Assembly (NCBI GenBank): GCA_046329115.1
Contig: JAXLVG010000001.1
Coordinates: 61,287-125,286 of the forward strand
Source: Flavobacteriales bacterium
GTDB taxonomy: Bacteria > Bacteroidota > Bacteroidia > Flavobacteriales_F > PHOS-HE28
Length of the DNA stretch: 64,000 bases
Direction of reading: 5' to 3'
The notes beneath the pieces are model-generated. The model saw only the letters and a program-made list of their open reading frames with translations, was not told where the DNA came from and did not search any database. Of the stretch, positions 1 through 64,000 are shown one piece after another. Within the stretch, counting starts at the first letter, position 1. The number at the start of each line of letters is the position of its first letter. Both the position numbers and the translations under genes were made by a program.

Positions 1-396
<396 letters not shown>

Positions 397-471
397 ACTG
401 GTCTTCTGTGGAACGATCATCGGCTGTTCTGGTCCGGTCTAACAATAAGTTGAAATCGCATCTACGATTTC

Positions 472-583
<112 letters not shown>

Positions 584-585
584 GA

Positions 586-616
586 ACCCCGCCCACAAGG
601 CGGGGTTCTTTTTTTG
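586..616 (+). terminator. rho-independent terminator of the rRNA operon
   Basis: GC stem CCCCGCC/GGCGGGG with loop CACAAG, followed by TTCTTTTTTT. Confidence 0.75.
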
Positions 617-628
617 TGCCCTCCCGGC

Positions 629-1996
629 ATGTTCGTTGCTTCCTTCGCACCCATGACCGCCGTCTTCCGCTTCATCTCCGCCGCCCTGGCCATCCCTTCG
701 GTCGCCTGCGCCGTTGGTCAGGTGGTCCAGGGCGGGCTCTCCTGGCCCGGGGCCGCTGGCAGCAAGCTCGTGCTCAAGTCCACCCGCGGTACACAGCATG
801 TGGCCATCGATTCCACGGTCGCGGATGACCGCGGATCGTTCAGGTTCGGCCAGCGCACCCATGCACGTGGCTTTTACCAGCTGGCCATCAACGACTCTGA
901 CGCGGTGGACATCATCCTGGACCCCGCTGAGCGCGAGGTCGAGTTGAGCTTCACCGGTCAGCCGCTCCAATACAACATCCGCGTTGTTCGGTCCGAGGAG
1001 AACAAACGCCTGTGGGAGTACAAACTGGTCTCCAAGGAGGCGCAAGCCATCCAGGCCAGCGTCTTCGCCCGGAAACGGGAGCTCCGGCCGGAGGAGACCG
1101 CCAAGATCCTCGCGCTGGATTCCATCGCTGCCCGGGCCTTCCGGCTGAAGGAGGAGCACTTGGCCGCAGTGATCGCGCAGGCTCCGGGATCCTTCTTCGC
1201 CAAGGTGGTCCAGGCCGATCGCGGTGTTGAGGCCGCGGCACAGGGGAACCCGCAGGCCGTGCTGGACGTGTTCGACTTCAGCGACCCGGAGCTCATGCGC
1301 AGTTCGGTCTACGACAAGGCGGTGCTGACCTTCCTCCGCAACATCCACGCGAGCTCGGAGGACCAGTTCATCGCGGCTTCCGATTCACTCCTGCACTACG
1401 CATCCAGCGACCCCGATTGCCGTGCTTACATGCTCGACCATTTGATCGAGCTCTTCTCCACCTACGGCCCGGACCTTGCCCTGCAGCATCTCATTGATAC
1501 CCAGGTGCGTTCCGAGGATGGCCTGCGGAACGTGGATCCCCGGCTGCACGCCAAGGTGCGCGAGATCCTGCGGATGGGCGTAGGGCGCACCGCTCCGGAC
1601 ATTCAGTTGCCGACTCCCAAGGGAGGTGTGCGCCTGAGCGAGCAGGTGGCGGGCCACCGGGCGACCGCTCTGTTCTTCTACAGCAGTACGTGCGATCACT
1701 GCCATCAGGAAATGGGCCCGCTGAAGGAGGTACGTGCCGCATTCGCGGACCGGGGCTTCGAAGTGATCGGTATCGCGCTCGATGCGGACAGCGCGGAGTT
1801 CAAGGCCTGCATCAGCGAGCGCGGACTGCCCTGGCCCTGCTACAGTGAGTTCAAGGGCTGGGGGGCGGAGGCGGTGAAGAGCTTTCAAGTGCGCGCCACG
1901 CCGTGGTTCTACTTGCTGGATGACCGGTTGCGGATCCTCGCCAAGCCCCATGATGCCCTGGCCTTGGGGGCATGGCTGCAGGAACACCTCCGCTGA
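629..1996 (+). CDS. secreted TlpA/AhpC-TSA-like thiol:disulfide oxidoreductase with a long N-terminal domain
   Basis: ATG at 629 gives the signal peptide MFVASFAPMTAVFRFISAALAIPSVACA. The C-terminal thioredoxin fold carries a CxxC motif (FFYSSTCDHCHQEMGPL). In frame with ORF 539..1996. Confidence 0.65.
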   Translation: MFVASFAPMTAVFRFISAALAIPSVACAVGQVVQGGLSWPGAAGSKLVLKSTRGTQHVAIDSTVADDRGSFRFGQRTHARGFYQLAINDSDAVDIILDPAEREVELSFTGQPLQYNIRVVRSEENKRLWEYKLVSKEAQAIQASVFARKRELRPEETAKILALDSIAARAFRLKEEHLAAVIAQAPGSFFAKVVQADRGVEAAAQGNPQAVLDVFDFSDPELMRSSVYDKAVLTFLRNIHASSEDQFIAASDSLLHYASSDPDCRAYMLDHLIELFSTYGPDLALQHLIDTQVRSEDGLRNVDPRLHAKVREILRMGVGRTAPDIQLPTPKGGVRLSEQVAGHRATALFFYSSTCDHCHQEMGPLKEVRAAFADRGFEVIGIALDADSAEFKACISERGLPWPCYSEFKGWGAEAVKSFQVRATPWFYLLDDRLRILAKPHDALALGAWLQEHLR

Positions 1997-2005
1997 ACAG
2001 AGACC

Positions 2006-2842
2006 TTACAGGCGCAGCACCCATTGCTGCAAGCCTGGGACCGCGGGCAGCCGCTCCGGGCGTTCCCGGTGAAGGCCGAACACGGTGGATCCGGAGCCGC
2101 TCATGGCGCAATAGACCGCCCCATTCCCGATGATGGCCCGCTTCAGTTGCGCCACCGCCGGATACGCCTCCAGTACGTAGGCCTCCAGGTCGTTCACGAG
2201 CAGCTCCTGCCAGCGCTCCACGGGTGTTCCGGTGATGATCGACGCCAGCGAACGGTCCGGAACGCGCGCAGCGGTATGGCCGTAGACCTCCGCAGTGGAT
2301 ACGTGGATGCCCGGGTTGGCCAGGTGCATCCACCAGCCGTGCAGGTCCACCGGGATGGGCTGTAACACTTCGCCGCGCCCGCTCGCCAACTGGATGCCGC
2401 CATCCAGGAAGAAGGCGCAGTCGCTCCCGAGCCGGGCGGCCATGGCATGCAGTTCCGCTGGTGAAAGCCGCAGCCCGCAGAGCTCGGCCACCATGCGCAG
2501 GGCGCATGCACCATCGCTGCTGCCACCGCCCAGCCCCGCACCGATCGGGATGGCCTTGTGCAGGTGGGCGCGCAACCCCGGCAGGGGCGTGCGTTCGCCG
2601 ATGAGCGCTGCGGCGCGCACGACCAGGTCGGTCCGCGGGTCTCCGGGAACGGGCAGCCCCGTCCGTTCAAACCGGATCTCGCCTGCCGGGACCTCGGGGT
2701 CCTTGACGATCTCCAGCGCCTCCTGCAAGGGCACGGCCATCATGACCGTTTCAATGTCGCGGTACCCATCCGGGCGCAACCGCAGCACATGCAGCCCGAG
2801 GTTCACCTTGGCGGTGGGGAAACGCAGCATGGCGGCGAACAT
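2006..2842 (-). CDS. ispE: 4-diphosphocytidyl-2-C-methyl-D-erythritol kinase
   Basis: GHMP-kinase motifs ([35 protein letters not shown]). Start taken at [10 protein letters not shown]; the upstream in-frame extension of ORF 2006..3073 was rejected. Confidence 0.85.
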
Positions 2843-2924
2843 AGTGCCCGCCGGGGCGATCGGTCCGAACGGACATCTACCTTCGCCCTTCCGGCAAGTA
2901 CGAGCCCTTGCCCCAGCGATCACC

Positions 2925-3887
2925 ATGCAGACATTCCTGGAGTTCGAGAAGCCGATCCAGAACCTCATCGAGCAGATCGAGAAACTGAAGGAGGTGGCCG
3001 CGCAGAGCCAGGTGGATGTGGCGCCCACGTTGAAGGACCTGGAGCGCAAGCTCGACGAGGCGCGCAAGAGCATCTACGCGAACCTGAGCCCGTGGGAACG
3101 CGTGCAGGTCAGCCGCCACCCGGACCGCCCCTACACACTGAAGTACATCGAGCGGATCACCGACGGCACCTTCATCGAACTGCATGGCGACCGCACCGTG
3201 CGCGACGACAAGGCCATGGTCGGCGGTTTCGGACTGGTCGATGGCCGCACGGTGATGTTCATCGGCCAGCAGAAGGGCATCAACACCAAGATGCGCCAGT
3301 ACCGCAACTTCGGGATGCCCAATCCGGAGGGCTACCGCAAGGCACTGCGGCTGATGAAGCTGGCCGAGAAGTTCAACAAGCCGATCGTCACGCTTATCGA
3401 CACACCGGGCGCCTTTCCCGGGCTGGAGGCCGAGGAGCGTGGACAGGGGGAGGCCATCGCCCGCAACATCTATGAGATGTGCCGCCTGCGCGTCCCGGTG
3501 ATCTGCATCATCATCGGCGAAGGCGCATCCGGTGGCGCACTGGGCATCGGCGTAGGGGACAAGGTGCTGATGCTGGAGAACACGTGGTACTCCGTGATCA
3601 GCCCGGAATCCTGCTCCTCCATCCTGTGGCGCAGCTGGGACTTCAAGGAGCAGGCGGCCAAGGCCTTGAAGCTCACCGCCGAGGACATGCTCAAGAACAA
3701 GCTCATCGACGGCATCATCCCGGAACCCGTGGGCGGAGCCCATGCCGATGTGGACAAGGCCACGGCCCTTGTGAAGGCCGAGGTGGTGAAGCACCTGAAC
3801 AAGCTGGTGAAGACAGACCCCGATAAGCTGGTGGAACGCAGGATCAAGAAGTTCTGCGAGATGGGCGTGGTGGAGAAGCTTCGCTGA
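2925..3887 (+). CDS. accA: acetyl-CoA carboxylase carboxyltransferase subunit alpha
   Basis: [11 protein letters not shown]...[24 protein letters not shown]...[16 protein letters not shown] is a canonical AccA sequence. The ATG at 2925 lies inside the longer ORF 2295..3887. Confidence 0.9.
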
Positions 3888-3890
3888 GCC

Positions 3891-5192
3891 TCAACGGTTC
3901 AGCACCGGGAGCACCCAGGCACCTTCGGCCCCCAGGGCCCATGAAGCCGCCACCGCCCCGTTGCCCGGGTCGAACGCGAAGGCCTCCTGGCCGCGTACCG
4001 CGAACATCACACCACTGACGGGGTCAAGGCCCAGGTCGCGGACCGGTGCGCCCGCGCCGATGTTCAGTGAGCCGGCGTTCGCATAGGTGAAGCGTTCAAT
4101 GCGCCCGTCCTCCAAGGCGACGATCCACGTGTTGGCGTCCACCCGCTCTGCTGTCGAGATCGGGGACGACCAGGTGCGCGGCTCCCAGCCACCCCCCCCG
4201 GCGATCGAACGTTCCTGCACGATCCCCTGGCCGTTCCGGTTGCCGAAGAGCAGTGCTTGGGTGTTCGTCCGGCCATCGATGCGCACCACCTCCAGGTCCA
4301 GGGCGTGGTCCGTGATGTAGGCGCCACCGGGCGATGCGCATACCCGCAGGAGATGCTGGCCGCCGGCCGTGGCGTTCTGCGCGATCAGCAGGCGGTCGCC
4401 CACCACCGCGCAGCGTCCGCTCCGGTAGCCGTTGGCCAGCGTGGCGATGGCGGCCACCGCGCAGTTGGCCGGGGTGTACGCGCGCAGCAGCCCGTCCGTG
4501 GTGCCCACATGGAGCAGCCCATCGGCGCATACATCAAGCGATGTGAACCAGGGGATGCCCGCGTTGGAGCCGTTCGGCCGCGCCCAACGCGTGGCACCGC
4601 CATCGGCGGCATAGGCGGTGAGCGGTCCTGTGTAGGGTCCGATGGTGAAGAACGCGCCCGCGGCATTGCTGACGTCGGCACCGTTCAGGTCGGCCAGCAC
4701 GGTGCTCACGGCATGCAGTTCGCCAAGGCTGTCGATGCGCTGGATGCCCATCTGGTCCGGAGCGGGCCGTGTGAGCACGATCACGTGGCGCAACCGTAGC
4801 GGGGCTGCGGTGATCTGCACATCAGCCTCGGCCCTTGCGCTGGCCTCGCCGGAGCGGGCCTCGGCCACCAGCCGATAGGTACCGGAGGCCAAGGCCTCGC
4901 TGGTGACCGGCAGGGGCACCTCGATGTGGGCCGGGTTCCCGGTGGGCGCAAGGCTGAGCACCGGCACCACCGGCACACCTTGTGCGTTCAACAGGCTGAT
5001 GAGCACGCGGTCCAGCGGACCTTCGCTGTAGGCATCCAGTTCCACCTCCAGCGTGTCCGGCACGGTGAACGCGAAGCCATCGGAAGGGCGAACGAGGGTG
5101 ATCGTGGGCGGTACATCCTCCTCCTCTTTGCGGCACGCAGTGAAAAGCACCGCAAGAAGTGCGAGCGCCGCAACGGATCGTTGATAACCCAT
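3891..5192 (-). CDS. hypothetical lipoprotein (Gly/Ala-rich, possibly beta-propeller)
   Basis: Signal peptide plus lipobox (MGYQRSVAALALLAVLFTAC). 433 aa with no recognisable catalytic motifs. Confidence 0.55.
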   Translation of the reverse strand: MGYQRSVAALALLAVLFTACRKEEEDVPPTITLVRPSDGFAFTVPDTLEVELDAYSEGPLDRVLISLLNAQGVPVVPVLSLAPTGNPAHIEVPLPVTSEALASGTYRLVAEARSGEASARAEADVQITAAPLRLRHVIVLTRPAPDQMGIQRIDSLGELHAVSTVLADLNGADVSNAAGAFFTIGPYTGPLTAYAADGGATRWARPNGSNAGIPWFTSLDVCADGLLHVGTTDGLLRAYTPANCAVAAIATLANGYRSGRCAVVGDRLLIAQNATAGGQHLLRVCASPGGAYITDHALDLEVVRIDGRTNTQALLFGNRNGQGIVQERSIAGGGGWEPRTWSSPISTAERVDANTWIVALEDGRIERFTYANAGSLNIGAGAPVRDLGLDPVSGVMFAVRGQEAFAFDPGNGAVAASWALGAEGAWVLPVLNR

Positions 5193-5312
5193 CGCCGCAA
5201 GTTAACGCCGGGCGCGGGCGCAGGCATGGATCAACGATCGATCGTGTGCCGGGTGTTGATCCAATGTGATGAGCGCGGGAGGATCGGCCGGTCCCGCCGG
5301 TGGTGGCCGGGC

Positions 5313-5320
5313 TACATTTG
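5313..5320 (+). promoter_or_regulatory. putative Bacteroidota sigma-A -7 element (TAnnTTTG) upstream of dnaB
   Basis: TACATTTG lies 41 nt upstream of the dnaB ATG and matches the Bacteroidetes -7 consensus TAnnTTTG. No clear -33 TTG partner was identified. Confidence 0.3.
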
Positions 5321-5360
5321 GCTCCCCGCGCCCCGGTCCATCCGGTGGTTCAACATATCC

Positions 5361-6890
5361 ATGGCCGATCCCGCTTCCACCCGCCTAGGCGACCGCACCC
5401 GTGCTGGTGCCGGACGCCGGGCCCCAGTGTCCCTCATCGATCAATCACTGGAAGCCGGCAAGTTGCCACCGCAGGCGCCGGAGCTGGAGCAGGCCGTGCT
5501 GGGCGCCATGATGCTGGAGCGCAACGCGGTGAACGAGGCCATCGATATCCTGCAGCCAGACAGCTTCTATGTGGAAGCCCACAAGCGCATCTTCGACGCC
5601 ATCCAGGGCCTCTTCCGCACGGACCAGCCGATCGACCTGCTCACGGTGACGCAGGAGCTCAAGCGGCGCGGCGAACTGGACATCGTGGGCGGGCCGTTCT
5701 ACATCAGCCAGCTCACCAACAAGGTGGCCAGCAGCGCGAACGTGCAGTACCACGCGCGCATCATCAGCCAGAAGCACATCCTGCGCGAGATGATCCGCAT
5801 CAGCGCCGGTACCATGCGGGATGCCTACGATGAGACCACGGACGTGTTCGACCTGCTCGACCGCACGGAGCAGGACATGTACGCGATCACCAGCGGCAAC
5901 CTGAAGCGGAACTACGAGCCGATGAGCGACCTGATCCAGGACGCCATCAGCCAGATCGAGAACGCCAAGAACAAGGGCGATGGCGTCAGCGGTGTGCCCA
6001 CGGGCTTCGTGAAGCTCGACAAGCTCACCGGTGGCTGGCAGCGCAGCGACATGATCATCGTGGCCGCCCGACCCGGCATGGGCAAAACGGCCTTCGTGCT
6101 CAGCATGGCGCGCAACATCGCCGTGGAGCACAAGAAGGCCGTGGCCGTGTTCAGCCTGGAGATGAGCAGCACCCAGCTCGTCACCCGTCTCATCGCGAGC
6201 GAGGCGGCCATCGGTTCGGAGAAGCTGCGCAAGGGGGACCTCAACGAGCAGGAGTTCGCCCTGCTGCACCAGCACATCGCACGGCTCACCAACGCCCCCA
6301 TCTTCATCGACGACACGCCCGCACTGAACATCTTCGAGCTGCGCGCCAAGTGCCGCCGCCTGAAGAGCCAGCACAACGTGGAGGTGATCATCATCGATTA
6401 CCTGCAGCTGATGACGGCGGGCGGCGACACCAAGGGCGGCAACCGCGAGCAGGAGATCAGCACCATCAGCCGCTCGATCAAGAGCATCGCCAAGGAACTG
6501 GACGTGCCCATCATCGCCCTCAGCCAGCTGAGCCGCGCGGTGGAGACCCGGGGCGGCGACAAGCGGCCCATGCTGAGCGACCTGCGCGAATCGGGCGCCA
6601 TCGAGCAGGATGCGGACCTGGTGTGCTTCCTCTATCGACCGGAGTACTACAAGATCTACGAGGACCACTACGGCAGCACGCTCGGCGTGGGTGAGTGCAT
6701 CGTGGCCAAGCACCGTAACGGCGCGCTGGACACTGTGCTGCTGCGCTTCATTCCCGAGCTGGCCAAGTTCGCCGACCTGGAGACGAGCCCCATTACCTTT
6801 GATGGCGGCACGGGATCCGCAGGGCCTTCAACGATCACGCGGCCCAGCCGGATGAACGATGACACCAGCGACGACATCGCGCCGTTCTGA
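5361..6890 (+). CDS. dnaB: replicative DNA helicase DnaB
   Basis: Walker A (ARPGMGKTAF), DnaB motifs (SLEMS, IIDYLQLM, SQLSRAVE, ESGAIEQDAD) and the N-terminal DnaB domain (ELEQAVLGAMML). Start MADPASTRL at 5361; the ORF 4926.. extension was rejected. No intein. Confidence 0.9.
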   Translation: MADPASTRLGDRTRAGAGRRAPVSLIDQSLEAGKLPPQAPELEQAVLGAMMLERNAVNEAIDILQPDSFYVEAHKRIFDAIQGLFRTDQPIDLLTVTQELKRRGELDIVGGPFYISQLTNKVASSANVQYHARIISQKHILREMIRISAGTMRDAYDETTDVFDLLDRTEQDMYAITSGNLKRNYEPMSDLIQDAISQIENAKNKGDGVSGVPTGFVKLDKLTGGWQRSDMIIVAARPGMGKTAFVLSMARNIAVEHKKAVAVFSLEMSSTQLVTRLIASEAAIGSEKLRKGDLNEQEFALLHQHIARLTNAPIFIDDTPALNIFELRAKCRRLKSQHNVEVIIIDYLQLMTAGGDTKGGNREQEISTISRSIKSIAKELDVPIIALSQLSRAVETRGGDKRPMLSDLRESGAIEQDADLVCFLYRPEYYKIYEDHYGSTLGVGECIVAKHRNGALDTVLLRFIPELAKFADLETSPITFDGGTGSAGPSTITRPSRMNDDTSDDIAPF

Positions 6891-6918
6891 CCGTTGCACG
6901 GGGCCGCGCTTTCGTGCG

Positions 6919-8163
6919 ATGCTCCTGGCCATGCTGCTGGTCTGTTCAGCACAGGCCACCAAGCTGCTGCTGCCCATGGACGGCAGCCAGAAGGACCACC
7001 TGAAGGCTTACGGGATCGCGTTCTGGACCATCTCGCAGGAGCTTCCCGTGGAATGGCTGCTCAATTACCGCGGCGGCAGTTTCCTCATCGATCATTACCA
7101 GTCCATCGAGCAGGAGTGCGTCGTACGCGGGGTCACCTACAACGTGATCGCCGATGGCCAGGCCGCCGAGATCCTGCGGGAGATCGCCGATCCCGAGGCC
7201 AACATGGAGGTGGTGAAGCTGGAGAAGGCCCCCCGCATCGCCGTGTACGCGCCGGAGAGCTTTCAGCCCTGGGACGATGCCGTGGCCCTGGTGATGACCT
7301 ACGCGGAGATCCCCTACACCCGCATCTACGACCGCGAGATCATCGCCGGTGTGCTGCCGCAGTACGACTGGCTGCACCTGCACCACGAGGACTTCACCGG
7401 GCAGTACGGCAAGTTCTACGGCCAGTTCCGGAACGCGGCGTGGTACCAGGACCAGGTGCGCGAGAGCGAGGCCATGGCCGCGGAGCTCGGCTTCGCGAAG
7501 GTGAGCGCCATGAAAGGGGCCGTTGCCGGCACCATCCGCGATTATGTGGCCGGTGGCGGATACCTCTTCACCATGTGCAGCGGAACGGACAGCTATGACA
7601 TCGCCCTGGCGGCCGAAGGCGTGGACATCTGTACGCCCGAGTTCGACCACGATGCCATGGATCCCCAGGCACAGCAAAAGCTCGACTTCAGCCGGGGATT
7701 CGCCTTCCAGGACTATCATCTGGTGACGGACCCCATGACCTACGAGTTCAGCGACATCGATGGCACCCAGGAACACAGCCGTTCCGGTGGCGAAACGCGG
7801 GACTTCTTCACCCTGTTCGACTTCAGCGCGAAGTGGGATGTGGTGCCGAGCATGCTGTGCCAGAACCATGAGCAGGTGATCCACGCCTTCATGGGCCAGA
7901 CCACGGACTTCCGCCGGCGCTTCGTGAAGCCGAACGTGCTGGTGATGGGGGAGAGCAAGCCGCTCGGCACGGCGCGTTACATCCATGGCGAGTTCGGTCT
8001 TGGGCAATGGACCTTCTATGGAGGCCATGATCCGGAGGACTACCAGCACCTGGTCGGCGATCCGCCGACGGACTTGAGCCTGTTCCCCAACTCCCCGGGC
8101 TACCGGCTGATCCTGAACAACATCCTCTTCCCCGCAGCACGCAAGCGCAAGCAGAAGACATGA
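6919..8163 (+). CDS. hypothetical secreted protein (conserved-looking; possible DJ-1/ThuA/GATase1-like fold)
   Basis: Signal peptide MLLAMLLVCSAQA. A GGGYLFTMCSGTD segment suggests a nucleophile-elbow-like Cys. I cannot assign a family. Confidence 0.5.
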   Translation: MLLAMLLVCSAQATKLLLPMDGSQKDHLKAYGIAFWTISQELPVEWLLNYRGGSFLIDHYQSIEQECVVRGVTYNVIADGQAAEILREIADPEANMEVVKLEKAPRIAVYAPESFQPWDDAVALVMTYAEIPYTRIYDREIIAGVLPQYDWLHLHHEDFTGQYGKFYGQFRNAAWYQDQVRESEAMAAELGFAKVSAMKGAVAGTIRDYVAGGGYLFTMCSGTDSYDIALAAEGVDICTPEFDHDAMDPQAQQKLDFSRGFAFQDYHLVTDPMTYEFSDIDGTQEHSRSGGETRDFFTLFDFSAKWDVVPSMLCQNHEQVIHAFMGQTTDFRRRFVKPNVLVMGESKPLGTARYIHGEFGLGQWTFYGGHDPEDYQHLVGDPPTDLSLFPNSPGYRLILNNILFPAARKRKQKT

Positions 8164-8831
8164 GCTCCAGCCTGAGCAGTGATCAGCGCACGGCGCGCCT
8201 GTACGACCGGTATTACGAGGTTACCTATCAGGACCTTGGCAAACGCGACGGGGTCTGGCGGGCCATCACGGCCTACCTGCAGCGCCATGTTCCGGAGAAC
8301 GCATCCGTGCTGGACCTCGGCGCCGGCTACTGCAGTTTCATCAACCAGATCAAGGCGCGGGAGAAGCACGCGGTGGACCTGAGCCCGGACCTGCCCAAGC
8401 ATGCAGCCCCCGGGGTGCACACCCATGTGCGGATGGTGTCCGACCTGTCGCCGCTGCCCGCTGCAAGCATGGACGTGGTCTTTGCCAGCAACCTGCTCGA
8501 GCACCTGGATGACGATCCGCTCGCGGCCACCCTGAGCGAGGTGATGCGTGTGCTCAGGCCTGGAGGACGCTTCATCGTGATGCAGCCGAACTTCGCGCTG
8601 GCCTGGCGCAACTACTTCGACGATTTCACCCATCGGCGCATCTTCACCCACATCTCGCTCCGCGACGTTCTGCGGGCCCAGGGCATGGATATCGTCACGG
8701 TGAAGAAGCGCTTCACCCCCTACAGCATGCGTTCATCCATCCCGGCGCACCCATGGTTGGTGGCGCTGTACCTGCGTTCCCCTTGGAAGCCGATGGCCGG
8801 CCAGATGCTGCTGGTGGCCGCGAAACCCTAG
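8160..8831 (+). CDS. class I SAM-dependent methyltransferase
   Basis: Motif I VLDLGAGYCSF and post-I/II motifs (LRPGGRFIV). Overlaps the upstream gene by 4 nt (ATGA). Confidence 0.75.
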   Translation: MSSSLSSDQRTARLYDRYYEVTYQDLGKRDGVWRAITAYLQRHVPENASVLDLGAGYCSFINQIKAREKHAVDLSPDLPKHAAPGVHTHVRMVSDLSPLPAASMDVVFASNLLEHLDDDPLAATLSEVMRVLRPGGRFIVMQPNFALAWRNYFDDFTHRRIFTHISLRDVLRAQGMDIVTVKKRFTPYSMRSSIPAHPWLVALYLRSPWKPMAGQMLLVAAKP

Positions 8832-8861
8832 GCTCCTGGCGCTCCGGCCCGGCACCTATAC

Positions 8862-10349
8862 TTGTCCGCATTCGTGTTCGTGATGTCCGCAGCGGAAGTA
8901 AGGTCATCGTTCAAGGCGATCGGGTTCCAGCTCCTGGTGGGCCTGGTGCTGCGCGGAGCGTTCTTCATCTGGAACGCGCACGAGATCTCCGGCGAGCGCT
9001 TGGAAGGGCGCTGGGCGGCGTGGGACCCCGATCAGTGGGAATACATCGGAACGGCGGAGTCCTACCTCGCCGGCGACGGCTGGCAACCGGACCACCGGAT
9101 GCCCGGTTACGGTGTGATCTTCCTGCTGTACCGGCTGCTGCTGTCGTACCGCGATGCCTGTGATGCGATCACGGTCTCCCACCTGCTCGTCTCCGTGTTC
9201 GCGTGCTGGGCCTTTTGCCGCGCCCTGGCCGCTGCCGTGGCCATGCCCCGCCTGTTCTGGCCTGCCTATGTGCTTTCCTTGCTTGCGGTGTACAGTGCAC
9301 TGAGCGACAATGTGCTGGTGAACGAGAGTTTCACCACGTCAGCGCTCATGCTGCACTGGGCGACCTATGTCCGGTACAGGTCCTCCGGTGCGCTGGTCTG
9401 GCTGGTGGTCTCGGGTTGCCTCATCGGTCTGGCGATCTTCCTGCGCCCTATCTATGGTCCCGTGCTCCTGCTCGTACCCCTGGCGGAACTGCTGCGCACC
9501 GAACGCTTCATCACCCGGAGGCTGGCACAGGTGGCCTTGTTCTGTGCGCCCTTCGTGCTGGCCGATGGGGTCTGGGCCTGGCGCAACCATCGGCACTATG
9601 GTGGGTTCCATCCGCTCACAAACCACGGCTCTTGGAACCCACGCTACAGTAAGTCCTGCCTTTTCGCCACCATAGAACTGCTCGGCACCTTCGGGGAGCA
9701 TCCCTATTGGTGGGAGCCCACTTCCGCTTCCCGCTGGTATGGATACGATGCCGAGGCGGGCGGAGGAACCGGCCGCTCGATCCCAGGCGTGCCGGAGCCG
9801 CCGACGTATGTGTATTCGAGCGTTTGCAACCGTGACAGCTTGGAGCATTTCGCCGTGGAGGTACGGAAGGCACGTGCCCTGCCGCCCGGTGCGGAACGGG
9901 ACTCCATTTCCCGGGGCTTGCTTGCCATGACCTATCGCTGGCGACCGGTCTATGCGCGCGAGCATCCCTTCCAATACCACGTGATGGCCAGGCTCCGTCT
10001 GCTGAAGCACCAGACCATCACATCCGGTTCGCAGGTGCTCTTCAAGCGGCCCGTGACGGAGCTGGGTCCCTTGGAGAAGGCCTACAAGCTGGTGCAGTCA
10101 GGCTTCTACTGGTGGGCATTGGTGGTGGGCGGGCTCGCGGGCCTGTACGCGCTCTTGCGGATGCGCCGCAACGTGCTCATGGCGCTGCTCGGCGCCATGG
10201 CCTGGTATTCCGTGGTGAGCTGCCCCTGGCTGATGCGCGCGGCGGAGATCCGGTACATGATCCCTGTGTTCCCCCTGCTCTTGGGGCTCGGGATCTGGGG
10301 CGGGGCCATGTTGGTGGAGCGCTTCCGGGGCCGGGCAACGGGCGCATGA
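8862..10349 (+). CDS. GT-C fold membrane glycosyltransferase, PMT_2/ArnT-like (GT39/GT83 family)
   Basis: Polytopic membrane protein (about 11 TM segments). The N-terminal loop has a PMT/ArnT-type acidic motif (DPDQWEYIGTAESYLAGDGW). Confidence 0.65.
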   Translation: MSAFVFVMSAAEVRSSFKAIGFQLLVGLVLRGAFFIWNAHEISGERLEGRWAAWDPDQWEYIGTAESYLAGDGWQPDHRMPGYGVIFLLYRLLLSYRDACDAITVSHLLVSVFACWAFCRALAAAVAMPRLFWPAYVLSLLAVYSALSDNVLVNESFTTSALMLHWATYVRYRSSGALVWLVVSGCLIGLAIFLRPIYGPVLLLVPLAELLRTERFITRRLAQVALFCAPFVLADGVWAWRNHRHYGGFHPLTNHGSWNPRYSKSCLFATIELLGTFGEHPYWWEPTSASRWYGYDAEAGGGTGRSIPGVPEPPTYVYSSVCNRDSLEHFAVEVRKARALPPGAERDSISRGLLAMTYRWRPVYAREHPFQYHVMARLRLLKHQTITSGSQVLFKRPVTELGPLEKAYKLVQSGFYWWALVVGGLAGLYALLRMRRNVLMALLGAMAWYSVVSCPWLMRAAEIRYMIPVFPLLLGLGIWGGAMLVERFRGRATGA

Positions 10350-10419
10350 GGTCGGCGTCTACCTTGCACCGCCCCGGGACCGGCGATCCACCGACCCGAC
10401 CCGGCCAGCAGCACCGATC

Positions 10420-11133
10420 ATGTATCGCGGACGCAGCGTTTCCGTCGTTCTCCCGGTCTACAACGAGGAGGAGAACATCCGTACGGCGATCGAGGAATTC
10501 CTGGCCCAGCCCTTTGTGGACGAGGTGGTCGCCGTCGACAACAATTCAAGCGACAACAGCGCTGCGGAGATCAAGGCGACGCGTGCGCGCTACGTGTTCG
10601 AGACCACCCAGGGCTACGGCGCAGCGCTGCAGCGTGGCATGAAGGAGGCCACCGGCGACCTGATCGTGACGGTGGAGCCCGATGGCACCTTCGTGGCCAA
10701 GGACATCGAGAAGCTGCTGCTGTACGGCGAGGACTTCGATGTGGTCTTCGGCACACGTACCTCGCGCGCGCTCATCTGGACCGGTGCGAACATGGGCTTC
10801 GGCATCCGCTTGGGCAATTGGGCCGTGGCCAAGTTCCTGGAGTACCTTTTCAACGGTCCCTCCCTTACGGACGTGGGCTGCACCTACAAGCTGTTGCACC
10901 GTGCCGCCTATGAACGGATCCAGGGTCACCTGACCGTGAACGGGTCTCATTTCTCGGTGGAGCTCATGATCCGCTCGCTTCAGATGCGGCTGCGCACGGT
11001 GGAGATCTCCGTGAATTACCGGCAGCGCGTGGGCACCTCGAAGATCACCGGTAAGATCTGGAAGGCAGCCCGCCTCGGGTTCCGAATGATCCGCTTCATC
11101 GCCCTGGAGCGGGTGAAGCGTCAGCCGCGCTGA
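10420..11133 (+). CDS. GT2 polyprenyl-phosphate sugar synthase (DPM1/ArnC-like)
   Basis: VSVVLPVYNEEENI, DNNSSDNS and VEPDG (DxD-like) are hallmarks of GT-A family 2 dolichyl/undecaprenyl-phosphate glycosyltransferases. Confidence 0.8.
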   Translation: MYRGRSVSVVLPVYNEEENIRTAIEEFLAQPFVDEVVAVDNNSSDNSAAEIKATRARYVFETTQGYGAALQRGMKEATGDLIVTVEPDGTFVAKDIEKLLLYGEDFDVVFGTRTSRALIWTGANMGFGIRLGNWAVAKFLEYLFNGPSLTDVGCTYKLLHRAAYERIQGHLTVNGSHFSVELMIRSLQMRLRTVEISVNYRQRVGTSKITGKIWKAARLGFRMIRFIALERVKRQPR

Positions 11134-12428
11134 TCACCTTGCCTGTCGGCGGCCGTCCCGGCCATGCGCCGCAGCCATGCGCCCGACCCGGTGCGGTCCA
11201 GGATCATCACCAGCACGGACGAGGCGTAGATGATATAGTAGGGCTCCAGTGTGATGGTCCGGAACCGGTTCTGCACATAGAAGCCCACGCTGAACACGAG
11301 CATGCACACGAGCAGGCCCACGATGAACAGGTGCTTTCGACCATCGCGCCGCAGGGCCCGCACGATGCCGACGTAGGCCAGAAGGTAGAGCGGTGCCGAG
11401 AGGAGGAAGGTGATGAGCCAGTTCGTGAAGGAGTAGTGGTTCGGGTTCATCCCGGGCATCAGGAAGTAGTACAGGTCGTACGCGGCCAGCTTCGCCACCT
11501 TGCTTGGGTTGGCACGGCACCAGGCGAGCGCTGCGTCCATGTAGATCGTCTGCCGCTCCTTCACCCCCACCGAGGCCAGGGTGTCCTGCAGTTCCCGCAC
11601 CACGTGGAAGTCCATGTTCAGGATGCGGCGGTGCTCGTCGCTGCCCAGGGGGGGCGGGTCAACGATGAAGCGATAGGTGTCCTCGTTGTGGCCCCACAGG
11701 AAATGGCCGCCCTGTCCGGTGCTGCTGAGCACGTACTGCCCGTGCAGCCGGTACTGGTAGAGCCCGTATGGAAGCGTGCTCGCCAGACTGATGGCCGTGA
11801 ACAAGGCGATGTGCCCCGCCCTACGCGCGGCGGTGGTCCGCATGTTGAGCCACAGGATCAGCGGAACGAACGGAGCGAACAGGAGAACGTGGCTCTTGGT
11901 AAGGAAGGTGATGGCGAAGAGCAGCGCGGCGAAGGCCGTCCATGCCCAGCTGTCCCGTTCCTGCGCCAACACGAGCACATAGAGGAAGAAGATGAGGTGG
12001 AGCTGGAAGGGCATGTCCTGGGCGAAGGTGCTCACCCACACCAGGGTGAGGGGGAACACGGCGTAGATGCCGGCCGTGACCAGGGCCACCCGCCGGTCGA
12101 ACAGCTTTTCCGCCAGCCGGAACAGGATGACTCCGCTGAACGCTGCGAGCAGGAGCTGCAATGTGCCGAGCGTCCATTTCCAGTAGGCGCCGAACAGCCA
12201 CTTGTGCAGGGCCTGGTAGCTCGCATATAGCGGTGCCATGGTGAACTGTGGCGCCTGGAAGTCGAAATCGCCCCGCTCGACCACGGCCGTGCTTTGCCGG
12301 TCGTAGACCATCGAGTCGCGGTCCAGGTCCAGGGCCAGGCGGTCGGCGACCCCGACGAAAGCCAAGCGCACCACCAGGCACGCCAGGAAGATGGTGCGCT
12401 CGATCCGGGCCGTGCTCCAATTCCCCAT
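11121..12428 (-). CDS. second GT-C fold membrane glycosyltransferase, PMT_2/ArnT-like
   Basis: Polytopic membrane protein. N-terminal loop DSMVYDRQSTAVVERGDFDF. Convergent with, and overlapping by 13 nt, the GT2 gene. Confidence 0.65.
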   Translation of the reverse strand: MGNWSTARIERTIFLACLVVRLAFVGVADRLALDLDRDSMVYDRQSTAVVERGDFDFQAPQFTMAPLYASYQALHKWLFGAYWKWTLGTLQLLLAAFSGVILFRLAEKLFDRRVALVTAGIYAVFPLTLVWVSTFAQDMPFQLHLIFFLYVLVLAQERDSWAWTAFAALLFAITFLTKSHVLLFAPFVPLILWLNMRTTAARRAGHIALFTAISLASTLPYGLYQYRLHGQYVLSSTGQGGHFLWGHNEDTYRFIVDPPPLGSDEHRRILNMDFHVVRELQDTLASVGVKERQTIYMDAALAWCRANPSKVAKLAAYDLYYFLMPGMNPNHYSFTNWLITFLLSAPLYLLAYVGIVRALRRDGRKHLFIVGLLVCMLVFSVGFYVQNRFRTITLEPYYIIYASSVLVMILDRTGSGAWLRRMAGTAADRQGDQRG

Positions 12429-12593
12429 GGGGTGTCCTTGAGTTCAACAGGCACGCAGCTGGACCACTGCGGGGCCCTGGTGGGTCGTTCCGGGTGGAGT
12501 GTTCCAGGGTGCGGGCATTCCGGGTGACTGCTGCGGTCAAATGTATCAGGGACCATGCGTGGCACGTGGTTATGTTTGCAGCAACAGCTACGC

Positions 12594-13145
12594 ATGGACC
12601 TTTCCAAGATCATCTCCGTCACCGGCAAGAGCGGCCTTTTCCGCGTCATCGCCCAAGGCCGCCAGGCCATCATTGCCGAATCCCTGGCCGATGGGAAGCG
12701 GGTACCCGTTCCCACCAGCGTGCGGGTGAGCTCGTTGGACGAGATCAGCATGTTCACCACGGGTGACGATGTGCCGCTGAAGGAGGTGTTGACCAAGCTG
12801 CACGAGCTGGCCAAGGGCGGCCCTTCCGCAGATCCCAAGGCCGACGACGATACGCTTTGGAAGGCGCTGGTGGCCGCGCTGCCGACCGCCGACCGTGACC
12901 GCATCTATTCCAGCGACGTCCGTAAGCTCTTCACCTGGTATGCCCTTCTGCTGGCCGCCGGTGAACTGAACAAGAAGGAGGAGAAGAAGGAGGAGGGCGA
13001 CAAGCCGAAGGAGGCCAAGGCCAAGAAGGATGCGGAGAAGGGGGGCAAGGTGAAGGCCGATATCGGTGCCAAGAAGGGCGGCGCCAAGGCCGGAGGCGCG
13101 CCGAAGTCCGCCACGCCCCGTCGCGGCGGCCAGCGCGGCAGCTGA
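12594..13145 (+). CDS. DUF5606-like protein with Lys/Ala-rich histone-H1-like C-terminal tail
   Basis: Start MDLSKIISVTGKSGLF is typical of a conserved Bacteroidota family. The tail is KKEEKKEEGDKPKEAKAKKDAEKGGKVKADIGAKKGGAKAGGAPK. Confidence 0.55.
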   Translation: MDLSKIISVTGKSGLFRVIAQGRQAIIAESLADGKRVPVPTSVRVSSLDEISMFTTGDDVPLKEVLTKLHELAKGGPSADPKADDDTLWKALVAALPTADRDRIYSSDVRKLFTWYALLLAAGELNKKEEKKEEGDKPKEAKAKKDAEKGGKVKADIGAKKGGAKAGGAPKSATPRRGGQRGS

Positions 13146-13251
13146 TCCCGGACGCCACAGGCACGGACTTTACCTGCCAAGAACAGCATCGCTTGCGGTG
13201 GACGACCGCTGGCCGGCGCGTTTATCTTGCCGCCGATCAACGTAACCCTAC

Positions 13252-15219
13252 ATGGTGTTCAAGCGCCCCATCGTGCACGCTGTTGCCCTCGTGTCCGCTG
13301 CCGGTATCGTTGCGCTCTTCGCGGCGTTCAACACAGCGGCCCCCACGGCGGGCCACTTCCACTCTGAAGAGGAGCTGGAGGCGTATGACCGGGCCGCCGG
13401 CCTGCCCTTCGCGGAGAACACCTACTTCAAGACCAGCGGCAAGTGCGAAGGCTGCCATGGCCATGACCCCACCGGGTTCGCCGGCGTTACGCAGGAGGGC
13501 GGTGTGGACGTGAACGTGGTGGACCATTGGCGCAGCTCCATGATGGCCAATAGCGCGCGCGACCCCTTCTGGCGCGCCAAGGTGAGCCACGAAGGACTGG
13601 TGAACCCCGACCACCAGGTGGCCCTGGAGGACAAGTGCACCAGCTGCCATGCCCCCGCCGGAAGGCATGACAAGCACATGCTGGGGCATGGTCCCTACAC
13701 CATCGCGGAGCTCACGCAGGACCCCAATGGACTGGACGGCGTGAGCTGTGTGCCCTGCCACATCCAGAGCGCGGACAGCATCGGAAAGCTCTTCTCCGGG
13801 GAGCTGAAGTTCGATACCCTCGGCCGGCCGCTCTATGGCCCTTATGGGAATGTGTTCGGTTCGCCCATGACCAGCTTCGTGGGCTATGAACCCCTGTTCG
13901 GTGCGCACATCAACCACGCCGGGCTCTGCGCGGGTTGTCATACGCTCATCACCGAGACCGCCGACCTGGAAGGGAACGCCACCGGTGGCGAGTTCGTGGA
14001 ACAGGCCACCTACCACGAGTGGTTGAACTCGAAGTTCAACGACCAGGAGCATCCGGAGACGGGCATCACCTGCCAGGGGTGCCATGTGCCCCGCATCGAC
14101 GATGGTGTGGTGTTGAGCGCGAACTACATCTTCCTCCAGCCCCGCAGTCCGTTCGGGCTGCATGACTTCGCGGGCGCCAACACCTTCATGCTCGGCCTGC
14201 TGAAGAACAACATCGATGCGCTCGGGCTCAGCGCGGACGCCACGCAGTTCGACAGCACCATCCAACGCACGGAACGCATGCTGCGCAATGGTCTCCTGGT
14301 GGAGGCCTCCATGGCGGACCGCACGGCGGACACGGCATTCATCGATGTGAAGCTCACGAACCTGGCGGGCCACAAGTTCCCCAGTGGTTACCCGGCCCGC
14401 CGCGCGTGGGTGGAACTGGTGGTGACCGATGCCAACGGAGACACGCTGTTCCACAACGGCGCCTGGGACGGCAGCTACGATGTGGTCGGCCATGATGCCT
14501 CGTGGGAGCCGCACCACGATGTGATCCGGAACACCGAGGACGTGCAGATCTACGAGATGGTGATGGCCGATGTGAACGGCGACAAGACCACGGTGCTCGA
14601 ACGCGCCGCCGACAAGCTGAAGGACAATCGCCTTACGCCGGAGCTGTTCTCCTCCGCCCACTACACCAACGACACGGTATTTATCGCGAACGTGCCGCCC
14701 ACCGATGCGGACTTCAACCGGTACGACAATGGCGACGAGGGCAGCGGCTCGGACATCGTGCACTACCATGTGCCCATGAACGGGTTCACCGGCCTGGTGA
14801 ACGTGCGTGCCCGGGTGTGGTACCAGAGCGCTCCGCCCCGCTGGATGGAGGAGATGTTCGCCTACAACAGCGCCGAGATCGACACCTTCCGCAACATGTA
14901 CCTGGCCGAGGACGTGTCGCCCTTCCTGGTGAAGGAGGAGGCGTTCAGCGACGTGAGCACGGGCGTGGACGACCTTGCCGAGCTGGGTGTGCGGATCGCG
15001 CCGAACCCAACGCCCGATGGTCAGTTGGTCATCACGGGACTGGGTCCTGAGGTGATCGGTGCCGAGGTGTATGACCTGCGTGGCGGTCTGGTGGCGGCGC
15101 ACCGCGCGAACAGCGGGTCCACCTGGCACCTGCGGTTGCCGGCCGGGCCTTCCACCTACCTGGTGAGCATCCGAACGCCCCAACGCACCTTTGTGGAACG
15201 CGTCGTCAGCCTGCGTTGA
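13252..15219 (+). CDS. multi-heme (5x CxxCH) c-type cytochrome with T9SS type-A C-terminal sorting domain
   Basis: Signal peptide. Heme motifs CEGCH, CTSCH, CVPCH, CAGCH, CQGCH. The C-terminal ~80 aa is T9SS-CTD-like (IAPNPTPDGQLVITGLGPEVIGAEVYDLRGGLV...VSLR). Confidence 0.75.
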   Translation: MVFKRPIVHAVALVSAAGIVALFAAFNTAAPTAGHFHSEEELEAYDRAAGLPFAENTYFKTSGKCEGCHGHDPTGFAGVTQEGGVDVNVVDHWRSSMMANSARDPFWRAKVSHEGLVNPDHQVALEDKCTSCHAPAGRHDKHMLGHGPYTIAELTQDPNGLDGVSCVPCHIQSADSIGKLFSGELKFDTLGRPLYGPYGNVFGSPMTSFVGYEPLFGAHINHAGLCAGCHTLITETADLEGNATGGEFVEQATYHEWLNSKFNDQEHPETGITCQGCHVPRIDDGVVLSANYIFLQPRSPFGLHDFAGANTFMLGLLKNNIDALGLSADATQFDSTIQRTERMLRNGLLVEASMADRTADTAFIDVKLTNLAGHKFPSGYPARRAWVELVVTDANGDTLFHNGAWDGSYDVVGHDASWEPHHDVIRNTEDVQIYEMVMADVNGDKTTVLERAADKLKDNRLTPELFSSAHYTNDTVFIANVPPTDADFNRYDNGDEGSGSDIVHYHVPMNGFTGLVNVRARVWYQSAPPRWMEEMFAYNSAEIDTFRNMYLAEDVSPFLVKEEAFSDVSTGVDDLAELGVRIAPNPTPDGQLVITGLGPEVIGAEVYDLRGGLVAAHRANSGSTWHLRLPAGPSTYLVSIRTPQRTFVERVVSLR

Positions 15220-15279
15220 GCAGGTGCCTCCGAAACCCTACCGACCTGCGGCCGTTAGAACGCGCTCCATTCCGTGCCC

Positions 15280-16134
15280 ATGAACCTCCTGCGCAAGTAC
15301 CCCGTCGCCATCTTCATCACGCTCACCCTGCTCGCGCAGTTCGCGGTGGTGCTTTTGAGCTGGATGCTCATTCCCGAAGGCGAGGAGATGCATGCGGACA
15401 GCCCCGGGGCACGGGCCGCGCACATGGTCTTCCGATTCCGCGTTTTTTTCCCCCTTGGACTGGCCATCATCCTCACCTTCCTGCTGGACGGAGCGGCCGG
15501 CGTTCGCAAGCTCTTTGCCTCCTTCTTCCACTGGCGTGTGCCGTTCAAGTGGTATGCCATGGCCGTTTCGTGGAAGTTCGTGCTGGGTTACATCGGAATT
15601 TTCTCCGTTGTGCTGATGGGGCTCCACCCTTGGCAAGGATGGATCAATGCCAACTGGCTGGGCAACCTGATCCACACGGCGTTCTTTGTTGTGGGCATCG
15701 CCATCGTGGAGGAGACCTCGTGGATACGTTTTTCCGTGACCCGTCTGCAGGAGAAGCGGTCCGCCTTTTTCGCCTGCACCGTGGTGGGACTTGCGTGGGG
15801 AGCCTGGTACCTGATGATGATGTTGATCGGTGAAGGCGTGCCGGATGGCATTCCCTGGTTCGCGTTCATCATCTCCATGTTCAGCCTCACCGTGCTGCTC
15901 ACCTGGGCCTATAACACCACCCGCAGCGGCACTGTGCTGCTGATCATGCAGATCTTCAGCAACTGTGCGTTCCTGGTGACCCCCATCCTGCCCGGTCCGG
16001 GGGCTGAGCCCCACGCCATGAACGGCTTCGTGGTCGCCTTCCTGGTGCTGGCCATCGTGCTGCTCCGGGTAGCTGGCACGGAACACCTGCGCGTGGGGGG
16101 CGAGCGCGCCCGCTGGAGCGATCCAGCGAAGTGA
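15280..16134 (+). CDS. CPBP family intramembrane glutamic endopeptidase (CAAX protease-like)
   Basis: Multi-TM protein with an EExxxR motif (IVEETSWIRF) and conserved His. Confidence 0.65.
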   Translation: MNLLRKYPVAIFITLTLLAQFAVVLLSWMLIPEGEEMHADSPGARAAHMVFRFRVFFPLGLAIILTFLLDGAAGVRKLFASFFHWRVPFKWYAMAVSWKFVLGYIGIFSVVLMGLHPWQGWINANWLGNLIHTAFFVVGIAIVEETSWIRFSVTRLQEKRSAFFACTVVGLAWGAWYLMMMLIGEGVPDGIPWFAFIISMFSLTVLLTWAYNTTRSGTVLLIMQIFSNCAFLVTPILPGPGAEPHAMNGFVVAFLVLAIVLLRVAGTEHLRVGGERARWSDPAK

Positions 16135-16157
16135 GCCATCGGCTTACCTTGGTGCGC

Positions 16158-17366
16158 ATGACGCGCCTCGCTTTGCTGTCGACCCTTCTGCTGGCTTTCC
16201 ATGCCCCTGGCGCACGCGCGCAGCATCCCGCTGTGCAGGCGGCCATCGATGCCGTGAACATCGATTCGCTCATCCTTGATCTGCGGCAATTGGACGGTGA
16301 GGCGCCCATTGACCTGGGCAATGGCCCCCAGTCCATCGTCAGCCGCAATAAGAACCAACCCGGGAATCCGCTTGCTGCGGATTGGCTCCAACTGCGGATG
16401 CAGCAGCTGGGCTTCGAGCCCACGTTGCAGGTGTTCAGCGGGGGCACGGGTGAGAACATCATCGCCGAGAAGCCCGGGGCCCTGCATCCGGAGCGGAAAG
16501 TGATCATCTGCGGACATTATGACGCCATGCCCGGCGGACCTGTGGCCGCCCCCGCAGCGGACGACGACGGATCGGGCACCGTTGCCGTGCTGGAGGCCAT
16601 GCGCGTGCTGCGCGACATCACCTTCGAGAACACGCTCGTGTTCGCCCTCTGGGACGAGGAGGAGCAGGGCAAGCTCGGTAGCATCTACTACGCCGGCGTG
16701 GCTGCGGCCAGCGATGTGGAGATCACCGGCGTGGTGAACATGGACGCGATCGCCTACGATGGCGACGGCGATGGCCTGATGCGCATCCACACCAAGAACA
16801 TCGCCAACAGCATCGCCATCAAGGATTCCGCCCTGATGGTGAACAGCACGTACGGCCTCAACCTCAACACGGCCATCAACCTGCCCGGCGCCACCTACAG
16901 CGACCATGCCTCGTTCTGGAACGAGAACTACGGGGCCATCCTGGTGATCGAGGACTTCGACAACGATGGCAACCCGCACTACCACACCACCACCGACCTG
17001 GTGGAGTATCTGGACCAGCCGTACTTCCAAGGACTGGCGCGCCTGAGCATCGGCACGGCCGCCGTACTTGCCAAGCCTTACGCATCCGTGCCGAACGCTG
17101 TGGTCGCTTCGGGCGCGACAGAGTCCGGCGCCTATGCCTGGCCGAACCCCACGCACGGCCCCGTGCGCGTGGCCCGCACCCGGACAGATCGCCCCGCTAC
17201 CGTGCAGTTGGTGGATCCGCTCGGTCGCGTGGTCGAGGAGCAGCGCCTGGGTTCCGGACAGCGGCTGCTGGACCTGGACCTCTCGGCACGTGTTCCAGGC
17301 ACCTACGAGGTGCGGGTCTTGGACGCGACTGGCGTGGGCTGCGTGCGCGTGATGCGGCTGCCGTAG
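16158..17366 (+). CDS. M28 family zinc aminopeptidase with T9SS type-A CTD
   Basis: M28 metal-binding motifs (CGHYDAMP, DDDGSGTVAVLE, WDEEEQG, HYHTTTD). The C-terminal CTD is AYAWPNPTHGPVRVAR...YEVRVLDATG...MRLP. Confidence 0.8.
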   Translation: MTRLALLSTLLLAFHAPGARAQHPAVQAAIDAVNIDSLILDLRQLDGEAPIDLGNGPQSIVSRNKNQPGNPLAADWLQLRMQQLGFEPTLQVFSGGTGENIIAEKPGALHPERKVIICGHYDAMPGGPVAAPAADDDGSGTVAVLEAMRVLRDITFENTLVFALWDEEEQGKLGSIYYAGVAAASDVEITGVVNMDAIAYDGDGDGLMRIHTKNIANSIAIKDSALMVNSTYGLNLNTAINLPGATYSDHASFWNENYGAILVIEDFDNDGNPHYHTTTDLVEYLDQPYFQGLARLSIGTAAVLAKPYASVPNAVVASGATESGAYAWPNPTHGPVRVARTRTDRPATVQLVDPLGRVVEEQRLGSGQRLLDLDLSARVPGTYEVRVLDATGVGCVRVMRLP

Positions 17367-17370
17367 CTGT

Positions 17371-19557
17371 TCAGCGCGTCGGCCTGATCACGCTGTCCAC
17401 GTGGTCGAGCACCTTCGTCATCAGGTGCAGGCGGTCGCGGCCGCGCACGTTGTGCGGGTGGCCCGGGTACACGAAGAAGTCCAGCTGCACGCCCTTGCTC
17501 ACACAGTTCTTGATGAAGGTGTAGCTGTGCTCGGGCAGCACCACGTCGTCCACGCCGCCGTGGATGAGCAGGAGCTTGCCCGTGAGCTTGTCGCACTTGT
17601 CCGGCAGCGCGCTGGCGGCATAGCCGTCCGGGTTCTCCTGCGGGGTGTCCATGTAGCGTTCGGTGTACATCACCTCGTACATGCTCCAATCCATCACCGG
17701 GCCACCGGCAACGCCCACTTGGAAGGTGCCTGGTGCCTTCACCATCAGTGAGGTGGTCATGAAGCCGCCGTAGCTCCAGCCGTGCACGGCCATGCGCTTG
17801 TCGTCCACGTAGGGCAGGCCCTTCAGGTAGTCCACGCCGCGCAGCTGGTCCTTCACTTCCACCTCGCCCAGCCGGCGGTGGATGGTCTGCTCGAAGTCGC
17901 GGCCGCGGTTCTCGCTGCCATGCCCGTCCACGGTGAAGACCAGGTAGCCGCGCTCGGCCGCTTCCAGCATCCAGTGCGAGGCGCCACCGATGAAGCTGTT
18001 GGTGACCAGTTGGGCATGTGGCCCGTTGTACAGGTACACCAGCACCGGGTAGCGGCGTGCAGGGTCGAAGGTGCTTGGTTTGATCAGGCGCGCGTTCAGC
18101 TTGTCGCCGTTCTCGCCGGGGATGGTGAACAGGTCGATGGTGCCCACGGCGTAGCTGGCCAGCGGATCCGGGCTTTCCAGCAGGGTGCGCAGCACTTTTC
18201 CCGTGGCGCCGTCGCGCACCTCCACGCGGCCGGGCACCTGCAGGCTGCTCCAGCTGTCGAGGAGCAGGCGCCCGTTGGTGCTGAGCTGTGCGTTGTGCGT
18301 GCCGGGCTCGTTGGTCAGCAGCAGGCTCTTGCCCGCGCGCAGGTCGATGCGGTACACGTGGGTCTCGGTGGCGCCACGCGGGTCCTGCGGGTCGATCGGC
18401 GCGGTGCCTTCCACGGTGAGGTGCCGCTCCTGCTCATCCAGCCCCACCACGCGCTTCACCACCCAGTTGCCCTTGGTGAGCGGACGCACCAGGCCCTTGC
18501 TCAGGCTGTAGAGGTACAGGTGCGGGTAGCCGTCGCGCTGGCTCCACCAGATGAACTTGTCCGGGTCGCTCTTCAGGAAGCGCATCGGGTGCATGGGCTC
18601 CAGCCACTTCGGGTCACGCTCCTCCAGCACGTCCTTCACCGCGCGGCCCGTGGCCGCATCGTACTGCACCACGCGCAGGTGGTCCGTGGCGCGGTTCAGG
18701 TGCACCACGAAGAGGCTGCGCTGGTCCGGCGACCAGGCCAGGTTCGTGAGGTACTGGTCCTTCGGCTCGCCGGTCTGCAGGAACACCGTGCGCTTGGTGC
18801 GGGTGTCGAACACGCCGATGGTGGCGTGGTGGCTGGTCTGCCCCGCCATGGGGTAGCGCGTGACGTTGAAGGTGCTGGGCTTGGTGCTGATGTCCTCGAG
18901 TTGATAGGTGGTCACCATCGACTCGTCCAGCCGGTAGAAGGCCAGGAGGTCGCCCTGCGGGCTCCAGAAGGTGCCCTTCTCCACGCCGTACTCGTTGCGG
19001 TGCACGTTGCCCGCTCCGTTCACGATGCCGTCGGCCCCGTCCGTGGTCACGCGGATGGTGTGCTCGCGCTCGCGGTTGGAGTGGATGTAGAGGTCGTTGC
19101 CGCGGGTGTAGGCCACCTGCATTCGAAGCTCATCGGGGTCCTGGTGGTCGGCATCGCCGGGGAGCGCCATGTGCTGTAGCAGCGTCTGCTTCGACAGGTC
19201 GTACTGGTAGATCACACTGTCCACACCGAAGTAGCACAGGTTGGCACCCGTCCAGCTTACCGGCGGCAGCCGCTTGAGCGGATCCTTGCGCTGGAGGCCA
19301 TCGTTCACCTGCTTCAGGGTGAGGATGGGCAGTTCGGCCATCTTGCCGGCCCCGGCGCGCCAGAGCGTGTCACCCTTCACGTAGCAATAGGTCTCCGTGT
19401 TCGGGATCCACTGCAGACCCTGCAGACGCTTCGGGGCCAGATCGGTGCCGGCCTTCAGCACGGCGTCCTTCAGCGTAAGCGTTTGCTTTTGCGCGTTTAC
19501 GGCCAGGGAGAACAGGCCGCAGGTCGCGATCAGAACACGGGGACGAAAAGGCATCAT
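17371..19557 (-). CDS. S9B family dipeptidyl-peptidase IV
   Basis: N-terminal beta-propeller plus catalytic triad context (HGWSYGGFMT, GGVDDVV, HPHNV). 728 aa with signal peptide. Confidence 0.85.
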   Translation of the reverse strand: MMPFRPRVLIATCGLFSLAVNAQKQTLTLKDAVLKAGTDLAPKRLQGLQWIPNTETYCYVKGDTLWRAGAGKMAELPILTLKQVNDGLQRKDPLKRLPPVSWTGANLCYFGVDSVIYQYDLSKQTLLQHMALPGDADHQDPDELRMQVAYTRGNDLYIHSNREREHTIRVTTDGADGIVNGAGNVHRNEYGVEKGTFWSPQGDLLAFYRLDESMVTTYQLEDISTKPSTFNVTRYPMAGQTSHHATIGVFDTRTKRTVFLQTGEPKDQYLTNLAWSPDQRSLFVVHLNRATDHLRVVQYDAATGRAVKDVLEERDPKWLEPMHPMRFLKSDPDKFIWWSQRDGYPHLYLYSLSKGLVRPLTKGNWVVKRVVGLDEQERHLTVEGTAPIDPQDPRGATETHVYRIDLRAGKSLLLTNEPGTHNAQLSTNGRLLLDSWSSLQVPGRVEVRDGATGKVLRTLLESPDPLASYAVGTIDLFTIPGENGDKLNARLIKPSTFDPARRYPVLVYLYNGPHAQLVTNSFIGGASHWMLEAAERGYLVFTVDGHGSENRGRDFEQTIHRRLGEVEVKDQLRGVDYLKGLPYVDDKRMAVHGWSYGGFMTTSLMVKAPGTFQVGVAGGPVMDWSMYEVMYTERYMDTPQENPDGYAASALPDKCDKLTGKLLLIHGGVDDVVLPEHSYTFIKNCVSKGVQLDFFVYPGHPHNVRGRDRLHLMTKVLDHVDSVIRPTR

Positions 19558-19642
19558 GGCAACAAGGTGGGGGGCGCGAAGATGGGCAAGTCGCCCCGAA
19601 GCCCTGAGGTCCTGGGTGATGGAAGGGGAAGCGGGGGACCGC

Positions 19643-20659
19643 TCAGATGATGTTCACCTCGCGCTCCAGCTCCACGCCGAAGCGCTGCTTCACGTCCTCC
19701 AGCACCGCCGTGCTTAGGTCGTACAGTTCGCGGCCGGTGGCCCCGCCGTGGTTCACCAGCACCAGCGCCTGGTCCTTGTGCATGCCCGCCGCGCCGATGC
19801 GCCGGCCCTTCCAGCCGGCCTTCTCGATCAGCTGGCCAGCCGCCAGCTTCACCAGCCCTTCCCCGGCGGGGTAGGTCACCAGGTCCGGTAGCAGCGTGCG
19901 CAGTTGCTCCGCCTGGGCCGCAGGCACCACGGGGTTCTTGAAGAAGCTGCCTGCGTTGCCCAGCACCTTCGGATCGGGGAGCTTGCTGCTGCGGATGGCG
20001 ATCACCGCCTCGCTCACATCGCGCAGGGTGGGCTGGGCGATGCCGCGCTTCTCCAGTTCCTGCCGGATATTCCCGTAGCTGGTGTTCAGCTTCGGGTGCT
20101 TGTGCAGGCGGAAGGCCACGTGCAGGATCACGTACTGGTCGCGCCCCGCGCGCTTGAAAAAGCTCTCGCGGTAGCCGAACTGGCAGGCCGCGCGGTCGAA
20201 GCGCACCACTTCACCATCGGCCACGCGCAGCGCCAGCAGGTGGTCGAAGGTGTCCTTGATCTCCACGCCATAGGCGCCGATGTTCTGCATGGGTGCGGCC
20301 CCCACGCGACCGGGGATCAGGCTCAGGTTCTCCAGCCCGCCCCAGCCCTGCGTCACGCAGTGCAGCACGAATTCGTGCCACATAACGCCGGCCCCGGCGC
20401 GCACCAGCACGCTGTCCGCATCCTCCTCCAGCACATCGATGCCGGGCACGGCGTTCAGCAGCACCACGCCGGGCCAGTCGCGCGTGAAGAGCAGGTTGCT
20501 GCCACCGCCGATCACCAGCCGGGGCAGCTCCTTCAGCTCCGGGTGCTGCAGGCAGGCGCGCAGTTCTTCGGCGTTCTGGAAGGTGACGAGGGCCGCGGCC
20601 TTGGCGGGCACACCGAAGGTGGTGTGCGGGGCCAGGTCGGCGTTGCGGAGGATCTGCAT
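19643..20659 (-). CDS. murB: UDP-N-acetylenolpyruvoylglucosamine reductase
   Basis: FAD-binding domain (VIGGGSNLLF) and MurB C-terminal domain (AGSFFKNP, GAAGMHKDQALVLVNHGGATG). Confidence 0.9.
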   Translation of the reverse strand: MQILRNADLAPHTTFGVPAKAAALVTFQNAEELRACLQHPELKELPRLVIGGGSNLLFTRDWPGVVLLNAVPGIDVLEEDADSVLVRAGAGVMWHEFVLHCVTQGWGGLENLSLIPGRVGAAPMQNIGAYGVEIKDTFDHLLALRVADGEVVRFDRAACQFGYRESFFKRAGRDQYVILHVAFRLHKHPKLNTSYGNIRQELEKRGIAQPTLRDVSEAVIAIRSSKLPDPKVLGNAGSFFKNPVVPAAQAEQLRTLLPDLVTYPAGEGLVKLAAGQLIEKAGWKGRRIGAAGMHKDQALVLVNHGGATGRELYDLSTAVLEDVKQRFGVELEREVNII

Positions 20660-21229
20660 GGCGGTGCAAGCTTAGGTGGGGACGCGGTGCTTTGCGTGCG
20701 CGCAGCTCGGATCGGCATCAACGGGTCGGTGTGCGTGACAGGCCGCAGCCAGTAACGGTCATCAATGGATCGCGCATCATTGGGCGGCCGGGTGCGTGTG
20801 TAGTGCAGCATGCATGGCGTTTCAATAATGGCCCGTACCCGTATATTATATTTTCAACAATTATTCGCTGTTCTGCATTCTGGCGCTACATTCAACTCCC
20901 GGATAATGTCTGAAGCATGGGTCTTGCCTCTCTTGGAACGGTTGAACGCACAGGCGACCCATGCGCGGATGACGGTCCGAGCACCCTCCTTCACGAAGAA
21001 GCCCCCGGTGCTTGGAACACCGAGGGCCTTGGTCGCTCATGTCCCACCAACTCCGGTAAGAAGATGAACACGAGCTAGCCAAAGGTAAGGTGCCACCGCT
21101 AAGCCCACCAGGCAGCGCCGGCCCGTGCATGCACGGTCTTTCAGCGGAGCCTCGCCGCAACCCGCGACGGACAAGGACTTGAACCGAGCGGAAGGGGGGC
21201 TGGGACGATGCGCCCGGCCGATACGAACA

Positions 21230-22264
21230 ATGAAAATGACCAAATGCGCGATGAACCTCCAGTGGCCCGGTACTGGCCTCGGCTTGGTGCTGGGCTGCCT
21301 GGGGTTTGTTGCTGCTCTCCGCTGCGAAGCGCAGAACCTGGTGCCCAACCCGGGGTTCGAGGAAGCGGATAGCTGCTCTGATCAGCTGCCTCCCTTTGCA
21401 GGCATCCACGATTGGTACAGCGTCAACGGCAGTCCTGATCATCTGCGGAGCTGCTTGCCATATGGGGATACCCGCGGGTTGCCCATGAACTTCTTCACTT
21501 ATCAGGAGCCGTTCGAAGGGTCCTCATGTGCGGGCGTCTACACTTACTGGCAGAATGACCAAGCGGAGTACCGGGAGTGGATCACGGCACCCTTGCTGTC
21601 GCCTTTGGTGGTGGGCCAAACTTACTACTGCAGCTTCCGGGCGAACGCAGCGTTTGGTGGGAACGAGGCCAATCCTCAACATTGGCTGGCCAACGACAAG
21701 GTGGGCATGCGATTCACCACCACAACGATGCCTCAATGGAATGTTGGCGACCCTTTACCAGTGCCACCAGATCACGCTGACATCCTGTATCCACAGATCC
21801 TCAGCGATACGTTGGGCTGGACCTTGGTGAGCGGCAGCTTCGAGGCGGACAGTGCCTACCAGTATGTGATGATCGGGCAGTTCTTCAGCAATGCCTTGAC
21901 CGATACGTTGCACTTCGCGGATCCGAACTCGGTGTTCCTGTGGTATCCACGCGCTTACACCTTGGTGGACGCGGTCTGTGTGTCGCCAAACCCGAACGGG
22001 TGCGATCTGGGACAAGGGAGCGGCGAGGTGGCCTCGCAAGGTGCGATGTTGTTCCCCAACCCAGCTCGAGAGGAGTTGGTGGTGGTGGGGCAGCCAGGGA
22101 CCGAGGTATGCGTGCTGGATGCCGTTGGCCGCCTCTTGTGGAAGGAGCGGATGGTTGGCGATCGCATGGTCTTGGCAGTGGGTGGGTGGGCGCGTGGCGC
22201 GTATGGGCTGCGCATGGTGTATCAGGGCAAGTTGGAGTCGTTCAAGTTCGTATTGGCCGAATAG
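21230..22264 (+). CDS. hypothetical secreted protein with T9SS type-A CTD
   Basis: Signal peptide MKMTKCAMNLQWPGTGLGLVLGCLGFVAALRCEAQ. The C-terminus is MLFPNPAREELVVVG...GAYGLRMVYQGKLESFKFVL. Confidence 0.6.
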   Translation: MKMTKCAMNLQWPGTGLGLVLGCLGFVAALRCEAQNLVPNPGFEEADSCSDQLPPFAGIHDWYSVNGSPDHLRSCLPYGDTRGLPMNFFTYQEPFEGSSCAGVYTYWQNDQAEYREWITAPLLSPLVVGQTYYCSFRANAAFGGNEANPQHWLANDKVGMRFTTTTMPQWNVGDPLPVPPDHADILYPQILSDTLGWTLVSGSFEADSAYQYVMIGQFFSNALTDTLHFADPNSVFLWYPRAYTLVDAVCVSPNPNGCDLGQGSGEVASQGAMLFPNPAREELVVVGQPGTEVCVLDAVGRLLWKERMVGDRMVLAVGGWARGAYGLRMVYQGKLESFKFVLAE

Positions 22265-22310
22265 GGTGCATCGTTCCGGTCCTTTTCAGTGAACACAAAC
22301 ACGAAAGGAC

Positions 22311-22796
22311 ATGAGAACGATGAACTTCTTGAAGCACCTGATTTTGGGTGCATTGACGCTGACCACCGGGAAGGTGGTCGCCCAGGTCACTACTGCGGGT
22401 AATGTGGCTGGTGGTGTGAACGATTTCCTGGGATGGAATAACAACGCGATCAACAACTTCCCGTTGCGGGTGCGGCATGATCTGAACCAGCCGATCGACT
22501 GGTACACCCATGCCATCCAGCGGATGCGGCTGTACCCTACCAACAGCGCCACGCTGAACACCTTCACCGTGCCGCGCAACGGCTTCGTGGCCATCAGCCC
22601 ACAGCCGCTGTTCTACAACAACCCCGGCCCCTTCAGTCGGTTGCACTTGGTGGATAGCGTGGACAACAATGTGACCACCTACGCGCAGGACTTCGGCTAC
22701 CGGCCGTGGATGCGCAACGGCTCAGGCGGTCTCGGCCGGGCGCTCTGTTTTCCACCCCGCGTACTTTCACCCCGTGCACCAACGCGCCCTTGTTAG
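22311..22796 (+). CDS. small signal-peptide ORF (161 aa), possibly a gene remnant
   Basis: Clear signal peptide MRTMNFLKHLILGALTLTTGKVVAQ. The ORF then runs 22 nt into the start of the next gene with no recognisable domain. Confidence 0.35.
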   Translation: MRTMNFLKHLILGALTLTTGKVVAQVTTAGNVAGGVNDFLGWNNNAINNFPLRVRHDLNQPIDWYTHAIQRMRLYPTNSATLNTFTVPRNGFVAISPQPLFYNNPGPFSRLHLVDSVDNNVTTYAQDFGYRPWMRNGSGGLGRALCFPPRVLSPRAPTRPC

Positions 22797-23880
22797 CGTC
22801 ACCAACGACCTGGCCACGGACAACCGTGTGCACCGCACCTGCCTGGCCCTGCAGGAACTGGGCTACCGCGTAACGCTCATCGGCCGCCGCCTGCCCAACA
22901 GCCCGCCGCTGGAGCGGCCCTACGCCACCAAGCGCATGCGGCTGCTGTTCAACAAGGGGCCGCTGTTCTACGCCGAGTACAACCTGCGCCTCTTCCTCGT
23001 GCTGGCCTTCAGCCGGGCCACGCTGCTGGTGTCCAACGACCTGGACACGCTCCTGGCGAACTGGCTGGCCAAGGGCCGCCGCGCGCTGGTCTACGACACG
23101 CACGAGTTCTACACCGAGGTGCCGGAGCTGGTGGCGCGGCCCGGCGTGCGGCGCATCTGGCTCGCCATCGAACGCTGGATCTTCCCGAAGCTGCGCACGG
23201 TGATCACCGTGAACGACAGCATCGCGCAGGCCTACCAAGCGCGCTACGGCAACACCGTGCACGTGGTGCGCAACATCCCGCTGCCACGTGCGCTGGGGCC
23301 GCTGCCTGCGCGTTCAGCGCTCGGCCTGCCCGAAGACCGCTCCCTCCTGGTGCTGCAGGGGGCGGGCATCAACGTGGACCGGGGCGGGGAAGAGGCTGTG
23401 CTGGCCATGCGCCAGCTGCCCGGCTGCCTCTTGCTGATCATCGGGAGCGGGGATGCCTGGCCCGTGCTGGAACGCCTGGTTCGGGAGCACGGCCTGCAGG
23501 ACCGTGTTCGGTTGCTGGGCCGCATGCCCTACGAACGCATGATGGACCACACCCGGCATGCGGCGCTGGGCCTTACGCTGGACAAGGACACCAACCTGAA
23601 CTACCGCTTCAGCCTGCCCAACAAGCTGTTCGACTACCTGCGCGCCGGTGTGCCCGTGGTGGCCACGGACCTGCCCGAGGTGGCGGCCATCGTACGGCGC
23701 TACGACGCCGGCATCGTGCTGCCCACGCCGGAACCGGAAGCCCTGGCCCGCGCCATCGCTGCCCTGCTCGCTGACGAACAGCACCTTTCGCGCCTGCGGG
23801 CCAGCGCTACTTTCGCGGGCCGCGACCTGGACGGGGAGAAGGAAATGCGCACCCTGGTCGCCGTGCTGCAGAACGCGTGA
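22774..23880 (+). CDS. GT4 family glycosyltransferase
   Basis: N-terminal beta1 ALVSVTNDLATDNRVHRT, plus the C-terminal Glycos_transf_1 region with acidic motif (GLTLDKDTNLNYRFSLPNKLFDYLRAGVPVVATD). Confidence 0.75.
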   Translation: MHQRALVSVTNDLATDNRVHRTCLALQELGYRVTLIGRRLPNSPPLERPYATKRMRLLFNKGPLFYAEYNLRLFLVLAFSRATLLVSNDLDTLLANWLAKGRRALVYDTHEFYTEVPELVARPGVRRIWLAIERWIFPKLRTVITVNDSIAQAYQARYGNTVHVVRNIPLPRALGPLPARSALGLPEDRSLLVLQGAGINVDRGGEEAVLAMRQLPGCLLLIIGSGDAWPVLERLVREHGLQDRVRLLGRMPYERMMDHTRHAALGLTLDKDTNLNYRFSLPNKLFDYLRAGVPVVATDLPEVAAIVRRYDAGIVLPTPEPEALARAIAALLADEQHLSRLRASATFAGRDLDGEKEMRTLVAVLQNA

Positions 23881-24995
23881 GCGACCGCCACCTCCATATC
23901 GTCAGCTTCGATGTGCCCTGGCCGGCCAACTACGGCGGGGTGATCGACGTGTTCTACAAGGTGAAGGCCCTGCACGACATCGGTGTGCGGGTGCACCTGC
24001 ACTGCTTCGAGTACGGCCGCGGGCAGGCCCTGGAACTGGGGCAGGTGTGCGATACGGTGCATTACTACGAGCGGCACACCGGCAAGCACCAGCTGCTGAA
24101 CAGCCTGCCCTATGTGGTGGTGAGCCGCCGCAGCGACGAACTGGTGGCCCGCCTGATGGAGGATAAGCACCCCATCCTGTTCGAGGGGCTGCACAGCTGC
24201 CACCACCTGGGCGACGCACGGCTGGTGGGCCGCCGACGGCTGGTGCGCACCCACAACGTGGAGCACGATTACTACGAGGCCCTGGCCCGTGCTGAGCGTG
24301 GCGCGTTCAAGCGCACCTACTTCGTGAACGAGGCCAAGAAGCTGAAGAAGTTCGAGCCGGTGCTGAGCGAGGCGCACTGGATCCTGGCCATCTCGCCGAA
24401 CGACCAGCGCTACTTCAACCTGCATTTCAAGCGGGTGAAGCACATTCCGGCGTTCCATCCGCACGAGCGCGTGGACGTGCCGGCGGGCCTGGGCGACTAC
24501 TGCCTGTACCACGGCGCGCTGGGCGTGCCCGAGAACGACCAGGCCGCATTGTGGCTGGTGCGCGAGGTGTTCAAGGGCCTGCCCGTACCGCTGGTGATCG
24601 CCGGCAGCGGGGCCAGCAGCGAGCTGAAGGCCGCCGTGGCCCGGGCCAACAACGTGAAGCTCCGGGAGAACATCCCCACGGCGGAGATCCAGGAGCTGAT
24701 CCGCAACGCGCAGGTGAACGTGCTGCCCACCTTCCAGGCCACCGGCATCAAGCTGAAGCTGCTGAACGCCCTGTTCACCGGCCGCCACGTGGTGTGCAAC
24801 ACACCCATGGTGCAGGACACGGGGCTGGAGGGGCTCTGCCATGTGCACGACGACCCCGACCGCATGCGCCTGAGCATCCAGGCCTGCATGGCCCAGCGCT
24901 GCGAAGGCGCGATGATCGAACAGCGGGTGGAGGTGCTGGAGCAGCGGTTCAACAACCGCCGGAACGCGGAGGCGATCGTGAAGCTCCTTCGCTAG
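23877..24995 (+). CDS. GT-B fold glycosyltransferase (GT1/GT4-like)
   Basis: GTG start overlaps the upstream stop by 4 nt. Rossmann-like C-terminal half (PLVIAGSGASSELKAAV...VNVLPTF). Family assignment is tentative. Confidence 0.55.
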   Translation: MSDRHLHIVSFDVPWPANYGGVIDVFYKVKALHDIGVRVHLHCFEYGRGQALELGQVCDTVHYYERHTGKHQLLNSLPYVVVSRRSDELVARLMEDKHPILFEGLHSCHHLGDARLVGRRRLVRTHNVEHDYYEALARAERGAFKRTYFVNEAKKLKKFEPVLSEAHWILAISPNDQRYFNLHFKRVKHIPAFHPHERVDVPAGLGDYCLYHGALGVPENDQAALWLVREVFKGLPVPLVIAGSGASSELKAAVARANNVKLRENIPTAEIQELIRNAQVNVLPTFQATGIKLKLLNALFTGRHVVCNTPMVQDTGLEGLCHVHDDPDRMRLSIQACMAQRCEGAMIEQRVEVLEQRFNNRRNAEAIVKLLR

Positions 24996-25019
24996 GTCCG
25001 GCCAGGGGCCGTTCACGAA

Positions 25020-25100
25020 TGCTGCTAGCCGCTGGCTACTGGCTGCTGGCTACTGGCCGCTGGCTGCTGGCCGCTCGCTACTGGCCGCGGGTAGCTGGAA
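25020..25100. repeat. short imperfect tandem repeat (CTGGCYRCTGGC units) in the convergent intergenic region
   Basis: gctgctagccgctggctactggctgctggctactggccgctggctgctggccgctcgctactggccgcgg, lying between the GT gene end and the ftsE end. Confidence 0.6.
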
Positions 25101-25124
25101 GCTCTGGTGGTGGATGGTCTGAAC

Positions 25125-25814
25125 CTATACCGCCCCGGCGGCGCTCAGTTCCAGTAGGCGGCCCTCCTCGCAGCGCACCACGCGGGCGTTCAGCTTCTTC
25201 ATGTGCGTGTAATCGTGCGTGGCCATGATCACGCTGCTGCCGCCCTTGCTGATGGTGTAAAGCAGGTCCAGGATGCCTTCGGTGGTCTCGGGGTCCAGGT
25301 TGCCCGTGGGCTCGTCGGCGAGGATCAGCTCCGGCCGGTTCACCAGCGCCCGCGCGATGCTGACGCGCTGCTGTTCGCCGCCGCTGAGCTCGTGCGGCAG
25401 CTTGTAGCCCTTGTTGCCCAGGCCCACCTGGTCCAACACCTCCTGCACCCGGGCGTCGATCGCCTTCGCGTCCTTCCAGCCGGTGCTACGCATCACGAAG
25501 ACCAAGTTGTCGTTCACGCTGCGGTCGCCCAGCAGCTGGAAGTCCTGGAACACGATGCCCAGCTTGCGGCGCAGGAAGGGAACCTCCGAGCGCTTCAGCT
25601 TGCGCAGGTCGAAGCCGCACACATGGCCCTCGCCCTGGGTGAGCGGCAGGTCGCCGTAGAGCGTGCGCATCAGGCTGCTCTTGCCCGTGCCGGTGCGGCC
25701 GATCAGGTAGATGAACTCGCCGGCGCGGACGGACAGGTCAACATTGTTGAGCACCAGGTTCTCGCGCTGGAAGATCCGCGCGTCGTGCAGTTCGATGATC
25801 GTGCCGGAGGACAT
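25125..25814 (-). CDS. ftsE: cell division ABC ATPase FtsE
   Basis: Walker [13 protein letters not shown] signature [15 protein letters not shown], Walker [12 protein letters not shown]. 229 aa. Confidence 0.85.
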
Positions 25815-25944
25815 GGGGAGCGGGTAGGCGTGCCAAAGGAAGAAATTCGGAAGGCCGGTCCGCCGTTATCCCTGGCACGATGGTGGCCCAAGCGCCAACA
25901 GTTCCGCGTGGATAAGTACGGTCCCTGATCACCAGCGAAGGCCC

Positions 25945-28900
25945 ATGGCCCCCGGCAACTTTGATCCCTTGATGATGTCCGACCCCGCATCCCGCCCGGC
26001 CATCGCCCGGCTGCCCCTGGTGCTGCGCTGGCTGTTCCTGGGGGCCACCCTCGGCGCCGCGCTGCTGGCCACCGCCCAACGCCCCGCGCACTTCGAGCAC
26101 CCCCAGGCCGACCTGGTGCGCGCGCAGGAGCTCTTCGACATGGCGCAGTACGGCGCGGCCCGCAGCGTCTGCGACCAGTTCGTGGCCCGCACCCGCGACC
26201 CGCACGATCCCGCCCGCATCGAGGCCGAGTACTACGCCGCCATCTGCGCGGTGCGGCTGTACAACGACGACGCCAGCAACCGGCTGCTCGCCTTCCTGGA
26301 CGCGCACCCCGAGAACTTCCGTGTGCCGGCGATCAACCTCGAGCTCTTCCGCCACTACTTCAACCTGAAACGCTGGCCCGATGCGCTGGCCTACGCGAAG
26401 GAGGTGGACCCCAACGGCCTGGGCACGGCCGAGCGCGACGAGTTCGTGTTCAAGAAGAGCTACGCGCTGTTCCAGCAGGACCAGCCGGACGCGGCCCTGC
26501 CCGAGTTCGCCAAGGTGAAGGACGGCACCAGCGCGTACGCGCCTTCGGCCACCTACTATACCGCCCACATCCACTACACCCGGCGCAACTACGAGGCCGC
26601 CTTGCTGGGCTTCGAGAAGCTCGGCAACGACGAGGCCTTCGGCAAGGTGGTGCCCTACTACATCGCGCAGATCCGGTTCCTGAAGGGCGACTACAACGCG
26701 CTGCTGGAATACGCCAAGCCGCTGCTCGCGGATCCCGAGGGTGCCAAGCGCACCGGTGACATCAACCGCCTGGCGGGCGAGGCCTACTACCGCACCGGGC
26801 AGTACAAGGAGGCGCAGCCCTACCTGGAAAAGAGCCTGCAGCGCGCGGGCGTGGAGCGCAGCGACCGCTACGTGGCGGGCTATGTCTTCTACCAGAACGG
26901 CGAGTACAAGCGTGCACTCGACCAGTTGAACCAGGTGGCGGCACCGGCCGGCAAGCCCGCCGAAGACAGCCTGGCCCAGATGGCGGCCTACCACATGGCG
27001 GACTGCTACCTGAAGCTGAACGAAAAGAACTACGCCCGCAACGCCTTCAAGCGCGCCTACGACCTGAACAAGGATCCCCGCATCACCGAGGACGCGCTGT
27101 TCAACTACGCCAAGCTCGCCTATGAGCTCAGCTTCGATCCCTACAACGAGGCCGTCATCGCGCTGCGCGACTACATGAAGGCCTATCCGAACTCCCCGCG
27201 GAACGACGAGGCCCAGCGCTTCCTGATGAACGTGTACCTGAAGACGCGCAACCACGAGGCCGCGCTGGAGGCCCTGGATGCGATCCGTACGAAGGACCTG
27301 AAGCTGCAGGAGGTGTACCAGCAGCTCGCGTTCAACCGCGGCGTGGAGCTCTACGAGGCCCGGAAGTTCGCCGAGGCGGACAAGGCCTTCGAGCGGTCGC
27401 TGAAGTTCCCGGTGGACCGCGCGGTGATCGCCCGCACGCACTACTGGCGCGGCGAGTCGGCCTATGCGCAGGAGAACTACGCCGGGGCCCTGAAGCAGTA
27501 CGACCTGCTCCGCAACAGTGCCGGGTCCTATGCTACGGACCTGTACGAGCAGGCCAGCTACAGCATGGGCTATGCCTACTTCAAGCAGCGCGAGTTCGGC
27601 GAGGCGGCCACTGCGCTGCGCCGGTTCGCCGGTACCTCCGGGGTGCCCAAGGACCAGAAGGCGGACGCCATGGTGCGCATCGGCGACTGCTACTACGTGA
27701 TGAAGGACGAGGCCACGGCGATCAAGTGGTACGACGATGCCATCGCCGCGGGCAGCAGCGCCAAGGACTATGCGCTCTTCCAGAAGGGCGTGTGCCAGGG
27801 CCTGGACCAGCAGTACGACAAGAAGGTGGCCACGCTGAAGAAGCTGCTGGACGAGAAGCCCAACAGCGCGTTCGCCGCCGACGCCAAGTTCGAGCTGGGC
27901 GAGACGTACATCAACATGGAGAAGGATGCGGATGCCCTGCGCTACTACCAACAGGTGATCAACGAGCATCCCAACTCCCCGAACGTGCGCCAGAGCATGC
28001 TGCAGAGCGCGCTGATCCACCGCCGCCGTGGCGACCTGGAGAAGGCGATCACGGCCTTCAAGGGCGTGGTGGAGAAGTACCCCACGGTGGACGGCAGCCG
28101 GGAAGCGCTGACCGGCCTGGAGAGCATCTACGTGGAGCAGGGGCGCGTGGCCGAATACGAGGCCTACGTGCGCGGCCTGAACTTCGTGGACCAGGGCTCC
28201 CTCAAGCTCGATGAGACCTACTTCATGAGCGCGGAGCAGCTCTACCAGGCGGAGAACTGCGATGCGGCTCTGGGCGCACTGGCCGACTATCTGAACAAGT
28301 ATCCCAACGGTGCCTATGCGCTCAAGGCCACATTCTACAGCGCCGACTGCCTGTACCGCGCGAAGAAGGACGACGAGGCCCTCCCGAAGTTCGAGGAGGT
28401 GGTGCGGCGCGATGCGGGACAGTTCATGGAGCCTTCGCTCTATGCGGCGAGCGACATCCTCTACCGCCAGCAGCGGTGGCCGGCGGCACTGCCCTACTTC
28501 GAGCAGTTGGAGGCCCGCGCGGCCGACCAGCGCAACGTGCTCGCCGGTCAGGTGGGTCAGATGCGCTGCCTGAAGCGGATGGAGCGTACGGACGATGCGG
28601 CGCGCGTGGCCGAAAAGGTGGCCAAGAGCGCGGATGCGAACGCCGAGCTGAAGGCCGAGGCCGGGCTGATCGTGGCCCAGGGCATGCTCGGTCGCAACGA
28701 GCTGGATGCCGCATACACGAAGTTCAAGGCCGTGGCCAAGGACGGCCGTGGTGCGGTTGCCGCCGAGGCGAAGTACCACATGGCCTACGTGCGTTACCTG
28801 CAGAAGAAGTACAGCGATGCGGAGAGCGAGGTGTTCGACCTGGCCAAGAAGTTCGCCTCGCAGGAGCTTTGGAAGGGCAGGGCCTTCATCCTGCTCGCCG

Positions 28901-29082
28901 ACGTGTACGTGCAGCTGGATGACCGTTTCCAGGCCAAGGCAACGCTGCAGAGCGTGATCGACCACAGCGACATACCGGAGGTGGTGGAGGAGGCGCGCCA
29001 GCGGCTGGCCACCATCGAAGCGGGTGAACTGGCGCCCCCGGCACCGGCGCAGAACGGAACCAACGAGGACGGCGACCAATGA
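25945..29082 (+). CDS. large tetratricopeptide-repeat protein (secreted/periplasmic)
   Basis: Signal peptide, then TPR-like Ala/Tyr/Leu periodicity along ~1000 aa (YYxxAxxYxxxxxYxxA patterns). Confidence 0.65.
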   Translation: MAPGNFDPLMMSDPASRPAIARLPLVLRWLFLGATLGAALLATAQRPAHFEHPQADLVRAQELFDMAQYGAARSVCDQFVARTRDPHDPARIEAEYYAAICAVRLYNDDASNRLLAFLDAHPENFRVPAINLELFRHYFNLKRWPDALAYAKEVDPNGLGTAERDEFVFKKSYALFQQDQPDAALPEFAKVKDGTSAYAPSATYYTAHIHYTRRNYEAALLGFEKLGNDEAFGKVVPYYIAQIRFLKGDYNALLEYAKPLLADPEGAKRTGDINRLAGEAYYRTGQYKEAQPYLEKSLQRAGVERSDRYVAGYVFYQNGEYKRALDQLNQVAAPAGKPAEDSLAQMAAYHMADCYLKLNEKNYARNAFKRAYDLNKDPRITEDALFNYAKLAYELSFDPYNEAVIALRDYMKAYPNSPRNDEAQRFLMNVYLKTRNHEAALEALDAIRTKDLKLQEVYQQLAFNRGVELYEARKFAEADKAFERSLKFPVDRAVIARTHYWRGESAYAQENYAGALKQYDLLRNSAGSYATDLYEQASYSMGYAYFKQREFGEAATALRRFAGTSGVPKDQKADAMVRIGDCYYVMKDEATAIKWYDDAIAAGSSAKDYALFQKGVCQGLDQQYDKKVATLKKLLDEKPNSAFAADAKFELGETYINMEKDADALRYYQQVINEHPNSPNVRQSMLQSALIHRRRGDLEKAITAFKGVVEKYPTVDGSREALTGLESIYVEQGRVAEYEAYVRGLNFVDQGSLKLDETYFMSAEQLYQAENCDAALGALADYLNKYPNGAYALKATFYSADCLYRAKKDDEALPKFEEVVRRDAGQFMEPSLYAASDILYRQQRWPAALPYFEQLEARAADQRNVLAGQVGQMRCLKRMERTDDAARVAEKVAKSADANAELKAEAGLIVAQGMLGRNELDAAYTKFKAVAKDGRGAVAAEAKYHMAYVRYLQKKYSDAESEVFDLAKKFASQELWKGRAFILLADVYVQLDDRFQAKATLQSVIDHSDIPEVVEEARQRLATIEAGELAPPAPAQNGTNEDGDQ

Positions 29083-30830
29083 GCATCGCACAGCGCATAC
29101 TTCCCCTGGCCCTGGGCCTCGCGATCGCCGTGGTCACCGTTGCGCAGACCAGCGGCCCCACGGAGACCTACAACATCGTGGGCACCGCCGCGCGCACCAT
29201 CAACAACGTGCAGAAGATCGACCTGCGGCCCGAGCCCATCGACACCGTGCTGCCGGACGAGCCCATGCGCTACGACCTGCTGCCCGTGAAGGCCGAGGTG
29301 GCCGCCCGCGCGGACAGCATCGAAGCCTACAAGCTCAACATCCGCCTTACACAGGAACGCCTGTACAAGGGCTTCGTGAAGGCCGGCTTCGGCTTGTACA
29401 CCACCCCGCTCTTCGAGCTGTACTACGACCAGACGCGCAACCGGAAGAACGGCTACGGGCTGCACTACCGGCACATGAGCAGCAACGGGGGCATGGATGA
29501 TGTGGGGCCGAGCGACTACAGCTTCAACCGTGTCGACGGGCACTACAGCGCGTACATGCGGCACCACGAGCTCACCGGTCGCCTCACCTATGACCGCCGG
29601 CGCATCAGCTACTACGGCTATGCGCTCACGGACAGCCTCAATAACCTGCAACTGGTATCCCCGGCGCCGCCGGACGAGCTGGTGAAGCAGGTGTACAACA
29701 ACATCGGCTTCTCCGTTCGCCTGAAGAGCTTGTTCGATGACAGCACCAAGCTGGCGCACGACGTCACGCTGGCCACCAACTTCCTCAAGAACCTGTCCGG
29801 CAGCAGCGAGACCAACGTGCGCCTTAGCGCCGATGTGGGCATGGAGATGGGGCAGGAGACCTACGGCGGCCGCCTGGTGATCGACAACAACGCCTACCGC
29901 CGGGCCAGTGCGCCAAGCGGCGTTTCCGACCGGGTGAACGGCACCATGATCGGCCTGGAGCCCTACGTGAGCACGGGGACACAAGCTTACCACGTGAAGG
30001 TGGGGGCGGGTCTGTACATCGACTCCCAGAACAAGACCACCTTCCATTTCTATCCCCAGGCCTACGCGGACTACCACCTGATGTACGAGGCGCTCGTGTT
30101 CTACGCCGGTGTAGATGGTCGCCGCATCCGCAACTCCTTCCGCAGCCTGACGCAGGAGAATGCCTGGCTGGGCGGAGCCCCGGTGATCGCCAACAGCAGC
30201 CTCATGTATGACCTCTACGGCGGCCTGCGCGCGGCCTTGGGCAAGGACGTGGGCTTCGATGTGCGCGTGAGCAAGAGCTCCACCAAGGACCGGGCGCTCT
30301 TCGTTTCCGCACCGCAGCAGCTGGAGGTGGACAGCGTCCGGTCCGTGCAGTACGGCGACCGCTTCTTCACTGTGTACGATCAGGTGGGCCAGCTGGACAT
30401 CAGCGGGCAGCTTACGTACAGCCGCAACGAGCACCTCGACATCACCGGCCGGATCGACATTTTCACCTACGACACCGATGTGCAGGCCGAGGCCTGGAAC
30501 CTGCCGCCCTACCAACTTTCGCTCGGGGCCCGGTATGACCTGCGCGACAAGCTCATCCTGAAGGTGGAGGCGCAGTTCCTGGGAGCCCGAAAGGCTGGCA
30601 CCTACAGCCTCGCCGCCGATCCCGAGCAGACACTTCCGCCCGGAGCCACCTTGCTGACGAAGGACCTCGATGGCTTCCTGGACCTGTACCTCGGGGTGGA
30701 ATACCGGTACACCAAGCGCCTGAGCCTCTTCCTGGACGCCAGTAACTTGAGCGCCAGCAAGTACGAGCGGTGGTACAACCACCCCACGCAGCGCGGCCTG
30801 ATCATGGGCGGGGCCACCTTCGCGTTCTGA
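29079..30830 (+). CDS. predicted outer-membrane beta-barrel protein, translationally coupled to the TPR gene
   Basis: ATGA overlap with the TPR gene. Signal peptide MSIAQRILPLALGLAIAVVTVAQ. Alternating amphipathic beta-strand patterns (YLGVEYRYTKRLSLFLDASNLSASKYE) and a C-terminal aromatic (GGATFAF). Confidence 0.5.
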   Translation: MSIAQRILPLALGLAIAVVTVAQTSGPTETYNIVGTAARTINNVQKIDLRPEPIDTVLPDEPMRYDLLPVKAEVAARADSIEAYKLNIRLTQERLYKGFVKAGFGLYTTPLFELYYDQTRNRKNGYGLHYRHMSSNGGMDDVGPSDYSFNRVDGHYSAYMRHHELTGRLTYDRRRISYYGYALTDSLNNLQLVSPAPPDELVKQVYNNIGFSVRLKSLFDDSTKLAHDVTLATNFLKNLSGSSETNVRLSADVGMEMGQETYGGRLVIDNNAYRRASAPSGVSDRVNGTMIGLEPYVSTGTQAYHVKVGAGLYIDSQNKTTFHFYPQAYADYHLMYEALVFYAGVDGRRIRNSFRSLTQENAWLGGAPVIANSSLMYDLYGGLRAALGKDVGFDVRVSKSSTKDRALFVSAPQQLEVDSVRSVQYGDRFFTVYDQVGQLDISGQLTYSRNEHLDITGRIDIFTYDTDVQAEAWNLPPYQLSLGARYDLRDKLILKVEAQFLGARKAGTYSLAADPEQTLPPGATLLTKDLDGFLDLYLGVEYRYTKRLSLFLDASNLSASKYERWYNHPTQRGLIMGGATFAF

Positions 30831-30952
30831 GGCGGCTGTTCCCGTTCCGAGGGCGGCACACGGGGGCGGGGTGCGCGTGGTGCGCTGTGGCCGGAACCCT
30901 GCGCCAGGCGCCCGGGATCCGGAACGTTGGACCCCGGCTCCGGCCCCTGTAA

Positions 30953-33061
<2,109 letters not shown>

Positions 33062-33096
33062 GGGTCACCGGCTCCACGCCGGTCCACAAGCGATGC

Positions 33097-33122
33097 GAAA
33101 GCCCCGGTGACGGGGCTTTCGA
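33097..33122 (+). terminator. hairpin terminator after gyrB
   Basis: AAAGCCCCG-GTGA-CGGGGCTTT followed by a weak U-tract. Confidence 0.45.
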
Positions 33123-33298
33123 GCGTTCATCGGTGGTGCCTGGCTTCTGTCCATTTCCGGTGATCGGGTCAACCCGTGCTCGAGATCGCTGACGCGATCA
33201 ATGGGCCACGTGCCTTTCGTCAACTACTAAGCTTTTGATCGCTGCGGTTGATGTATCTTGCTCATATGGGCAACGCGTGCTGTTACCTACGTGGCCTA

Positions 33299-33919
33299 AT
33301 GTCAAGGCGAATTCGGAGCCTGGCTAGCGGTGCGTCCATTTGGTTCGTGATCTCATTCGGCATCTGCGTCTGTGCATGTCGGAAGGATCCATCACCCCCG
33401 CATGATCCTTGTCTCGATCTGGTCGATTGGGTGCTGCCTGCCGATCGTACACTTGATCTTGGGTATTCCCACTATTCGCATGATGACATCTATCTGAAGG
33501 GGCCTGCGTTCGAGTATCTATCGTGGGTTACTTGGTCCATACATCTCTCGTCGGACTGGTACCCTGCACCCGGTGATCCCAACGAGTTCTACCCTATGGC
33601 CACCGTCTCCAGTGGAGATTCGATCGGTCTGGTCAGGATGCAGGATCCATCAGCCTGTCTGGATGGGTGGTCTGTAGGCGATACGATACCGGTGTTCTCT
33701 GCTTTGGATAGTTATGGGCGCCTGCTCGATGGATACGGGGAAGGATGTCACTTTGTAGAAGGCCGGTCCTATATGGGTTTTGTAGAGATCATCGATGGTC
33801 ACAAGTATGTCGGCTATGTTGAGTTTCAGAAGCAGTATATCGATGGTGGCCGTCGGTGGTCGATCGTGCAGGTCCGACAGGCCTCCTGCCCCGAGACCGA
33901 TCTGGTGATCGGGGAATAG
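33299..33919 (+). CDS. hypothetical lipoprotein in a low-GC islet
   Basis: MSRRIRSLASGASIWFVISFGICVCAC signal plus lipobox. The region is about 52% GC against about 68% in the flanks, and the protein is Tyr/Trp/Asp/His-rich. Confidence 0.45.
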   Translation: MSRRIRSLASGASIWFVISFGICVCACRKDPSPPHDPCLDLVDWVLPADRTLDLGYSHYSHDDIYLKGPAFEYLSWVTWSIHLSSDWYPAPGDPNEFYPMATVSSGDSIGLVRMQDPSACLDGWSVGDTIPVFSALDSYGRLLDGYGEGCHFVEGRSYMGFVEIIDGHKYVGYVEFQKQYIDGGRRWSIVQVRQASCPETDLVIGE

Positions 33920-33972
33920 CCTGCTCCGATGAAGACGTGTACCTGGTTCATGCCAGGGACCTTGCAGAAGGC

Positions 33973-36900
33973 CTACTTCAGCAACGTCACGTGCCCGATC
34001 AGGTCGTGCTTCTTGCGGGTGATGAGGTCGCGGAAGTGGAGCTTCCAGGCGTAGACATCCTCCTTCACCAGTTCGCCGCTCATGCGCCCGTCCCACGTTT
34101 CGCCCACGCGGCGGCTCTCGAAGATCAGTTCCCCCCAGCGGTCGAAGACGAGCAGGTCATAGTCCGCAACGTTCTGCGGGTTGTTGAACACGGGCCTGAA
34201 GCCCTCGTTCATGCCGTCGTCATTCGGTGTGAAGGCATTGGGCACATGCACGATGAGCTCCCCCAGCACCACGACCGGATGACAGGTGGTGTCCACGCAA
34301 CCGTTGGCGTTCATCGCGGTCAAGCACACGGTGTAGGTGCCATCGAGCACATCGGGGAAGGTGAAGGACGGCTCGCCTTCCGTGGACGCGCCCAGCCCGG
34401 CGAAGTCCCAGAAGAAGCTTGTGGCGAAGGCGCTCTGGTTCATGAAGTCGACCGACGTGATGCCGGTGATCACCGTGTCCTCCACAGCCGTGAACGACGC
34501 GATCACCGGCGGTGGTGAGGCCACGGATGCGGTGGCCGAGGCCAGGCACCCGTTCGCGTCCTGCATCATCAGCATGTAACTGCCCGCACACAGTCCGGCG
34601 AACGCAGGCGTGCCCTGCCAGGTGAGGCCGCCATCCGCACTGAACAGCACACCCTCGGTGTCCACCACGGTGGCCGTACCGTCGCACTGCCCGGGGCAGA
34701 GCTCGTCCGTGGCCAGCACCGCGTCGATCACCAAAGGAGGCGGTTGTCCGATGGTAAGCTCCACGAACCCCTTGCAGCCAAAGGCATCGGTGATGATGAC
34801 ATCGTAAGCCCCGGCGCACAGCCCAGTTGCGCTCACGTCCGTCTGTCCCGCCACACCGCCGCTCCATTGGAACGTGTAGTCCGGTGTACCTCCGCTTACC
34901 TGAAGCGATGCGCTGCCATCGCAGGAACCATGGCATACCGCATCGGTCACGGTCGTGGTGGCCTGGATCGCCGGCGGCACGCTGACCACCACGGCGGCCT
35001 GATCGTTCGCACACGGCGCCGTGGCGTTCACCATGTAGGTGTACGTGCCGGGCTGGTCAACGGCCGGATCGAACAGGCCGCCCATGGCCGCGCCCCCCGG
35101 TGCAGACCAGGTGCCACCAGCGTCCGGCGAGCCACCAAGTGCGGTGAACAGGTCGACGGGCGCGCCGTCCGGACAGAGCGTCAGGGTATTGTCCGCGCCG
35201 GCATCGGGTGGCAATACCACTTCGGTGACCACCGTGGCCGTGGCGGCAGCGCACGGTGGAGTGCCGTGGACCATGTAGGTGTAGGCCCCGGACGGATCCA
35301 CCGCCGGATCGAAGTTCGCGCTGTGCGTGAGGCCGTTGAACGACCAGGAGCCTCCGGGATCGGGCGTCCCACCGAGCCATGCAAAAAGGTCCATGACCCC
35401 GTCGGTGCTGCAGAGCACGGTCGCTCCATCGGTACCCGGATCGGGCGGTTGCACAACGGAGATCAGCACCTGGCTGCTGGCGCTCTGGCAGGGGGGCGGT
35501 ACGCTCAGCGTGTAGGTATAGAGGCCCGGCTGCATCGTGGCCGGATCGAACACGCCGCCCTGCACCACGCTCGGGCCGGTCCAGCTTCCCCCCACATCCG
35601 GTGTGCCGCCCAATTGTGCGAAGAGGTCGATCGCGCTGCCATCCGCGCACAGGCTCGCCGCGCCGTTCCAGCCCGGATCCGGTTCCGCCGTCACCGCCAT
35701 CAGCACCTGTGCGCTGGCGGATGGGCAGGGCCATGTGCCCGCCACCGTGTAGGTGTAGGCCCCGGGAAGGTCCGTGGCCGGATTGAAGAGGGAGGTATGC
35801 GGCTGCCCATCAGGACCGGTCCAGGAACCGCCGGGCTGTGGTGCGCCCCCAAGCACCGTGAACAGGTCGCTCGCCGCGGCGCTCGCGCAGAGCACCGCGC
35901 TGCCATCGCTGCCCGCATCCGGCATGCTCTGGACCGCTACGACCACCTGGCTCTGCACGCTCGTGCAAGGAGCGGGCACATCGATGGTGTAGGTGTACGT
36001 GCCCGGGGCCATGCTGCCCGGTTGGAACAAGCCCCCGACCACCGGGCTGGGACCGCTCCATGTGCCGCCATTGTCCGGTGTGCCGCCCAGTTGATCGAAG
36101 AGCACCACCGCACTGCTGTTCGCGCAGAGCGTAACGGATCCATCCGTACCAGGGTCCGGTGCGGATACGACGTTCACAAGGACCGTGGACGTATCGGCGG
36201 GACAGGGTGCGATACCTGGTACGGTGTATGTGAGGGTCCCGGAAAGGTCGACCGCAGGGTCGAAGAGCGCACCGTGCGGTGCCCCGTTGAAGGTCCATGA
36301 TCCGCCACTTTGCGGCGACCCGGCAAGTTCCGCGAAGAGGTCCAGGGCAGGGGAGGACGCGCACAAGGTCACCGATCCATTTCCACCGGCATCCGGGGGA
36401 GCGTGAATGGTCACCAGAACCTCCGCGTCAACGCTTGGGCATGGTGCCGTGCCGGCCACGGTGTACGTGTAAATGCCCGACGCATCGATCGCGGGGTCCA
36501 CTTGGTCGCCGTGGGGGATCCCATTGAACGACCATTCGCCATCGGGGTCGGGGCTTCCTCCCAACAGTGCATCCAGGTCCACGACCGCGCTCGTGGTGCA
36601 CAGGTCCACGCTGCCGCCCGAGCCGGGGTCCGCCGGTTCCACCAGTGCGATCGTCACCGTGCTGCTTGTGCTGACGCACGGTGGTGGCACGTTGATGGCG
36701 TAGGTGTAGGTGCCGGGTGGGTCGTTCGCGGGATCGAAGAGCGCACCGTGGGCCGCACCGTTCGGATCGGTCCAGACGCCACCTGCGTCGGGCGTTCCGC
36801 CGAGCAGCCCAAGGAGCGGGAGCGCTGCAGCGGAACTGCAGAGCGTGGCGTTCCCGGGCAGACCTGCATCGGGGGTGCTGGTCACCGTCATGGTCACCGT

Positions 36901-39900
36901 GGCGCTCGCGCTCGGGCATGGTGCGGTACCGCTGACCGTGTAGGTGTAGATGCCGTTGGCATCCACGGAAGGGTCGAACGAACCGTTGTGCGGCGCCCCG
37001 TTGTAGGTCCATGCTCCTCCGGGATCCGGTGTGCCGCTGAGCTGCGCGAACAGGTCCACCGCAGGACTTCCGGTGCACAACAACAGCGCTCCATCGCCGC
37101 CTGGATCGGGAGGCGACGTGACGCTCACGTTCACCTGTGCGGCATCGTTGGCGCATGGCGCCGTGCCGGTCACGAGGTAGGTGTAAATGCCCGGCTGCAT
37201 CGTGCCCGGGTCGAACTGACCATTGCTCACGGCACTGGGCCCGCTCCAAGTGCCGCCGGCATCGGGCGTTCCACCGAGCTCCGCGAACAGGTCGATGCCG
37301 GACCCCGCAGCGCATGCGCTCAGCGTTCCATCGAGGCCTGCATCCGGAGGGGCCAGCTCGCTCACGGTGACGGTGGCCGCATCGCCCGGGCACGGTGCGG
37401 TACCTGAAAGCGTGTAGGTGTAGATGCCCGGAGCGTCGTTGTCCGGGTCGTACGAGGCGCTGTGGGATGCGCCGCCGACGCTCCAGGTCCCGCCGGCATC
37501 CGGCGTTCCCCCGAGCAGGGCGAAGAGGTCCATGGGGTCGTCCGTGCTGCAAACGGAAAGCGTTCCATCCTCGCCTGCATCCGGCGGTGCGTTCACGGTC
37601 ACTACCACGGTGGCCTGGTCATCGGGGCACGGGGCTGTACCCGTTACCGTGTATGAGTAGTTCCCCGGAGCATCGCTTCCGGGCGCGAAGGAGCCCGCGT
37701 GCGGCGCGCCAGCGAAGGTCCAGTTGCCGCCGGGTTGCGCGCCTGTGAGCGCATCGATCAGCGTTGCCGTGGGCGAGGTGGTGCAAACGGTCAACGCACC
37801 ATCCTGCCCGGCCTCGGGCGGTGCCTGCACCAGCACGGTGACAGTACTGCTCGCGTTCGTGCAAGGCGGTGGCACCGTGATGGTGTAGGTGTAGACCCCT
37901 GCTGCGTCGATCGCCGGGTCGAACATGCCGCCATGGGGAGTGCCGTTCACGCTCCATGTCCCGCCGGCATCCGGCGTGCCCCCGAGTTGCGCGAACAGGT
38001 CGATCGGGTCGCCGCTGGCGCAGACAACGAGCGCGCCATTGGTGCCGGGCTCCGGGTTGTTGGTCACCGAAACGGTCACCAGGGACTGGTCAGCAGGACA
38101 TGGCGCGATGCCGGCAACCGTGTAGGTGTATGCACCGGTCGCATCCGTTCCGGGCGAGAAGGTGTTCCCGTGCGGTACACCATTGAACGACCAGGAACCG
38201 CCGGCGTCCGCGCCCGCAAGCACCGTGAACAGGTCGATCGGCGGACTGCTGATGCACAGCAAGGCATCGCCATCCGCTCCAGCGTCGGGTGGCTGCACGA
38301 TGTTCACTGTGACGGTCGCGCTTTGGCTGGTGCAGGGGGGCGGCGCGTTCACCGTGTAGGTGTAGACCCCGGCCGCATCCACGGTCGGGTCCACCTGGCC
38401 GCTGTGCGGTGCCCCGTTGAAGCTCCAGGACCCACCGGCATCCGGAGTGCCCCCAAGCGCGGTGAAGAGGTCCGCTGCAGCGTCTGACGCGCACAGGGTG
38501 ATCGATCCATCCGTTCCCGGGTCGGGGTCGGTGGTAACGGCAACGGTCACGTTGGACTGATCGTCCGGGCACGGCGTGACGCCGGCGACCGTGTAGGTGT
38601 ATACGCCGGCCGCATCCGTTCCGGGATCGAACGTGCCGCCATGAGGCGCACCGTTGAAGGTCCACGTACCGCCGGTCTGTGCGCCGCTGAGCTCACCGAA
38701 CAGAGGCAATGGAGAGCCACTGACGCACAGCAGCGCATCACCGTCCGCACCGGCGTTCGCTGGTTGAACCACCATGACGGTCACTGTGGCGCTCTGGCTC
38801 GTGCACGGCGGCGGAACATCGACGGTGTAGGTATACACCCCTGCAGCCTCCGTGGCCGGGTCGAACGTGCCGGTGTGGGGCGCACCATTGAAGCTCCAGG
38901 ATCCACCTGGATCCGGTGTGCCGCCCAGGTTTGCGAACAGATCGATCGCGGCAGCGTTCGCGCACAAGGTGATCGAGCTGTTCATGCCGGGGTCCGGGTC
39001 GTTCGTCACCGCCACCGTCACCGCTGATTGGTCGTTCGGGCACGGAGCGATACCCGGAATGGTGTAGATGTACGCACCGGCAGCATCCAGGCCCGGGGTG
39101 AACAGGTTGCCGTGCGGAGCCCCGTTGAGCGACCAGGATCCCCCTGCTTGCGCCCCGCTCAGTTCGGCGAACAGGTCCAGCGCGGGGCCGCTGATGCAGA
39201 GGAGCGCATCCCCATCCGTGCCCGCGTCCGGCGGTTGAACGACGTCGACGGTCACGGTCGCGCTCACGTTCGCGCAGGGTGGGGGAACGGTGATGGTGTA
39301 GGTGTAGACACCCGGTGCGTCCGTTCCAGGGACGAAGGTGTTCCCGTGGGGGGCGCCGTTCGCGCTCCACGTGCCACCCAGGTCGGGTGTTCCTCCCAAT
39401 ACGGTGAACAGGTCGAACGTGCCGTCGCTGGCGCAAACGGTTGTGGTACCGTTCGTTCCCGGATCCGGTTGGGCGGTCACGGTGACATCCACGGTCGCCT
39501 GATCGGTTGGACAGGGCGCCGCACCCGTGACGGTGTAGATGTACGTGCCAGGGAGGTCGCTTCCGGGCGTGAACACATTCCCATGCGTGGCACCCCCGAA
39601 CGTCCACGTGCCTCCAGCTTCCGGAGCGCCTCCCAGTTCGGCGAAGAGGTCAATGGAGGGACTGCTGATGCACAGGATCGTTGCGCCGTCCGCCCCAGCG
39701 TCCGGTTGCTGGTTCACCGACACGATCACCTCGGCCTGGTCGTTGGGGCATGGTGCTGTGCCAGTGACCACGTACGTGTATTGGCCGCCGGCGTCCACGG
39801 ACGGATCGAAGGAGTTGCCGTGCGGGGATCCGTTGAACGACCAGCTCCCGCCAGGCTGCGCACCACCCAGCGACGCGAACAGGTCCACCGGTGTTCCGGA

Positions 39901-42900
39901 TGAGCATAAGGTGATCGAACCATCCGCGCCGGCGTCCACAGGCTGGTTCTCGGCAATGGTGACGGTCGCCTGGTCGTTGGGGCAGGGTGCGGTACCGGTC
40001 AACGTGTAGGTGTACACACCGGGCGTGCTGGTGCCGGGCGAGAAGGTGCCGTTGCTGGGCGCTCCACCGGGATCGGTCCAGGTGCCGCCGGCCTGGGCGC
40101 CACCGAGCAGGGGAAGGAGCGCAGCGGTGGCGTCGTTCGCGCAGACGGTGAGCGTGGCATCCGTGCCGGCGTCCACGGGCTGGTTCTCGGTGACGGTAAC
40201 AGTGGCCTGGTCGTTAGGACAAGGCGCGGTGCCGGTCAATGTGTAGGTGTACACACCGGGCGCACTGGTGCCAGGGGTGAAGGTGCCGTTGCTGGGAGCT
40301 CCACCGGGATCGGTCCAGGCGCCGCCAGCCTGGGCGCCAACGAGCAATGGAATGAGCGCAGCAGTGGCGTCGTTCGCGCAGACGGTGAGCGTGGCATCCG
40401 TGCCTGCGTCCACGGGCTGGTTCTCGGTGATGGTGACGGTCGCCTGATCGTTGGGGCAGGGTGCAGTACCTGTAAGCGTGTAGGTGTAAACGCCGGGCGT
40501 GCTGGTGCCGGGGGTGAAGTTGCCGTTACTGGGCGCTCCACCGGGGTCGGTCCACGCACCGCCGGCCTGGGCGCCACCGAGCAGTGGAAGGAGCGCAGCG
40601 GTGGCGTCGTTCGCGCAGACGGTGAGCGTGGCATCCGTGCCGGCATCCACAGGCTGGTTCTCGGTGATAGTGACGGTCGCCTGATCGTTGGGGCAGGGTG
40701 CAGCACCTGTAAGCGTGTAGGTGTATACGCCAGGCGTGCTGGTGCCGGGGGTGAAGGTGCCGTAAGTGGGCGCTCCACCGGGGTCGGTCCACGCACCGCC
40801 GGCCTGTGCACCACCCAGCAGAGGCAGGAGCGCAGCGGTGGCGTCGTTCGCGCAGACGGTGAGCGTGGCATCCGTTCCAGCGTCCACGGGCTGGTTCACC
40901 GTCACGGTCACGGTGGCTTGGTCGACACCCGGGCAGGGGGCGGCGCCGTTCACACTGTAGGTGTACGTTCCGGGAGCACTGGTCCCCGGGGTGAAGGTGC
41001 TGCCGGCCGTGGCACCGCCGGGTCCGGTCCAGGTTCCTCCCGTCATCGGAGCACCGCCTAGCAACGCGAACAGGTCGAAGGGTGCACTGTTGGCGCAGAC
41101 GGTGATCTGTGCATCGGTTCCCGCGTTAACGGGCGGCACAACGGTCACGGTCACCTGGTCAGTGCCTGTGCATGCGGGATGGCCGGCCTGCGAAACGGTG
41201 AGCGTGTAGGTCGTGGTGGTTCCGGGTGTGGCCGTCGGCGCGGCGATGTTGGTGGCGGAAAGGCCGGTGGCCGGCGACCAGGAATAGATGAAGGCGGGCG
41301 GTGGACCGCAGTCCACCACGCCGCTCCAGGTGGTCCCGTTCGGGAATGGCGGAGTGTCCGCGAACACCAAGTTGCCCTGGCCATCGTACAGGTTGTAGGC
41401 GTGTTCGTTGTTGAACAGCACACTCGGGTAGTAGATGAGCGCGATCGCATCGCCGTGTTCCACATTGATCGTCACCGAGCCGCTCGATCCGTTCGGCAGC
41501 GTCCAATCCTGTTCTACCCCGTTGATCACGATGCCGATCACCGCACCATCCCAGCCGTCGCCGAAGGAGTCCAGGAGGTCCAGCTGATAAGTGCAGGGTT
41601 GTGGCGGAAGGCCTCCGGAGATCACACTTCCGTTCAAGAGGGTGCTGCCGCCCTCGCAGATGCTGGTGTTGGCCCCGGCATCCACCACGATCGGCGGGGT
41701 GATTGTCACCACGATCGTGGTGTCGTAGCTGCAGCCGAAGTCGTCCACCGCATGGTACACGTAGTTGTATGTCCCCGCCGCTGCCTGCTGAAGACAGATC
41801 TGCTCGCAGCCGGGACCTGTGCTCACGATGCCGGGACCGGTCCACCACGTGCTGTCGCAGCCCGCTCCGTACTGCGGTGTGTAGCTGATTGCGTTCGCGT
41901 AGAGCGATGGGTCCAGATCGATGTTCCAGTCACACAGGAATCCGTTGTCCAGCTGCCACATGTCGCAGATGGTCAAGGTCCACAGCCCGTTCAATTGCGA
42001 GCCCACCAGGCCGGTTAGCGGTGACAGGCTTTGGTAGGTGCCCGGAGGAAGCTCCCATCCGAAGCCTGATCCATTGGCGTTCGCATAGGCCGCCATGGTG
42101 CCGTTGGACGACGTGTTGGCGAAGCAGTATTGTGCGCAGGTGCCGGGCTGCGGGTTCGCCTCGTCCGGGTCCACCGGTTGGCCCAGCAGGGTCTCTTGGA
42201 TGATCCCTTGTTGGTGCAGGATGACGGATTGGCCGCTCGGGCTGGTGATGGTGATCACCAGGTCGCCCAGCCAGCTGTGCTCGATGTTCATGCACAGCCC
42301 GAGCAATTGGTTGATGTTCGTCAGTGTGGCGCCCGGAGCGAACTGGGTGAGGTAGAGCTGGGCCTCGAAGCACGAGCCAACGTCGTCCGGCACGAAGACG
42401 CCATTGCCATAGGTGGTCTCCGGCTCATCAACGTACGGTGTCGGGTTCACCACGCCGTCCAGGCAGAGCTGTTCGCCCGCACAACCGGTGGTGCTGCCGC
42501 CCGTGCCCGTGAAGGTGGGGGGCGTGCCCACCCAAACCTGCAGGTCGATGCGGTTAACACTTGCGCAACCGTTGTTGTCCGTGACCGTGAGCTGCACGGT
42601 ATGCACTCCTGGATCCGTGAAGGTGTGGGCGATGGTGGGCACGGCCGAGGTCGTTGTGGTGCCGTCATCAAAGTCCCAGGTCCAGCTGACAAGGTTGTAT
42701 CCCGGTTGAGCCGTGGATCCGCTGCCATCAAAGTTCACCGAGGTGCCCATGCAGACGCGCGCGGGTGCCGCCTGCGTCATGGTGGCGGCTGCCACCGGTG
42801 GCGTGCACGGCTGGAAGCAATGGATGGAAGCTGCAAAGACCCCGGTGCCCGTGTTGTTCGAGTGCCAGACGAACGTGAGGCAACCCGAAGCATTGCCGGT

Positions 42901-43272
42901 ACTGGCGGAGATGGTCTGCCCCTGGAGTGAAGTACCGGTGAAGGAGCCCAGCAAGGGGGCCGCCGTGTTGGGGCCGTCGTAGATGGTCAGATTGTCCACC
43001 GGGGCCACGCCGGCGAGCGAAAGGTTGAACGTGACGAAGGACAGGCTGATGAGGCTTCCGGGGACATCCGGACAGAGGGTGTAGGTGTCGTCCTCGTTGT
43101 TGGTGTACCCGGTGGCTCCCTGCCCACCGCTGTCCAGGAAGGCCCCGGCACAGGTGTTATCGCTGCCGCCCGTGACCAGGAAGGGCTGCGCTGCGATCCC
43201 CAGGGACAGCAGGACACCGGCTGCGACAGCGGCCCATCGGCATCGCCGAACAGGTCTGCCATCCGCGGTCAC
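33973..43272 (-). CDS. giant T9SS type-B-CTD adhesin (about 3099 aa): CUB-like - PKD - proprotein-convertase P-domain - 26x 79-aa Ig-like repeats - SprB repeats - gliding-motility C-terminal domain
   Basis: An in-frame GTG at 43272 gives the signal peptide (V/M)TADGRPVRRCRWAAVAAGVLLSLGIAAQ. The ORF extends further to 43461 without a signal peptide. PKD signature WTWDFDDGTT. P-domain HSWLGDLVITITSPSGQSVILHQ...GLWTLTICD. SprB repeats (CHGSCDGSASLQVSGGTPDYTFQW). C-terminal VPNAFTPNDDGMNEGF...LLVFDRWGELIFE...GHVTLLK. Confidence 0.8.
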   Translation of the reverse strand: MTADGRPVRRCRWAAVAAGVLLSLGIAAQPFLVTGGSDNTCAGAFLDSGGQGATGYTNNEDDTYTLCPDVPGSLISLSFVTFNLSLAGVAPVDNLTIYDGPNTAAPLLGSFTGTSLQGQTISASTGNASGCLTFVWHSNNTGTGVFAASIHCFQPCTPPVAAATMTQAAPARVCMGTSVNFDGSGSTAQPGYNLVSWTWDFDDGTTTTSAVPTIAHTFTDPGVHTVQLTVTDNNGCASVNRIDLQVWVGTPPTFTGTGGSTTGCAGEQLCLDGVVNPTPYVDEPETTYGNGVFVPDDVGSCFEAQLYLTQFAPGATLTNINQLLGLCMNIEHSWLGDLVITITSPSGQSVILHQQGIIQETLLGQPVDPDEANPQPGTCAQYCFANTSSNGTMAAYANANGSGFGWELPPGTYQSLSPLTGLVGSQLNGLWTLTICDMWQLDNGFLCDWNIDLDPSLYANAISYTPQYGAGCDSTWWTGPGIVSTGPGCEQICLQQAAAGTYNYVYHAVDDFGCSYDTTIVVTITPPIVVDAGANTSICEGGSTLLNGSVISGGLPPQPCTYQLDLLDSFGDGWDGAVIGIVINGVEQDWTLPNGSSGSVTINVEHGDAIALIYYPSVLFNNEHAYNLYDGQGNLVFADTPPFPNGTTWSGVVDCGPPPAFIYSWSPATGLSATNIAAPTATPGTTTTYTLTVSQAGHPACTGTDQVTVTVVPPVNAGTDAQITVCANSAPFDLFALLGGAPMTGGTWTGPGGATAGSTFTPGTSAPGTYTYSVNGAAPCPGVDQATVTVTVNQPVDAGTDATLTVCANDATAALLPLLGGAQAGGAWTDPGGAPTYGTFTPGTSTPGVYTYTLTGAAPCPNDQATVTITENQPVDAGTDATLTVCANDATAALLPLLGGAQAGGAWTDPGGAPSNGNFTPGTSTPGVYTYTLTGTAPCPNDQATVTITENQPVDAGTDATLTVCANDATAALIPLLVGAQAGGAWTDPGGAPSNGTFTPGTSAPGVYTYTLTGTAPCPNDQATVTVTENQPVDAGTDATLTVCANDATAALLPLLGGAQAGGTWTDPGGAPSNGTFSPGTSTPGVYTYTLTGTAPCPNDQATVTIAENQPVDAGADGSITLCSSGTPVDLFASLGGAQPGGSWSFNGSPHGNSFDPSVDAGGQYTYVVTGTAPCPNDQAEVIVSVNQQPDAGADGATILCISSPSIDLFAELGGAPEAGGTWTFGGATHGNVFTPGSDLPGTYIYTVTGAAPCPTDQATVDVTVTAQPDPGTNGTTTVCASDGTFDLFTVLGGTPDLGGTWSANGAPHGNTFVPGTDAPGVYTYTITVPPPCANVSATVTVDVVQPPDAGTDGDALLCISGPALDLFAELSGAQAGGSWSLNGAPHGNLFTPGLDAAGAYIYTIPGIAPCPNDQSAVTVAVTNDPDPGMNSSITLCANAAAIDLFANLGGTPDPGGSWSFNGAPHTGTFDPATEAAGVYTYTVDVPPPCTSQSATVTVMVVQPANAGADGDALLCVSGSPLPLFGELSGAQTGGTWTFNGAPHGGTFDPGTDAAGVYTYTVAGVTPCPDDQSNVTVAVTTDPDPGTDGSITLCASDAAADLFTALGGTPDAGGSWSFNGAPHSGQVDPTVDAAGVYTYTVNAPPPCTSQSATVTVNIVQPPDAGADGDALLCISSPPIDLFTVLAGADAGGSWSFNGVPHGNTFSPGTDATGAYTYTVAGIAPCPADQSLVTVSVTNNPEPGTNGALVVCASGDPIDLFAQLGGTPDAGGTWSVNGTPHGGMFDPAIDAAGVYTYTITVPPPCTNASSTVTVLVQAPPEAGQDGALTVCTTSPTATLIDALTGAQPGGNWTFAGAPHAGSFAPGSDAPGNYSYTVTGTAPCPDDQATVVVTVNAPPDAGEDGTLSVCSTDDPMDLFALLGGTPDAGGTWSVGGASHSASYDPDNDAPGIYTYTLSGTAPCPGDAATVTVSELAPPDAGLDGTLSACAAGSGIDLFAELGGTPDAGGTWSGPSAVSNGQFDPGTMQPGIYTYLVTGTAPCANDAAQVNVSVTSPPDPGGDGALLLCTGSPAVDLFAQLSGTPDPGGAWTYNGAPHNGSFDPSVDANGIYTYTVSGTAPCPSASATVTMTVTSTPDAGLPGNATLCSSAAALPLLGLLGGTPDAGGVWTDPNGAAHGALFDPANDPPGTYTYAINVPPPCVSTSSTVTIALVEPADPGSGGSVDLCTTSAVVDLDALLGGSPDPDGEWSFNGIPHGDQVDPAIDASGIYTYTVAGTAPCPSVDAEVLVTIHAPPDAGGNGSVTLCASSPALDLFAELAGSPQSGGSWTFNGAPHGALFDPAVDLSGTLTYTVPGIAPCPADTSTVLVNVVSAPDPGTDGSVTLCANSSAVVLFDQLGGTPDNGGTWSGPSPVVGGLFQPGSMAPGTYTYTIDVPAPCTSVQSQVVVAVQSMPDAGSDGSAVLCASAAASDLFTVLGGAPQPGGSWTGPDGQPHTSLFNPATDLPGAYTYTVAGTWPCPSASAQVLMAVTAEPDPGWNGAASLCADGSAIDLFAQLGGTPDVGGSWTGPSVVQGGVFDPATMQPGLYTYTLSVPPPCQSASSQVLISVVQPPDPGTDGATVLCSTDGVMDLFAWLGGTPDPGGSWSFNGLTHSANFDPAVDPSGAYTYMVHGTPPCAAATATVVTEVVLPPDAGADNTLTLCPDGAPVDLFTALGGSPDAGGTWSAPGGAAMGGLFDPAVDQPGTYTYMVNATAPCANDQAAVVVSVPPAIQATTTVTDAVCHGSCDGSASLQVSGGTPDYTFQWSGGVAGQTDVSATGLCAGAYDVIITDAFGCKGFVELTIGQPPPLVIDAVLATDELCPGQCDGTATVVDTEGVLFSADGGLTWQGTPAFAGLCAGSYMLMMQDANGCLASATASVASPPPVIASFTAVEDTVITGITSVDFMNQSAFATSFFWDFAGLGASTEGEPSFTFPDVLDGTYTVCLTAMNANGCVDTTCHPVVVLGELIVHVPNAFTPNDDGMNEGFRPVFNNPQNVADYDLLVFDRWGELIFESRRVGETWDGRMSGELVKEDVYAWKLHFRDLITRKKHDLIGHVTLLK
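34990..41150 (-). repeat. array of about 26 tandem 237-bp (79-aa) intragenic repeats; copies 2-5 (about 39.96-40.93 kb) are nearly identical at the DNA level
   Basis: Recurrence at 237-bp spacing of gtgtacacaccgggcg... (40011, 40248, 40485, 40722, 40959). The protein repeat is DAGTDATLTVCANDATAALLPLLGGAQAGGAWTDPGGAPSNGTFTPGTSTPGVYTYTLTGTAPCPNDQATVTI. Confidence 0.85.
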
Positions 43273-43476
43273 ATGGTCTTGGGCAGGGTCGCGGCGTAAT
43301 GTCACGTCATACAGTGAAGGCCCGGACGAACGTGTCCACCGGCCCCGCCAAACTATCGGCCCACCCCGTTCGATGGATGTCCGGATACCGCTTTCATGGG
43401 ACAATTCGACGAACCGCCACGTGTGAGCATCCAGAAGGTCACCCCTGTCGATGGACCCCAAGGGGGCGGTGCCCGC

Positions 43477-46400
43477 TCAACGCAGTACCGTCACATGCCC
43501 CATGAACTCGTAGGGCCTGCCGGTGTATGCGGAACTGATGAGCAGCCGCCACGCGTACACCCCCGGCATCACCGGCTCTCCGTTGTAGCGGCCATCCCAG
43601 CCTTTGGTACGGTCGGTGGTGGAATGGACCAGCTCGCCCCACCGGTCGTACACCATGAACTCGAAGTCCTTGTTGGAGATGTCGCGACCCTGGACGTAGA
43701 GCACTTCGTTGATCCCGTCCCCGTCCGGTGTGAAACTGTTCGGCACGAACACCAGGAACTGGTCGATCACCTCCACGTATTTCAACGCGGTGTCCGAACA
43801 GCCCAGGTAGTTGGCCACAACGAGCTGTACGGGATAGGTATCCCCCAGGTCGTCCGGGAAGATGAAGAACGGATCGGGCACCGTGTCCGTTCCCAGGCCG
43901 GCGAAGTCCCATTGGTAGCTGGTGGCGTAAGGGCCGGCCTGTTCGATGAACTGGGTGCCGGGCTCGATCACGCTGGGCGGCTGCGGTGTCCAGGTGAACT
44001 CCGCGTTCGGCACAGCAGCCACCGTGATCCAGTCCACAATGGTGGTATCATCCGAACAGCCGTTCGGCCAGTGCACCGTGACGCCCACGTCGTAAACGGC
44101 CGGATCCATGTACGTGTGTCCCACGGGGCCGGGTGGACCCGGTACGACCAGTCCATCCCCGAAATCCCAATCCACCGTGGCACCGCCCGTGGTGTCGCGC
44201 ACCGTGAAGCGCACCGTGAACGGGTCGCAGCCGATGAGGCTGTCCGCCGTCAGCACCAGCTCGGGTATCGGGATCACGTCCACCTGTATGCAGCGCGTTA
44301 CATCCGTCGTTTCGCAGCCGTCGCCCAGGGTAACGCACCAAGGTCCAGAGGTGGTGGTGTTCACCGTGTAAGCGGCGCTCGTGGATGGCCCATCGCCCCA
44401 GTCGAAGGTGTATTGACCATCGCCACCCGCAAAGCTCTCCGGCGTCAGGACCAGGTCCGCCTCGGGGCAGGTCTCCAGGGTGTCGGGCACGCTCAGGCTC
44501 AGCGGCGGGTTCACCTGCACATCAATGGACACGGTGTCGCTTGAGCAGTTGTTCGGGTCCGTCACCCACACTTGGTACGTGGTGTTGGTGAGGGGCGTGA
44601 ACATGGCCGGTACGCCGACCGCTCCAGTGCTCCAGTTGAAGGTGAGGAGACCACCGCCCCCTTGCGCCGTACCGGTCAAGGTCGCGGCACCGGTACGGCA
44701 GATCAACGTGTCATCGCTCAACGTGATGATCTCCACCGGCGGCGGCTCGTTGATGGACACGTCCAGTGAGTCCTCGCATCCGTTGCCGTTCACGCCTTCG
44801 CTGATGAACACTTCGAAGTTGCCTCCGCTGCCGTAATAGACATCCCCGATGGCGCTCTGTGTGCTCTGCACCACATTGCCCTGTTCATCCACCCAGGTGT
44901 AGTCCCACGGCCCTCCATTGCCATCGGTGGTCACGGTGATGCTGCCGCTGCCGTCGTTGTTGCACAACGCATCCACCACGGTGGCTGTGTTGTTCATCCA
45001 GGTCAGTGCGTTCACCAGCACACTGTCCGAATTTCCGCACAAGGGATGGCCTGCGGGAAAGGCGGTGAGCACATACCAGGTCTGCTGCGTGGGTGTGGCC
45101 AGCGGATAGGGGATGTTCGCGTTGGAGAGTTCGCTGTTCGGGGTCCACTGGTACACGATCGGCCCCTGTGGGATCGGCGGCGTCAATTGCCCGTTCAGTT
45201 GGATCGGATCGCCACAGTTCACCGGCAGGGTGGCGGTCACTTCCACCACGGCCCCCGGGGTCACGGTCAAGGTCAACAACGTATCGTAGGTGCAGCCGAA
45301 GTCGTCGGTCACCGTGTACACATAGTCGTAGAAGCCAGAGGCCGGAGGCGTCACGGTGATCTCATCGCAGCCCGCGTCGGTGCCGGTGATGTTCGGTCCG
45401 GTCCAGAACGTGCTGTCGCAGCCCGCTCCGTAAACCGGGGTGAACTCAACCACATCGGGATAGAGTGATGGGTCGATCGTGAGGCCCCAGTCGAAGATGA
45501 AGCCATCGTCGGCGAAGAGGTTGTCGGTCACCGTGATGCTCCAGTTGCCGTTCAACGGACAGCCGATGAAGTTCGCGAAGGACTGTTCCGCCTGGTAGGA
45601 TCCCGGTGTCATGCAATTGTTGCCGGGTGTCACCGTGCTCGGTATCCAATTGCCTGCGGCGTTCTCCACAGAGAAAGGCCCAAAGGTGCCCAGATCGCCG
45701 AAGCAGTATTGGAAGCCGACACCGGGTGTGCCCACGCCCGGATCGATCGGGTCACCGAGGAAGGTGTTGCCCGGGCCCGTTCCGAGGCCGAATTCGTTGA
45801 AGAGCACCACGCTCTGGCCCGTGGGACAGGTCAATGTCACCGTCAGGTCGCCGATGTACGAATGCTCCATTGTGAAGCAGATCTGCTGCAGGTCCGTGGC
45901 GCTGCTGATCACGGTGCTGCCCGGAAAGCCCGTCACCGTGACCGCGGCATTGTAAGTAGCCCCCCCGCCGTCCGGCAGGATCACCAGGCCATCCACGATC
46001 GGCTCGGGCACGTTCGTCCATGTGGTGCCTTCCACATCGCCCAGGATCGTCGCGCTCTCTCCCACACAAATGCTCGATGGCGACATCGTCGTTCCCGACA
46101 GGTCCGGCACGGTGCCCACGCGCACCTTCACATCCACGTAGTTCACACTGACACAACCGATGTCATCGGTCACCGTCAACGTTGCGGTGTACTCTCCGGG
46201 TGCGGTGTAGGTGGCGCTGGCGGTCGGTCCTGTTGCCGTTGAACCATTGCCCAGGTCCCATGCATAGTTGTTCAGCGTCTGACCCGGAGCCGGGGAGGAA
46301 CCGGAACCGTCGAAGTCGACGCTCTCTCCGATGCAGATGCGCAAGGGCGACTCCGCCAGTGGCGCAATGGCGGCGGTGGGTTCGTCACAGGGTTGGTCGC

Positions 46401-46848
46401 ACAGGATCAGTGCCTGCCAGCCCGGTGCCTGCCCTGCGCCATCGGTGATGAACTGGAAGGTGAGGCATCCGGTTGAGGCGAACACCGCCAGGCCGGCCAG
46501 ACTGTTGGCCTGTGATCCGGTCTGCACGATGGGCGAACCCGTGTCCGGCCCGTCGTAGATGATCAGCTGGTCGCCCGGCCCCAGGTCGAAGGTGATGATG
46601 GCCACTTGCGTATTGGCCCCGGGGATCCCGGGACAGAAGGTGATGATGTGGGTTTCGTTGGGGCCGTAATCCTCGTCGTAGCCGCTATCGAAGAACTCCG
46701 CATTGCAGAGCTGCTCCGTGCCGCCGTTGCTCACCAGCACGGTGGGGGGCTGGGCGTGGGCCATGAACGGCGAGAGCAGCACGAACGGGAAGAGCGCCCC
46801 GCTCCGCAGGGTGCTCAGCAACGCGTTGAGCTCGGTCCGCATGTCCAT
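43477..46848 (-). CDS. T9SS type-B-CTD adhesin paralog 2 (about 1123 aa)
   Basis: Start MDMRTELNALLSTLRSGALFPFVLLSPFMAHAQ (signal). CUB-like N-domain, PKD (YAWDLGNGST), P-domain (CFTMEHSYIGDLTVTLTCPTGQSVVLF), SprB repeat (CNNDGSGSITVTTDGNGGPWDYTW), second PKD, and CTD FVPNSFTPDGDGINEV...MVYDRWGELVH...GHVTVLR. Confidence 0.8.
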   Translation of the reverse strand: MDMRTELNALLSTLRSGALFPFVLLSPFMAHAQPPTVLVSNGGTEQLCNAEFFDSGYDEDYGPNETHIITFCPGIPGANTQVAIITFDLGPGDQLIIYDGPDTGSPIVQTGSQANSLAGLAVFASTGCLTFQFITDGAGQAPGWQALILCDQPCDEPTAAIAPLAESPLRICIGESVDFDGSGSSPAPGQTLNNYAWDLGNGSTATGPTASATYTAPGEYTATLTVTDDIGCVSVNYVDVKVRVGTVPDLSGTTMSPSSICVGESATILGDVEGTTWTNVPEPIVDGLVILPDGGGATYNAAVTVTGFPGSTVISSATDLQQICFTMEHSYIGDLTVTLTCPTGQSVVLFNEFGLGTGPGNTFLGDPIDPGVGTPGVGFQYCFGDLGTFGPFSVENAAGNWIPSTVTPGNNCMTPGSYQAEQSFANFIGCPLNGNWSITVTDNLFADDGFIFDWGLTIDPSLYPDVVEFTPVYGAGCDSTFWTGPNITGTDAGCDEITVTPPASGFYDYVYTVTDDFGCTYDTLLTLTVTPGAVVEVTATLPVNCGDPIQLNGQLTPPIPQGPIVYQWTPNSELSNANIPYPLATPTQQTWYVLTAFPAGHPLCGNSDSVLVNALTWMNNTATVVDALCNNDGSGSITVTTDGNGGPWDYTWVDEQGNVVQSTQSAIGDVYYGSGGNFEVFISEGVNGNGCEDSLDVSINEPPPVEIITLSDDTLICRTGAATLTGTAQGGGGLLTFNWSTGAVGVPAMFTPLTNTTYQVWVTDPNNCSSDTVSIDVQVNPPLSLSVPDTLETCPEADLVLTPESFAGGDGQYTFDWGDGPSTSAAYTVNTTTSGPWCVTLGDGCETTDVTRCIQVDVIPIPELVLTADSLIGCDPFTVRFTVRDTTGGATVDWDFGDGLVVPGPPGPVGHTYMDPAVYDVGVTVHWPNGCSDDTTIVDWITVAAVPNAEFTWTPQPPSVIEPGTQFIEQAGPYATSYQWDFAGLGTDTVPDPFFIFPDDLGDTYPVQLVVANYLGCSDTALKYVEVIDQFLVFVPNSFTPDGDGINEVLYVQGRDISNKDFEFMVYDRWGELVHSTTDRTKGWDGRYNGEPVMPGVYAWRLLISSAYTGRPYEFMGHVTVLR

Positions 46849-46940
46849 TCCGCTTGCGAACTTCTGGGATCCCGCTCGCATCCTACCGACCTGATCGCCC
46901 GGCTTGCTGGGGATCCCGGGCCGTGCTGGTCCTTCCGTCA

Positions 46941-49900
46941 TCACTTCAGCAAGGACACGTGGCCCATCAACTCACGCGAGCCGCCCGTGCTGATGATCTG
47001 GTAGGTGATCCGGAAGGCGTACAGGTCCTCTTTCAGGATCTCGCCGCCACCGTTCATGTGCGTACCGTTCCAGCGCACGTTGGGATCCTTCGTTTCGAAC
47101 ACCACCTGGCCCCACCGGTCGAACACCAGCAACTGGAAGTTCGCCATGTCCGGAATGTTGCTGGTCATCCACCATTGGTCGTTGATGCCATCCCCGTCCG
47201 GCGTGAAGGCATTGGGGACGTAAGTGGCCAGCACATCGTCGATCACCACATCGTGGCACACCGTGTCCGCACAACCGTGCATGTCGATCGCGATCAGGCA
47301 GACGGGGTAGACGCCGGGGTATTTGTCCGAGAAGGTGAACTGCAGCTGGGGCTCGCTCGTGGTCATCAGACCGGCGATGTCCCAGATGTAGGCGGTCGCG
47401 TTCTCGCTCAGGTTGTAGAACGTCACGGTGGGGGCATCGATGTTCGCCGGCACCGGTACGTGGTCGAACTCCGCCACCACGGCCGGTGGCTCGGTCACGG
47501 TGTACGTGATGCTGGCCTGGCAACCCAATGCGCTCTCGATCACGAGGTCGTAGGTGCCGGCACAGGCGCCGGCCTTTGTGGCTTCCGGCACGAAGCTCGT
47601 TCCTCCATCGAAGCTGTAGAGCACCGCGTCGGCATCGGTGATCGTGATGCTGCCATCGCAATCGCCGTGGCACCAGGGTTCCACATGGCTCACCGCATCG
47701 ATCTGCAAGGGATTCGGTTGCAGGATCGAGAACTCCGTGTTGTCGCTGCATCCGTTCTCATCCGTCACGGTCAGCGCGTATGCTCCGAAGCATAGCCCGT
47801 CCGCGAAGGCATCGGTGGGACCGGCCACACCGTTGCTCCAGGCGTAGCTGAAGGCGCCGTTACCACCCGTCATGGCCACGGTCGCTGTTCCGTCGCAGGA
47901 ATCATGGCAGATCGCGTCGGTCAGGGTGAGCTGAATGTCCAGCGGTTGGGTGAACGTGATCGTCACACTGTCGATCAGGTAGCAGAGCACGCCGTCGTCC
48001 TCGATCCAATAGAACATCGCCGGGCCACTGCCGGGGGCGCTCACCTGCGTGGTGGGGCTGTTCGCATTGCCGAACACATAGCCGGCCGGCCCGCTCCAGC
48101 TTCCCGTGCCGGTGTTCCCGACACTGGCGTTCAAGGTGTAGGACAATGTGCATACGGTCTCATCAGGCCCCGCATCCACCACCCCGCAACAGCTCGGGTC
48201 GTCCGCGCTCAGGATCTGGATCTCCAGATCGGCGCTGCCTACACAACCAAGCGCGGTGGTCACGGTGTAGGTGTATACACCGGCCGCATCCACGGTGGGG
48301 TCGAAGGTGCCCGGGATCACGGCGCCGCCACTGTTGGTCCATACACCGCCGCTGGCCGGTGTGCCGCCCAGCATGTCGATCAGGTTGAACGTGGGCGGTG
48401 TGGCGCACACCACCACCAGGGTATCCTGTCCGGGATCCAGTCCGGGATCGATCGAGACGGTCACCTCATCGCTGGACACACAGTTGGGCTCGCCGGTCAC
48501 ATAGGCGGTCACCGTGTAGGTGGTGGTGCTCGTGGGCAGGGCCGTCGGGTTGGCGATGTTGGGGTTGCTCAGTCCGTCCGTAGGGCTCCAGCTCCAGGTG
48601 AGCGGGTCGCCCTGGCTGTTGGTGATGAAGGCGCTCATCTGCACGGGCGTGTTGCACACCACCTGGTCCACGCCAGCGTTCACCTGGAACGGTTCGTTCA
48701 CCGTTACCGTGATGGTGGTATCATAGGTGCATCCGAAGTTGTCCGTTACGGTGTAGACGAAGGGATAGGTGCCCGGTGCGTTCGCCGTGAAAACGGCCGT
48801 GTCGCCGTTCGCGCTCACATAGTCCGGCAGGGTGCCACCGCTCCAAAGGGAGGAGTCCGCACCCGCACCGATGGTGGGGGTGAACGTGGTCACATCCGGG
48901 ATGATCGCCGGGTTCCAGTTGATGGTCCAGTTGCAGATGAAGCCGTTGTCCGCGGCCCACAGGTCCGTGCTCTGGAAGATCCACTCGCCGTTCAAGGGAC
49001 AGCCGAGCAGGTTGTTGAAGGACTGCACCGCCTCATAGGTGCCGGGGGCGAGCGCTGTTCCCTGCGATGAAGGAACAGTGTTGGTAGAGGAGTTCTCCTG
49101 GAATGTTCCGTTGGTCGCAGTCGGGCTCCAGCAGTATGTCCAGCACGTGCCCGGTTCCGGATCGAAGGCGTCCATGTCGTTCGCATCGCCGATGAAGGTG
49201 CCGCCTCCACCTTGTTGATGGAGGATCGTGGTCTGCCCGTTCGGGCAGATCACCTGGAGCACCAGGTCGCCCATGAAGCTGTGCTCCATTTCCACGCACA
49301 CGCTCAATAGGTCGTTCACGTTCGTCAATGTCTGGCCTGGATCGAACTGTTCATAGGTGAGCCCCGATTGATAGGGTGCACCCACATCGTCCGGTAGCAG
49401 CGTCGGCTGCCCGATGCCCGCATCCGGCAGTCCGGTCCACGTAACAGGCTGCGCGTTGCCGGTGATCTCTACGGTGGCGCCGAAGCAGGTCTCGGTGCTT
49501 TCCGAGGTCAGACTGAAGTTTGGCGTTGTGCTCACCAGCACTTGCAGGTCCACCAGGTTCAGGTTCTTGCAACCATTATCATCCGTTACGGTCAACTGCA
49601 CAACGTATTCCCCGTCATCGTCGAAACTGTGTGTGGTGACCGGTCCGCTCAGGCTGTCGATGTTGCCGTCGTCGAAATTCCACGCCCATTGCTGCAGGTT
49701 GAAACCCTGAACAGCATAGGAGGCGGAACCATCGAAGGAGATGACCTCGCCCACGCAGGCCAGCAGCGGCACCGGCTCGTTCATGCTCGCCACGGCCGTC
49801 GGGTTGGAGCAGGGGGTGGTGCACTGGAAGCCGGCGGAGAACTGGCCCGTTCCCGTACCGTTCGACCACCATTCCAGCGTGAGGCATCCGGTGGTATTGA

Positions 49901-50282
49901 ACACCGTGCCGCTCACGATGATGTTCTGCAGGTCCTGCCCGGTGTACACACCCAGGGAGGTCGCGTTGGTGTTATCGCCGTCGTAAATGGCGATGTAATC
50001 GTCCGGGTTGCCGGCGGTGCTCAGGTCGAACACGAACCATGTGAGGTACACCACGTTCCCCGGAATGTCCGGACAGATGGTGAGCACATAGCTCTCGTTG
50101 TCCCCGTATTCGCCGCTCGGGCCACCTGTGTCCTCGATCACGCCCGAACAGGCGGTGACCGAACCCGCCGTGATGCTGTACTGCTGCCCTTGGGCAAGTG
50201 CGGAGGACACACTGCCGAGCATCGTGAGCGCGGCGAGCAGGGGCCTCAGGAACGACTTTGTGGGCCGGGTAAAGAACGCCAT
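46941..50282 (-). CDS. T9SS type-B-CTD adhesin paralog 3 (1113 aa)
   Basis: Signal MAFFTRPTKSFLRPLLAALTMLGSVSSALAQ. Same module order: CUB-like, PKD (WAWNFDDGN), P-domain (CVEMEHSFMGDLVLQVICPNGQTTILH), Ig-like domains, SprB repeats (CHDSCDGTATVAMTGGNGAFSYAW; CHGDCDGSITI), and CTD YVPNAFTPDGDGINDQW...LLVFDRWGQVVFE...GHVSLLK. Confidence 0.8.
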   Translation of the reverse strand: MAFFTRPTKSFLRPLLAALTMLGSVSSALAQGQQYSITAGSVTACSGVIEDTGGPSGEYGDNESYVLTICPDIPGNVVYLTWFVFDLSTAGNPDDYIAIYDGDNTNATSLGVYTGQDLQNIIVSGTVFNTTGCLTLEWWSNGTGTGQFSAGFQCTTPCSNPTAVASMNEPVPLLACVGEVISFDGSASYAVQGFNLQQWAWNFDDGNIDSLSGPVTTHSFDDDGEYVVQLTVTDDNGCKNLNLVDLQVLVSTTPNFSLTSESTETCFGATVEITGNAQPVTWTGLPDAGIGQPTLLPDDVGAPYQSGLTYEQFDPGQTLTNVNDLLSVCVEMEHSFMGDLVLQVICPNGQTTILHQQGGGGTFIGDANDMDAFDPEPGTCWTYCWSPTATNGTFQENSSTNTVPSSQGTALAPGTYEAVQSFNNLLGCPLNGEWIFQSTDLWAADNGFICNWTINWNPAIIPDVTTFTPTIGAGADSSLWSGGTLPDYVSANGDTAVFTANAPGTYPFVYTVTDNFGCTYDTTITVTVNEPFQVNAGVDQVVCNTPVQMSAFITNSQGDPLTWSWSPTDGLSNPNIANPTALPTSTTTYTVTAYVTGEPNCVSSDEVTVSIDPGLDPGQDTLVVVCATPPTFNLIDMLGGTPASGGVWTNSGGAVIPGTFDPTVDAAGVYTYTVTTALGCVGSADLEIQILSADDPSCCGVVDAGPDETVCTLSYTLNASVGNTGTGSWSGPAGYVFGNANSPTTQVSAPGSGPAMFYWIEDDGVLCYLIDSVTITFTQPLDIQLTLTDAICHDSCDGTATVAMTGGNGAFSYAWSNGVAGPTDAFADGLCFGAYALTVTDENGCSDNTEFSILQPNPLQIDAVSHVEPWCHGDCDGSITITDADAVLYSFDGGTSFVPEATKAGACAGTYDLVIESALGCQASITYTVTEPPAVVAEFDHVPVPANIDAPTVTFYNLSENATAYIWDIAGLMTTSEPQLQFTFSDKYPGVYPVCLIAIDMHGCADTVCHDVVIDDVLATYVPNAFTPDGDGINDQWWMTSNIPDMANFQLLVFDRWGQVVFETKDPNVRWNGTHMNGGGEILKEDLYAFRITYQIISTGGSRELMGHVSLLK

Positions 50283-50353
50283 GGATCGGCTGGGAGCTTA
50301 GCGTTAGCGAAGGTAGTCCATTGGGCCGTGGCTGTGCCATCGACCGAAGACTT

Positions 50354-50378
50354 GACGGATGGCCCGGTCAAATGGTTC
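50354..50378 (-). promoter_or_regulatory. candidate ECF-sigma-type promoter (GAAC-N17-CGTC) upstream of the adhesin cluster
   Basis: On the minus strand the sequence reads cGAACcatttgaccgggccatcCGTCaagtc, about 70 nt upstream of the adhesin-3 start (50282). It matches the generic ECF -35 GGAAC / -10 CGTC architecture with a 17-nt spacer. Confidence 0.3.
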
Positions 50379-50394
50379 GCTGGGGCAGCTACCT

Positions 50395-50429
50395 GTGCAA
50401 AAGAAGAGGGAGGTGCGTCGGCACCTCCC
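50395..50429 (-). terminator. rho-independent terminator after the anti-sigma-like gene
   Basis: Perfect 9-bp stem GGGAGGTGC-cgac-GCACCTCCC followed by UCUUCUUUUG on the minus strand. A second small hairpin (GGTCCG-ttcac-CGGACC) overlaps the stop codon. Confidence 0.55.
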
Positions 50430-50449
50430 TCCCCTTGAGACCGGTCCGT

Positions 50450-51796
50450 TCACCGGACCAGTTTCACCTTGCCCGTATAGGTCTCGGCCAGGTGCAGGCT
50501 CTCGCGGACGTCCACAACCCAGACGTATTCACCGGAGGCACAGTACTCCCCGCGGTTCTGCGGCTTTCCGGCCCAAGGCAGCGTGGCATCCTTGGTCTCG
50601 TACATCAGGTTTCCGTTCAGGTCGTAGACGGAGAGGGTGAACTTGACCCCAAGCTTCTGGAGCGCCGCCGGCATGAAGGTGTCCTCCTTGCCGTCGCCGT
50701 TCGGGCTGAAGCTGAACGGTGCATCAAGGTTGTAATCCTTGGCGATCCGGACCTCCTTCATCACCTTGTCCTCGCAACCGATCGGGTTGGTCACGGTGAG
50801 CTCCACCTGATAGGTGCCTTGGTTCTTGTAGATGTGGTCGGGGTGGGGGATGTCGCTGGATTGACCATCGCCGAAGTCCCAGTGGTACTTCACCCCGCCC
50901 AGGCTGCGGTTCTCGAAGTGGATGGAGGGCAGGTGCCCATCGTACTCCTGACGTACCAGATTGAACGCAGCCTTCGGCGCCTCGTGGATCACGATCACAT
51001 CGCTGCTCGGCTTGTTCTGGATGAAGCCGCCACCGGCGGAGCTCATGGAGAGCATCACCTGGTAGCGCCCGGGCTTGGTGAAGGTGTGTTCCGGATTGGC
51101 CTTGTTGCTGAAACTGCCGTCCCCGAAGTTCCAAAGGTAGATGCCGTCCTCGGGCATGTGCTCCACCTTGAAGTCGACCGACGTGCCTGCACATGCCTGG
51201 CTCACGCTCGCCCGGAAGGTGCGCTGCTCCTTCTCTCCGCTGGTGACCGGGGGGGCGGCAGTGACCGGAGGCTGGTTGGCCGCTTTGGCGCGGCGCTGCC
51301 CGGCATCCACTGGCTTGGTTGACGAAGAGGCTCCCTTTGCGGTCCCTTCAGCAGACGCGGTCTGCGAGGCGGCAGCGGTGGCCGGGTTGCTTGCGATGTC
51401 GCTGCTTTCGGCGGGTGACGGTTGTTCAGCAGCACCCGTGCTCGCTTTCGGTGCTACAGGCATTTCGTCCTCAGCAGCAATTTGCTTGGCGTCGGTACCT
51501 GCCTGGGGTGTTGCCGCCTGCGGGGTAGTGGTCGCGCCCGTTCCCTCCAGCGCGATGCCGCTCTTGTTCTCCTCGGTGCTTTCCGTGAAGTACCAGAACG
51601 CGCCGCCACCTATCAGCAGGCCACCGGCCAAGAGAGCGGCAAGACTCCAGCGCGAGCGCGCGGAACCACCGGTGCCAGCGTTCAGCGACCTCTCCATCTG
51701 GGCCCAATCCGCACTGTTGTAAGGCACCTCGAACTGGTCGAGGGCCTTCCGCACGTGCTGCTCGAAGGCGTCATGGGCCGGTTCGTGCATATGCAT
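50450..51796 (-). CDS. membrane-anchored anti-sigma-like protein with two PKD domains and a T9SS type-B (gliding-motility) C-terminal domain
   Basis: Cytoplasmic N-terminus of about 55 aa, a single TM segment (WSLAALLAGGLLIGGGAFWYF), and an Ala/Thr/Pro/Ser-rich linker of about 130 aa. Two PKD signatures (WNFGDGSFS, WDFGDGQSS). The C-terminus APFSFSPNGDGKEDTFMP...VYDLNGNLMYETKD...GKVKLVR is homologous to the adhesin CTDs. The gene starts 4 nt after the ECF sigma gene. No canonical zinc-binding anti-sigma motif is present. Confidence 0.6.
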   Translation of the reverse strand: MHMHEPAHDAFEQHVRKALDQFEVPYNSADWAQMERSLNAGTGGSARSRWSLAALLAGGLLIGGGAFWYFTESTEENKSGIALEGTGATTTPQAATPQAGTDAKQIAAEDEMPVAPKASTGAAEQPSPAESSDIASNPATAAASQTASAEGTAKGASSSTKPVDAGQRRAKAANQPPVTAAPPVTSGEKEQRTFRASVSQACAGTSVDFKVEHMPEDGIYLWNFGDGSFSNKANPEHTFTKPGRYQVMLSMSSAGGGFIQNKPSSDVIVIHEAPKAAFNLVRQEYDGHLPSIHFENRSLGGVKYHWDFGDGQSSDIPHPDHIYKNQGTYQVELTVTNPIGCEDKVMKEVRIAKDYNLDAPFSFSPNGDGKEDTFMPAALQKLGVKFTLSVYDLNGNLMYETKDATLPWAGKPQNRGEYCASGEYVWVVDVRESLHLAETYTGKVKLVR

Positions 51797-51800
51797 GGGA

Positions 51801-52382
51801 TCAAGGGAGCTTGTGCTCCTTTTTAAGCAGTTTCTTCAGGTTCTGTTTCGCCTTGGCCAGGTTGCTCTTGCTCGTACCGATGTTGATGCCCAGCAGCTCG
51901 GCGATCTCCTTGTGCGTCATCTCCTCGAAGACGTACAAGTTGAACACCGTGCGATAGGCCGGTGTAAGCTTCTGCATGGCATTGATCACGTCCGCCGGCT
52001 TCAGGTCCGGCATGTCCTCCGGGCCTTCGTCCTCCAGCACATCCTCCTCGTCCTGGTCCCCGAAGTCCTCGATGCTGCGGTCCTCGCCCAGCAGCAGGTA
52101 GGAGTTCTTGGCACGCCGGAAGTAGTCGATGGCCGTGTTCACCATGATCCGCCGGATCCAGCCCTCGAAGCTGCCGTTCCGGTTGAAGGCCGCCATGGAC
52201 CGGAACACCTTGATGAAGCCATCCTGCAGGATGTCCTTGGCTTGATCGTGGTTCTTGGTGTACCGAAGGCATACGGCCATCATTTTGCCATAGAAGAGCT
52301 CGTACACGCGCTGCTGGCTCCGGCGGTCCCCAGCGATGCACCCATCGATGATGCCGGAGAACGCCGATACCTCCGCCTCCAT
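51801..52382 (-). CDS. ECF-family RNA polymerase sigma-70 factor
   Basis: Region 2 (RVYELFYGKMMAVCLRYTKNHDQAKDILQDGFIKVF) and region 4 helix-turn-helix (VFEEMTHKEIAELLGINIGTSKSNLAKAKQNLKK). Start chosen at MEAEV; the ORF extends to 52454. Confidence 0.8.
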   Translation of the reverse strand: MEAEVSAFSGIIDGCIAGDRRSQQRVYELFYGKMMAVCLRYTKNHDQAKDILQDGFIKVFRSMAAFNRNGSFEGWIRRIMVNTAIDYFRRAKNSYLLLGEDRSIEDFGDQDEEDVLEDEGPEDMPDLKPADVINAMQKLTPAYRTVFNLYVFEEMTHKEIAELLGINIGTSKSNLAKAKQNLKKLLKKEHKLP

Positions 52383-52465
52383 GCTCTGCCATGTCCCCTC
52401 AAGACGCGATCCTTCGCGCAGGGTTGCCAGCGTAACGGGGCTGACCGTGGCCATGCGGGGAAGGT

Positions 52466-52508
52466 AGTGACAATTGCCGAACCGCCAAGCGGTTTGTTGG
52501 CAATTCGC
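52466..52508. promoter_or_regulatory. inverted repeat / nested hairpin in the divergent ECF-sigma - mdh intergenic region
   Basis: caATTGCCgAACCGCcaaGCGGTTtgttGGCAATtc: outer arms AATTGCC/GGCAATT and an inner hairpin CCGC-caa-GCGG. Confidence 0.3.
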
Positions 52509-52556
52509 GGCCCGATCGTGGATAAGCCGCCCCGGGGCGGGGTGGTGCGGACCTAA

Positions 52557-53543
<987 letters not shown>

Positions 53544-53568
53544 GGCTGGTCCGAAGGCCCTGATCGAA

Positions 53569-53601
53569 GGCGCCCGCCATCCGGTGGGCGCCTTTGTCGT
53601 T
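53569..53601. terminator. bidirectional hairpin terminator between convergent mdh and DCC-family gene
   Basis: GGCGCCC-gccatccggt-GGGCGCC followed by TTTGTCGTT. Confidence 0.55.
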
Positions 53602-53963
53602 CAGGGCAGCTCGCACGCATCCTTCATCCCAAGGCGGTGCCTGTTGCGGGCCACCACATCGTAGCCCAGGTCGCGCAGGGGACGGGGGATGAGGCGAAGG
53701 GCCCATGCCGCCACCGTCCAGCGCGGCAGCACCATCAAGATCCGCCAGGCCGCGGCGCTTTTCACGTGCGCGCGGTCGCCTTGCACGAGCACCACGGAAT
53801 CGACATGGGCCGGTATCCCATATCTGTTGCGAAGTGCGCTCCCTTCCGCAGAGTCCAGCGCTGCGTAACGGAAATGTCCCCGCTTGTCACGGCGTCTGAT
53901 CCAGTTCACCCAGCCGTTGCAGTAGGCGCATGCGCCGTCGAACAGGACCACTGCCCCGGCCAT
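53601..53963 (-). CDS. DCC1-like thiol-disulfide oxidoreductase family protein (DUF393)
   Basis: Characteristic VLFDGACAYCNGWV (FDGxCxxC) motif. 120 aa. Confidence 0.7.
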   Translation of the reverse strand: MAGAVVLFDGACAYCNGWVNWIRRRDKRGHFRYAALDSAEGSALRNRYGIPAHVDSVVLVQGDRAHVKSAAAWRILMVLPRWTVAAWALRLIPRPLRDLGYDVVARNRHRLGMKDACELP

Positions 53964-53966
53964 GGC

Positions 53967-56233
53967 TTAACGCACCACCGCTAGGCGGCGCGTCCACCGG
54001 TCCGTGCCATTGCCCACCTCCACGTGGTACGCTCCTGGCGGCACCAGGCCCAGGTCCACCGTGGTGCGTTTGTCCATCAGGCGCTGCTGGGCCACCACGC
54101 GGCCCATGGCATCATACAACCGCCAATGCAGGCCTTTGGTCACGGGCATGTGCAGGGCCAGGGTCACTTCGGCGCTGGTCGGGTTCGGCATCAGGTCGAA
54201 GACCTCTTCGGCCGGTGTTCCGCTGTTCAGCACGGCCTGTGCGGCGATGTCGTTCCGCCAGAAGCTGAGCCCCCCGCGGAAGTTGCCGATCACCGCGTCC
54301 AGGTGCCCGTCGCTGTTCCAATCATACAGGGCCACGGCCGTGCGCATGCCCTCGCGCACCTCCTGCCAGGTACTGTCCACCAGCTCCCATGTGCCGCCCA
54401 GGTTCCCTTCGATGCCGGCGTAGTGGTGGATCCATCCGCTTTCGCTGCCCACCAGCAGTTCGCGCTCACCGGCGTCGTTCAGGAACATGCATGGGGTGCT
54501 GTACCCGGTGACGTTCCAGTATTCCGCCACATCCAGGCCGCCCACGGAGTCGTTCTCCAAATGCCACACCGGCGCTGCGCTGGTGCCCGCGTTGCGGTAA
54601 TGGTTGATGTTGCCGTTCCGCTCACCGATGAGCAGGTCCAGCAGCCCGTCCGCGTCCACATCGAACACTTGCGGGGCAGCGAACTGGCCCACATCGATCG
54701 GCTGGCCCTGGTCGTTGGCCACGGTGGGTTGCGCCAGTTGGAACTGGGCCACCGGCGTGCCCGAGGTGTTCTCGTAGTAGTGCAGCTTGCCCTGCAGGTC
54801 GCCGATGTACATGTCCTTGTCCCCGTCGCCGTCCATATCGCCGAAGGCCGGGTACATGGCGTTGCCGATGCCGCTGGTGCTCAGGTCCATGTAGTCCTCA
54901 TCCACCAGTTCGAACGCGGGTGATGTGGCGGAGCCCGTGTTCCGCAGCGCCGCCAGCTTGCAGGGGTAAAGGCCGCCTTCGGCGTAGTAGCCGTAGTTGG
55001 CCACCACCAGGTCCATCAGTCCGTCCCCGTCGATGTCGAACGGCACCGGGTACGCGCCTTCGCCCAGGTCCAGCATGCGGTCCTGGAACAGGTCGTTCTG
55101 CTGGAAGTCGAACACCGGAGCGGCGTCCGTGCCGGTGTTCCGGTAGTACCACACGCTGTGCGCGTTCTCGGAGAGCGAGGGGTAGTTCGGGGTGACGAGC
55201 AGGTCCCGTTTGCCGTCGTTGTTCACGTCCTCGTAGAACGGGGTGGGGAAGATGCTCAGCTCCACGGACTGGTCGTACACCGGGAACAGGCTGTCCTGGG
55301 CCACCATGATGGCACTGTCCAAGGTGCCGCCGTTGTAAAGGGCCAGCATGTTGCGGAAGAGCACATCGCCGATGAGCAGGTCCTTGTCCCCATCGCCGTC
55401 CAGGTCGATGGGGAGATTGGTACTCCCCACGTGTGCCCGGTCATCCGCGTCGGTCCCATGGCCACGCACCGCATCGGCCACGTCCCCGCCATCCTCCAGC
55501 GGAAGCTCCGGGTCCGGCACGTTGAAGTTGCACGGGTTGTTCAACTGCACACTGTTGTTGTTCAGGTTCTCGCTGAAGTACCCCCAGCAGCGGTTGCGCA
55601 CCTCGAACGTGAGGCTGTCGGCCGTGCCGTACAGTTCCATGCTCAGGTTCTTGTGGTACTCCATGTAGTTGCCGAAAATGCTGAAGGTGATCACGTCCAG
55701 GTCGCCATCCCCGTCGACGTCCTCGATCCCCGGGATGTCCACCTGAGTGATGTACAGGTTGGCCACGGTGGGCACATAGTTGCTGTTCACCAGGTCCTCC
55801 ACCTGTTCGAAGGAAAGGTCGCCGCCCGCGCTCGTATTCTTCCAGACCCCGGCACCGCCCAGCGTGTAGCTGAAGATGTCCTCCTTGCCGTCCCCGTTGT
55901 AGTCCCGCAGCAGGGTCCACTCCTGCAGCTCCCGGAACGGATAGGTGTCATCGTACGCCCGGGTGAAGCTGTAGCTCACCTGACCGGGCACCCCGTTGTT
56001 GAGCAGCGTGATGACCTTGTTGCCGGAACGGTCGAACAGGAGCAGATCCTTGTCCCCATCCCCATCCAGGTCGATGTCCGAGATGTGGGCGAAGTTGATG
56101 CCGCCGGCCCAGGCCATGGACAGCGGCTGGCCATTGCGCACCACGGGGATCGACGGGTCGAACGTGAGGGCCACCTGGCCAAAGAGCGCGCAGGCGAGCA
56201 GGATGGTCGCGGAGAAGGTGAGGGGTCGCAGCA
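53967..56233 (-). CDS. FG-GAP/VCBS-repeat protein with T9SS type-A CTD
   Basis: Start MLRPLTFSATILLACALFGQ (signal). Repeated D-x-D-G-D-G-x-x-D-L Ca-binding FG-GAP motifs (DIDLDGDGDKDLLL, DVDGDGDLDVI, DLDGDGDKDLLI, DIDGDGLMDLVV, DMDGDGDKDMYI, DVDADGLLDLLI). C-terminal CTD FDLMPNPTSAEVTLAL...YHVEVGNGTDRWTRRLAVVR. Confidence 0.8.
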
Positions 56234-56409
56234 TGGTTCCTGGTGGACGGCTTGGATCAGCGGTAGGAGCGACGAAAGTACCGCCCGTCAAGAAGGCCAA
56301 CCTTGACCAACGGCACACTTTGTACACCATCCGGGGCAGGCAAACACACGCCGGAACGGCTTGTGCCTTAGGCTGCGGCAATGGTTGAAGGCCGCACGGG
56401 GCATCCTTC

Positions 56410-56417
56410 TATATTTG
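56410..56417 (+). promoter_or_regulatory. putative -7 promoter element (TATATTTG) upstream of secDF
   Basis: Perfect match to the Bacteroidetes TAnnTTTG motif, about 67 nt upstream of the secDF ATG. Confidence 0.35.
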
Positions 56418-56483
56418 CCGCCCCCTCAACGGGAGGTGCCTTGACGCGCACGTTCCAAGGGTCACGAAACCAACTCATCCGTC

Positions 56484-59400
56484 ATGCAGAATCGTAGCGC
56501 GCTGTGGGTGTTCACCATCCTTCTGGCGATCGCGTGCTTGTGGCAGCTCTCGTTCTCCTTCTTCACCAAGCCATTGGAGCGCAAGGCCGCCCAGGAAGGC
56601 AGCATCATGGCGGATTCCGTGCTGGCCGTGGCCGGCAACGAGCGCCTCACGCGGGACAGCATCGCGCTGGTCTTTGAGAACAAGTACCTGCGCGAGCATG
56701 CCGAGGATGTGGTCTATCCGGTGTTCGGCTACACCTACAAGGAGTGCAAGGAGCGCGAGATCAACCAGGGTCTCGACCTGAAAGGCGGTATGGCCGTCAC
56801 CCTGGAGGTGAGCATCCCCGAGATGGTGGCCAACCTCAGCGGCAACAGCCAGGACCCTGCCTTCCTGCAGGCCATGGAGAACGCACGCGAGGCCCAGCGG
56901 TCCCGCTCGGACGATTTCATCACCCTGTTCGACGAGGAGTTCCGCAAGGTGGCCCCGAGCGCCAGCCTGGCGGCCATTTTCAGCAGCCAGGACAACCAGG
57001 CCCTGTTCCCACGGGAGAGCTCCAACGAGCAGGTTGTCACCATCCTGCGCGAACAGGCCCAGATCGCGCTGAACAACACGGAGAAGATCCTCCGCACCCG
57101 TATCGACAAATTCGGTGTGGCGCAGCCCAGCATCCAGAAGCAGGCGCTCAGCGGCCGCATCCAGATCGAACTGCCCGGTGTGAAGGACAAGGAGCGGGTG
57201 CGCAAGCTGCTCCAGAGCACGGCCAACCTGGAGTTCTACGAGACCTTCGACCGGAATGACGTGTTCCCCAAGCTGGGTGAGGCCAACACGCGCCTGAGCG
57301 CCCTGCTGCACCCCGATCTGGCACGGCTGGACAGCGCACGCAATGACAGCATCAAGCAGGTGCAGGCCGAACTGGACAGCCTGAAGAAGGGCATCCAGGA
57401 GAACACGGCCCTGGACAGCCTGCGCAAGATCGCGTTGATCGACTCCCTGGTGGCGGTCGACAGCACCCGCCGCGCCGAGAACCAGATGGATTCGCTGACG
57501 GCCCAGGCCGAGGCGGAGAAACGGATCCCCTTGTTCGGCGCCGGCCGCATCGAGATCAACCAGGCACAGGTGCGCGGCCAGCAGCACGTGGACGTGCTCG
57601 GCTACTGCCGCCCCACGGACACCGCCAAGGTGAACGGACTGTTGCGCCGTGTGCCCGTCCAAAGCCCGGACCCGAGCTTCGGCATCAAGCTGGCCTGGAG
57701 CGCCAAGAGCGAGCGCCTCACCAACGGTACCGAGTCGGCCGACTACCTCACGCTGCGCGCCCTGAAGATCCCCCGCGACGGCAAGCCTCGTATTGACGGT
57801 TCTGTGATCACCGACGCCCGCCAGGATTTCGACCTGAAAGGCGATGCGGAGGTGGCCATGCAGATGAACCAGGAAGGGGCCGTCATCTGGAAGCAGATGA
57901 CCGGCGAGAACGTGGGCAAGAACGTGGCCATCGTGCTGGATGAGCACGTGGTCTCGTCCCCCACGGTGATCGGCGAGATCCCCGGAGGCCGCAGCAGCAT
58001 CAGCATGGGCAGCGGCGACCGCAACCGCCAGATCGAGGAGGCCGGTGATCTGGCCAATATCCTCAAGGCCGGTGCGCTGCCCGCCCCGGCGCGCATCATC
58101 GACGAAACGGTGGTGGGTCCGACCTTGGGTGAAGCGAACGTGCAAGGTGGCCTGATCAGCTTCGCCATCTCGCTTGTATGCGTCCTGCTCATCATGGTGG
58201 CCTACTATGCCCGGGCAGGTTGGGTGGCCGATATCGCCCTGTTGGCGAACGCCTTCATCCTGCTTGGTTGCATGGCCAGTTTGCAGGCCACGCTCACCCT
58301 GCCCGGCATTGCCGGTATCGTGTTGACGATCGGTATGGCGGTGGACGCCAACGTGCTCATCAACGAGAGCGTTCGCGAGCAACTGAAGCAAGGTCGCGTG
58401 CTGAAGTCCGCCGTGGACAATGCCTACAAGTTCCAAGGGGCACTTTCCGCCATCGTCGATTCCAACATCACCACCTTCGTCACGGGTGTGATCCTGTTCT
58501 ACTTCGGCAGCGGTCCGATCAAGGGCTTTGCCACCACGCTGATGATCGGGATCCTATCCTCCCTGTTCACGGCGATCTATGTCAGCCGCCTGATCATGTC
58601 CAGCCGCCTGGACAAGAACAAACCCATCTCGTTCTGGATGGATTGGAGCCGGAACATCTTCGATGGCGCCAACTACGACTTCATGAGCAAGCGGAAGGTG
58701 TTCTACGTGGTGAGCGCGCTGGTCATCGGCGCCGGGGTTGCGTCCATGTTCACCCGTGGGTTCAACCTGGGTGTGGACTTCACCGGAGGGCGTTCGTACG
58801 TGGTCCGGTTCCAGGAGCCGGTGGAAGTTGAGCAGGTGCGCGTCCACCTGGAGCCGTTGCTCTTCGAGGAAGGCCGCCAGTACACCGTCGGTGTGAAGAC
58901 CTATGGTGGGGACCGTCAGATCAAGCTGACCACCAACTACCTCATCGACGAGCCCCAGCGCGGAACGGATCAGGTCGTTGACGACCGGGTGAAGGAAGGT
59001 CTTACCAAGTACGGTGCGTTCCAGATCCTGGAGTCCAGGAAGGTGGATGCCACCATCAGCGACGATATCAAGACGAAGGCGTTCACGGCCGTGTTCTTGG
59101 CGCTCGTTTTCATGTTCGGCTACATCGCCGTGCGCTTCAACAACTGGCGCTTCGGTGCCGGTGCGTTGTTGAGCCTGGTGCACGACACCTTGTTCGTTCT
59201 TGGCCTCTACTCACTGCTCTGGGGTGTGGTCGGCTTCTCCTTGGAGATCGATGAGGGTTTCATCGCCGTCATCCTGACCGTGATCGGTTACTCGATCAAC
59301 GATACCGTGGTGGTGTTCGACCGCATCCGGGAGTATCTGCGCGAGCATCGCCGCGAGCCGATGGTCACGGTCTTCAACAAGGCCATCAACAGCACCTTGA

Positions 59401-59615
59401 GCCGCACGCTCAACACGGGTGTATGCACCATGCTGGTGCTCATCATCATCTTCGCCTTCGGCGGGGTGAGCATCAAAGGATTCGTGTTCGGTCTGTTCGC
59501 AGGCATCCTGACAGGTACCTACAGTTCCATCTTCGTGGCGAGCGCTGCGGCGGTCGATCTGTACAAGGGCATCGATCAGTCGGTGTCCAGCACCAAGGAG
59601 ACGGCCGTGGCCTGA
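56484..59615 (+). CDS. secDF: fused protein-export membrane protein SecDF
   Basis: 1043 aa. SecD periplasmic domain and TM bundle, followed by SecF TM bundle (conserved GIAGIVLTIGMAVDANVLI, FGGVSIKGFVFGLFAGILTGTYSSIFVAS). Confidence 0.9.
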   Translation: MQNRSALWVFTILLAIACLWQLSFSFFTKPLERKAAQEGSIMADSVLAVAGNERLTRDSIALVFENKYLREHAEDVVYPVFGYTYKECKEREINQGLDLKGGMAVTLEVSIPEMVANLSGNSQDPAFLQAMENAREAQRSRSDDFITLFDEEFRKVAPSASLAAIFSSQDNQALFPRESSNEQVVTILREQAQIALNNTEKILRTRIDKFGVAQPSIQKQALSGRIQIELPGVKDKERVRKLLQSTANLEFYETFDRNDVFPKLGEANTRLSALLHPDLARLDSARNDSIKQVQAELDSLKKGIQENTALDSLRKIALIDSLVAVDSTRRAENQMDSLTAQAEAEKRIPLFGAGRIEINQAQVRGQQHVDVLGYCRPTDTAKVNGLLRRVPVQSPDPSFGIKLAWSAKSERLTNGTESADYLTLRALKIPRDGKPRIDGSVITDARQDFDLKGDAEVAMQMNQEGAVIWKQMTGENVGKNVAIVLDEHVVSSPTVIGEIPGGRSSISMGSGDRNRQIEEAGDLANILKAGALPAPARIIDETVVGPTLGEANVQGGLISFAISLVCVLLIMVAYYARAGWVADIALLANAFILLGCMASLQATLTLPGIAGIVLTIGMAVDANVLINESVREQLKQGRVLKSAVDNAYKFQGALSAIVDSNITTFVTGVILFYFGSGPIKGFATTLMIGILSSLFTAIYVSRLIMSSRLDKNKPISFWMDWSRNIFDGANYDFMSKRKVFYVVSALVIGAGVASMFTRGFNLGVDFTGGRSYVVRFQEPVEVEQVRVHLEPLLFEEGRQYTVGVKTYGGDRQIKLTTNYLIDEPQRGTDQVVDDRVKEGLTKYGAFQILESRKVDATISDDIKTKAFTAVFLALVFMFGYIAVRFNNWRFGAGALLSLVHDTLFVLGLYSLLWGVVGFSLEIDEGFIAVILTVIGYSINDTVVVFDRIREYLREHRREPMVTVFNKAINSTLSRTLNTGVCTMLVLIIIFAFGGVSIKGFVFGLFAGILTGTYSSIFVASAAAVDLYKGIDQSVSSTKETAVA

Positions 59616-59634
59616 TCACAGCGCAAGCAACTGC

Positions 59635-59664
59635 GAAGCCCCGCCTTGGCGGGGCTTCGTCGTT
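59635..59664 (+). terminator. hairpin after secDF
   Basis: GAAGCCCCGCC-ttg-GCGGGGCTTC followed by GTCGTT (weak U-tract). Confidence 0.4.
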
Positions 59665-59696
59665 CAGGGCATCGCCCCGGCCTACCTTCGCCCGCG

Positions 59697-60038
59697 ATGG
59701 GCCACCTGCTCCTGTTCGATATCAGCGGCGGCGAATTGCTGTTGATCATGCTGGTGGTGCTGCTCTTCTTCGGCAGCAAGGGCCTCCCCGGCATCGCCCG
59801 CACGTTGGGACGGGCCATGCGCCAGGTGCAGGACGCCAGCGCTGAGGTTCAACGCGAGATCCAGCGGGGCGCCACCGAGGTGCGTCAGGGCTACGAGGAC
59901 CACCGCCGTTCGCTGGTGGGCGATGTGTCGAGCACGACTCCGCGCCGCCCGCCCGTGGAGCCCCCCGCAGAAGCGCCAGCACCGGAGCCGCCGCCCCCCC
60001 CGCCCGGACCGCCAGGGGCCATACCCCGGAACGACTGA
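59697..60038 (+). CDS. tatA: twin-arginine translocase subunit TatA/E with Pro-rich C-terminal tail
   Basis: MGHLLLFDISGGELLLIMLVVLLFFGSKGLPGIARTLGRAMRQ matches the TatA TM-plus-amphipathic-helix signature (FG..KLP). The tail is PPVEPPAEAPAPEPPPPPPGPPG. Confidence 0.75.
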   Translation: MGHLLLFDISGGELLLIMLVVLLFFGSKGLPGIARTLGRAMRQVQDASAEVQREIQRGATEVRQGYEDHRRSLVGDVSSTTPRRPPVEPPAEAPAPEPPPPPPGPPGAIPRND

Positions 60039-60057
60039 GGTCCCCTGGGCCGATGAG

Positions 60058-60088
60058 GGAGCCTTCCGTTGAGGAAGGCTTTTTTCGT
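60058..60088 (+). terminator. rho-independent terminator after tatA
   Basis: AGCCTTCC-gttga-GGAAGGCT followed by TTTTTTCG. Confidence 0.6.
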
Positions 60089-60191
60089 TGTGCCCCCTCT
60101 TTTCAATGGGTGTTCGGAAAGAAATAGGTTACTTTTTTAGTCTTACCCCCCTCAGATCAGGTACCTTCGCCCCGCGAAACACACTTTTTAC

Positions 60192-62384
60192 ATGTCCACC
60201 CCCCATCTACGCTCCAAGGCCCAGGAGGATGTGCTCAACCGTGAGCCCAAGCCGGTCGAACCGCCCAGCATGCGCATCAGCGAGTACTTCGGCGCCAACG
60301 TCTTCGGCGAGGAGGCCATGCGCATGTTCCTCACCGAGGAGGCCTACTTCGCGGTGCGCCAGGCGATGACCCACGGCACCCGGATCGACCGCAAGCTCGC
60401 CGACCAGGTGGCCAGCGGGATGAAGGAATGGGCCGCCAGCAAGGGGGCCACGCACTACACCCACTGGTTCCAGCCCCTCACCGGCACCAGCGCCGAGAAG
60501 CACGATGCCTTCTTCGAGCCGATCGGCAACGGCCGCAGCATCGAGCGCTTCGATGGCAGCATGCTCGTGCAGCAGGAGCCCGATGCCAGCAGCTTCCCCA
60601 GCGGCGGCATCCGCAACACCTTCGAGGCCCGCGGTTACAGCGCGTGGGACCCGGGCAGCCCGGCCTTCCTCCTGGGGCGCACCCTCTGCATCCCCAGCAT
60701 CTTCATCAGCTACACCGGTGAGGCGCTCGACCACAAGATGCCCCTGCTCCGCGCCATCAAGGCCGTGGACGAGGCCGCCACGCCCATCTGCCAGTGGTTC
60801 GACAAGGATGTCTCCAAGGTGACCTGCACCCTGGGCTGGGAGCAGGAGTACTTCCTGATCGACGAGGCCCACTACTACGCCCGTCCGGACATCATGATGA
60901 CCGGTCGCGCCCTGTTCGGCCACAGCCCCGCCAAGGGCCAGCAGTTGGAGGACCACTACTTCGGCAGCATCCCCGAGCGGGCACAGGCCTTCATGCGCGA
61001 CTTCGAGACCGAGTCCCTGAAGCTTGGCATCCCGGTGAAGACCCGCCACAACGAGGTGGCCCCCAACCAGTTCGAGTGCGCCCCGGTGTTCGAGGAGCTC
61101 AACCTGGCGGTGGACCACAACATGCTGCTGATGGACGTGATGGAGAAGACCGCGCGCAAGCACCACTTCCGCGTGCTCTTCCACGAGAAGCCCTACGCCG
61201 GTGTGAACGGCAGCGGCAAGCACAACAACTGGAGCCTGGCCACCAACACGGGCCGGAACCTGCTGCGCCCGGCCAAGACGCCGAAGGAGAACATGCAGTT
61301 CCTCACCTTCTTCGTCAACACCATCGCGGCCATCAACACCCACGCCGATGTGCTGCGCGCCAGCATCGCCAGCGCCAGCAACGACCATCGCCTGGGCGCG
61401 AACGAAGCCCCGCCGGCCATCATCAGCACCTTCATCGGCGAGCACCTCAGCAAGCTGCTCGATGAGCTGGAGAAGAACGTGAAGAGCACCATGAGCCCGG
61501 CGCTGAAGACCGAGCTCAAGCTCGACATCGGCCGCATTCCCCCGGTGATGCTTGACAACACGGACCGCAACCGGACGAGCCCCTTCGCCTTCACCGGCAA
61601 CAAGTTCGAGTTCCGCGCCGTGGGCAGCAGCGCCAATTGCGCCGGGGCCATGACCGTGCTGAACACCATCGTGGCGCAGCAACTTGTGGCCTTCCGCAAG
61701 AGCGTGGAAGCGCTGGAGGACAAGGGGACCAAGCGCGATGAGGCCATCCTGCGGGTGCTGCGCGACCTGATCGTGGAGAGCAAGCGCATCCGCTTCGAGG
61801 GCAACGGCTACAGTGACGCGTGGAAGGCCGAGGCGAAGAAGCGTGGCCTCAGCAACATCCCCGACACCCCGCGCGCATTGGACGTGTGGAGCCGCAAGGA
61901 GACCAAGAAGCTCTTCGCGGACATGGGCGTGCTGAGCGAGGTGGAGCTGGACGCCCGCCACGAGATCGAACTGCACAGCTACATGCTGAAGGTGCAGATC
62001 GAGAGCCGTGTGGCCGGCGACCTGGCCCAGAACCACATCGTGCCCACCGCCATCACGTACCAGAACCGCTTGATCGAGAACGTGAAGGGCCTGCGCGAGG
62101 TGCTGGGGGCCGAGAAGGCGAAGAAGGCCACCACCGCCCAGGTCGCCCTGGTCGAGGAGATCAGCGAGCACATCGGCAAGATCATCACCCTGGTGGACGC
62201 CATGATCGAAGCCCGCAAAAAGGCCAACACCATCGAGGATGCGCGCGAAAAGGCCATCGCTTACTGCGACAAGGTGAAGCCCTACCTGGACCAGATCCGT
62301 TACCACAGCGACAAGCTGGAACTGCTGGTGGACGATGAACTCTGGCCCCTGCCGAAGCTGCGCGAGCTCCTGTTCACGCGCTGA
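60192..62384 (+). CDS. glnA: glutamine synthetase type III
   Basis: 730 aa. GSIII-specific N-terminal domain (MRISEYFGANVFGEEAMRMFLTEEAYF) and catalytic domain (HYTHWFQPLTG, NGSGKHNNWS). Confidence 0.9.
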   Translation: MSTPHLRSKAQEDVLNREPKPVEPPSMRISEYFGANVFGEEAMRMFLTEEAYFAVRQAMTHGTRIDRKLADQVASGMKEWAASKGATHYTHWFQPLTGTSAEKHDAFFEPIGNGRSIERFDGSMLVQQEPDASSFPSGGIRNTFEARGYSAWDPGSPAFLLGRTLCIPSIFISYTGEALDHKMPLLRAIKAVDEAATPICQWFDKDVSKVTCTLGWEQEYFLIDEAHYYARPDIMMTGRALFGHSPAKGQQLEDHYFGSIPERAQAFMRDFETESLKLGIPVKTRHNEVAPNQFECAPVFEELNLAVDHNMLLMDVMEKTARKHHFRVLFHEKPYAGVNGSGKHNNWSLATNTGRNLLRPAKTPKENMQFLTFFVNTIAAINTHADVLRASIASASNDHRLGANEAPPAIISTFIGEHLSKLLDELEKNVKSTMSPALKTELKLDIGRIPPVMLDNTDRNRTSPFAFTGNKFEFRAVGSSANCAGAMTVLNTIVAQQLVAFRKSVEALEDKGTKRDEAILRVLRDLIVESKRIRFEGNGYSDAWKAEAKKRGLSNIPDTPRALDVWSRKETKKLFADMGVLSEVELDARHEIELHSYMLKVQIESRVAGDLAQNHIVPTAITYQNRLIENVKGLREVLGAEKAKKATTAQVALVEEISEHIGKIITLVDAMIEARKKANTIEDAREKAIAYCDKVKPYLDQIRYHSDKLELLVDDELWPLPKLRELLFTR

Positions 62385-62603
62385 GGACGCCTTCCTGAAC
62401 ACGGGCCGGTGTGGACGGTTGATCCTGTCCGCCCGGCCCGTGCCCTTTTCAGTTCCGTTGGCCAGTAGGCGCTCCGGATGCCAGGGGGGTCACCTTTGGC
62501 GTGGTCCGGCCATCAACCCCGGTCCTCGGAAGCAGTTGCGGGTCGGCTGCTCATAAGGGACTTTGTTTACATTCGCCCGGCCCCAATAACCTGAAACCGG
62601 ACC

Positions 62604-64000
62604 ATGATGAGCACGAGGAAGTTCCTGGCCTGCTTCGCCTTCACCCTGATGTGCGCCACCCTCGCAGTGGGGCAGGGCAAGCCGAACGAGGCGGATGAAG
62701 CGTTCAAGGCTGGGCAGTACTTCAACGCGATCGAGCTCTACAAGAAGGCCTACACCCAGGAGAAGAAGGCCAGCACGAAGGCCGAGCTCATCTTCAAGGT
62801 GGCCGAGTGCTACCGCGTGCTGGGCGATGCGCCCAATGCGCAGGTGTGGTATGAGAAGGCCAACAAGGCGCAGTACACCGACCCGGTCACGTACTACTAC
62901 ATCGGGGAGGCGCTGAAGGAGCAGGGCAAGTATGCCGAGGCCATCGCCGCCTACAACAAGTACAAGGAGAAGAACCCCGGGGACTCCCGTGCGGACGCCA
63001 GCTTGGCCGCCTGCCAAATGGCACAGACCTGGAAGGATCAGCCCAGCCGATACACCGTGGACCCCGAGGTGCTGCTGAACACGCCGCAGTATGATTTCAG
63101 CGCGGCCTTCTCCGTGAAGAAGAACGACGAGGTGGTGTTCGCCAGCAGCCGTCAGGCCAGCACGGGCACGGAAACGGACGGGATCGCGGGCGAGAGCTTC
63201 CTGGACCTGTTCGCAAGCAGCCGCGACAAGCTTGGTAAGTGGAGCGAGCCGGTAAAGCTGCCGGTAACGATCAACACCCCGGCCCACGAGGGCAGTGCCA
63301 CGTTCAACAGCAAGCGCACGGTGATGTACTTCACCCGCTGCGAGCGTGAGAAGAAGAAGGCCTTCGGCTGCGAGATCTGGATGAGCAAGAAGGTGGGCAG
63401 CAACTATGCCGAGCCCGAGAAGCTCGTGCTGCACCCCCCGGTGGACGAGAAGGACTCCAACCAGGTGAAGCTGGGCCAGCCCACCTTGAGCAAGGATGAC
63501 GGCATCCTCATCTTCTCCAGCAACCAGAAGGGTGGCCAGGGCGGTAAGGACCTGTGGATGGTCCGTCTCGACAAGGACGGCAAGCCCACCGGGACTCCGA
63601 CGAACCTGGGTGCGGAGATCAACACCAAGAAGGACGAGCTGTTCCCGTTCCTGCGTGCGAACGGCAACCTGTACTTCAGCAGCGACGGGCACCCCGGCAT
63701 GGGCGGCCTCGACATCTTCATGGCCGAGAAGACCGGTGACAACACCTGGGGCCACGTGGAGAACATCAAGAGCCCCATCAACAGCAGCGGCGACGACTTC
63801 AGCATCGTCTTCGATGGCGACGAGGAGAAGGGCTACTTCACCAGCAACCGCCCCGGCGGCAAGGGTCAGGACGACATCTGGCGTTTCATGATGCCGAACC
63901 TGGAGTTCGCGCTGCAGGGCGTGTGCTACGACAAGGAGACGGGCCAGCCCTTGCCGGATACCAAGGTGGAAGTGGTCGGTACGGACGGCAGCAGCTTCAG
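62604..64000 (+). CDS. TPR + TolB-like (WD40/PD40) periplasmic protein, probably OmpA-family; 3' end beyond window
   Basis: Signal peptide MMSTRKFLACFAFTLMCATLAVGQ. TPR region (YFNAIELYKKAY, AQVWYEKA). PD40-like repeats (DLWMVRLDKDGK, LYFSSDGHPGMGGLDIFMAE, DDIWRF). Open at the window end, and not in the ORF track because it lacks a stop codon. Confidence 0.7.
   Translation, partial: MMSTRKFLACFAFTLMCATLAVGQGKPNEADEAFKAGQYFNAIELYKKAYTQEKKASTKAELIFKVAECYRVLGDAPNAQVWYEKANKAQYTDPVTYYYIGEALKEQGKYAEAIAAYNKYKEKNPGDSRADASLAACQMAQTWKDQPSRYTVDPEVLLNTPQYDFSAAFSVKKNDEVVFASSRQASTGTETDGIAGESFLDLFASSRDKLGKWSEPVKLPVTINTPAHEGSATFNSKRTVMYFTRCEREKKKAFGCEIWMSKKVGSNYAEPEKLVLHPPVDEKDSNQVKLGQPTLSKDDGILIFSSNQKGGQGGKDLWMVRLDKDGKPTGTPTNLGAEINTKKDELFPFLRANGNLYFSSDGHPGMGGLDIFMAEKTGDNTWGHVENIKSPINSSGDDFSIVFDGDEEKGYFTSNRPGGKGQDDIWRFMMPNLEFALQGVCYDKETGQPLPDTKVEVVGTDGSSF

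Follow-up and report, generated by a model that had tools for sequence, protein, structure and literature searches.

A pentaheme c-type cytochrome equipped with a type IX secretion system (T9SS) sorting domain is encoded in the window, that is, the whole 64-kb stretch of DNA that was analysed, the host lineage of which is the Flavobacteriales. The predicted export of this protein to the cell surface is well supported. The protein is a member of a large, unnamed and uncharacterised family, the core of which is distantly homologous to cytochrome c552 and to the polysulfide reductase MccSep/ExtKL. The best explanation for its role, proposed here tentatively, is that of a secreted pentaheme cytochrome acting as a free-standing extracellular redox relay. 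The preliminary description of this DNA had seen in it a surface cytochrome of the kind used for extracellular electron transfer (EET). The pentaheme protein and its sorting domain were recovered as described, together with a signal-like N-terminal segment, but the functional part of that proposal is not supported. The features of the locus are collected in Table 1.

Table 1. Position of the cytochrome gene, of the elements of its product and of the neighbouring genes in the 64-kb window.
Feature	Position	Strand	Remarks
DUF5606/DUF6852 gene, upstream neighbour	12555..13145	+	
Pentaheme c-type cytochrome gene with T9SS type-A sorting domain	13252..15219	+	655 aa; ORF from first start, translation, coding-type GC3 (0.86)
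Signal-peptide-like N-terminal segment (putative), aa 1-28	13252..13335	+	K4, R5, then hydrophobic stretch of ~20 residues
Alpha-helical pentaheme cap domain, aa ~50-345	13399..14286	+	contains all five CxxCH motifs
Heme motif 1, CEGCH, aa 65-69	13444..13458	+	100% conserved
Heme motif 2, CTSCH, aa 129-133	13636..13650	+	100% conserved; aligned with c552 CLYCH
Heme motif 3, CVPCH, aa 166-170	13747..13761	+	100% conserved; aligned with c552 CVACH
Heme motif 4, CAGCH, aa 226-230	13927..13941	+	100% conserved
Heme motif 5, CQGCH, aa 274-278	14071..14085	+	100% conserved
Ig-like beta-sandwich stem, aa ~346-570, with conserved ~100-aa insertion	14287..14961	+	beta strands 348-402 and 500-567 (predicted model)
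Signature N370-L-A-G-H374-K-F-P-S-G-Y380-P-A-R-R384	14359..14403	+	HMMER alignments to 5ze8 and 9wt8; common to c552 and MccSep
T9SS type-A C-terminal sorting domain, aa 582-652	14995..15207	+	
CPBP/Rce1-like intramembrane protease gene	15274-16134	+	28.1 bits vs 22.4; 54 bp downstream of the cytochrome gene
M28 aminopeptidase gene with weak type-A sorting domain	16131-17366	+	103 bits

The open reading frame proposed for the cytochrome was confirmed. Its codon bias is of the type found in genuine genes (GC3 of 0.86 versus 0.44 for GC2), and a protein identical to its 655-residue product is carried by metagenome contigs on record. The five CxxCH motifs, starting at residues 65, 129, 166, 226 and 274, compare with 0.007 motifs expected by chance from the composition of the protein, and all of them are conserved at 100% in 107 diverse representatives of the family. 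They account for each of the ten cysteines of the protein, no spare cysteine being left, and a motif scan of the 655 residues returned neither CxxCK nor any other unusual heme motif. For the five hemes, exactly six residues qualify as candidate sixth ligands by a conservation of 87-100% in the family alignment: H219, H304, H374, H421, M206 and M98. Every heme is probably provided with a protein-derived sixth ligand, predicted to be drawn from four conserved histidines and one or two conserved methionines. The predicted model of the protein (overall pLDDT of 71, below 50 in the heme-wrapping loops and highest, at 86-93, in the sorting domain) shows the five heme motifs in a helical domain, to which a beta-sandwich is joined on the C-terminal side. 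The stem region is matched by no model in the Pfam search; its insertion, which spans residues ~403-499, contains the family-wide invariant residues H421, K457-D-N-R460, D485 and D501.

The T9SS type-A domain claimed for the C-terminus was also confirmed. The TIGR04183 model matches residues 582-652 with 24.9 bits for a cut-off of 23 and recognizes 55 of the 56 close relatives, with a best E-value of 7.7e-11. It also matches 37 of the 54 divergent family representatives, a count obtained by running TIGR04183 on alignment A2, an HMM built from the close relatives being too narrow. A fold search using the predicted model matched this domain to solved T9SS sorting domains, including translocon-bound ones. 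By sequence model and by fold alike, it resembles the ~75-residue C-terminal beta-sandwich of type-A cargo such as gingipain RgpB, mirolase, NucA and RemA. Six other T9SS cargo genes, four encoding CHU_C (type-B) domains and two of type A, are present in the window, and the host can therefore be predicted to use T9SS. No T9SS machinery gene was found within the same 64 kb, where a TPR protein reached 84 bits for a PorW/SprE cut-off of 250.

A few observations could suggest that the cytochrome stays in the periplasm, its C-terminal beta-sandwich being vestigial and unused in secretion, or that it is anchored in the inner membrane by an uncleaved N-terminal helix. The score of the sorting domain is barely above the cut-off, and PF18962 does not match the window cytochrome in the Pfam search, several homologues being matched by this model. 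The putative signal segment, with Kyte-Doolittle means of 1.3-2.5 over residues 1-30 (below zero beyond residue 26) and a helix predicted from residue 5 to residue 27, displays no obvious A-x-A cleavage site by eye. The known relatives c552 and MccSep are moreover soluble, and MccSep was shown to be periplasmic. This alternative is nevertheless very improbable, since the sorting domain is conserved in relatives with E-values reaching 8e-11, retains its PNP, GxY and terminal motifs, and combines its high pLDDT with a likeness to translocon-bound domains. Among the named members sampled, the core is in addition tagged in T9SS-bearing phyla and anchored elsewhere as a lipoprotein or through a dockerin. 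Known T9SS cargo consists mainly of hydrolases, adhesins and motility proteins. In the literature searched, no description of a covalently hemylated multiheme T9SS cargo was found, and no paper joins T9SS with multiheme cytochromes or EET; a survey of outer-membrane cytochromes mentions neither Bacteroidota nor secretion (PMC11475568).

The family amounts to 907 clusters at E<=1e-30, and relatives of the cytochrome are found in at least 562 species genomes. Forms bearing a sorting domain occur in Flavobacteriales, Ignavibacteria, Calditrichia and Marinimicrobia, and the forms of other phyla are lipoproteins, dockerin proteins or PQQ-dehydrogenase fusions. The core is fused twice to PQQ glucose/sorbosone dehydrogenases, in differing architectures, and also to dockerin/DUF642; half of the family is devoid of any surface tag. 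In public records, the members are mostly named after the sorting domain or as hypothetical proteins, and only occasionally as cytochromes.

Two known proteins share the layout of this core. The low-potential c552 of Thermochromatium tepidum (PDB 5ZE8) also consists of an N-terminal helical five-heme domain followed by an Ig-like beta-sandwich. Its heme motifs 2 and 3 and its G-H-x-x-P-x-G-x-P-x-R motif align with the window cytochrome, at 16-20% identity and with sequence E-values of 1e-3 to 1e-4. This soluble protein of ~385 residues lacks a sorting domain, whereas the window cytochrome possesses ~130 extra core residues, with insertions at ~280-345 and ~403-499, and carries Met98 in place of a histidine of c552. 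MccSep/ExtKL (PDB 9WT8, NCBIfam NF040886), a multiheme selenoprotein that serves Geobacter sulfurreducens as polysulfide reductase, is likewise built from a five-heme cap and an Ig-like stem. Its stem loop N-x-A-G-H-x-x-P-x-G-[Sec]-P corresponds in the alignment to N-L-A-G-H-K-F-P-S-G-Y-P of the window cytochrome, within a signature of which G373, H374, P377, P381 and R383 are conserved at 100% in the family alignment. Sec325 of MccSep is aligned with Y380, a position occupied in 108 sequences by Y (57), F (31), I (15), H (4) or L (1). The NF040886 model gives 18.2 bits on the window cytochrome for a cut-off of 250, and similar sub-threshold matches were obtained for close relatives (31 of 56) and for distant representatives (46 of 54). 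MccSep is a periplasmic tetramer, whereas the window cytochrome carries a T9SS export tag.

The homology to an enzyme such as MccSep is one argument for a surface catalytic oxidoreductase, in which cap and stem would form an active site at one heme for the turnover of small molecules outside the cell. A sulfur or nitrogen oxyanion, a peroxide or a metal ion could be the substrate, and the electrons would come from shuttles or from fused or secreted dehydrogenases. Some 85 positions are conserved across 33-55% identity, many of them charged or polar and located off the heme motifs (D104, E250, Q251, E256, K375, R383, R384, K457, D458, R460, D485 and D501). As judged from the alignment, this density of invariant charged residues is a trait seen more in enzymes than in simple carriers. 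The ~100-residue insertion contributes K-D-N-R and D-x-D-F-N motifs, the fusion with a PQQ dehydrogenase would make a self-contained enzyme performing two half-reactions, and di-heme peroxidase genes lie near the cytochrome gene in 26 relatives. MccSep-type catalysis itself was rejected, given that the catalytic residues are lacking: the Sec/Cys position (Sec325) is taken by Y, F, I, H or L, and the cysteine that ligates heme 2 in MccSep (C239) has no counterpart. The conserved histidines and methionines would suffice to provide a sixth ligand on every heme, all heme motifs are of the ordinary type, and no substrate-related gene is conserved nearby. Catalysis at the surface, like the substrates listed for it, is for these reasons considered unlikely.

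Other cytochrome families give matches of little consequence. For the c554 family, one of the folds that the preliminary description had put forward, PF13435 scores 24.7 bits for a gathering threshold of 20.8, but only over residues 65-170 and in overlap with equally weak c7, c3 and MtrC matches; c554 structures are absent from the fold-search matches. NrfA nitrite reductase was ruled out, since all motifs are CxxCH, 1qdb gives an E-value of 9.3 in the profile search and no NrfA appears among the fold matches. A local likeness to one pentaheme domain of MtrC/OmcA is also weak, with 23.7 bits for PF22113 (cut-off 30) and 24.5 for TIGR03507 (cut-off 209.3). The matches to MtrC/OmcA, DmsE, NrfA, NrfH, c554, c7 and c3 were all rejected, being weak, overlapping and below the cut-off, or limited to one or two heme motifs, and finding no support in the fold search.

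MtrC, OmcA and UndA of Shewanella are multiheme c-type cytochromes exposed on the outside of the outer membrane. Proteins of the MtrC type are lipoproteins that reach this site by type II secretion and bind to MtrAB. The window cytochrome, in contrast, carries a T9SS tag, has no MtrAB-like neighbour and contains five hemes, versus ten in MtrC and OmcA, where they are shared between two pentaheme domains with beta-barrel domains at their sides. The hemes of these two proteins are all bis-His, and His/Met hemes have a higher potential; the one or two conserved methionine ligands would thus raise the heme potentials above those of MtrC/OmcA. PtdA, compared by description only, is reported to be homologous to c552 and built from two parts in the same way, and a role in EET is suspected for it. 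Its gene adjoins porin, tetraheme and decaheme genes, partners that the window gene and its relatives lack.

In respiratory EET, the surface pentaheme protein would act as the last reductase of the chain, passing catabolic electrons to Fe(III), Mn(IV), humics or electrodes, and would be fed via a porin-cytochrome conduit encoded elsewhere in the genome. The well-supported delivery to the surface argues for it, as does the spread of the tagged form over T9SS-bearing phyla including Ignavibacteria, the type strains of which carry Geobacter-like porin-cytochrome clusters, with some species reducing iron (PMC7399161). A precedent for a surface terminal reductase unlike MtrC is the nonaheme OcwA of Thermincola potens, the fold of which is nearer to that of reductases of soluble substrates (PMC6703420); OcwA belongs to a Gram-positive host, and no homology to the window cytochrome was detected. 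Bacteroidota proteins predicted to be extracellular and multiheme were also noted in a secretome survey of wastewater genomes (PMC11495043). Yet in ~100 related loci from several phyla, no lineage sampled has a conserved gene for a porin-cytochrome, a periplasmic multiheme protein or a quinol dehydrogenase next to the cytochrome gene, and MtrAB-like porin and periplasmic decaheme genes are missing from the window flanks and from the related loci. The closest relatives belong to Flavobacteriales of activated sludge and lakes, and the surface tag is missing from half of the family. The higher heme potentials expected from the methionine ligands likewise speak against this reading. In view of the lack of a conserved respiratory partner, EET as respiration is possible but unsupported, and it is judged improbable; the comparison with the terminal surface reductases of Geobacter and Shewanella made in the preliminary description is not supported, and a surface redox relay is favoured.

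The neighbourhood of the gene is variable. The CPBP and M28 genes are located downstream as described earlier, but the T9SS secretion attributed to the M28 peptidase is less secure: its sorting domain reaches 23.2 bits with PF18962, below the cut-off of 27, and TIGR04183 gives no match at E<=1e-4, even if PNP, GxY and terminal motifs are visible in the sequence. In most relatives the M28 gene directly follows the cytochrome gene, often overlapping it, and the CPBP gene is found in only ~12 of ~57 related loci. The DUF5606/DUF6852 gene is located upstream in every relative of at least 58% identity whose locus reaches that far, the gene order in these relatives being DUF5606 - cytochrome - (CPBP) - M28 - (cupredoxin) - DPP4 - (CCP) - MurB. 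A paralogue at 47-53% identity is surrounded by MOSC, Vut_1, GNAT and NuoF-like genes, and more distant members occur in unrelated contexts, with no partner universal to all. This synteny may be simply inherited gene order, and reading a function from it was rejected on account of the varying contexts and of the absence of a universal partner. A promoter and terminator scan was negative: sigma-70-type promoter-like sites were absent, as were terminator-like sites in the interval that separates the cytochrome gene from the CPBP gene. In 36 of ~57 related loci, a T9SS-tagged protein of the plastocyanin/azurin family is encoded at a distance of ~1 kb, and the protein of locus L001 clears both Pfam cut-offs; these cupredoxin genes and the peroxidase genes of the relatives were not found within the 64-kb window.

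The redox relay is preferred on the following grounds: the conserved histidines and methionines suffice as sixth ligands for the five hemes; the core is elsewhere fused to PQQ dehydrogenases or to dockerin/DUF642, or made into a lipoprotein; a tagged cupredoxin is frequently encoded close by, and one homologue gene sits 8 bp after a multicopper oxidase gene; and the gene is otherwise solitary, in contexts that differ greatly among relatives. The protein would be exported by Sec via its N-terminal signal and receive its covalently attached hemes in the periplasm. T9SS would then recognise the type-A domain, the folded holoprotein would cross the outer membrane, and the sorting domain would be removed with anchoring at the cell surface, or else release. 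As a relay, the cytochrome would transfer electrons from one redox partner to another, these partners being diffusible or located at the surface; secreted cupredoxins or dehydrogenases, shuttles, Fe and humic substances are candidates. It would be neither an MccSep-type polysulfide reductase nor the exit of an Mtr-like respiratory conduit.

A broader proposal, which we regard as rather doubtful, is that the FCB group (Flavobacteriales, Ignavibacteria, Calditrichia and Marinimicrobia) places this family, folded and loaded with heme, on the surface via T9SS. It would constitute a previously unrecognised surface-redox route, serving EET or the electron supply of secreted copper and PQQ enzymes, independent of the MtrC/OmcA pathway of lipoproteins and type II secretion. 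If true, T9SS would be able to carry covalently hemylated multiheme proteins, and redox-active heme chains would be displayed on the surface of a group of Bacteroidota that is very common in the environment and in wastewater, adding both mechanisms and taxa to what is known of extracellular redox chemistry. The family may give such bacteria a means of electron exchange with their environment, a putative role predicted from sequence. The structural family of c552, to which no function is attached, would also gain a second branch, beside MccSep, for testing function. Should the cytochrome turn out to be just another accessory redox protein that is secreted, the result would still be of use as an annotation. 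A family member, IALB_2654, is present in Ignavibacterium album, a cultured and sequenced organism, which makes direct testing feasible.

A 655-residue protein with five CxxCH motifs had been proposed in the preliminary description, and this observation is confirmed. The reading frame shows the codon usage of the real genes of this region (GC3 of 0.86 versus GC2 of 0.44, in a window with 64% G+C), and metagenome contigs carry an identical protein with the same neighbours. Five heme motifs are found where 0.007 would be expected from composition, and each of the exactly 10 cysteines of the protein lies inside one of them. The type-A sorting domain of the type IX secretion system (T9SS) announced at the C-terminus was recovered as well. 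Residues 582-652 score 24.9 bits with the NCBIfam model TIGR04183 (cut-off 23), which is marginal for a single protein. This score is backed by the matches of 55 of 56 close relatives to the same model (best E 7.7e-11) and by the family profile, which hits the sorting domains of gingipain RgpB and of NucA, both of known structure. The predicted surface localisation is well supported; that the protein stays in the periplasm and its tail is vestigial is very unlikely. From the four genes with the type-B sorting domain CHU_C and the type-A FG-GAP gene of the window, the host appears to use the T9SS; no T9SS machinery genes were found within the window. The CHU_C genes, in tandem, encode PKD, SprB-repeat and P-domain proteins, each with a C-terminal CHU_C domain, and together they resemble a family of SprB-like surface adhesins.

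Features of the window, with residue numbers referring to the 655-aa cytochrome
Feature	Position	Strand	Remarks
23S rRNA 3' end	1-395	+	window begins inside rRNA operon
5S rRNA	470-582	+	complete
DUF5606/DUF6852 gene	12555-13145	+	Lys/Ala/Glu-rich, histone-H1-like C-terminal tail
Cytochrome ORF	13252-15219	+	first start codon after a stop; 655 aa
Heme motif 1	aa 65		CEGCH (CxxCH)
Heme motif 2	aa 129		CTSCH (CxxCH)
Heme motif 3	aa 166		CVPCH (CxxCH)
Heme motif 4	aa 226		CAGCH (CxxCH)
Heme motif 5	aa 274		CQGCH (CxxCH)
Stem insertion	aa 403-499, nt ~14458-14748	+	poorly modelled; absent in c552
CPBP/Rce1-like gene	15274-16134		downstream of cytochrome
M28 peptidase gene	16131-17366		sorting domain 23.2 bits, Pfam cut-off 27
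CHU_C protein gene	33973-43461	-	3162 aa; type-B T9SS cargo
CHU_C protein gene	43477-46944	-	1155 aa; type-B T9SS cargo
CHU_C protein gene	46941-50282	-	1113 aa; type-B T9SS cargo
CHU_C protein gene	50450-51796	-	448 aa; type-B T9SS cargo
ECF sigma factor gene	51801-52454	-	next after CHU_C array, same strand
FG-GAP repeat protein gene	53967-56381	-	804 aa; type-A sorting domain, TIGR04183 29 bits, cut-off 23

A c554- or NrfA-type fold, considered initially, did not emerge from the structure search. Standard family models gave only weak, overlapping matches to generic multiheme families (c554, c7, c3 and one MtrC pentaheme domain), and the OmcA/MtrC model reached 24.5 bits for a cut-off of 209. 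A structure model was built from 56 relatives (pLDDT 71, pTM 0.67) and searched against solved structures; MtrC, OmcA, UndA, NrfA and c554 were absent from the matches. Among solved structures, sequence comparison matched only the pentaheme cytochrome c552 of Thermochromatium tepidum (5ZE8; E 1e-3 with the single protein and 1e-4 with the family profile), followed at E 0.05 by MccSep (9WT8), the Geobacter multiheme selenoprotein polysulfide reductase also designated ExtKL. On the basis of these family-model, sequence and model-search results, the predicted core consists of a helical cap with five hemes and, after it, a beta-sandwich stem of Ig-like type, as has been described for c552 and MccSep (bioRxiv 10.1101/2025.11.18.688581). 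The alignments to both proteins span heme motifs 2 and 3 plus one stem loop, which reads N-L-A-G-H-K-F-P-S-G-Y-P-A-R-R in the window protein, n-l-q-p-H-a-m-P-t-G-a-P-f-R in c552 and N-H-A-G-H-S-I-P-D-G-Sec-P in MccSep. The window cytochrome belongs to an uncharacterised branch of this superfamily, with c552 as the closest known protein by fold and MccSep as the closest characterised relative. Homology to MccSep/ExtKL is likely, because 46 of 54 divergent representatives match the ExtKL model below threshold. The defining catalytic features of MccSep are nevertheless absent. In that enzyme polysulfide is reduced at heme 2, ligated by Cys239 and facing Sec325 (bioRxiv 10.1101/2025.11.18.688581), whereas Sec325 aligns here with Tyr380, in a column occupied by Y, F, I, H or L in 108 family sequences, and there is no Cys beyond the heme motifs. 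With an ExtKL score of 18 bits, where the cut-off is 250, in addition, an MccSep-type enzyme was rejected.

Conservation was examined over 107 representatives sharing 33-55% identity with the window cytochrome, in which all five heme motifs are invariant. Outside the motifs, only four histidines, H219 (87%), H304 (99%), H374 (100%) and H421 (99%), and two methionines, M206 (100%) and M98 (93%), reach at least 87% conservation; the His of the common stem loop is H374, and M98 aligns with a c552 His. On grounds of conservation, these six candidates for the sixth ligand of five hemes suggest that none of the hemes has an open site and that one or two are His/Met-coordinated. The loops that would wrap the hemes (190-216, 280-307 and 437-480) are modelled with low confidence. 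Invariant polar residues comprise D104, E250, Q251, E256, K375, R383, R384, K457, D458, N459, R460, D485 and D501, several of which fall in the ~100-residue stem insertion that c552 lacks. Within this insertion H421, Q432, Y434, T446, K457-D-N-R460, P463 and D485 are among the best-conserved positions of the family. The invariant polar residues could bind heme propionates or calcium, or form a substrate site. Such dense conservation, together with the kinship to MccSep, speaks for an enzyme acting at the surface, a rather unlikely reading against which stands the apparent lack of an open heme.

This large, unstudied family is common in ecological terms. Searching 1.84 billion representative proteins with the profile gave 907 clusters at E<=1e-30 and, at E<=1e-10, 2275; when each species was represented by one genome, at least 562 of 598 candidate stretches contained relatives. 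The best 80 of these come nearly all from Flavobacteriales genomes of activated sludge, lakes and similar sites, and some genomes contain two paralogues (sharing roughly 60-74% and 47-53% of residues with the window cytochrome). The conserved unit covers profile positions ~50-568; about half of 108 full-length sequences stop at ~568 and about half add a tail of ~80-110 residues, TIGR04183 being matched by 37 of 54 divergent tailed representatives. Tailed members are named as Flavobacteriales, Ignavibacteriaceae, Ignavibacterium album, Candidatus Kapaibacterium, Calditrichia, Marinimicrobia and 'FCB group' bacteria, and untailed ones as Burkholderiaceae/Rubrivivax, Thermodesulfobacteriota and Phycisphaerae. 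A lipoprotein-type N-terminus occurs in 29 of 100 representatives missed by a narrow clade-specific sorting-domain model. The core is also fused to DUF642 plus dockerin, included in a 1919-aa protein and, in two different architectures, joined to a PQQ glucose/sorbosone dehydrogenase. In the latter (homologues P0185 and P0212) the dehydrogenase is N-terminal to the core; one is from Phycisphaerae and the other also bears an F5/8 type C sugar-binding domain. This layout recalls the fungal PQQ dehydrogenase-cytochrome-CBM enzymes, which feed electrons to copper monooxygenases. In public records the members are called 'hypothetical protein', 'T9SS type A sorting domain-containing protein' or, in rare cases, 'multiheme c-type cytochrome'. 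One cultured organism with a member is Ignavibacterium album JCM 16511 (IALB_2654, 37% identity end to end, sorting domain included).

The CPBP and M28 genes reported downstream are both present, with no terminator-like site found between the cytochrome and CPBP genes in the window; the qualification of the M28 peptidase as T9SS-secreted holds less well, its own sorting domain scoring below the cut-off. Among relatives with at least 58% identity, the order DUF5606/DUF6852 - cytochrome - (CPBP) - M28 - DPP-IV (opposite strand) - MurB is kept, CPBP occurring in ~12 loci and DUF5606/DUF6852 lying directly upstream wherever the locus reaches that far. The cytochrome and M28 genes of relatives commonly overlap by 1-4 bases. 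In 36 of ~57 of these loci M28 is adjoined by a small plastocyanin/azurin-family copper protein of 206-218 aa with a T9SS sorting domain, for example in L001 (13213-13833 (-)) and L003 (13235-13891 (-)). The L001 protein exceeds both Pfam cut-offs (30.7 vs 21.2 for plastocyanin/azurin, 29 vs 27 for the sorting domain). The copper-site sequence of this small protein, YHC-x3-GH-x3-Q, hints at Gln instead of Met as axial ligand. Di-heme cytochrome c peroxidase genes, one or two per locus, are found in 26 loci; in L001 (16132-18322 (-)), as in these relatives, CCP_MauG genes lie between DPP-IV and MurB, which are 86 bp apart in the window. Cupredoxin-type and di-heme peroxidase genes are absent throughout the window. 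The paralogue clade is flanked by MOSC, Vut_1, GNAT, c-type cytochrome and NuoF-like genes, and distant members have unrelated contexts. In the Thermodesulfobacteriota locus L089 (5153-9695 (+)), homologue P0221 begins 8 bp past a three-domain multicopper oxidase gene, itself preceded by MerR-family and NosL genes, possibly a copper-linked operon. Other members adjoin T9SS cargo genes or a TonB-dependent receptor, or have no informative neighbours. No recurring porin-cytochrome cluster, periplasmic multiheme cytochrome or quinol dehydrogenase was found among the examined loci.

The window encodes a conserved pentaheme protein of c552-type fold with a conserved type-A sorting domain, in a Flavobacteriales-like genome that appears to use the T9SS. 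According to established pathway knowledge, it would be exported by Sec, receive its hemes in the periplasm and cross the T9SS translocon as a folded holoprotein, before removal of the sorting domain and attachment to anionic LPS, or release. Conservation, fusions and context lead us to favour, tentatively and at slightly less than an even chance, a self-contained extracellular electron relay, whose six-coordinate hemes, His/Met included, would exchange electrons with diffusible or secreted partners. This proposal relies on the PQQ dehydrogenase fusions in other phyla, the dockerin or lipoprotein anchors elsewhere in the family, the secreted cupredoxin near many relatives, the multicopper oxidase adjacent to one distant member, and the lack of a dedicated conduit accompanying the cytochrome. 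Respiratory extracellular electron transfer (EET), as suggested initially, needs a trans-outer-membrane electron path encoded elsewhere. Such a path is plausible in Ignavibacteria, whose type strains reportedly possess Geobacter-like porin-cytochrome clusters (PMC7399161), and would be hypothetical in the lineage of the window; EET is rather unlikely here, a hypothesis compatible with present evidence but not required by it.

By working principle, the nearest precedents of the proposed relay are the surface cytochromes MtrC/OmcA, to whose family the window cytochrome does not belong, and OcwA of Thermincola, a reductase at the cell surface that is related to enzymes acting on soluble substrates (PMC6703420). 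Predicted extracellular multiheme proteins of Bacteroidota were noted in a survey of wastewater genomes, which leaves T9SS unmentioned (PMC11495043). A full-text literature search found no paper joining T9SS with multiheme cytochromes or EET and no prior description of this export route, which appears new for such cytochromes.

Two minor observations concern the beginning of the window. The DnaB helicase gene (4926-6890) has no intein-type match (Hom_end_hint, LAGLIDADG); its counterparts in the related loci L003 and L004 (4573-7152 (+)) contain an intein with both matches. The start of ORF 539-1996 is probably wrong, because this frame overlaps the 5S rRNA gene.

Follow-up and report, generated by a model that had tools for sequence, protein, structure and literature searches.

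Within the window, by which we mean the whole 64-kb stretch of Flavobacteriales DNA that was analysed, an ECF sigma factor gene and the gene of a 448-aa protein probably form a Dma-like sigma/anti-sigma module, of the Das/Dma and EcfO/Reo kind, in which a T9SS type-B anchor replaces the outer-membrane barrel and which controls neighbouring genes for type-B cargo. Through the 448-aa protein, the state of the secretion machinery may influence expression of the adhesin genes.

Architecture of the sigma factor and the anti-sigma candidate

All of the elements listed in a previous annotation that was made without database searches (the sequence-only reading) were present at the coordinates given there (Table 1), with the 448-aa gene beginning 4 nt past the stop codon of the sigma gene. 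The sigma protein consists of regions 2 and 4 only in ~190 aa, which places it among ECF (sigma-70 group 4) factors, and it matches Sigma70_r2 (58.7 bits) and Sigma70_r4_2 (58.5 bits) in Pfam as well as TIGR02937 (97.4 bits, cut-off 42.9). Its scores lie under the NCBIfam cut-offs of TIGR02985 (89.4 vs. 126.4) and NF058625 (76.7 vs. 130), and the closest solved structures are SigW, SigH and SigE. A longer open reading frame (ORF) starts at 52454, but the shorter start, ATG 52382, which had also been chosen previously, is preferred because the longer ORF would take in a conserved promoter dyad and distant relatives of the sigma protein are 188–196 aa long.

Table 1 Features of the sigma/anti-sigma locus and its candidate regulon, in window coordinates.
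Feature	Coordinates	Strand	Basis
ECF sigma factor gene, 193 aa	51801..52382	-	Sigma70_r2, Sigma70_r4_2 and TIGR02937 matches
Candidate ECF-type promoter for autoregulation of the sigma/anti-sigma operon, TGGCAACC-N-CGCGTCTT	52401..52429	-	Matrix match, 14.3 bits
Dma-like anti-sigma candidate, 448 aa, whole gene including stop codon	50450..51796	-	Domain models, alignment, AlphaFold2
Codons 9-40, conserved two-helix motif DAFEQ..L..FEVPYNSADWAQMERSL, presumed cytoplasmic and sigma-binding	51677..51772	-	Orthologue alignment, profile, AlphaFold2
Codons 50-70, predicted single hydrophobic TM segment after RSR	51587..51649	-	Kyte-Doolittle, sequence
Codons 71-193, Ala/Thr/Ser/Pro-rich disordered tether	51218..51586	-	Orthologue alignment, pLDDT
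Codons 194-352, two PKD domains	50741..51217	-	PKD_4 97.3 bits in two stretches; pLDDT mostly >90
Codons 358-448, predicted T9SS type-B CTD (CHU_C)	50453..50725	-	Pfam, TIGR04131, alignment with cargo CTDs
Intrinsic-terminator-like hairpin and U-tract 3' of the anti-sigma gene	50396..50436	-	Folding, conservation
Putative ECF-type promoter dyad 5' of the first cargo gene, AGCGAACC-N16-CGTCAA	50352..50381	-	Positional conservation
Type-B-CTD cargo 1, 1113 aa; signal peptide, CUB-like, PKD, P-domain, SprB repeat, CHU_C	46941..50282	-	Domain models
Type-B-CTD cargo 2; ORF to 46944, likely start ATG 46881 or 46848 before the signal peptide	43477..46881	-	Domain models
Type-B-CTD cargo 3, about 3100 aa	33973..43461	-	Domain models

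A single hydrophobic segment stands out in the 448-aa protein (aa 52–70, Kyte-Doolittle 1.69; next best elsewhere in the protein 0.74), and the RSR ahead of it suggests, by the positive-inside rule, that the N-terminus would lie in the cytoplasm. With 49 conserved residues in front of this sole segment, a cleavable Sec signal peptide is absent, which agrees with the transmembrane (TM) anchor predicted earlier. The N-terminus was also considered as a long signal peptide, and this was rejected because its motif precedes the only hydrophobic segment and because it is conserved, helical and tandem-repeated in relatives. The AlphaFold2 model contains N-terminal helices at residues 10–22 and 28–39, a short low-confidence helix at the predicted TM segment, a stretch with pLDDT mostly below 50 (residues 58–188, block means 38–47) and a PKD-PKD-CTD portion with pLDDT mostly above 90 (block means 70–98). 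PKD_4 recovered the two PKD domains that the sequence-only reading had described, and in a Foldseek search the PDB yielded nothing beyond generic PKD/Ig repeats (GhpA among them). Across 112 orthologues, tether length ranges from 90 to 144 aa and mean column identity is 0.23.

Conservation of the N-terminus and similarity to dual-membrane anti-sigma factors

In the same 112 orthologues, V24, P25, N27, S28, D30 and W31 are invariant and F11 and E12 nearly so. An exhaustive search of 1.84 billion representatives with a profile of the N-terminal 70 aa, comprising the motif and the TM helix, returned 480 proteins at E ≤ 1e-3, while a word-index search with this profile gave 15 matches, mostly of 32–124 aa and probably fragments. 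When the C-termini of 100 motif-bearing representatives of at least 300 aa were classified, 37 carried CHU_C, 33 OMP_b-brl_2 and four PorP_SprF, such that the motif and TM helix occur in three architectures, ending in an OMP_b-brl_2 barrel (profile matches include P0199, E = 1.6e-10, and P0149, E = 2.4e-21), a PorP/SprF barrel, or PKD and CHU_C domains; about one third of the motif-bearing representative proteins are of the PKD/CHU_C type. Relatives carry up to 8 tandem copies of the motif, spanning up to ~270 aa, ahead of the TM helix.

An ECF sigma gene lies directly 5' of all nine relatives for which upstream DNA was available (gap −14 to about +110 nt), including three OMP_b-brl_2 types (P0149, P0199 and P0196), a PorP_SprF type (P0175) and three distant CHU_C types (P0264, P0171 and P0163). 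The sigma partners are 44–47% identical to the window sigma for three OMP_b-brl_2 types and 52% identical for one PorP_SprF type.

It is conceivable that the 448-aa protein is no anti-sigma factor at all, being instead a small membrane-anchored or secreted surface protein that is co-transcribed with the sigma gene within its regulon, with the sigma factor controlled otherwise; the classical anti-sigma families suggested for it earlier (RskA, zf-HC2 and FecR) indeed had no match at E ≤ 0.01 in Pfam and NCBIfam. We consider this extremely unlikely, as the 30-aa N-terminal motif hardly varies, in contrast to a freely diverging linker, as this motif precedes the sole hydrophobic segment, is multiplied in tandem in relatives and follows an ECF sigma gene in every relative with upstream DNA, and as studied proteins of equal architecture bind their sigma factor via the first 40 residues (PMC10927553). 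The anti-sigma assignment, which had been made from position and topology, is supported at the sequence level by a near-invariant motif that is combined with three different C-termini and that, wherever upstream DNA was examined, follows an ECF sigma gene although the neighbourhoods are unrelated.

Dma1/Reo, reported in 2024, are Bacteroidota anti-sigma factors that extend to the outer membrane; residues 1–40 of Dma1 pull down Das1, and a TM helix and a long disordered region lead to an OMP_b-brl_2 barrel at the C-terminus, which is located in the outer membrane (PMC10927553). The 448-aa protein resembles Dma1 in being encoded directly 3' of an ECF sigma gene, in having a ~40-aa N-terminal region presumed to bind sigma, followed by a single TM helix, a long, presumably periplasmic disordered linker and a distal part predicted here to be destined for the outer membrane, and in belonging to a family restricted to Bacteroidota. 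Proteins of Dma architecture share its N-terminal motif, have sigma partners within the 44–47% identity range given above, and their sigma genes have an upstream GGCAACC-N16-CGT dyad, as here. In contrast to the eight-stranded OMP_b-brl_2 barrel of Dma proteins, however, the 448-aa protein ends in PKD-PKD and a T9SS type-B CTD with no barrel, so that it is not a strict Dma member, and its attachment to the outer membrane would need the T9SS and a separate PorP/SprF-type barrel. The candidate regulon also differs, with type-B-CTD surface proteins here and NigD lipoproteins or vesiculation genes there, and the T9SS is nowhere mentioned in the Dma paper (PMC10927553). A link with the Dma family is suggested by architecture, by the common N-terminal motif and promoter dyad, and by sigma similarity. 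The window sigma may likewise belong to ECF21, the Das1/EcfO-like group that is restricted to Bacteroidota and partnered by Dma-type anti-sigma factors, for which its 44–47% identity to the OMP_b-brl_2-type partners and the upstream dyad are indirect evidence.

Distribution and genomic context

The locus was found in at least 164 Flavobacteriales species representatives, all of them uncultured genomes, and a search seeded with a low-GC relative likewise returned uncultured Flavobacteriales only and no cultured host. More than 120 full-length orthologues of the 448-aa protein were recovered. The sigma gene lies −14 to +25 nt upstream of the anti-sigma gene in 80 of the 81 loci with upstream DNA, the exception being a locus (L065) in which the anti-sigma ORF is split and the apparent gap is 490 nt. 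The pair stays linked to type-B cargo genes down to 22–28% identity, where the outer flanks differ, although one species (L049) has kept the pair without an adjacent cargo gene. mdh is an equally conserved neighbour of the pair, and conserved adjacency alone is therefore no proof of function.

The C-terminal domain and its relation to T9SS cargo

That the 448-aa protein ends in a T9SS type-B CTD, as the sequence-only reading held, is supported by Pfam CHU_C (PF13585; 42.6 bits, gathering cut-off 27), while TIGR04131 fell just under its cut-off (31.1 vs. 35). Aligned with the CTDs of the three cargo proteins, the domain keeps all of the conserved blocks (FSPNGDG, VYD..G..YET, W.G, GEY.W and G.V.L.R).

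The TIGR04131 shortfall would suit a repurposed fold, that is, a C-terminal module of PKD domains and a beta-sandwich that serves as a periplasmic ligand or envelope sensor, unrelated to the T9SS, within a conventional ECF/anti-sigma stress module. Two orthologues (P0076 and P0087) have lost the NGDG block, and the CTD is better conserved within the anti-sigma family than among cargo CTDs (alignment scores 269 and 226), which fits a distinct constrained role. Yet CHU_C well exceeds its threshold both here and in 37 of the 100 representatives, a distant orthologue attains the TIGR04131 cut-off (35.2), the link to type-B cargo persists in the divergent loci with other outer flanks, and the sister architecture itself carries PorP/SprF, such that we regard a sensor unrelated to the T9SS as very unlikely.

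How a T9SS type-B CTD would act in an anti-sigma factor can be pictured in more than one way. The sequence-only reading had suggested competition with the adhesins for the machinery. In such a scheme PKD-PKD-CTD would not cross the outer membrane but dangle in the periplasm as a decoy, where periplasmic or translocon parts of the T9SS would bind it in competition with cargo, and machinery occupancy would set the stability of the anti-sigma factor and hence adhesin expression. An intact CTD with every block common to cargo CTDs and a CHU_C score above cut-off is consistent with such competition, and an inner-membrane anchor makes full export topologically awkward. PorP/SprF (PF11751) had no match among the 39 window ORFs scanned, flanking genes included, and the four CTD genes, none of which has a dedicated PorP/SprF gene, could depend on a common shuttle, like the orphan cargos of F. 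johnsoniae (PMC12618676). However, genuine outer-membrane barrels (OMP_b-brl_2 or PorP_SprF) form the C-termini of relatives that have the same N-terminal module, an argument for an outer-membrane rather than a periplasmic location of the distal end in this protein class, and the anti-sigma CTD showed no co-variation with neighbouring cargo CTDs (p = 0.95). We therefore judge a periplasmic competitor unlikely.

Terminator, promoter dyads and candidate regulon

The three giant genes downstream of the pair, previously described as adhesins with a type-B CTD, exceed both CTD cut-offs (CHU_C 54.5–57.8 bits, TIGR04131 48.7–52.9 bits). The start of the third is uncertain and is probably a GTG near 43251–43272, before the signal peptide. 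Past the stop codon of the 448-aa gene, the strong hairpin terminator that had been noted between the pair and the cargo genes has a predicted folding energy of −29.3 kcal/mol (z = −3.7) and is followed by UUCUUUU; a hairpin occurs at the equivalent place in about 60 of 82 loci.

The GAAC-N17-CGTC string proposed as a promoter of the cargo genes is present at 50354–50378 on the minus strand. The bare GAAC-N16-18-CGTC pattern has 15 matches in the window against 7.9 expected and is weak alone, a dyad matrix gave 8 matches over the whole 64-kb window against 8.4 expected, that is, no enrichment, and AAC/CGTC dyads are common to many ECF groups. Since neither the bare pattern nor window-wide counts were informative, we relied on positional conservation in related genomes, from which alone this putative promoter draws its significance. 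An aGGCA(A)CC-N16-CGTCA dyad upstream of the first cargo gene exceeded the 95% shuffle threshold in 71 of 82 loci.

The consensus of this dyad is the motif found upstream of the sigma gene, where GGCAACC-N15/16-CGTC recurs, either at −47 or around −132, across 79 of 82 related loci (controls: reverse complement 4/82, shuffles 18/410). In the window, the putative promoter of the sigma operon lies 47 nt 5' of ATG 52382, and GGCAACC-N16-CGT(C/T) is also present 5' of sigma genes in OMP_b-brl_2-type pairs. Under a strict matrix derived from the sigma-upstream sites, the window cargo promoter fits only loosely (3.6 bits), and a cargo-upstream dyad reaches 9 bits or more in just 23 of 81 loci. The earlier suggestion that the sigma factor drives the adhesin genes is thus upheld in outline, in that terminator and dyad are both conserved and the dyad consensus matches the sigma-upstream motif.

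Discussion

The Dma-like module with a T9SS type-B anchor could operate as follows. The 448-aa protein would be anchored in the inner membrane, its N-terminus reaching into the cytoplasm, where the two-helix motif of aa 9–40 would hold the sigma factor at the membrane, and the disordered tether of ~120 residues would span the periplasm. The T9SS would hand the type-B CTD to a PorP/SprF-type outer-membrane barrel, to which it would stay bound as in other proteins, and a CTD held in this way would connect the 448-aa protein to both membranes by means of a barrel provided in trans. If the distal module were lost, pulled or proteolysed, possibly because the T9SS, the availability of PorP/SprF or the outer membrane had changed, the tether would be degraded. 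The freed sigma factor would then transcribe from GGCAACC-N15/16-CGTC promoters, its targets being its own operon and, past the terminator, the operon of the three type-B-CTD surface proteins. A more specific version, in which the T9SS loads the CTD on a PorP/SprF-type shuttle while the N-terminus holds sigma, and in which secretion flux, shuttle supply or movement of the surface machinery pulls on or exposes the tether and frees sigma, is one that we offer tentatively and regard as rather unlikely. Cargo of the T9SS ordinarily carries a cleavable signal peptide and is not tethered while in the periplasm, and we know of no precedent for an inner-membrane-anchored chain engaging the T9SS translocon. 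The TIGR04131 score under its cut-off, the lack of a PorP/SprF gene among the window ORFs scanned, the missing co-variation with neighbouring cargo CTDs and the loose cargo promoter also count against the module as pictured.

In FecA-FecR-FecI signalling, including the SusC-like/anti-sigma/ECF modules of Bacteroides PULs, a TonB-dependent transducer contacts a FecR-type periplasmic domain. The arrangement proposed here is similar in that a single-pass anti-sigma factor of the inner membrane would hold an ECF sigma factor and have its periplasmic part coupled to an outer-membrane protein, and it differs in that the window ORFs scanned include no FecR domain or TonB-dependent receptor at this locus. 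Signalling of the FecA-FecR-FecI type has also been contrasted with Dma (PMC10927553).

Type-B CTD proteins remain bound to PorP/SprF-like barrels (PMC9143113; PMC12618676), and the orphan cargos of F. johnsoniae share a shuttle (PMC12618676). As in the SprB/SprF and PG1035/PorP pairs, the CTD described here belongs to the PF13585/TIGR04131 family with conserved blocks (PMC9143113, PMC12618676) and is co-located with large PKD/SprB-repeat surface proteins of equal CTD type. Known cargo, in contrast, has a cleavable Sec signal peptide, whereas the 448-aa protein is predicted to have a cytoplasmic N-terminus and an anchor; and a porP/sprF-like gene usually lies directly 3' of known cargo, although orphans exist, while none is adjacent here.

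A T9SS CTD protein that feeds an ECF sigma pathway is known from PorA, which acts through PorXY and SigP (PMC7712824). In the PorA-PorXY-SigP pathway of Porphyromonas gingivalis, as here, a CTD protein relays secretion or surface state to an ECF sigma factor, and that sigma factor controls T9SS-related genes (PMC7712824, PMC12152298). PorA, however, is a separate, fully exported type-A CTD surface protein that acts via a two-component system, PorY/PorX, that binds SigP, with no anti-sigma factor, whereas CTD and presumed sigma-binding region are on one polypeptide in the 448-aa protein. The new signalling logic claimed by the sequence-only reading must accordingly be narrowed, since Dma1/Reo and PorA-PorXY-SigP were already known; what stands is that we found no description of an anti-sigma factor itself bearing a T9SS CTD in the literature searched.

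The locus joins a predicted sigma-binding module to a T9SS type-B sorting and anchoring domain, and in other lineages the same module is joined to the PorP/SprF barrel itself. If the model is true, it would provide one branch of the dual-membrane anti-sigma class with a defined route to the outer membrane and would constitute a direct regulatory wire between the T9SS/gliding-adhesin apparatus and transcription, in a simple circuit of sigma factor, anti-sigma factor, terminator, promoter and cargo operon. The 448-aa protein would also be the first T9SS client to keep an inner-membrane anchor, with implications for substrate handling by the translocon. Should the more specific version hold, in which the CTD is loaded on a shuttle and the chain stays tethered across the envelope, the protein would directly sense secretion state or mechanical cues and keep the supply of type-B surface proteins in line with machinery capacity, and the protein and its PorP/SprF-fused relatives would make up a T9SS-wired branch of dual-membrane anti-sigma factors.

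Locus architecture and domain content

The window is chromosomal DNA of 62–67% G+C, and housekeeping genes (accA, dnaB, murB, gyrB, mdh, secDF, glnA-III) surround the locus. On the minus strand, the gene for an ECF sigma factor is followed 4 nt on by the gene for a 448-aa protein and, after a 167-nt spacer, by three large ORFs (1113, ~1130 and ~3100 aa), with a small unassigned ORF and then gyrB adjoining the downstream end of the unit. The sequence-only reading had described this arrangement correctly, and its gene order, 4-nt gap and domains were all recovered.

Features of the window and of related loci
Locus	Feature	Position	Strand	Remark
Window	Sigma gene	51801-52382	-	193 aa
Window	448-aa protein gene	50450-51796	-	candidate anti-sigma factor
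Window	Large ORFs	46941-50282; 43477-46881; 33973-43461	-	type-B cargo
Window	mdh	52602-53543	+	divergent from the sigma-led unit
Window	Cargo-side dyad	50352-50381	-	AGCGAACC-N16-CGTCAA
Window	Sigma-upstream dyad	52401-52429		inside longer sigma ORF
Window	TAyCTT box	~52459-52466	-	just upstream of long-ORF sigma start
Window	Best dyad match	10333-10361	+	GGGCAACG...GGCGTCTA, 17.2 bits
Window	Family-2 glycosyltransferase gene	10420-11133		59 nt downstream of best dyad match
Window	FG-GAP repeat protein	53967-56381	-	candidate type-A CTD cargo
Window	M28 peptidase	16131-17366	+	candidate type-A CTD cargo
L084	128-139-aa gene	9620-10006
L091	mdh; 128-139-aa gene	7997-8932; 11181-11600
L092	mdh; 128-139-aa gene	2398-3330; 5981-6367		128-139-aa gene PF09345 SiaC-like
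L049	Sigma/anti-sigma pair	11338-13332		gyrB directly after

Pfam and NCBIfam searches confirmed the domain calls, with regions 2 and 4 in the sigma factor and two PKD domains in the 448-aa protein. The type-B T9SS C-terminal domain (CTD) claimed for the latter passed CHU_C (42.6 bits, cut-off 27) but fell below the TIGR04131 cut-off (31.1 against 35). It nevertheless aligned through every conserved block with the CTDs of the three large proteins, which passed both CTD models and also matched PKD, proprotein-convertase P-domain, CUB-like and SprB-repeat models. A single hydrophobic stretch (aa 52–70), with RSR before it and acidic residues after it, and a hardly conserved Ala/Thr/Ser/Pro-rich linker complete the 448-aa protein. 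Its AlphaFold2 model, built with 112 orthologues, had two short N-terminal helices (residues 10–22 and 28–39), pLDDT below 50 over most of residues 58–188 (block means 38–47) and pLDDT mostly above 90 in PKD-PKD-CTD (block means 70–98).

Anti-sigma assignment

No curated anti-sigma model in Pfam or NCBIfam matched the 448-aa protein. At least 120 full-length relatives among the matches listed were 45–82% identical to it, and at least 164 GTDB species representatives encode a family member; all are uncultured Flavobacteriales, with no cultured carrier identified among the genomes found. Residues 9–40 (DAFEQ.L...L.QFEVPYNSADWAQMERAL) are near-invariant across the family, while the linker varies freely. 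An exhaustive search of 1.84 billion representative proteins with a profile built from the first 70 residues (motif and TM helix) gave 480 matches at E ≤ 1e-3, many of which carry the motif in 2–8 tandem copies before the TM helix. Of the 100 representatives examined that were 300 aa or longer, 37 ended in CHU_C, 33 in an OMP_b-brl_2 outer-membrane barrel and 4 in a PorP/SprF barrel; 44 had PKD. An ECF sigma gene lay directly upstream in every inspected relative with upstream DNA, including three OMP_b-brl_2 types in unrelated neighbourhoods, one PorP/SprF type and four distant CHU_C types, and the window sigma factor was 44–52% identical to those of the three OMP_b-brl_2 types and the PorP/SprF type. 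Motif family and sigma adjacency together are strong comparative evidence for the 448-aa protein as an anti-sigma factor, the role assigned to it in the sequence-only reading.

The ~30-aa motif occurs in single copy in the window's protein, compared with 4–8 tandem copies before the TM helix in Dma-type OMP_b-brl_2 relatives (P0137, P0149, P0158, P0196). Four other proteins (P0175, P0187, P0189, P0194) join tandem motif copies and a TM helix to a C-terminal PorP/SprF T9SS barrel, P0175 having an ECF sigma gene upstream at a 0-nt gap; such a joining of an anti-sigma-like protein to part of the T9SS is apparently undescribed.

Likeness to Dma and proposed link to the outer membrane

Dma1 of B. 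thetaiotaomicron (BT_4721, WP_008766767.1) is an annotated OMP_b-brl_2 protein whose gene adjoins that for Das1, an ECF21 sigma factor. The first 40 residues of Dma1 bind Das1; a TM helix and then a long disordered stretch lead to a C-terminal barrel detected in outer-membrane vesicles (Pardue et al. 2024, PMC10927553). In B. fragilis and P. vulgatus this system goes by the name Reo/EcfO (PMC13114119). The OMP_b-brl_2 relatives with the window's motif have exactly the Dma-family architecture. Four Dma features recur in the window protein: a neighbouring sigma gene, a short module at the N-terminus, a single TM helix and a long tether. It lacks the fifth, the barrel, so we treated it as working like a Dma rather than as a strict member, a likeness drawn from architecture, motif, sigma similarity and the promoter dyad. 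The Dma/Reo literature makes no mention of T9SS or CTD-bearing variants, and no anti-sigma factor joined to a T9SS type-B CTD was found in the literature searched.

Proteins with type-B CTDs are exported by the T9SS and stay attached to PorP/SprF-like outer-membrane barrels, which serve as their cognate shuttles and anchors (PMC9143113, PMC12618676). The same sigma-binding-type module is thus fused to a small generic barrel, to a PorP/SprF barrel or to a PorP/SprF-binding domain, and, most simply read, each of these fusions would bring the far end of the anti-sigma factor to the outer membrane. For the window's protein, a barrel would be provided in trans via the T9SS. Known T9SS cargo has a cleavable signal peptide, whereas the 448-aa chain would keep its inner-membrane anchor, which is a topological problem. 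The window has no porP/sprF gene, which makes its four CTD genes 'orphans'. The anti-sigma CTD did not co-vary with the CTD of the neighbouring cargo. T9SS machinery genes were absent from the 39 window ORFs scanned. The FG-GAP repeat protein and the M28 peptidase scored 25.8 and 23.2 bits for Por_Secre_tail, just under the Pfam cut-off of 27, and these type-A candidates suggest that the organism may have a T9SS.

Linkage to type-B cargo

Across the high-GC family the neighbourhood is syntenic (glnA, secDF, FG-GAP, mdh / sigma, anti-sigma, cargo / gyrB), which taken alone proves little. More telling are relatives only 22–28% identical in the anti-sigma factor and with different outer flanks, which keep mdh / sigma, CHU_C anti-sigma, small gene, CUB/PKD/CHU_C protein; in one, that final protein is an M4 protease, not adhesin-like. 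At all loci examined, these distant relatives included, malate dehydrogenase (mdh) flanked the sigma gene upstream in divergent orientation, so conserved adjacency here need not mean common function. In low-GC relatives a 128–139-aa gene, absent from the window, separates the anti-sigma gene from the first CUB/PKD/CHU_C cargo gene, and one species (L049) keeps the pair with no adjoining type-B cargo gene.

Candidate promoter elements

After the anti-sigma stop codon comes a GC-rich hairpin with a U-tract (−29.3 kcal/mol, z = −3.7), and ~60 of 82 related loci have a hairpin at the same place. Motif discovery 3′ of it yielded the dyad aGGCA(A)CC-N16-CGTCA, which exceeded the 95% shuffle threshold in 71/82 loci; in low-GC relatives the sequence after the anti-sigma gene showed no dyad. 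In the L038–L082 clade the U-tract reads TATTTTTG, ~45–55 nt past the stop, with the GGCAACC box following at once; the U-tract coincides with TAnnTTTG, the −7 element of Bacteroidota housekeeping promoters, so terminator and possible housekeeping promoter element overlap.

The matrix, learned from cargo-upstream DNA alone, also hit a site at fixed position ahead of the sigma gene in 79/82 loci (reverse complement 4/82, shuffles 18/410), at −47 (TGGCAACC-N15-CGTCT) or ~−132 (AGGCATCC-N15-CGTCT) counted from the short start codon. The window's copy falls within the longer ORF, which backs the sigma start originally placed at 52382. The window's CGTC boxes lie at 50352-50355 on the cargo side and at 52403-52406 upstream of the sigma gene. 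The reciprocal test was asymmetric: a tight sigma-derived matrix recovered 23/81 cargo sites at ≥9 bits and gave the window cargo site 3.6 bits. Dyads of the AAC/CGTC type occur across ECF sigma factors in general. GGCAACC-N16-CGT(C/T) also precedes the sigma gene of distant CHU_C-type loci and of two loci of the OMP_b-brl_2 type, and looks like a signature of this sigma family. The matrix is too unspecific to predict a regulon from one genome, with ~8 window matches at ≥13 bits expected by chance, and its best match, upstream of a glycosyltransferase gene, may mark part of the regulon or have arisen by chance. The TAyCTT box ahead of the long sigma ORF, kept in all clades, resembles the −7 element; if it is one, the sigma gene may have a second, sigma-A-type promoter.

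Control of the adjoining type-B cargo operon by the sigma factor, as first proposed, is plausible and supported at the family level. In the proposed circuit, T9SS engagement would trigger sigma release. The CTD-bearing anti-sigma locus is widespread in uncultured Flavobacteriales.

Follow-up and report, generated by a model that had tools for sequence, protein, structure and literature searches.

A giant T9SS type B surface protein of a Flavobacteriales bacterium with a probable variable-length stalk of immunoglobulin-like repeats

In a 64-kb stretch of DNA from an uncultured, high-GC Flavobacteriales bacterium (the window, 64,000 nucleotides in all), a giant gene encodes what is probably a T9SS type B surface protein with a Periscope-type stalk of variable length, a reading from which an on/off phase switch is excluded. 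We imagine that the type B sorting domain would attach the C terminus to a PorP/SprF-like protein of the outer membrane, by analogy to SprB and PG1035, and that 26 Ig-like units with short Pro-rich linkers would make an extended stalk, roughly 100 nm long assuming ~4 nm per domain, keeping a noncatalytic binding head (CUB-like, PKD, and P-domain) at a distance from the cell. Unequal homologous recombination would add or remove whole in-frame units in one short block, u02 to u05, leaving 2, 4, or 6 of them. The stalk would be a rod of about that length, and the head may act as an adhesin; the variation of length may have a selective value.

The architecture, sorting domain included, was observed directly (Table 1). 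Judged by its sequence, the protein is a T9SS type B cargo composed of a putative signal peptide, a head, 26 repeats, an SprB repeat, and a sorting domain; it would be a very large secreted protein of the cell surface, presumably anchored there. The sorting domain scored 54.5 bits with PF13585 (cutoff, 27) and 48.7 bits with TIGR04131 (cutoff, 35), the latter at the extreme C terminus (aa 3072 to 3161 of 3162). An identical protein is on record as P0287 (MFN8349900.1, [quoted passage not shown]). Another gene caller places the start at 43305, and the longest ORF runs over 33973..43461. By inspection, the putative signal peptide shows RPVRRCR as a basic n-region, WAAVAAGVLLSLGIAA as the hydrophobic core, and AAQ ahead of PF; at the aligned position, the ortholog P0001 has MITAWTITLLLTFLTEQVQAQ and then PF, with QAQ in alignment with AAQ. 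One of the unassigned head modules carries a DSFGDGWDG motif. Pfam detected no catalytic domain in the head, and comparison of the head with PDB sequences returned matches to PKD domains only.

Table 1. Features of the giant gene and its upstream paralogs (window coordinates)
Feature	Position	Strand	Details
Giant surface-protein gene	33973..43272	minus	3099 aa from GTG start of public gene callers
Probable Sec signal peptide	43186..43272	minus	VTADGRPVRRCRWAAVAAGVLLSLGIAAQ, then PF; by inspection of sequence
N-terminal head	41131..43185	minus	CUB-like, PKD, and proprotein-convertase P-domain modules plus unassigned modules; Pfam
Unit u01, first Ig-like repeat	40888..41130	minus	81 aa
Copy-number-variable homogeneous block u02-u05	39940..40887	minus	4 x 79 aa; 91-95% aa, 82-93% nt identity
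Diversified array part u06-u26	34972..39939	minus	21 units, constant number; 32-76% aa identity among units
A/B alternating sub-array u07-u14	37819..39705	minus	four two-unit super-repeats of ~471-474 bp
Single SprB repeat (PF13573)	34852..34959	minus	Pfam, 35 bits (cutoff, 28)
T9SS type B C-terminal sorting domain (CHU_C PF13585 / TIGR04131)	33979..34251	minus	
Upstream paralog	43477..46842	minus	1121 aa; same head and type B CTD; no 79-aa unit copies
Upstream paralog	46941..50282	minus	1113 aa; same head and type B CTD; one 79-aa unit (E 4e-21)

The preliminary description reported about 26 tandem intragenic repeats at 34990..41150 inside a giant adhesin-like gene, and this is supported: one minus-strand ORF holds exactly 26 tandem units of 78 to 81 aa (234 to 243 bp), spanning 34972..41130. 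The 237-bp periodicity reappears as a DNA self-match peak at a lag of 237 (0.52) and a protein peak at a lag of 79 (0.42). A profile made from the units recovers each of the 26 at E values of 1e-29 to 1e-36, although units match their own profile by construction, so this demonstrates regularity and lends no independent support. Tandem Repeats Finder reported two stretches only, 39921-41000 and 37242-37683, missing the remaining units because their DNA identity is below ~70%. The description of two conserved Cys residues per unit was borne out in all 26: C12, W33, and C64 are invariant in 26/26 units, and the array contains exactly 52 Cys. The two Cys of a unit would be expected to form a disulfide.

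An Ig-like beta-sandwich had also been proposed for the unit, and predictions for one and two units agree with it, giving confident models (pLDDT ~97) with similarity to Ig domains. The fold prediction itself is a direct result: AlphaFold returned a pLDDT of 96.8 and a pTM of 0.84 for a single unit and a pLDDT of 96.7 and a pTM of 0.77 for the tandem u09-u10, in which the linkers are short. The 79-aa unit is thus predicted to adopt an Ig-like beta-sandwich fold. Foldseek matched the tandem model to eukaryotic I-set Ig arrays (NEGR1, titin I65-I70, and Robo), with TM-scores of 0.33-0.61. This resemblance is at most analogy or very remote homology; sequence identity to the titin I-band and eukaryotic I-set arrays is 9-19%, the biological context is different, and the second conserved Cys, found in strand F in the I-set, is here located in the loop that precedes the last strand. 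Pfam gave no match for three units or unit pairs even at E<=10, PF13573 included, and Pfam and NCBIfam gave none in aa 778-2830 when run over the whole protein. On these searches, the unit appears to fall outside the catalogued bacterial Ig-like Pfam/NCBIfam families (Big_x, PKD, Ig_7, and others). Its own family has 4970 cluster representatives at E<=1e-3, in arrays of up to 31 units. The unit signature is C...GGxW...GxYxY...PC, and across 1947 instances of the domain, C12, W, and C64 are kept in 95-98%. The members that carry a name come from Flavobacteriales MAGs, Flavobacterium orientale, and Marivirga and are called "gliding motility-associated C-terminal domain-containing," "T9SS type B sorting domain-containing," or "Ig-like domain-containing" proteins.

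The solved bacterial structure closest to the tandem model, by a weak match, is the stem of GhpA (PDB 9flv, 9fls, 9g8b, 9flu, and 9flw), with its disulfide-bearing Ig-like repeats. GhpA of Aureispira, which the T9SS secretes, contains 52 Ig-like repeats with intramolecular disulfides (bioRxiv 10.1101/2024.01.29.577165), and like the protein described here it is giant, with a long chain of slightly varying Ig-like repeats. By analogy to the heptameric GhpA hook, the protein could, in place of a monomeric stalk, be part of a rigid multimeric appendage that catches prey or particles, and Foldseek did find five GhpA fragments (E 1e-4 to 5e-4, 14-21% identity). We nevertheless consider such an appendage very unlikely. 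The TM-scores to GhpA (0.34-0.51) are no better than those to the eukaryotic arrays, and in sequence the unit matches neither GhpA nor any other solved chain: the PDB gave no GhpA hit to the unit profile at E<=10 or to the whole protein at E<=0.01. The head is different, there are 26 repeats and not 52, and homologs of PorP or PorE were not found downstream among the window ORFs scanned, unlike ghpB and ghpC.

Within the array, u02 to u05 stand out as homogeneous in protein (91-95%). Copies 2 to 5 had been described as almost identical in DNA, which does not hold, as their nucleotide identity is only 82-93%; the longest exact run common to the units is 59 nt. Pairs of these units have a dS of 0.21-0.93, a dN of 0.02-0.05, and an omega of 0.06-0.11, the differences being mostly at third codon positions, and with this synonymous divergence of 0.2-0.9, ongoing homogenization is not supported. 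The strong purifying selection would fit a multivalent adhesin as well, with the repeats as the binding surface: each Ig-like unit would bind polysaccharide, another cell, or a flagellum, and the variable block would alter avidity or specificity, leaving reach unaffected. The strong conservation of the family signature points in the same direction, some Periscope stalk domains bind ligands too (PMC8201768), and GhpA and SprB are repeat-rich T9SS adhesins. We regard it as possible but unlikely, given that the conserved Cys, Trp, Tyr, Gly, and Pro residues occupy core or structural positions of the Ig fold, whereas unit surface positions vary freely (units are 32-76% identical). Moreover, a separate head of recognized binding modules is common to two paralogs having zero or one unit.

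In the diversified part, A/B alternation is clear over u07-u14, where amino acid identity is 63-76% within a subtype versus 44-54% between subtypes (permutation P of ~0.013). It is looser at u21-u24, visible in clustering only, and reaches no significance across u15-u26. The dimeric super-repeat suggested earlier is therefore a local feature and not one of the array as a whole; duplication of a two-unit A/B segment would have built part of the u06-u26 region. Taken together, the preliminary description was right about repeats and periodicity, overstated the DNA identity, and was right about the super-period only in places.

Copy number was compared among five full-length versions of the gene from closely related strains, all of them metagenome assemblies rather than spanning long reads. 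The block has 2, 4, 4, 6, and 6 units in these versions, for totals of 24 (L082/P0290), 26 (the window, P0287, and L085), and 28 (L081/P0291 and L094/P0289). The suspicion of a variable copy number is thereby supported, and, as seen directly, every change falls in u02-u05; u06-u26 comprises 21 units in all versions. From u06 to the C terminus, the tail is 1988 aa in 5/5 versions, and at constant length the protein identity across strains is 98.6-100% for the head and 96-100% for the tail. The two 28-unit versions both have six block units, yet their unit sets differ. In L081, u4 and u5 are separated by a mosaic unit whose head mixes u4 and u5 and whose tail is that of u4.

Could these differences be artefacts of short-read metagenome assembly, or of strain mixing, with the real array fixed? 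Seven Logan contigs end 14 aa into u02, and most database orthologs are "partial" proteins cut within the array. The 24-unit form comes from a contig at 5.6x coverage, in which the jump from u2 to u5 falls exactly at an identical run of 41-59 nt, so assembly collapse could explain this form. As an account of the differences in general, we find it rather improbable, because the extra units are sequences of their own and not copies (between unit X of L081 and each window unit there are 20-36 nt differences) and because six-unit blocks with different unit sets occur in two different strains. The block units of L094 share exact runs of at most 92 nt; judging from its name, k127_, the contig was assembled with a k-mer of 127, which would resolve such repeats. 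The 26-unit form was assembled independently twice, and a sister species has a five-unit block. The second of those assemblies, L085, with the same 26 units and 6 mismatches in 9300 nt, also lends no support to the earlier idea that the window array might have been collapsed.

An on/off phase-variation switch, operating through repeat slippage and frameshift, has next to no chance of being correct. Nothing favors it but the general recombination tendency of repeats, and the phase variation raised in the preliminary description is already contradicted: every unit length (234-243 bp) is divisible by 3, so the reading frame survives unit gain or loss, and 5/5 full-length versions are in frame. 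No homopolymer of >=7 nt is present in the gene or in the ~330 nt upstream, and the gene has no short-period repeats. The variation is one of stalk length and not an on/off switch. It is small (24-28 of about 26 units) and may have no functional effect at all.

The layout in a sister species was likewise observed directly. The ortholog (L084) has ~29 units, of which the first is 71% identical to u01. Its block, o03-o07, consists of five units at the same position, 88-92% identical to one another and 59-68% identical to the window block, and A/B alternation follows at o08-o16. One can envision, tentatively and with considerable doubt, that the head-proximal block is a maintained length-tuning hot-spot in T9SS surface filaments. 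The stalk would then have two tiers, a constant, diversified shaft and a short cassette that is homogeneous in protein, with the cassette kept at the same place across species and remodeled again and again by unequal recombination. The target of selection would be reach, or else evasion of phages, grazers, or antibodies.

The variable-length stalk invites comparison with the Periscope Proteins, which have repeats of >50 aa with >=80% identity whose number varies from strain to strain (Whelan et al. 2021, PMC8201768); SasG/Aap, Rib, Sgo_0707, and CdrA are examples (PMC8201768). The protein shares with them a distal N-terminal head, a putative C-terminal anchor, and a stalk of tandem domains, predicted to be folded, with short Pro-rich linkers, and its repeat number differs among closely related strains with the frame kept, as judged here from metagenome assemblies. 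The confident tandem model, with its short linkers and resemblance to extended titin/Robo arrays, would be compatible with a rod. The 79-aa units of u02-u05 lie within the Periscope range of length and identity (91-95%), but they are only 4 of the 26. The 21 remaining units follow the usual rule, with neighbors ~50% identical or less. Variation is also small here, from 24 to 28 units, and the block DNA is 7-18% diverged, whereas the most variable Periscope Proteins are typically near-identical. Finally, SasG/Aap/Rib use C-terminal cell-wall attachment motifs, and the anchor here would be a T9SS type B CTD at a Bacteroidota outer membrane; the Periscope paper makes no mention of Bacteroidota or T9SS (PMC8201768).

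That leaves the question of anchoring. Type B CTD proteins anchor via PorP-like proteins (PMC9143113), and SprB of Flavobacterium johnsoniae, a large repetitive type B CTD protein, is thought to be held at the surface by one. The giant protein resembles SprB in being a large repetitive type B CTD protein and in having one SprB repeat beside its CTD region. SprB orthology was considered and rejected: SprB consists mainly of PF13573 repeats, and here PF13573 matches once, the 26 units belong to another, uncatalogued family without PF13573, and no sprF-like gene is adjacent. The direct neighbors are a 223-aa ORF with no Pfam match, gyrB, and the paralogs, and no PorP/SprF-like gene was present among the 20 window ORFs scanned. 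Such a gene often, though not always, sits beside the gene of a type B cargo. The 64-kb window encodes three further CHU_C proteins and proteins with weak, subthreshold Por_Secre_tail matches, and T9SS core genes are absent from it. The identical protein and its closest relatives carry the name Flavobacteriales bacterium.

To a specialist, a stalk of this sort is ordinary among bacterial adhesins, with nothing unexpected about it. Since public orthologs are mostly truncated at the array, MAG gene counts and lengths for the family are unreliable. Much of the Bacteroidota cell surface consists of giant T9SS cargo proteins, and their annotation is mostly limited to the sorting domain; the protein described here defines a 79-aa Ig-like repeat that is widespread and goes unrecognized by the present Pfam and NCBIfam models. 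Strain-level change of length in an environmental bacterium extends a principle described mainly for pathogens. If the head-proximal block is indeed a maintained hot-spot, the Periscope principle would come to cover outer-membrane proteins of Bacteroidota and an uncatalogued family of Ig-like domains with ~5000 clusters.

The repeat array is real and lies within a single minus-strand ORF. Cutting the giant protein into units gave 26 of them, the same number as copies of the YTY-type core motif, which recurs in the translation at a spacing of 78 to 80 aa. Self-identity peaked at lags of 237 nt (DNA, 0.52) and 79 aa (protein, 0.42), and our unit boundaries agree to ~20 nt with those of the preliminary description, which had located the array correctly and had both its unit number and its period right. 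A profile HMM built from the units recovered all 26 (E 1e-29 to 1e-36). Thirteen columns are invariant across all units, including C12, W33, Y56, and C64, and the array holds exactly 52 Cys residues. Tandem Repeats Finder reported two stretches only, missing the other units because their DNA identity is below ~70%.

Positions of features in the window
Feature	Position	Strand	Details
655-aa ORF	13252..15219	plus	weak multihaem cytochrome-like matches (MtrC/MtrF-like, cytochrome c554, c7), all but one below curated cut-offs
20-bp tandem repeat	30819..30857		1.9 copies; end of the 29079..30830 ORF, just upstream of gyrB
223-aa ORF	33248..33919	plus	convergent with the giant gene, between it and gyrB; no Pfam match
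ORF enclosing the repeat region	33973..43461	minus	
Giant gene	33973..43272	minus	starts called by public gene callers: GTG at 43272 (3099 aa) or 43305 (3110 aa)
Repeat array	34972..41130	minus	26 units of 78-81 aa
Tandem Repeats Finder stretch	37242-37683		
Tandem Repeats Finder stretch	39921-41000		4.5 copies, 86% matches
Block u02-u05	39940..40887	minus	
DSFGDGWDG head module	~41300..41700	minus	~aa 590-720 of the 3162-aa ORF
Two paralogs together	43477..50282	minus	CUB-like/PKD/P-domain head and type B sorting domain in both
1121-aa paralog	43477..46842	minus	
1113-aa paralog	46941..50282	minus	
ECF sigma factor and 448-aa protein	50450..52454	minus	sigma factor (217 aa), then, 4 nt later, the 448-aa protein with two PKD domains and CHU_C

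The units had been described as Ig-like, with two conserved Cys residues each, and the models bear out the fold. A single-unit AlphaFold model, with the 26 units as alignment, is all-beta (pLDDT 96.8, pTM 0.84), and in a model of the tandem u09-u10 (pLDDT 96.7, pTM 0.77) some six non-strand residues separate the domains. In Foldseek, the tandem model matched the tandem Ig arrays of NEGR1, titin I65-I70, and Robo, as well as five fragments of GhpA (E 1e-4 to 5e-4, 14-21% identity). Aureispira secretes GhpA, its grappling-hook protein, through the T9SS, and the GhpA stem is a series of 52 Ig-like repeats that contain intramolecular disulfides (bioRxiv 10.1101/2024.01.29.577165). The two Cys, C12 and C64, are present in 26/26 units of the array and may form a disulfide in each. 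No Pfam (E<=10) or NCBIfam model matched the unit, and PDB sequence searches with the unit profile and the whole protein returned no solved chain for the repeats, the whole protein matching at its PKD domains only. Among 1.84 billion representative proteins, the unit profile found 4970 at E<=1e-3 and 934 at E<=1e-30, the largest array having 31 units. Both Cys and the Trp are conserved at 95-98% over 1947 domain instances. Named members ("gliding motility-associated C-terminal domain-containing," "T9SS type B sorting domain-containing," "Ig-like domain-containing") come from Flavobacteriales MAGs, Flavobacterium orientale, and Marivirga.

Units 2 to 5 had been called almost identical in DNA and taken as a sign of recent expansion or ongoing gene conversion; this was overstated. 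These units are 91-95% identical in protein and 82-93% in DNA, with 59 nt as the longest exact run common to any two, and with pairwise dS of 0.21-0.93 the DNA is neither freshly duplicated nor continuously homogenized. The differences fall mostly at third codon positions, and dN is 0.02-0.05 with omega of 0.06-0.11, implying that the block is younger than the remaining array and under strong purifying selection. A two-unit alternation had also been proposed, and it stands in part. In u07-u14, DAG...APCP-type units alternate with DPG...PPPC-type units (63-76% identity within type versus 44-54% between types; permutation p ~0.013), and u21-u24 alternate in clustering; over u15-u26 the alternation is not significant. 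We therefore reject a global 474-bp super-period, the alternation being significant for u07-u14 only. Another T9SS protein with domains of this family, P0121 (MCW5899457.1, Flavobacteriales MAG, 2871 aa), has ~eight units that are 97% identical at a 79-aa period, and its two-unit super-repeat of 158 aa shows 87% identity at lag 158 versus 55% at lag 79. This combination indicates that duplication occurs in one- and two-unit steps across the unit family.

Copy number does vary, as the preliminary description had anticipated: the five full-length versions in the 90%-identity cluster of the giant protein (reached via the L085 version), all from metagenome assemblies, have 24, 26, or 28 units. The window protein, identical to P0287, and that of contig L085 (P0286) each have a block of four units and 26 in total. 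L085 is an independent assembly with 6 nt mismatches in 9300 nt, and its identical length leads us to reject the suggested collapse of the array in the window. Blocks of six and totals of 28 were found in L081 (P0291, JGI 3300009870) and L094 (P0289, ENA ERZ22666005), and a block of two, u2 and u5 only, with a total of 24 in L082 (P0290, 5.6x coverage). The N-terminal head and the 1988-aa tail from u06 onward are of exactly constant length in all versions; thus, it is the homogeneous block alone that changes length, always by whole units and without loss of frame.

The block of L081 reads u2, X, u3, u4, 4*, u5. Unit X is 20-36 nt from every window unit, and 4*, 10 nt from u4, is a mosaic with u4 and u5 variants mixed in its first half and a tail as in u4. 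These two extra units are separate single-unit insertions, and we reject the idea that the 158-aa length steps reflect two-unit recombination. L094, a strain differing in DNA by 1.6% in the head and 3.1% in the tail, has its own six units, 11-29 nt apart, with a longest exact common run of 92 nt; to judge by its contig name (k127_), a k-mer of 127 was probably used for its assembly. Real unequal recombination, and not duplication by the assembler, is favored by the presence of mosaic and unique units. The 24-unit form could be an assembly collapse, because its junction sits in a 41-59 nt run common to unit starts; that the copy-number differences are purely an assembly artifact seems rather improbable. 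Phase variation had been raised as well, but on/off switching is scarcely conceivable and we reject it: the units are in frame, and we found neither short-period repeats in the giant gene nor homopolymers of >=7 nt in the gene and ~330 nt upstream.

Short-k assemblies systematically break off at this block. Seven Logan contigs (L083, L088-L093), which come from different runs, all stop after 809 aa of the gene, with 14 aa of u02 included, and two further contigs (L086, L087) end at 777 and 794 aa. This accounts for database orthologs being mostly "partial" proteins, cut inside the array. The best match in the genome collection, a 74%-identical ortholog, is on a contig ending five units into the array. 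Altogether, 19 public contigs encode the 1113-aa neighbor protein with no change in sequence.

The same layout was seen in a sister species (L084, a 373-kb contig), whose ortholog has a 76% identical head and ~29 units with a period of ~240 nt. Its head-proximal block, o03-o07, is 88-92% identical in protein and 83-90% in DNA, again with mostly third-position differences, and is followed by an alternating stretch, o08-o16. These block units are only 59-68% identical to those of the window. We infer that the two-tier layout predates the species split and that the block evolves in concert within each lineage. The middle of the L084 array (~15959-17650) has many frameshifts and is called as five separate ORFs, owing either to long-read assembly error within the repeats or to gene decay.

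The giant protein, identical to MFN8349900.1 ([quoted passage not shown]), begins with a probable signal peptide, as read from the sequence, followed by a CUB-like module (weak match), a PKD domain, a proprotein-convertase P-domain, and modules without family assignment that lead to the 26 units. Beyond the units, a single SprB repeat and another PKD domain precede the T9SS type B sorting domain that ends the protein (CHU_C, 54.5 bits, cut-off 27; TIGR04131, 48.7 bits, cut-off 35). With a single SprB repeat, orthology to SprB was rejected. No catalytic domain was found in the protein. A head module with a DSFGDGWDG motif (CTYQLDLLDSFGDGWDGAVIGIVINGVEQDW...NNEHAYNLYD) has no Pfam family match and is kept in the orthologs P0001, P0002, and P0011.

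The giant gene is the last of three tandem paralogs (1113, 1121, and 3099 aa) with head and type B sorting domain in common. By profile HMM, the 1113-aa paralog has a single 79-aa unit (E 4e-21) and the 1121-aa paralog none, and the giant gene has the appearance of a paralog in which the single unit became amplified. Directly upstream of the paralogs are the genes for the ECF sigma factor and the 448-aa PKD/CHU_C protein, an arrangement kept in L084; the position directly after an ECF sigma factor gene is where an anti-sigma factor is expected. The position of the convergent 223-aa ORF is kept in L085 and L094, and the ORF there in L084 is only 71 aa. Farther out, the surroundings consist of housekeeping genes (secDF, gyrB, murB, dnaB, and glutamine synthetase). 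GC content is ~64%. No tRNA gene was found in the window, and no PorP/SprF gene among its 20 scanned ORFs.

The best-supported interpretation is that the giant protein is a T9SS-exported surface protein with the Ig-like array as its stalk. We imagine that the type B sorting domain would tether the C terminus to a PorP/SprF-like protein at the outer membrane, an arrangement demonstrated for SprB-SprF and PG1035-PorP (PMC9143113). With the C terminus anchored, the N-terminal binding head would sit distally. At an assumed ~4 nm per Ig domain, 26 units would span roughly 100 nm. It is unlikely, if less so than the other alternatives, that the repeats are themselves the binding surface. GhpA forms hooks of 240 nm (bioRxiv 10.1101/2024.01.29.577165); that the giant protein builds a similar multimeric appendage, for which fold-level similarity is the sole basis, is very doubtful given that ghpB/C-like context is absent.

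Adjacent domains of multidomain proteins are usually <50% identical, and neighbors in the diversified part of the array come close to this (roughly 40-60%); duplication of pairs of the two types lengthens the array while keeping near-identical domains from becoming neighbors. The u02-u05 block is an exception to this rule. It fits the operational definition of a Periscope Protein, namely, repeats of >50 aa with >=80% identity whose number varies between strains (PMC8201768), although the length variation is small here (24-28 units) and its DNA falls short of the identity seen in the most variable Periscope Proteins. We read the array as a stalk of Ig-like domains on a T9SS type B cargo protein; the part that varies in copy number is a small block. 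The giant protein belongs to known kinds, the T9SS giant adhesins and the Periscope-type variable stalks, and its stalk is built from a domain family that, without a Pfam or NCBIfam model, is nevertheless widespread.
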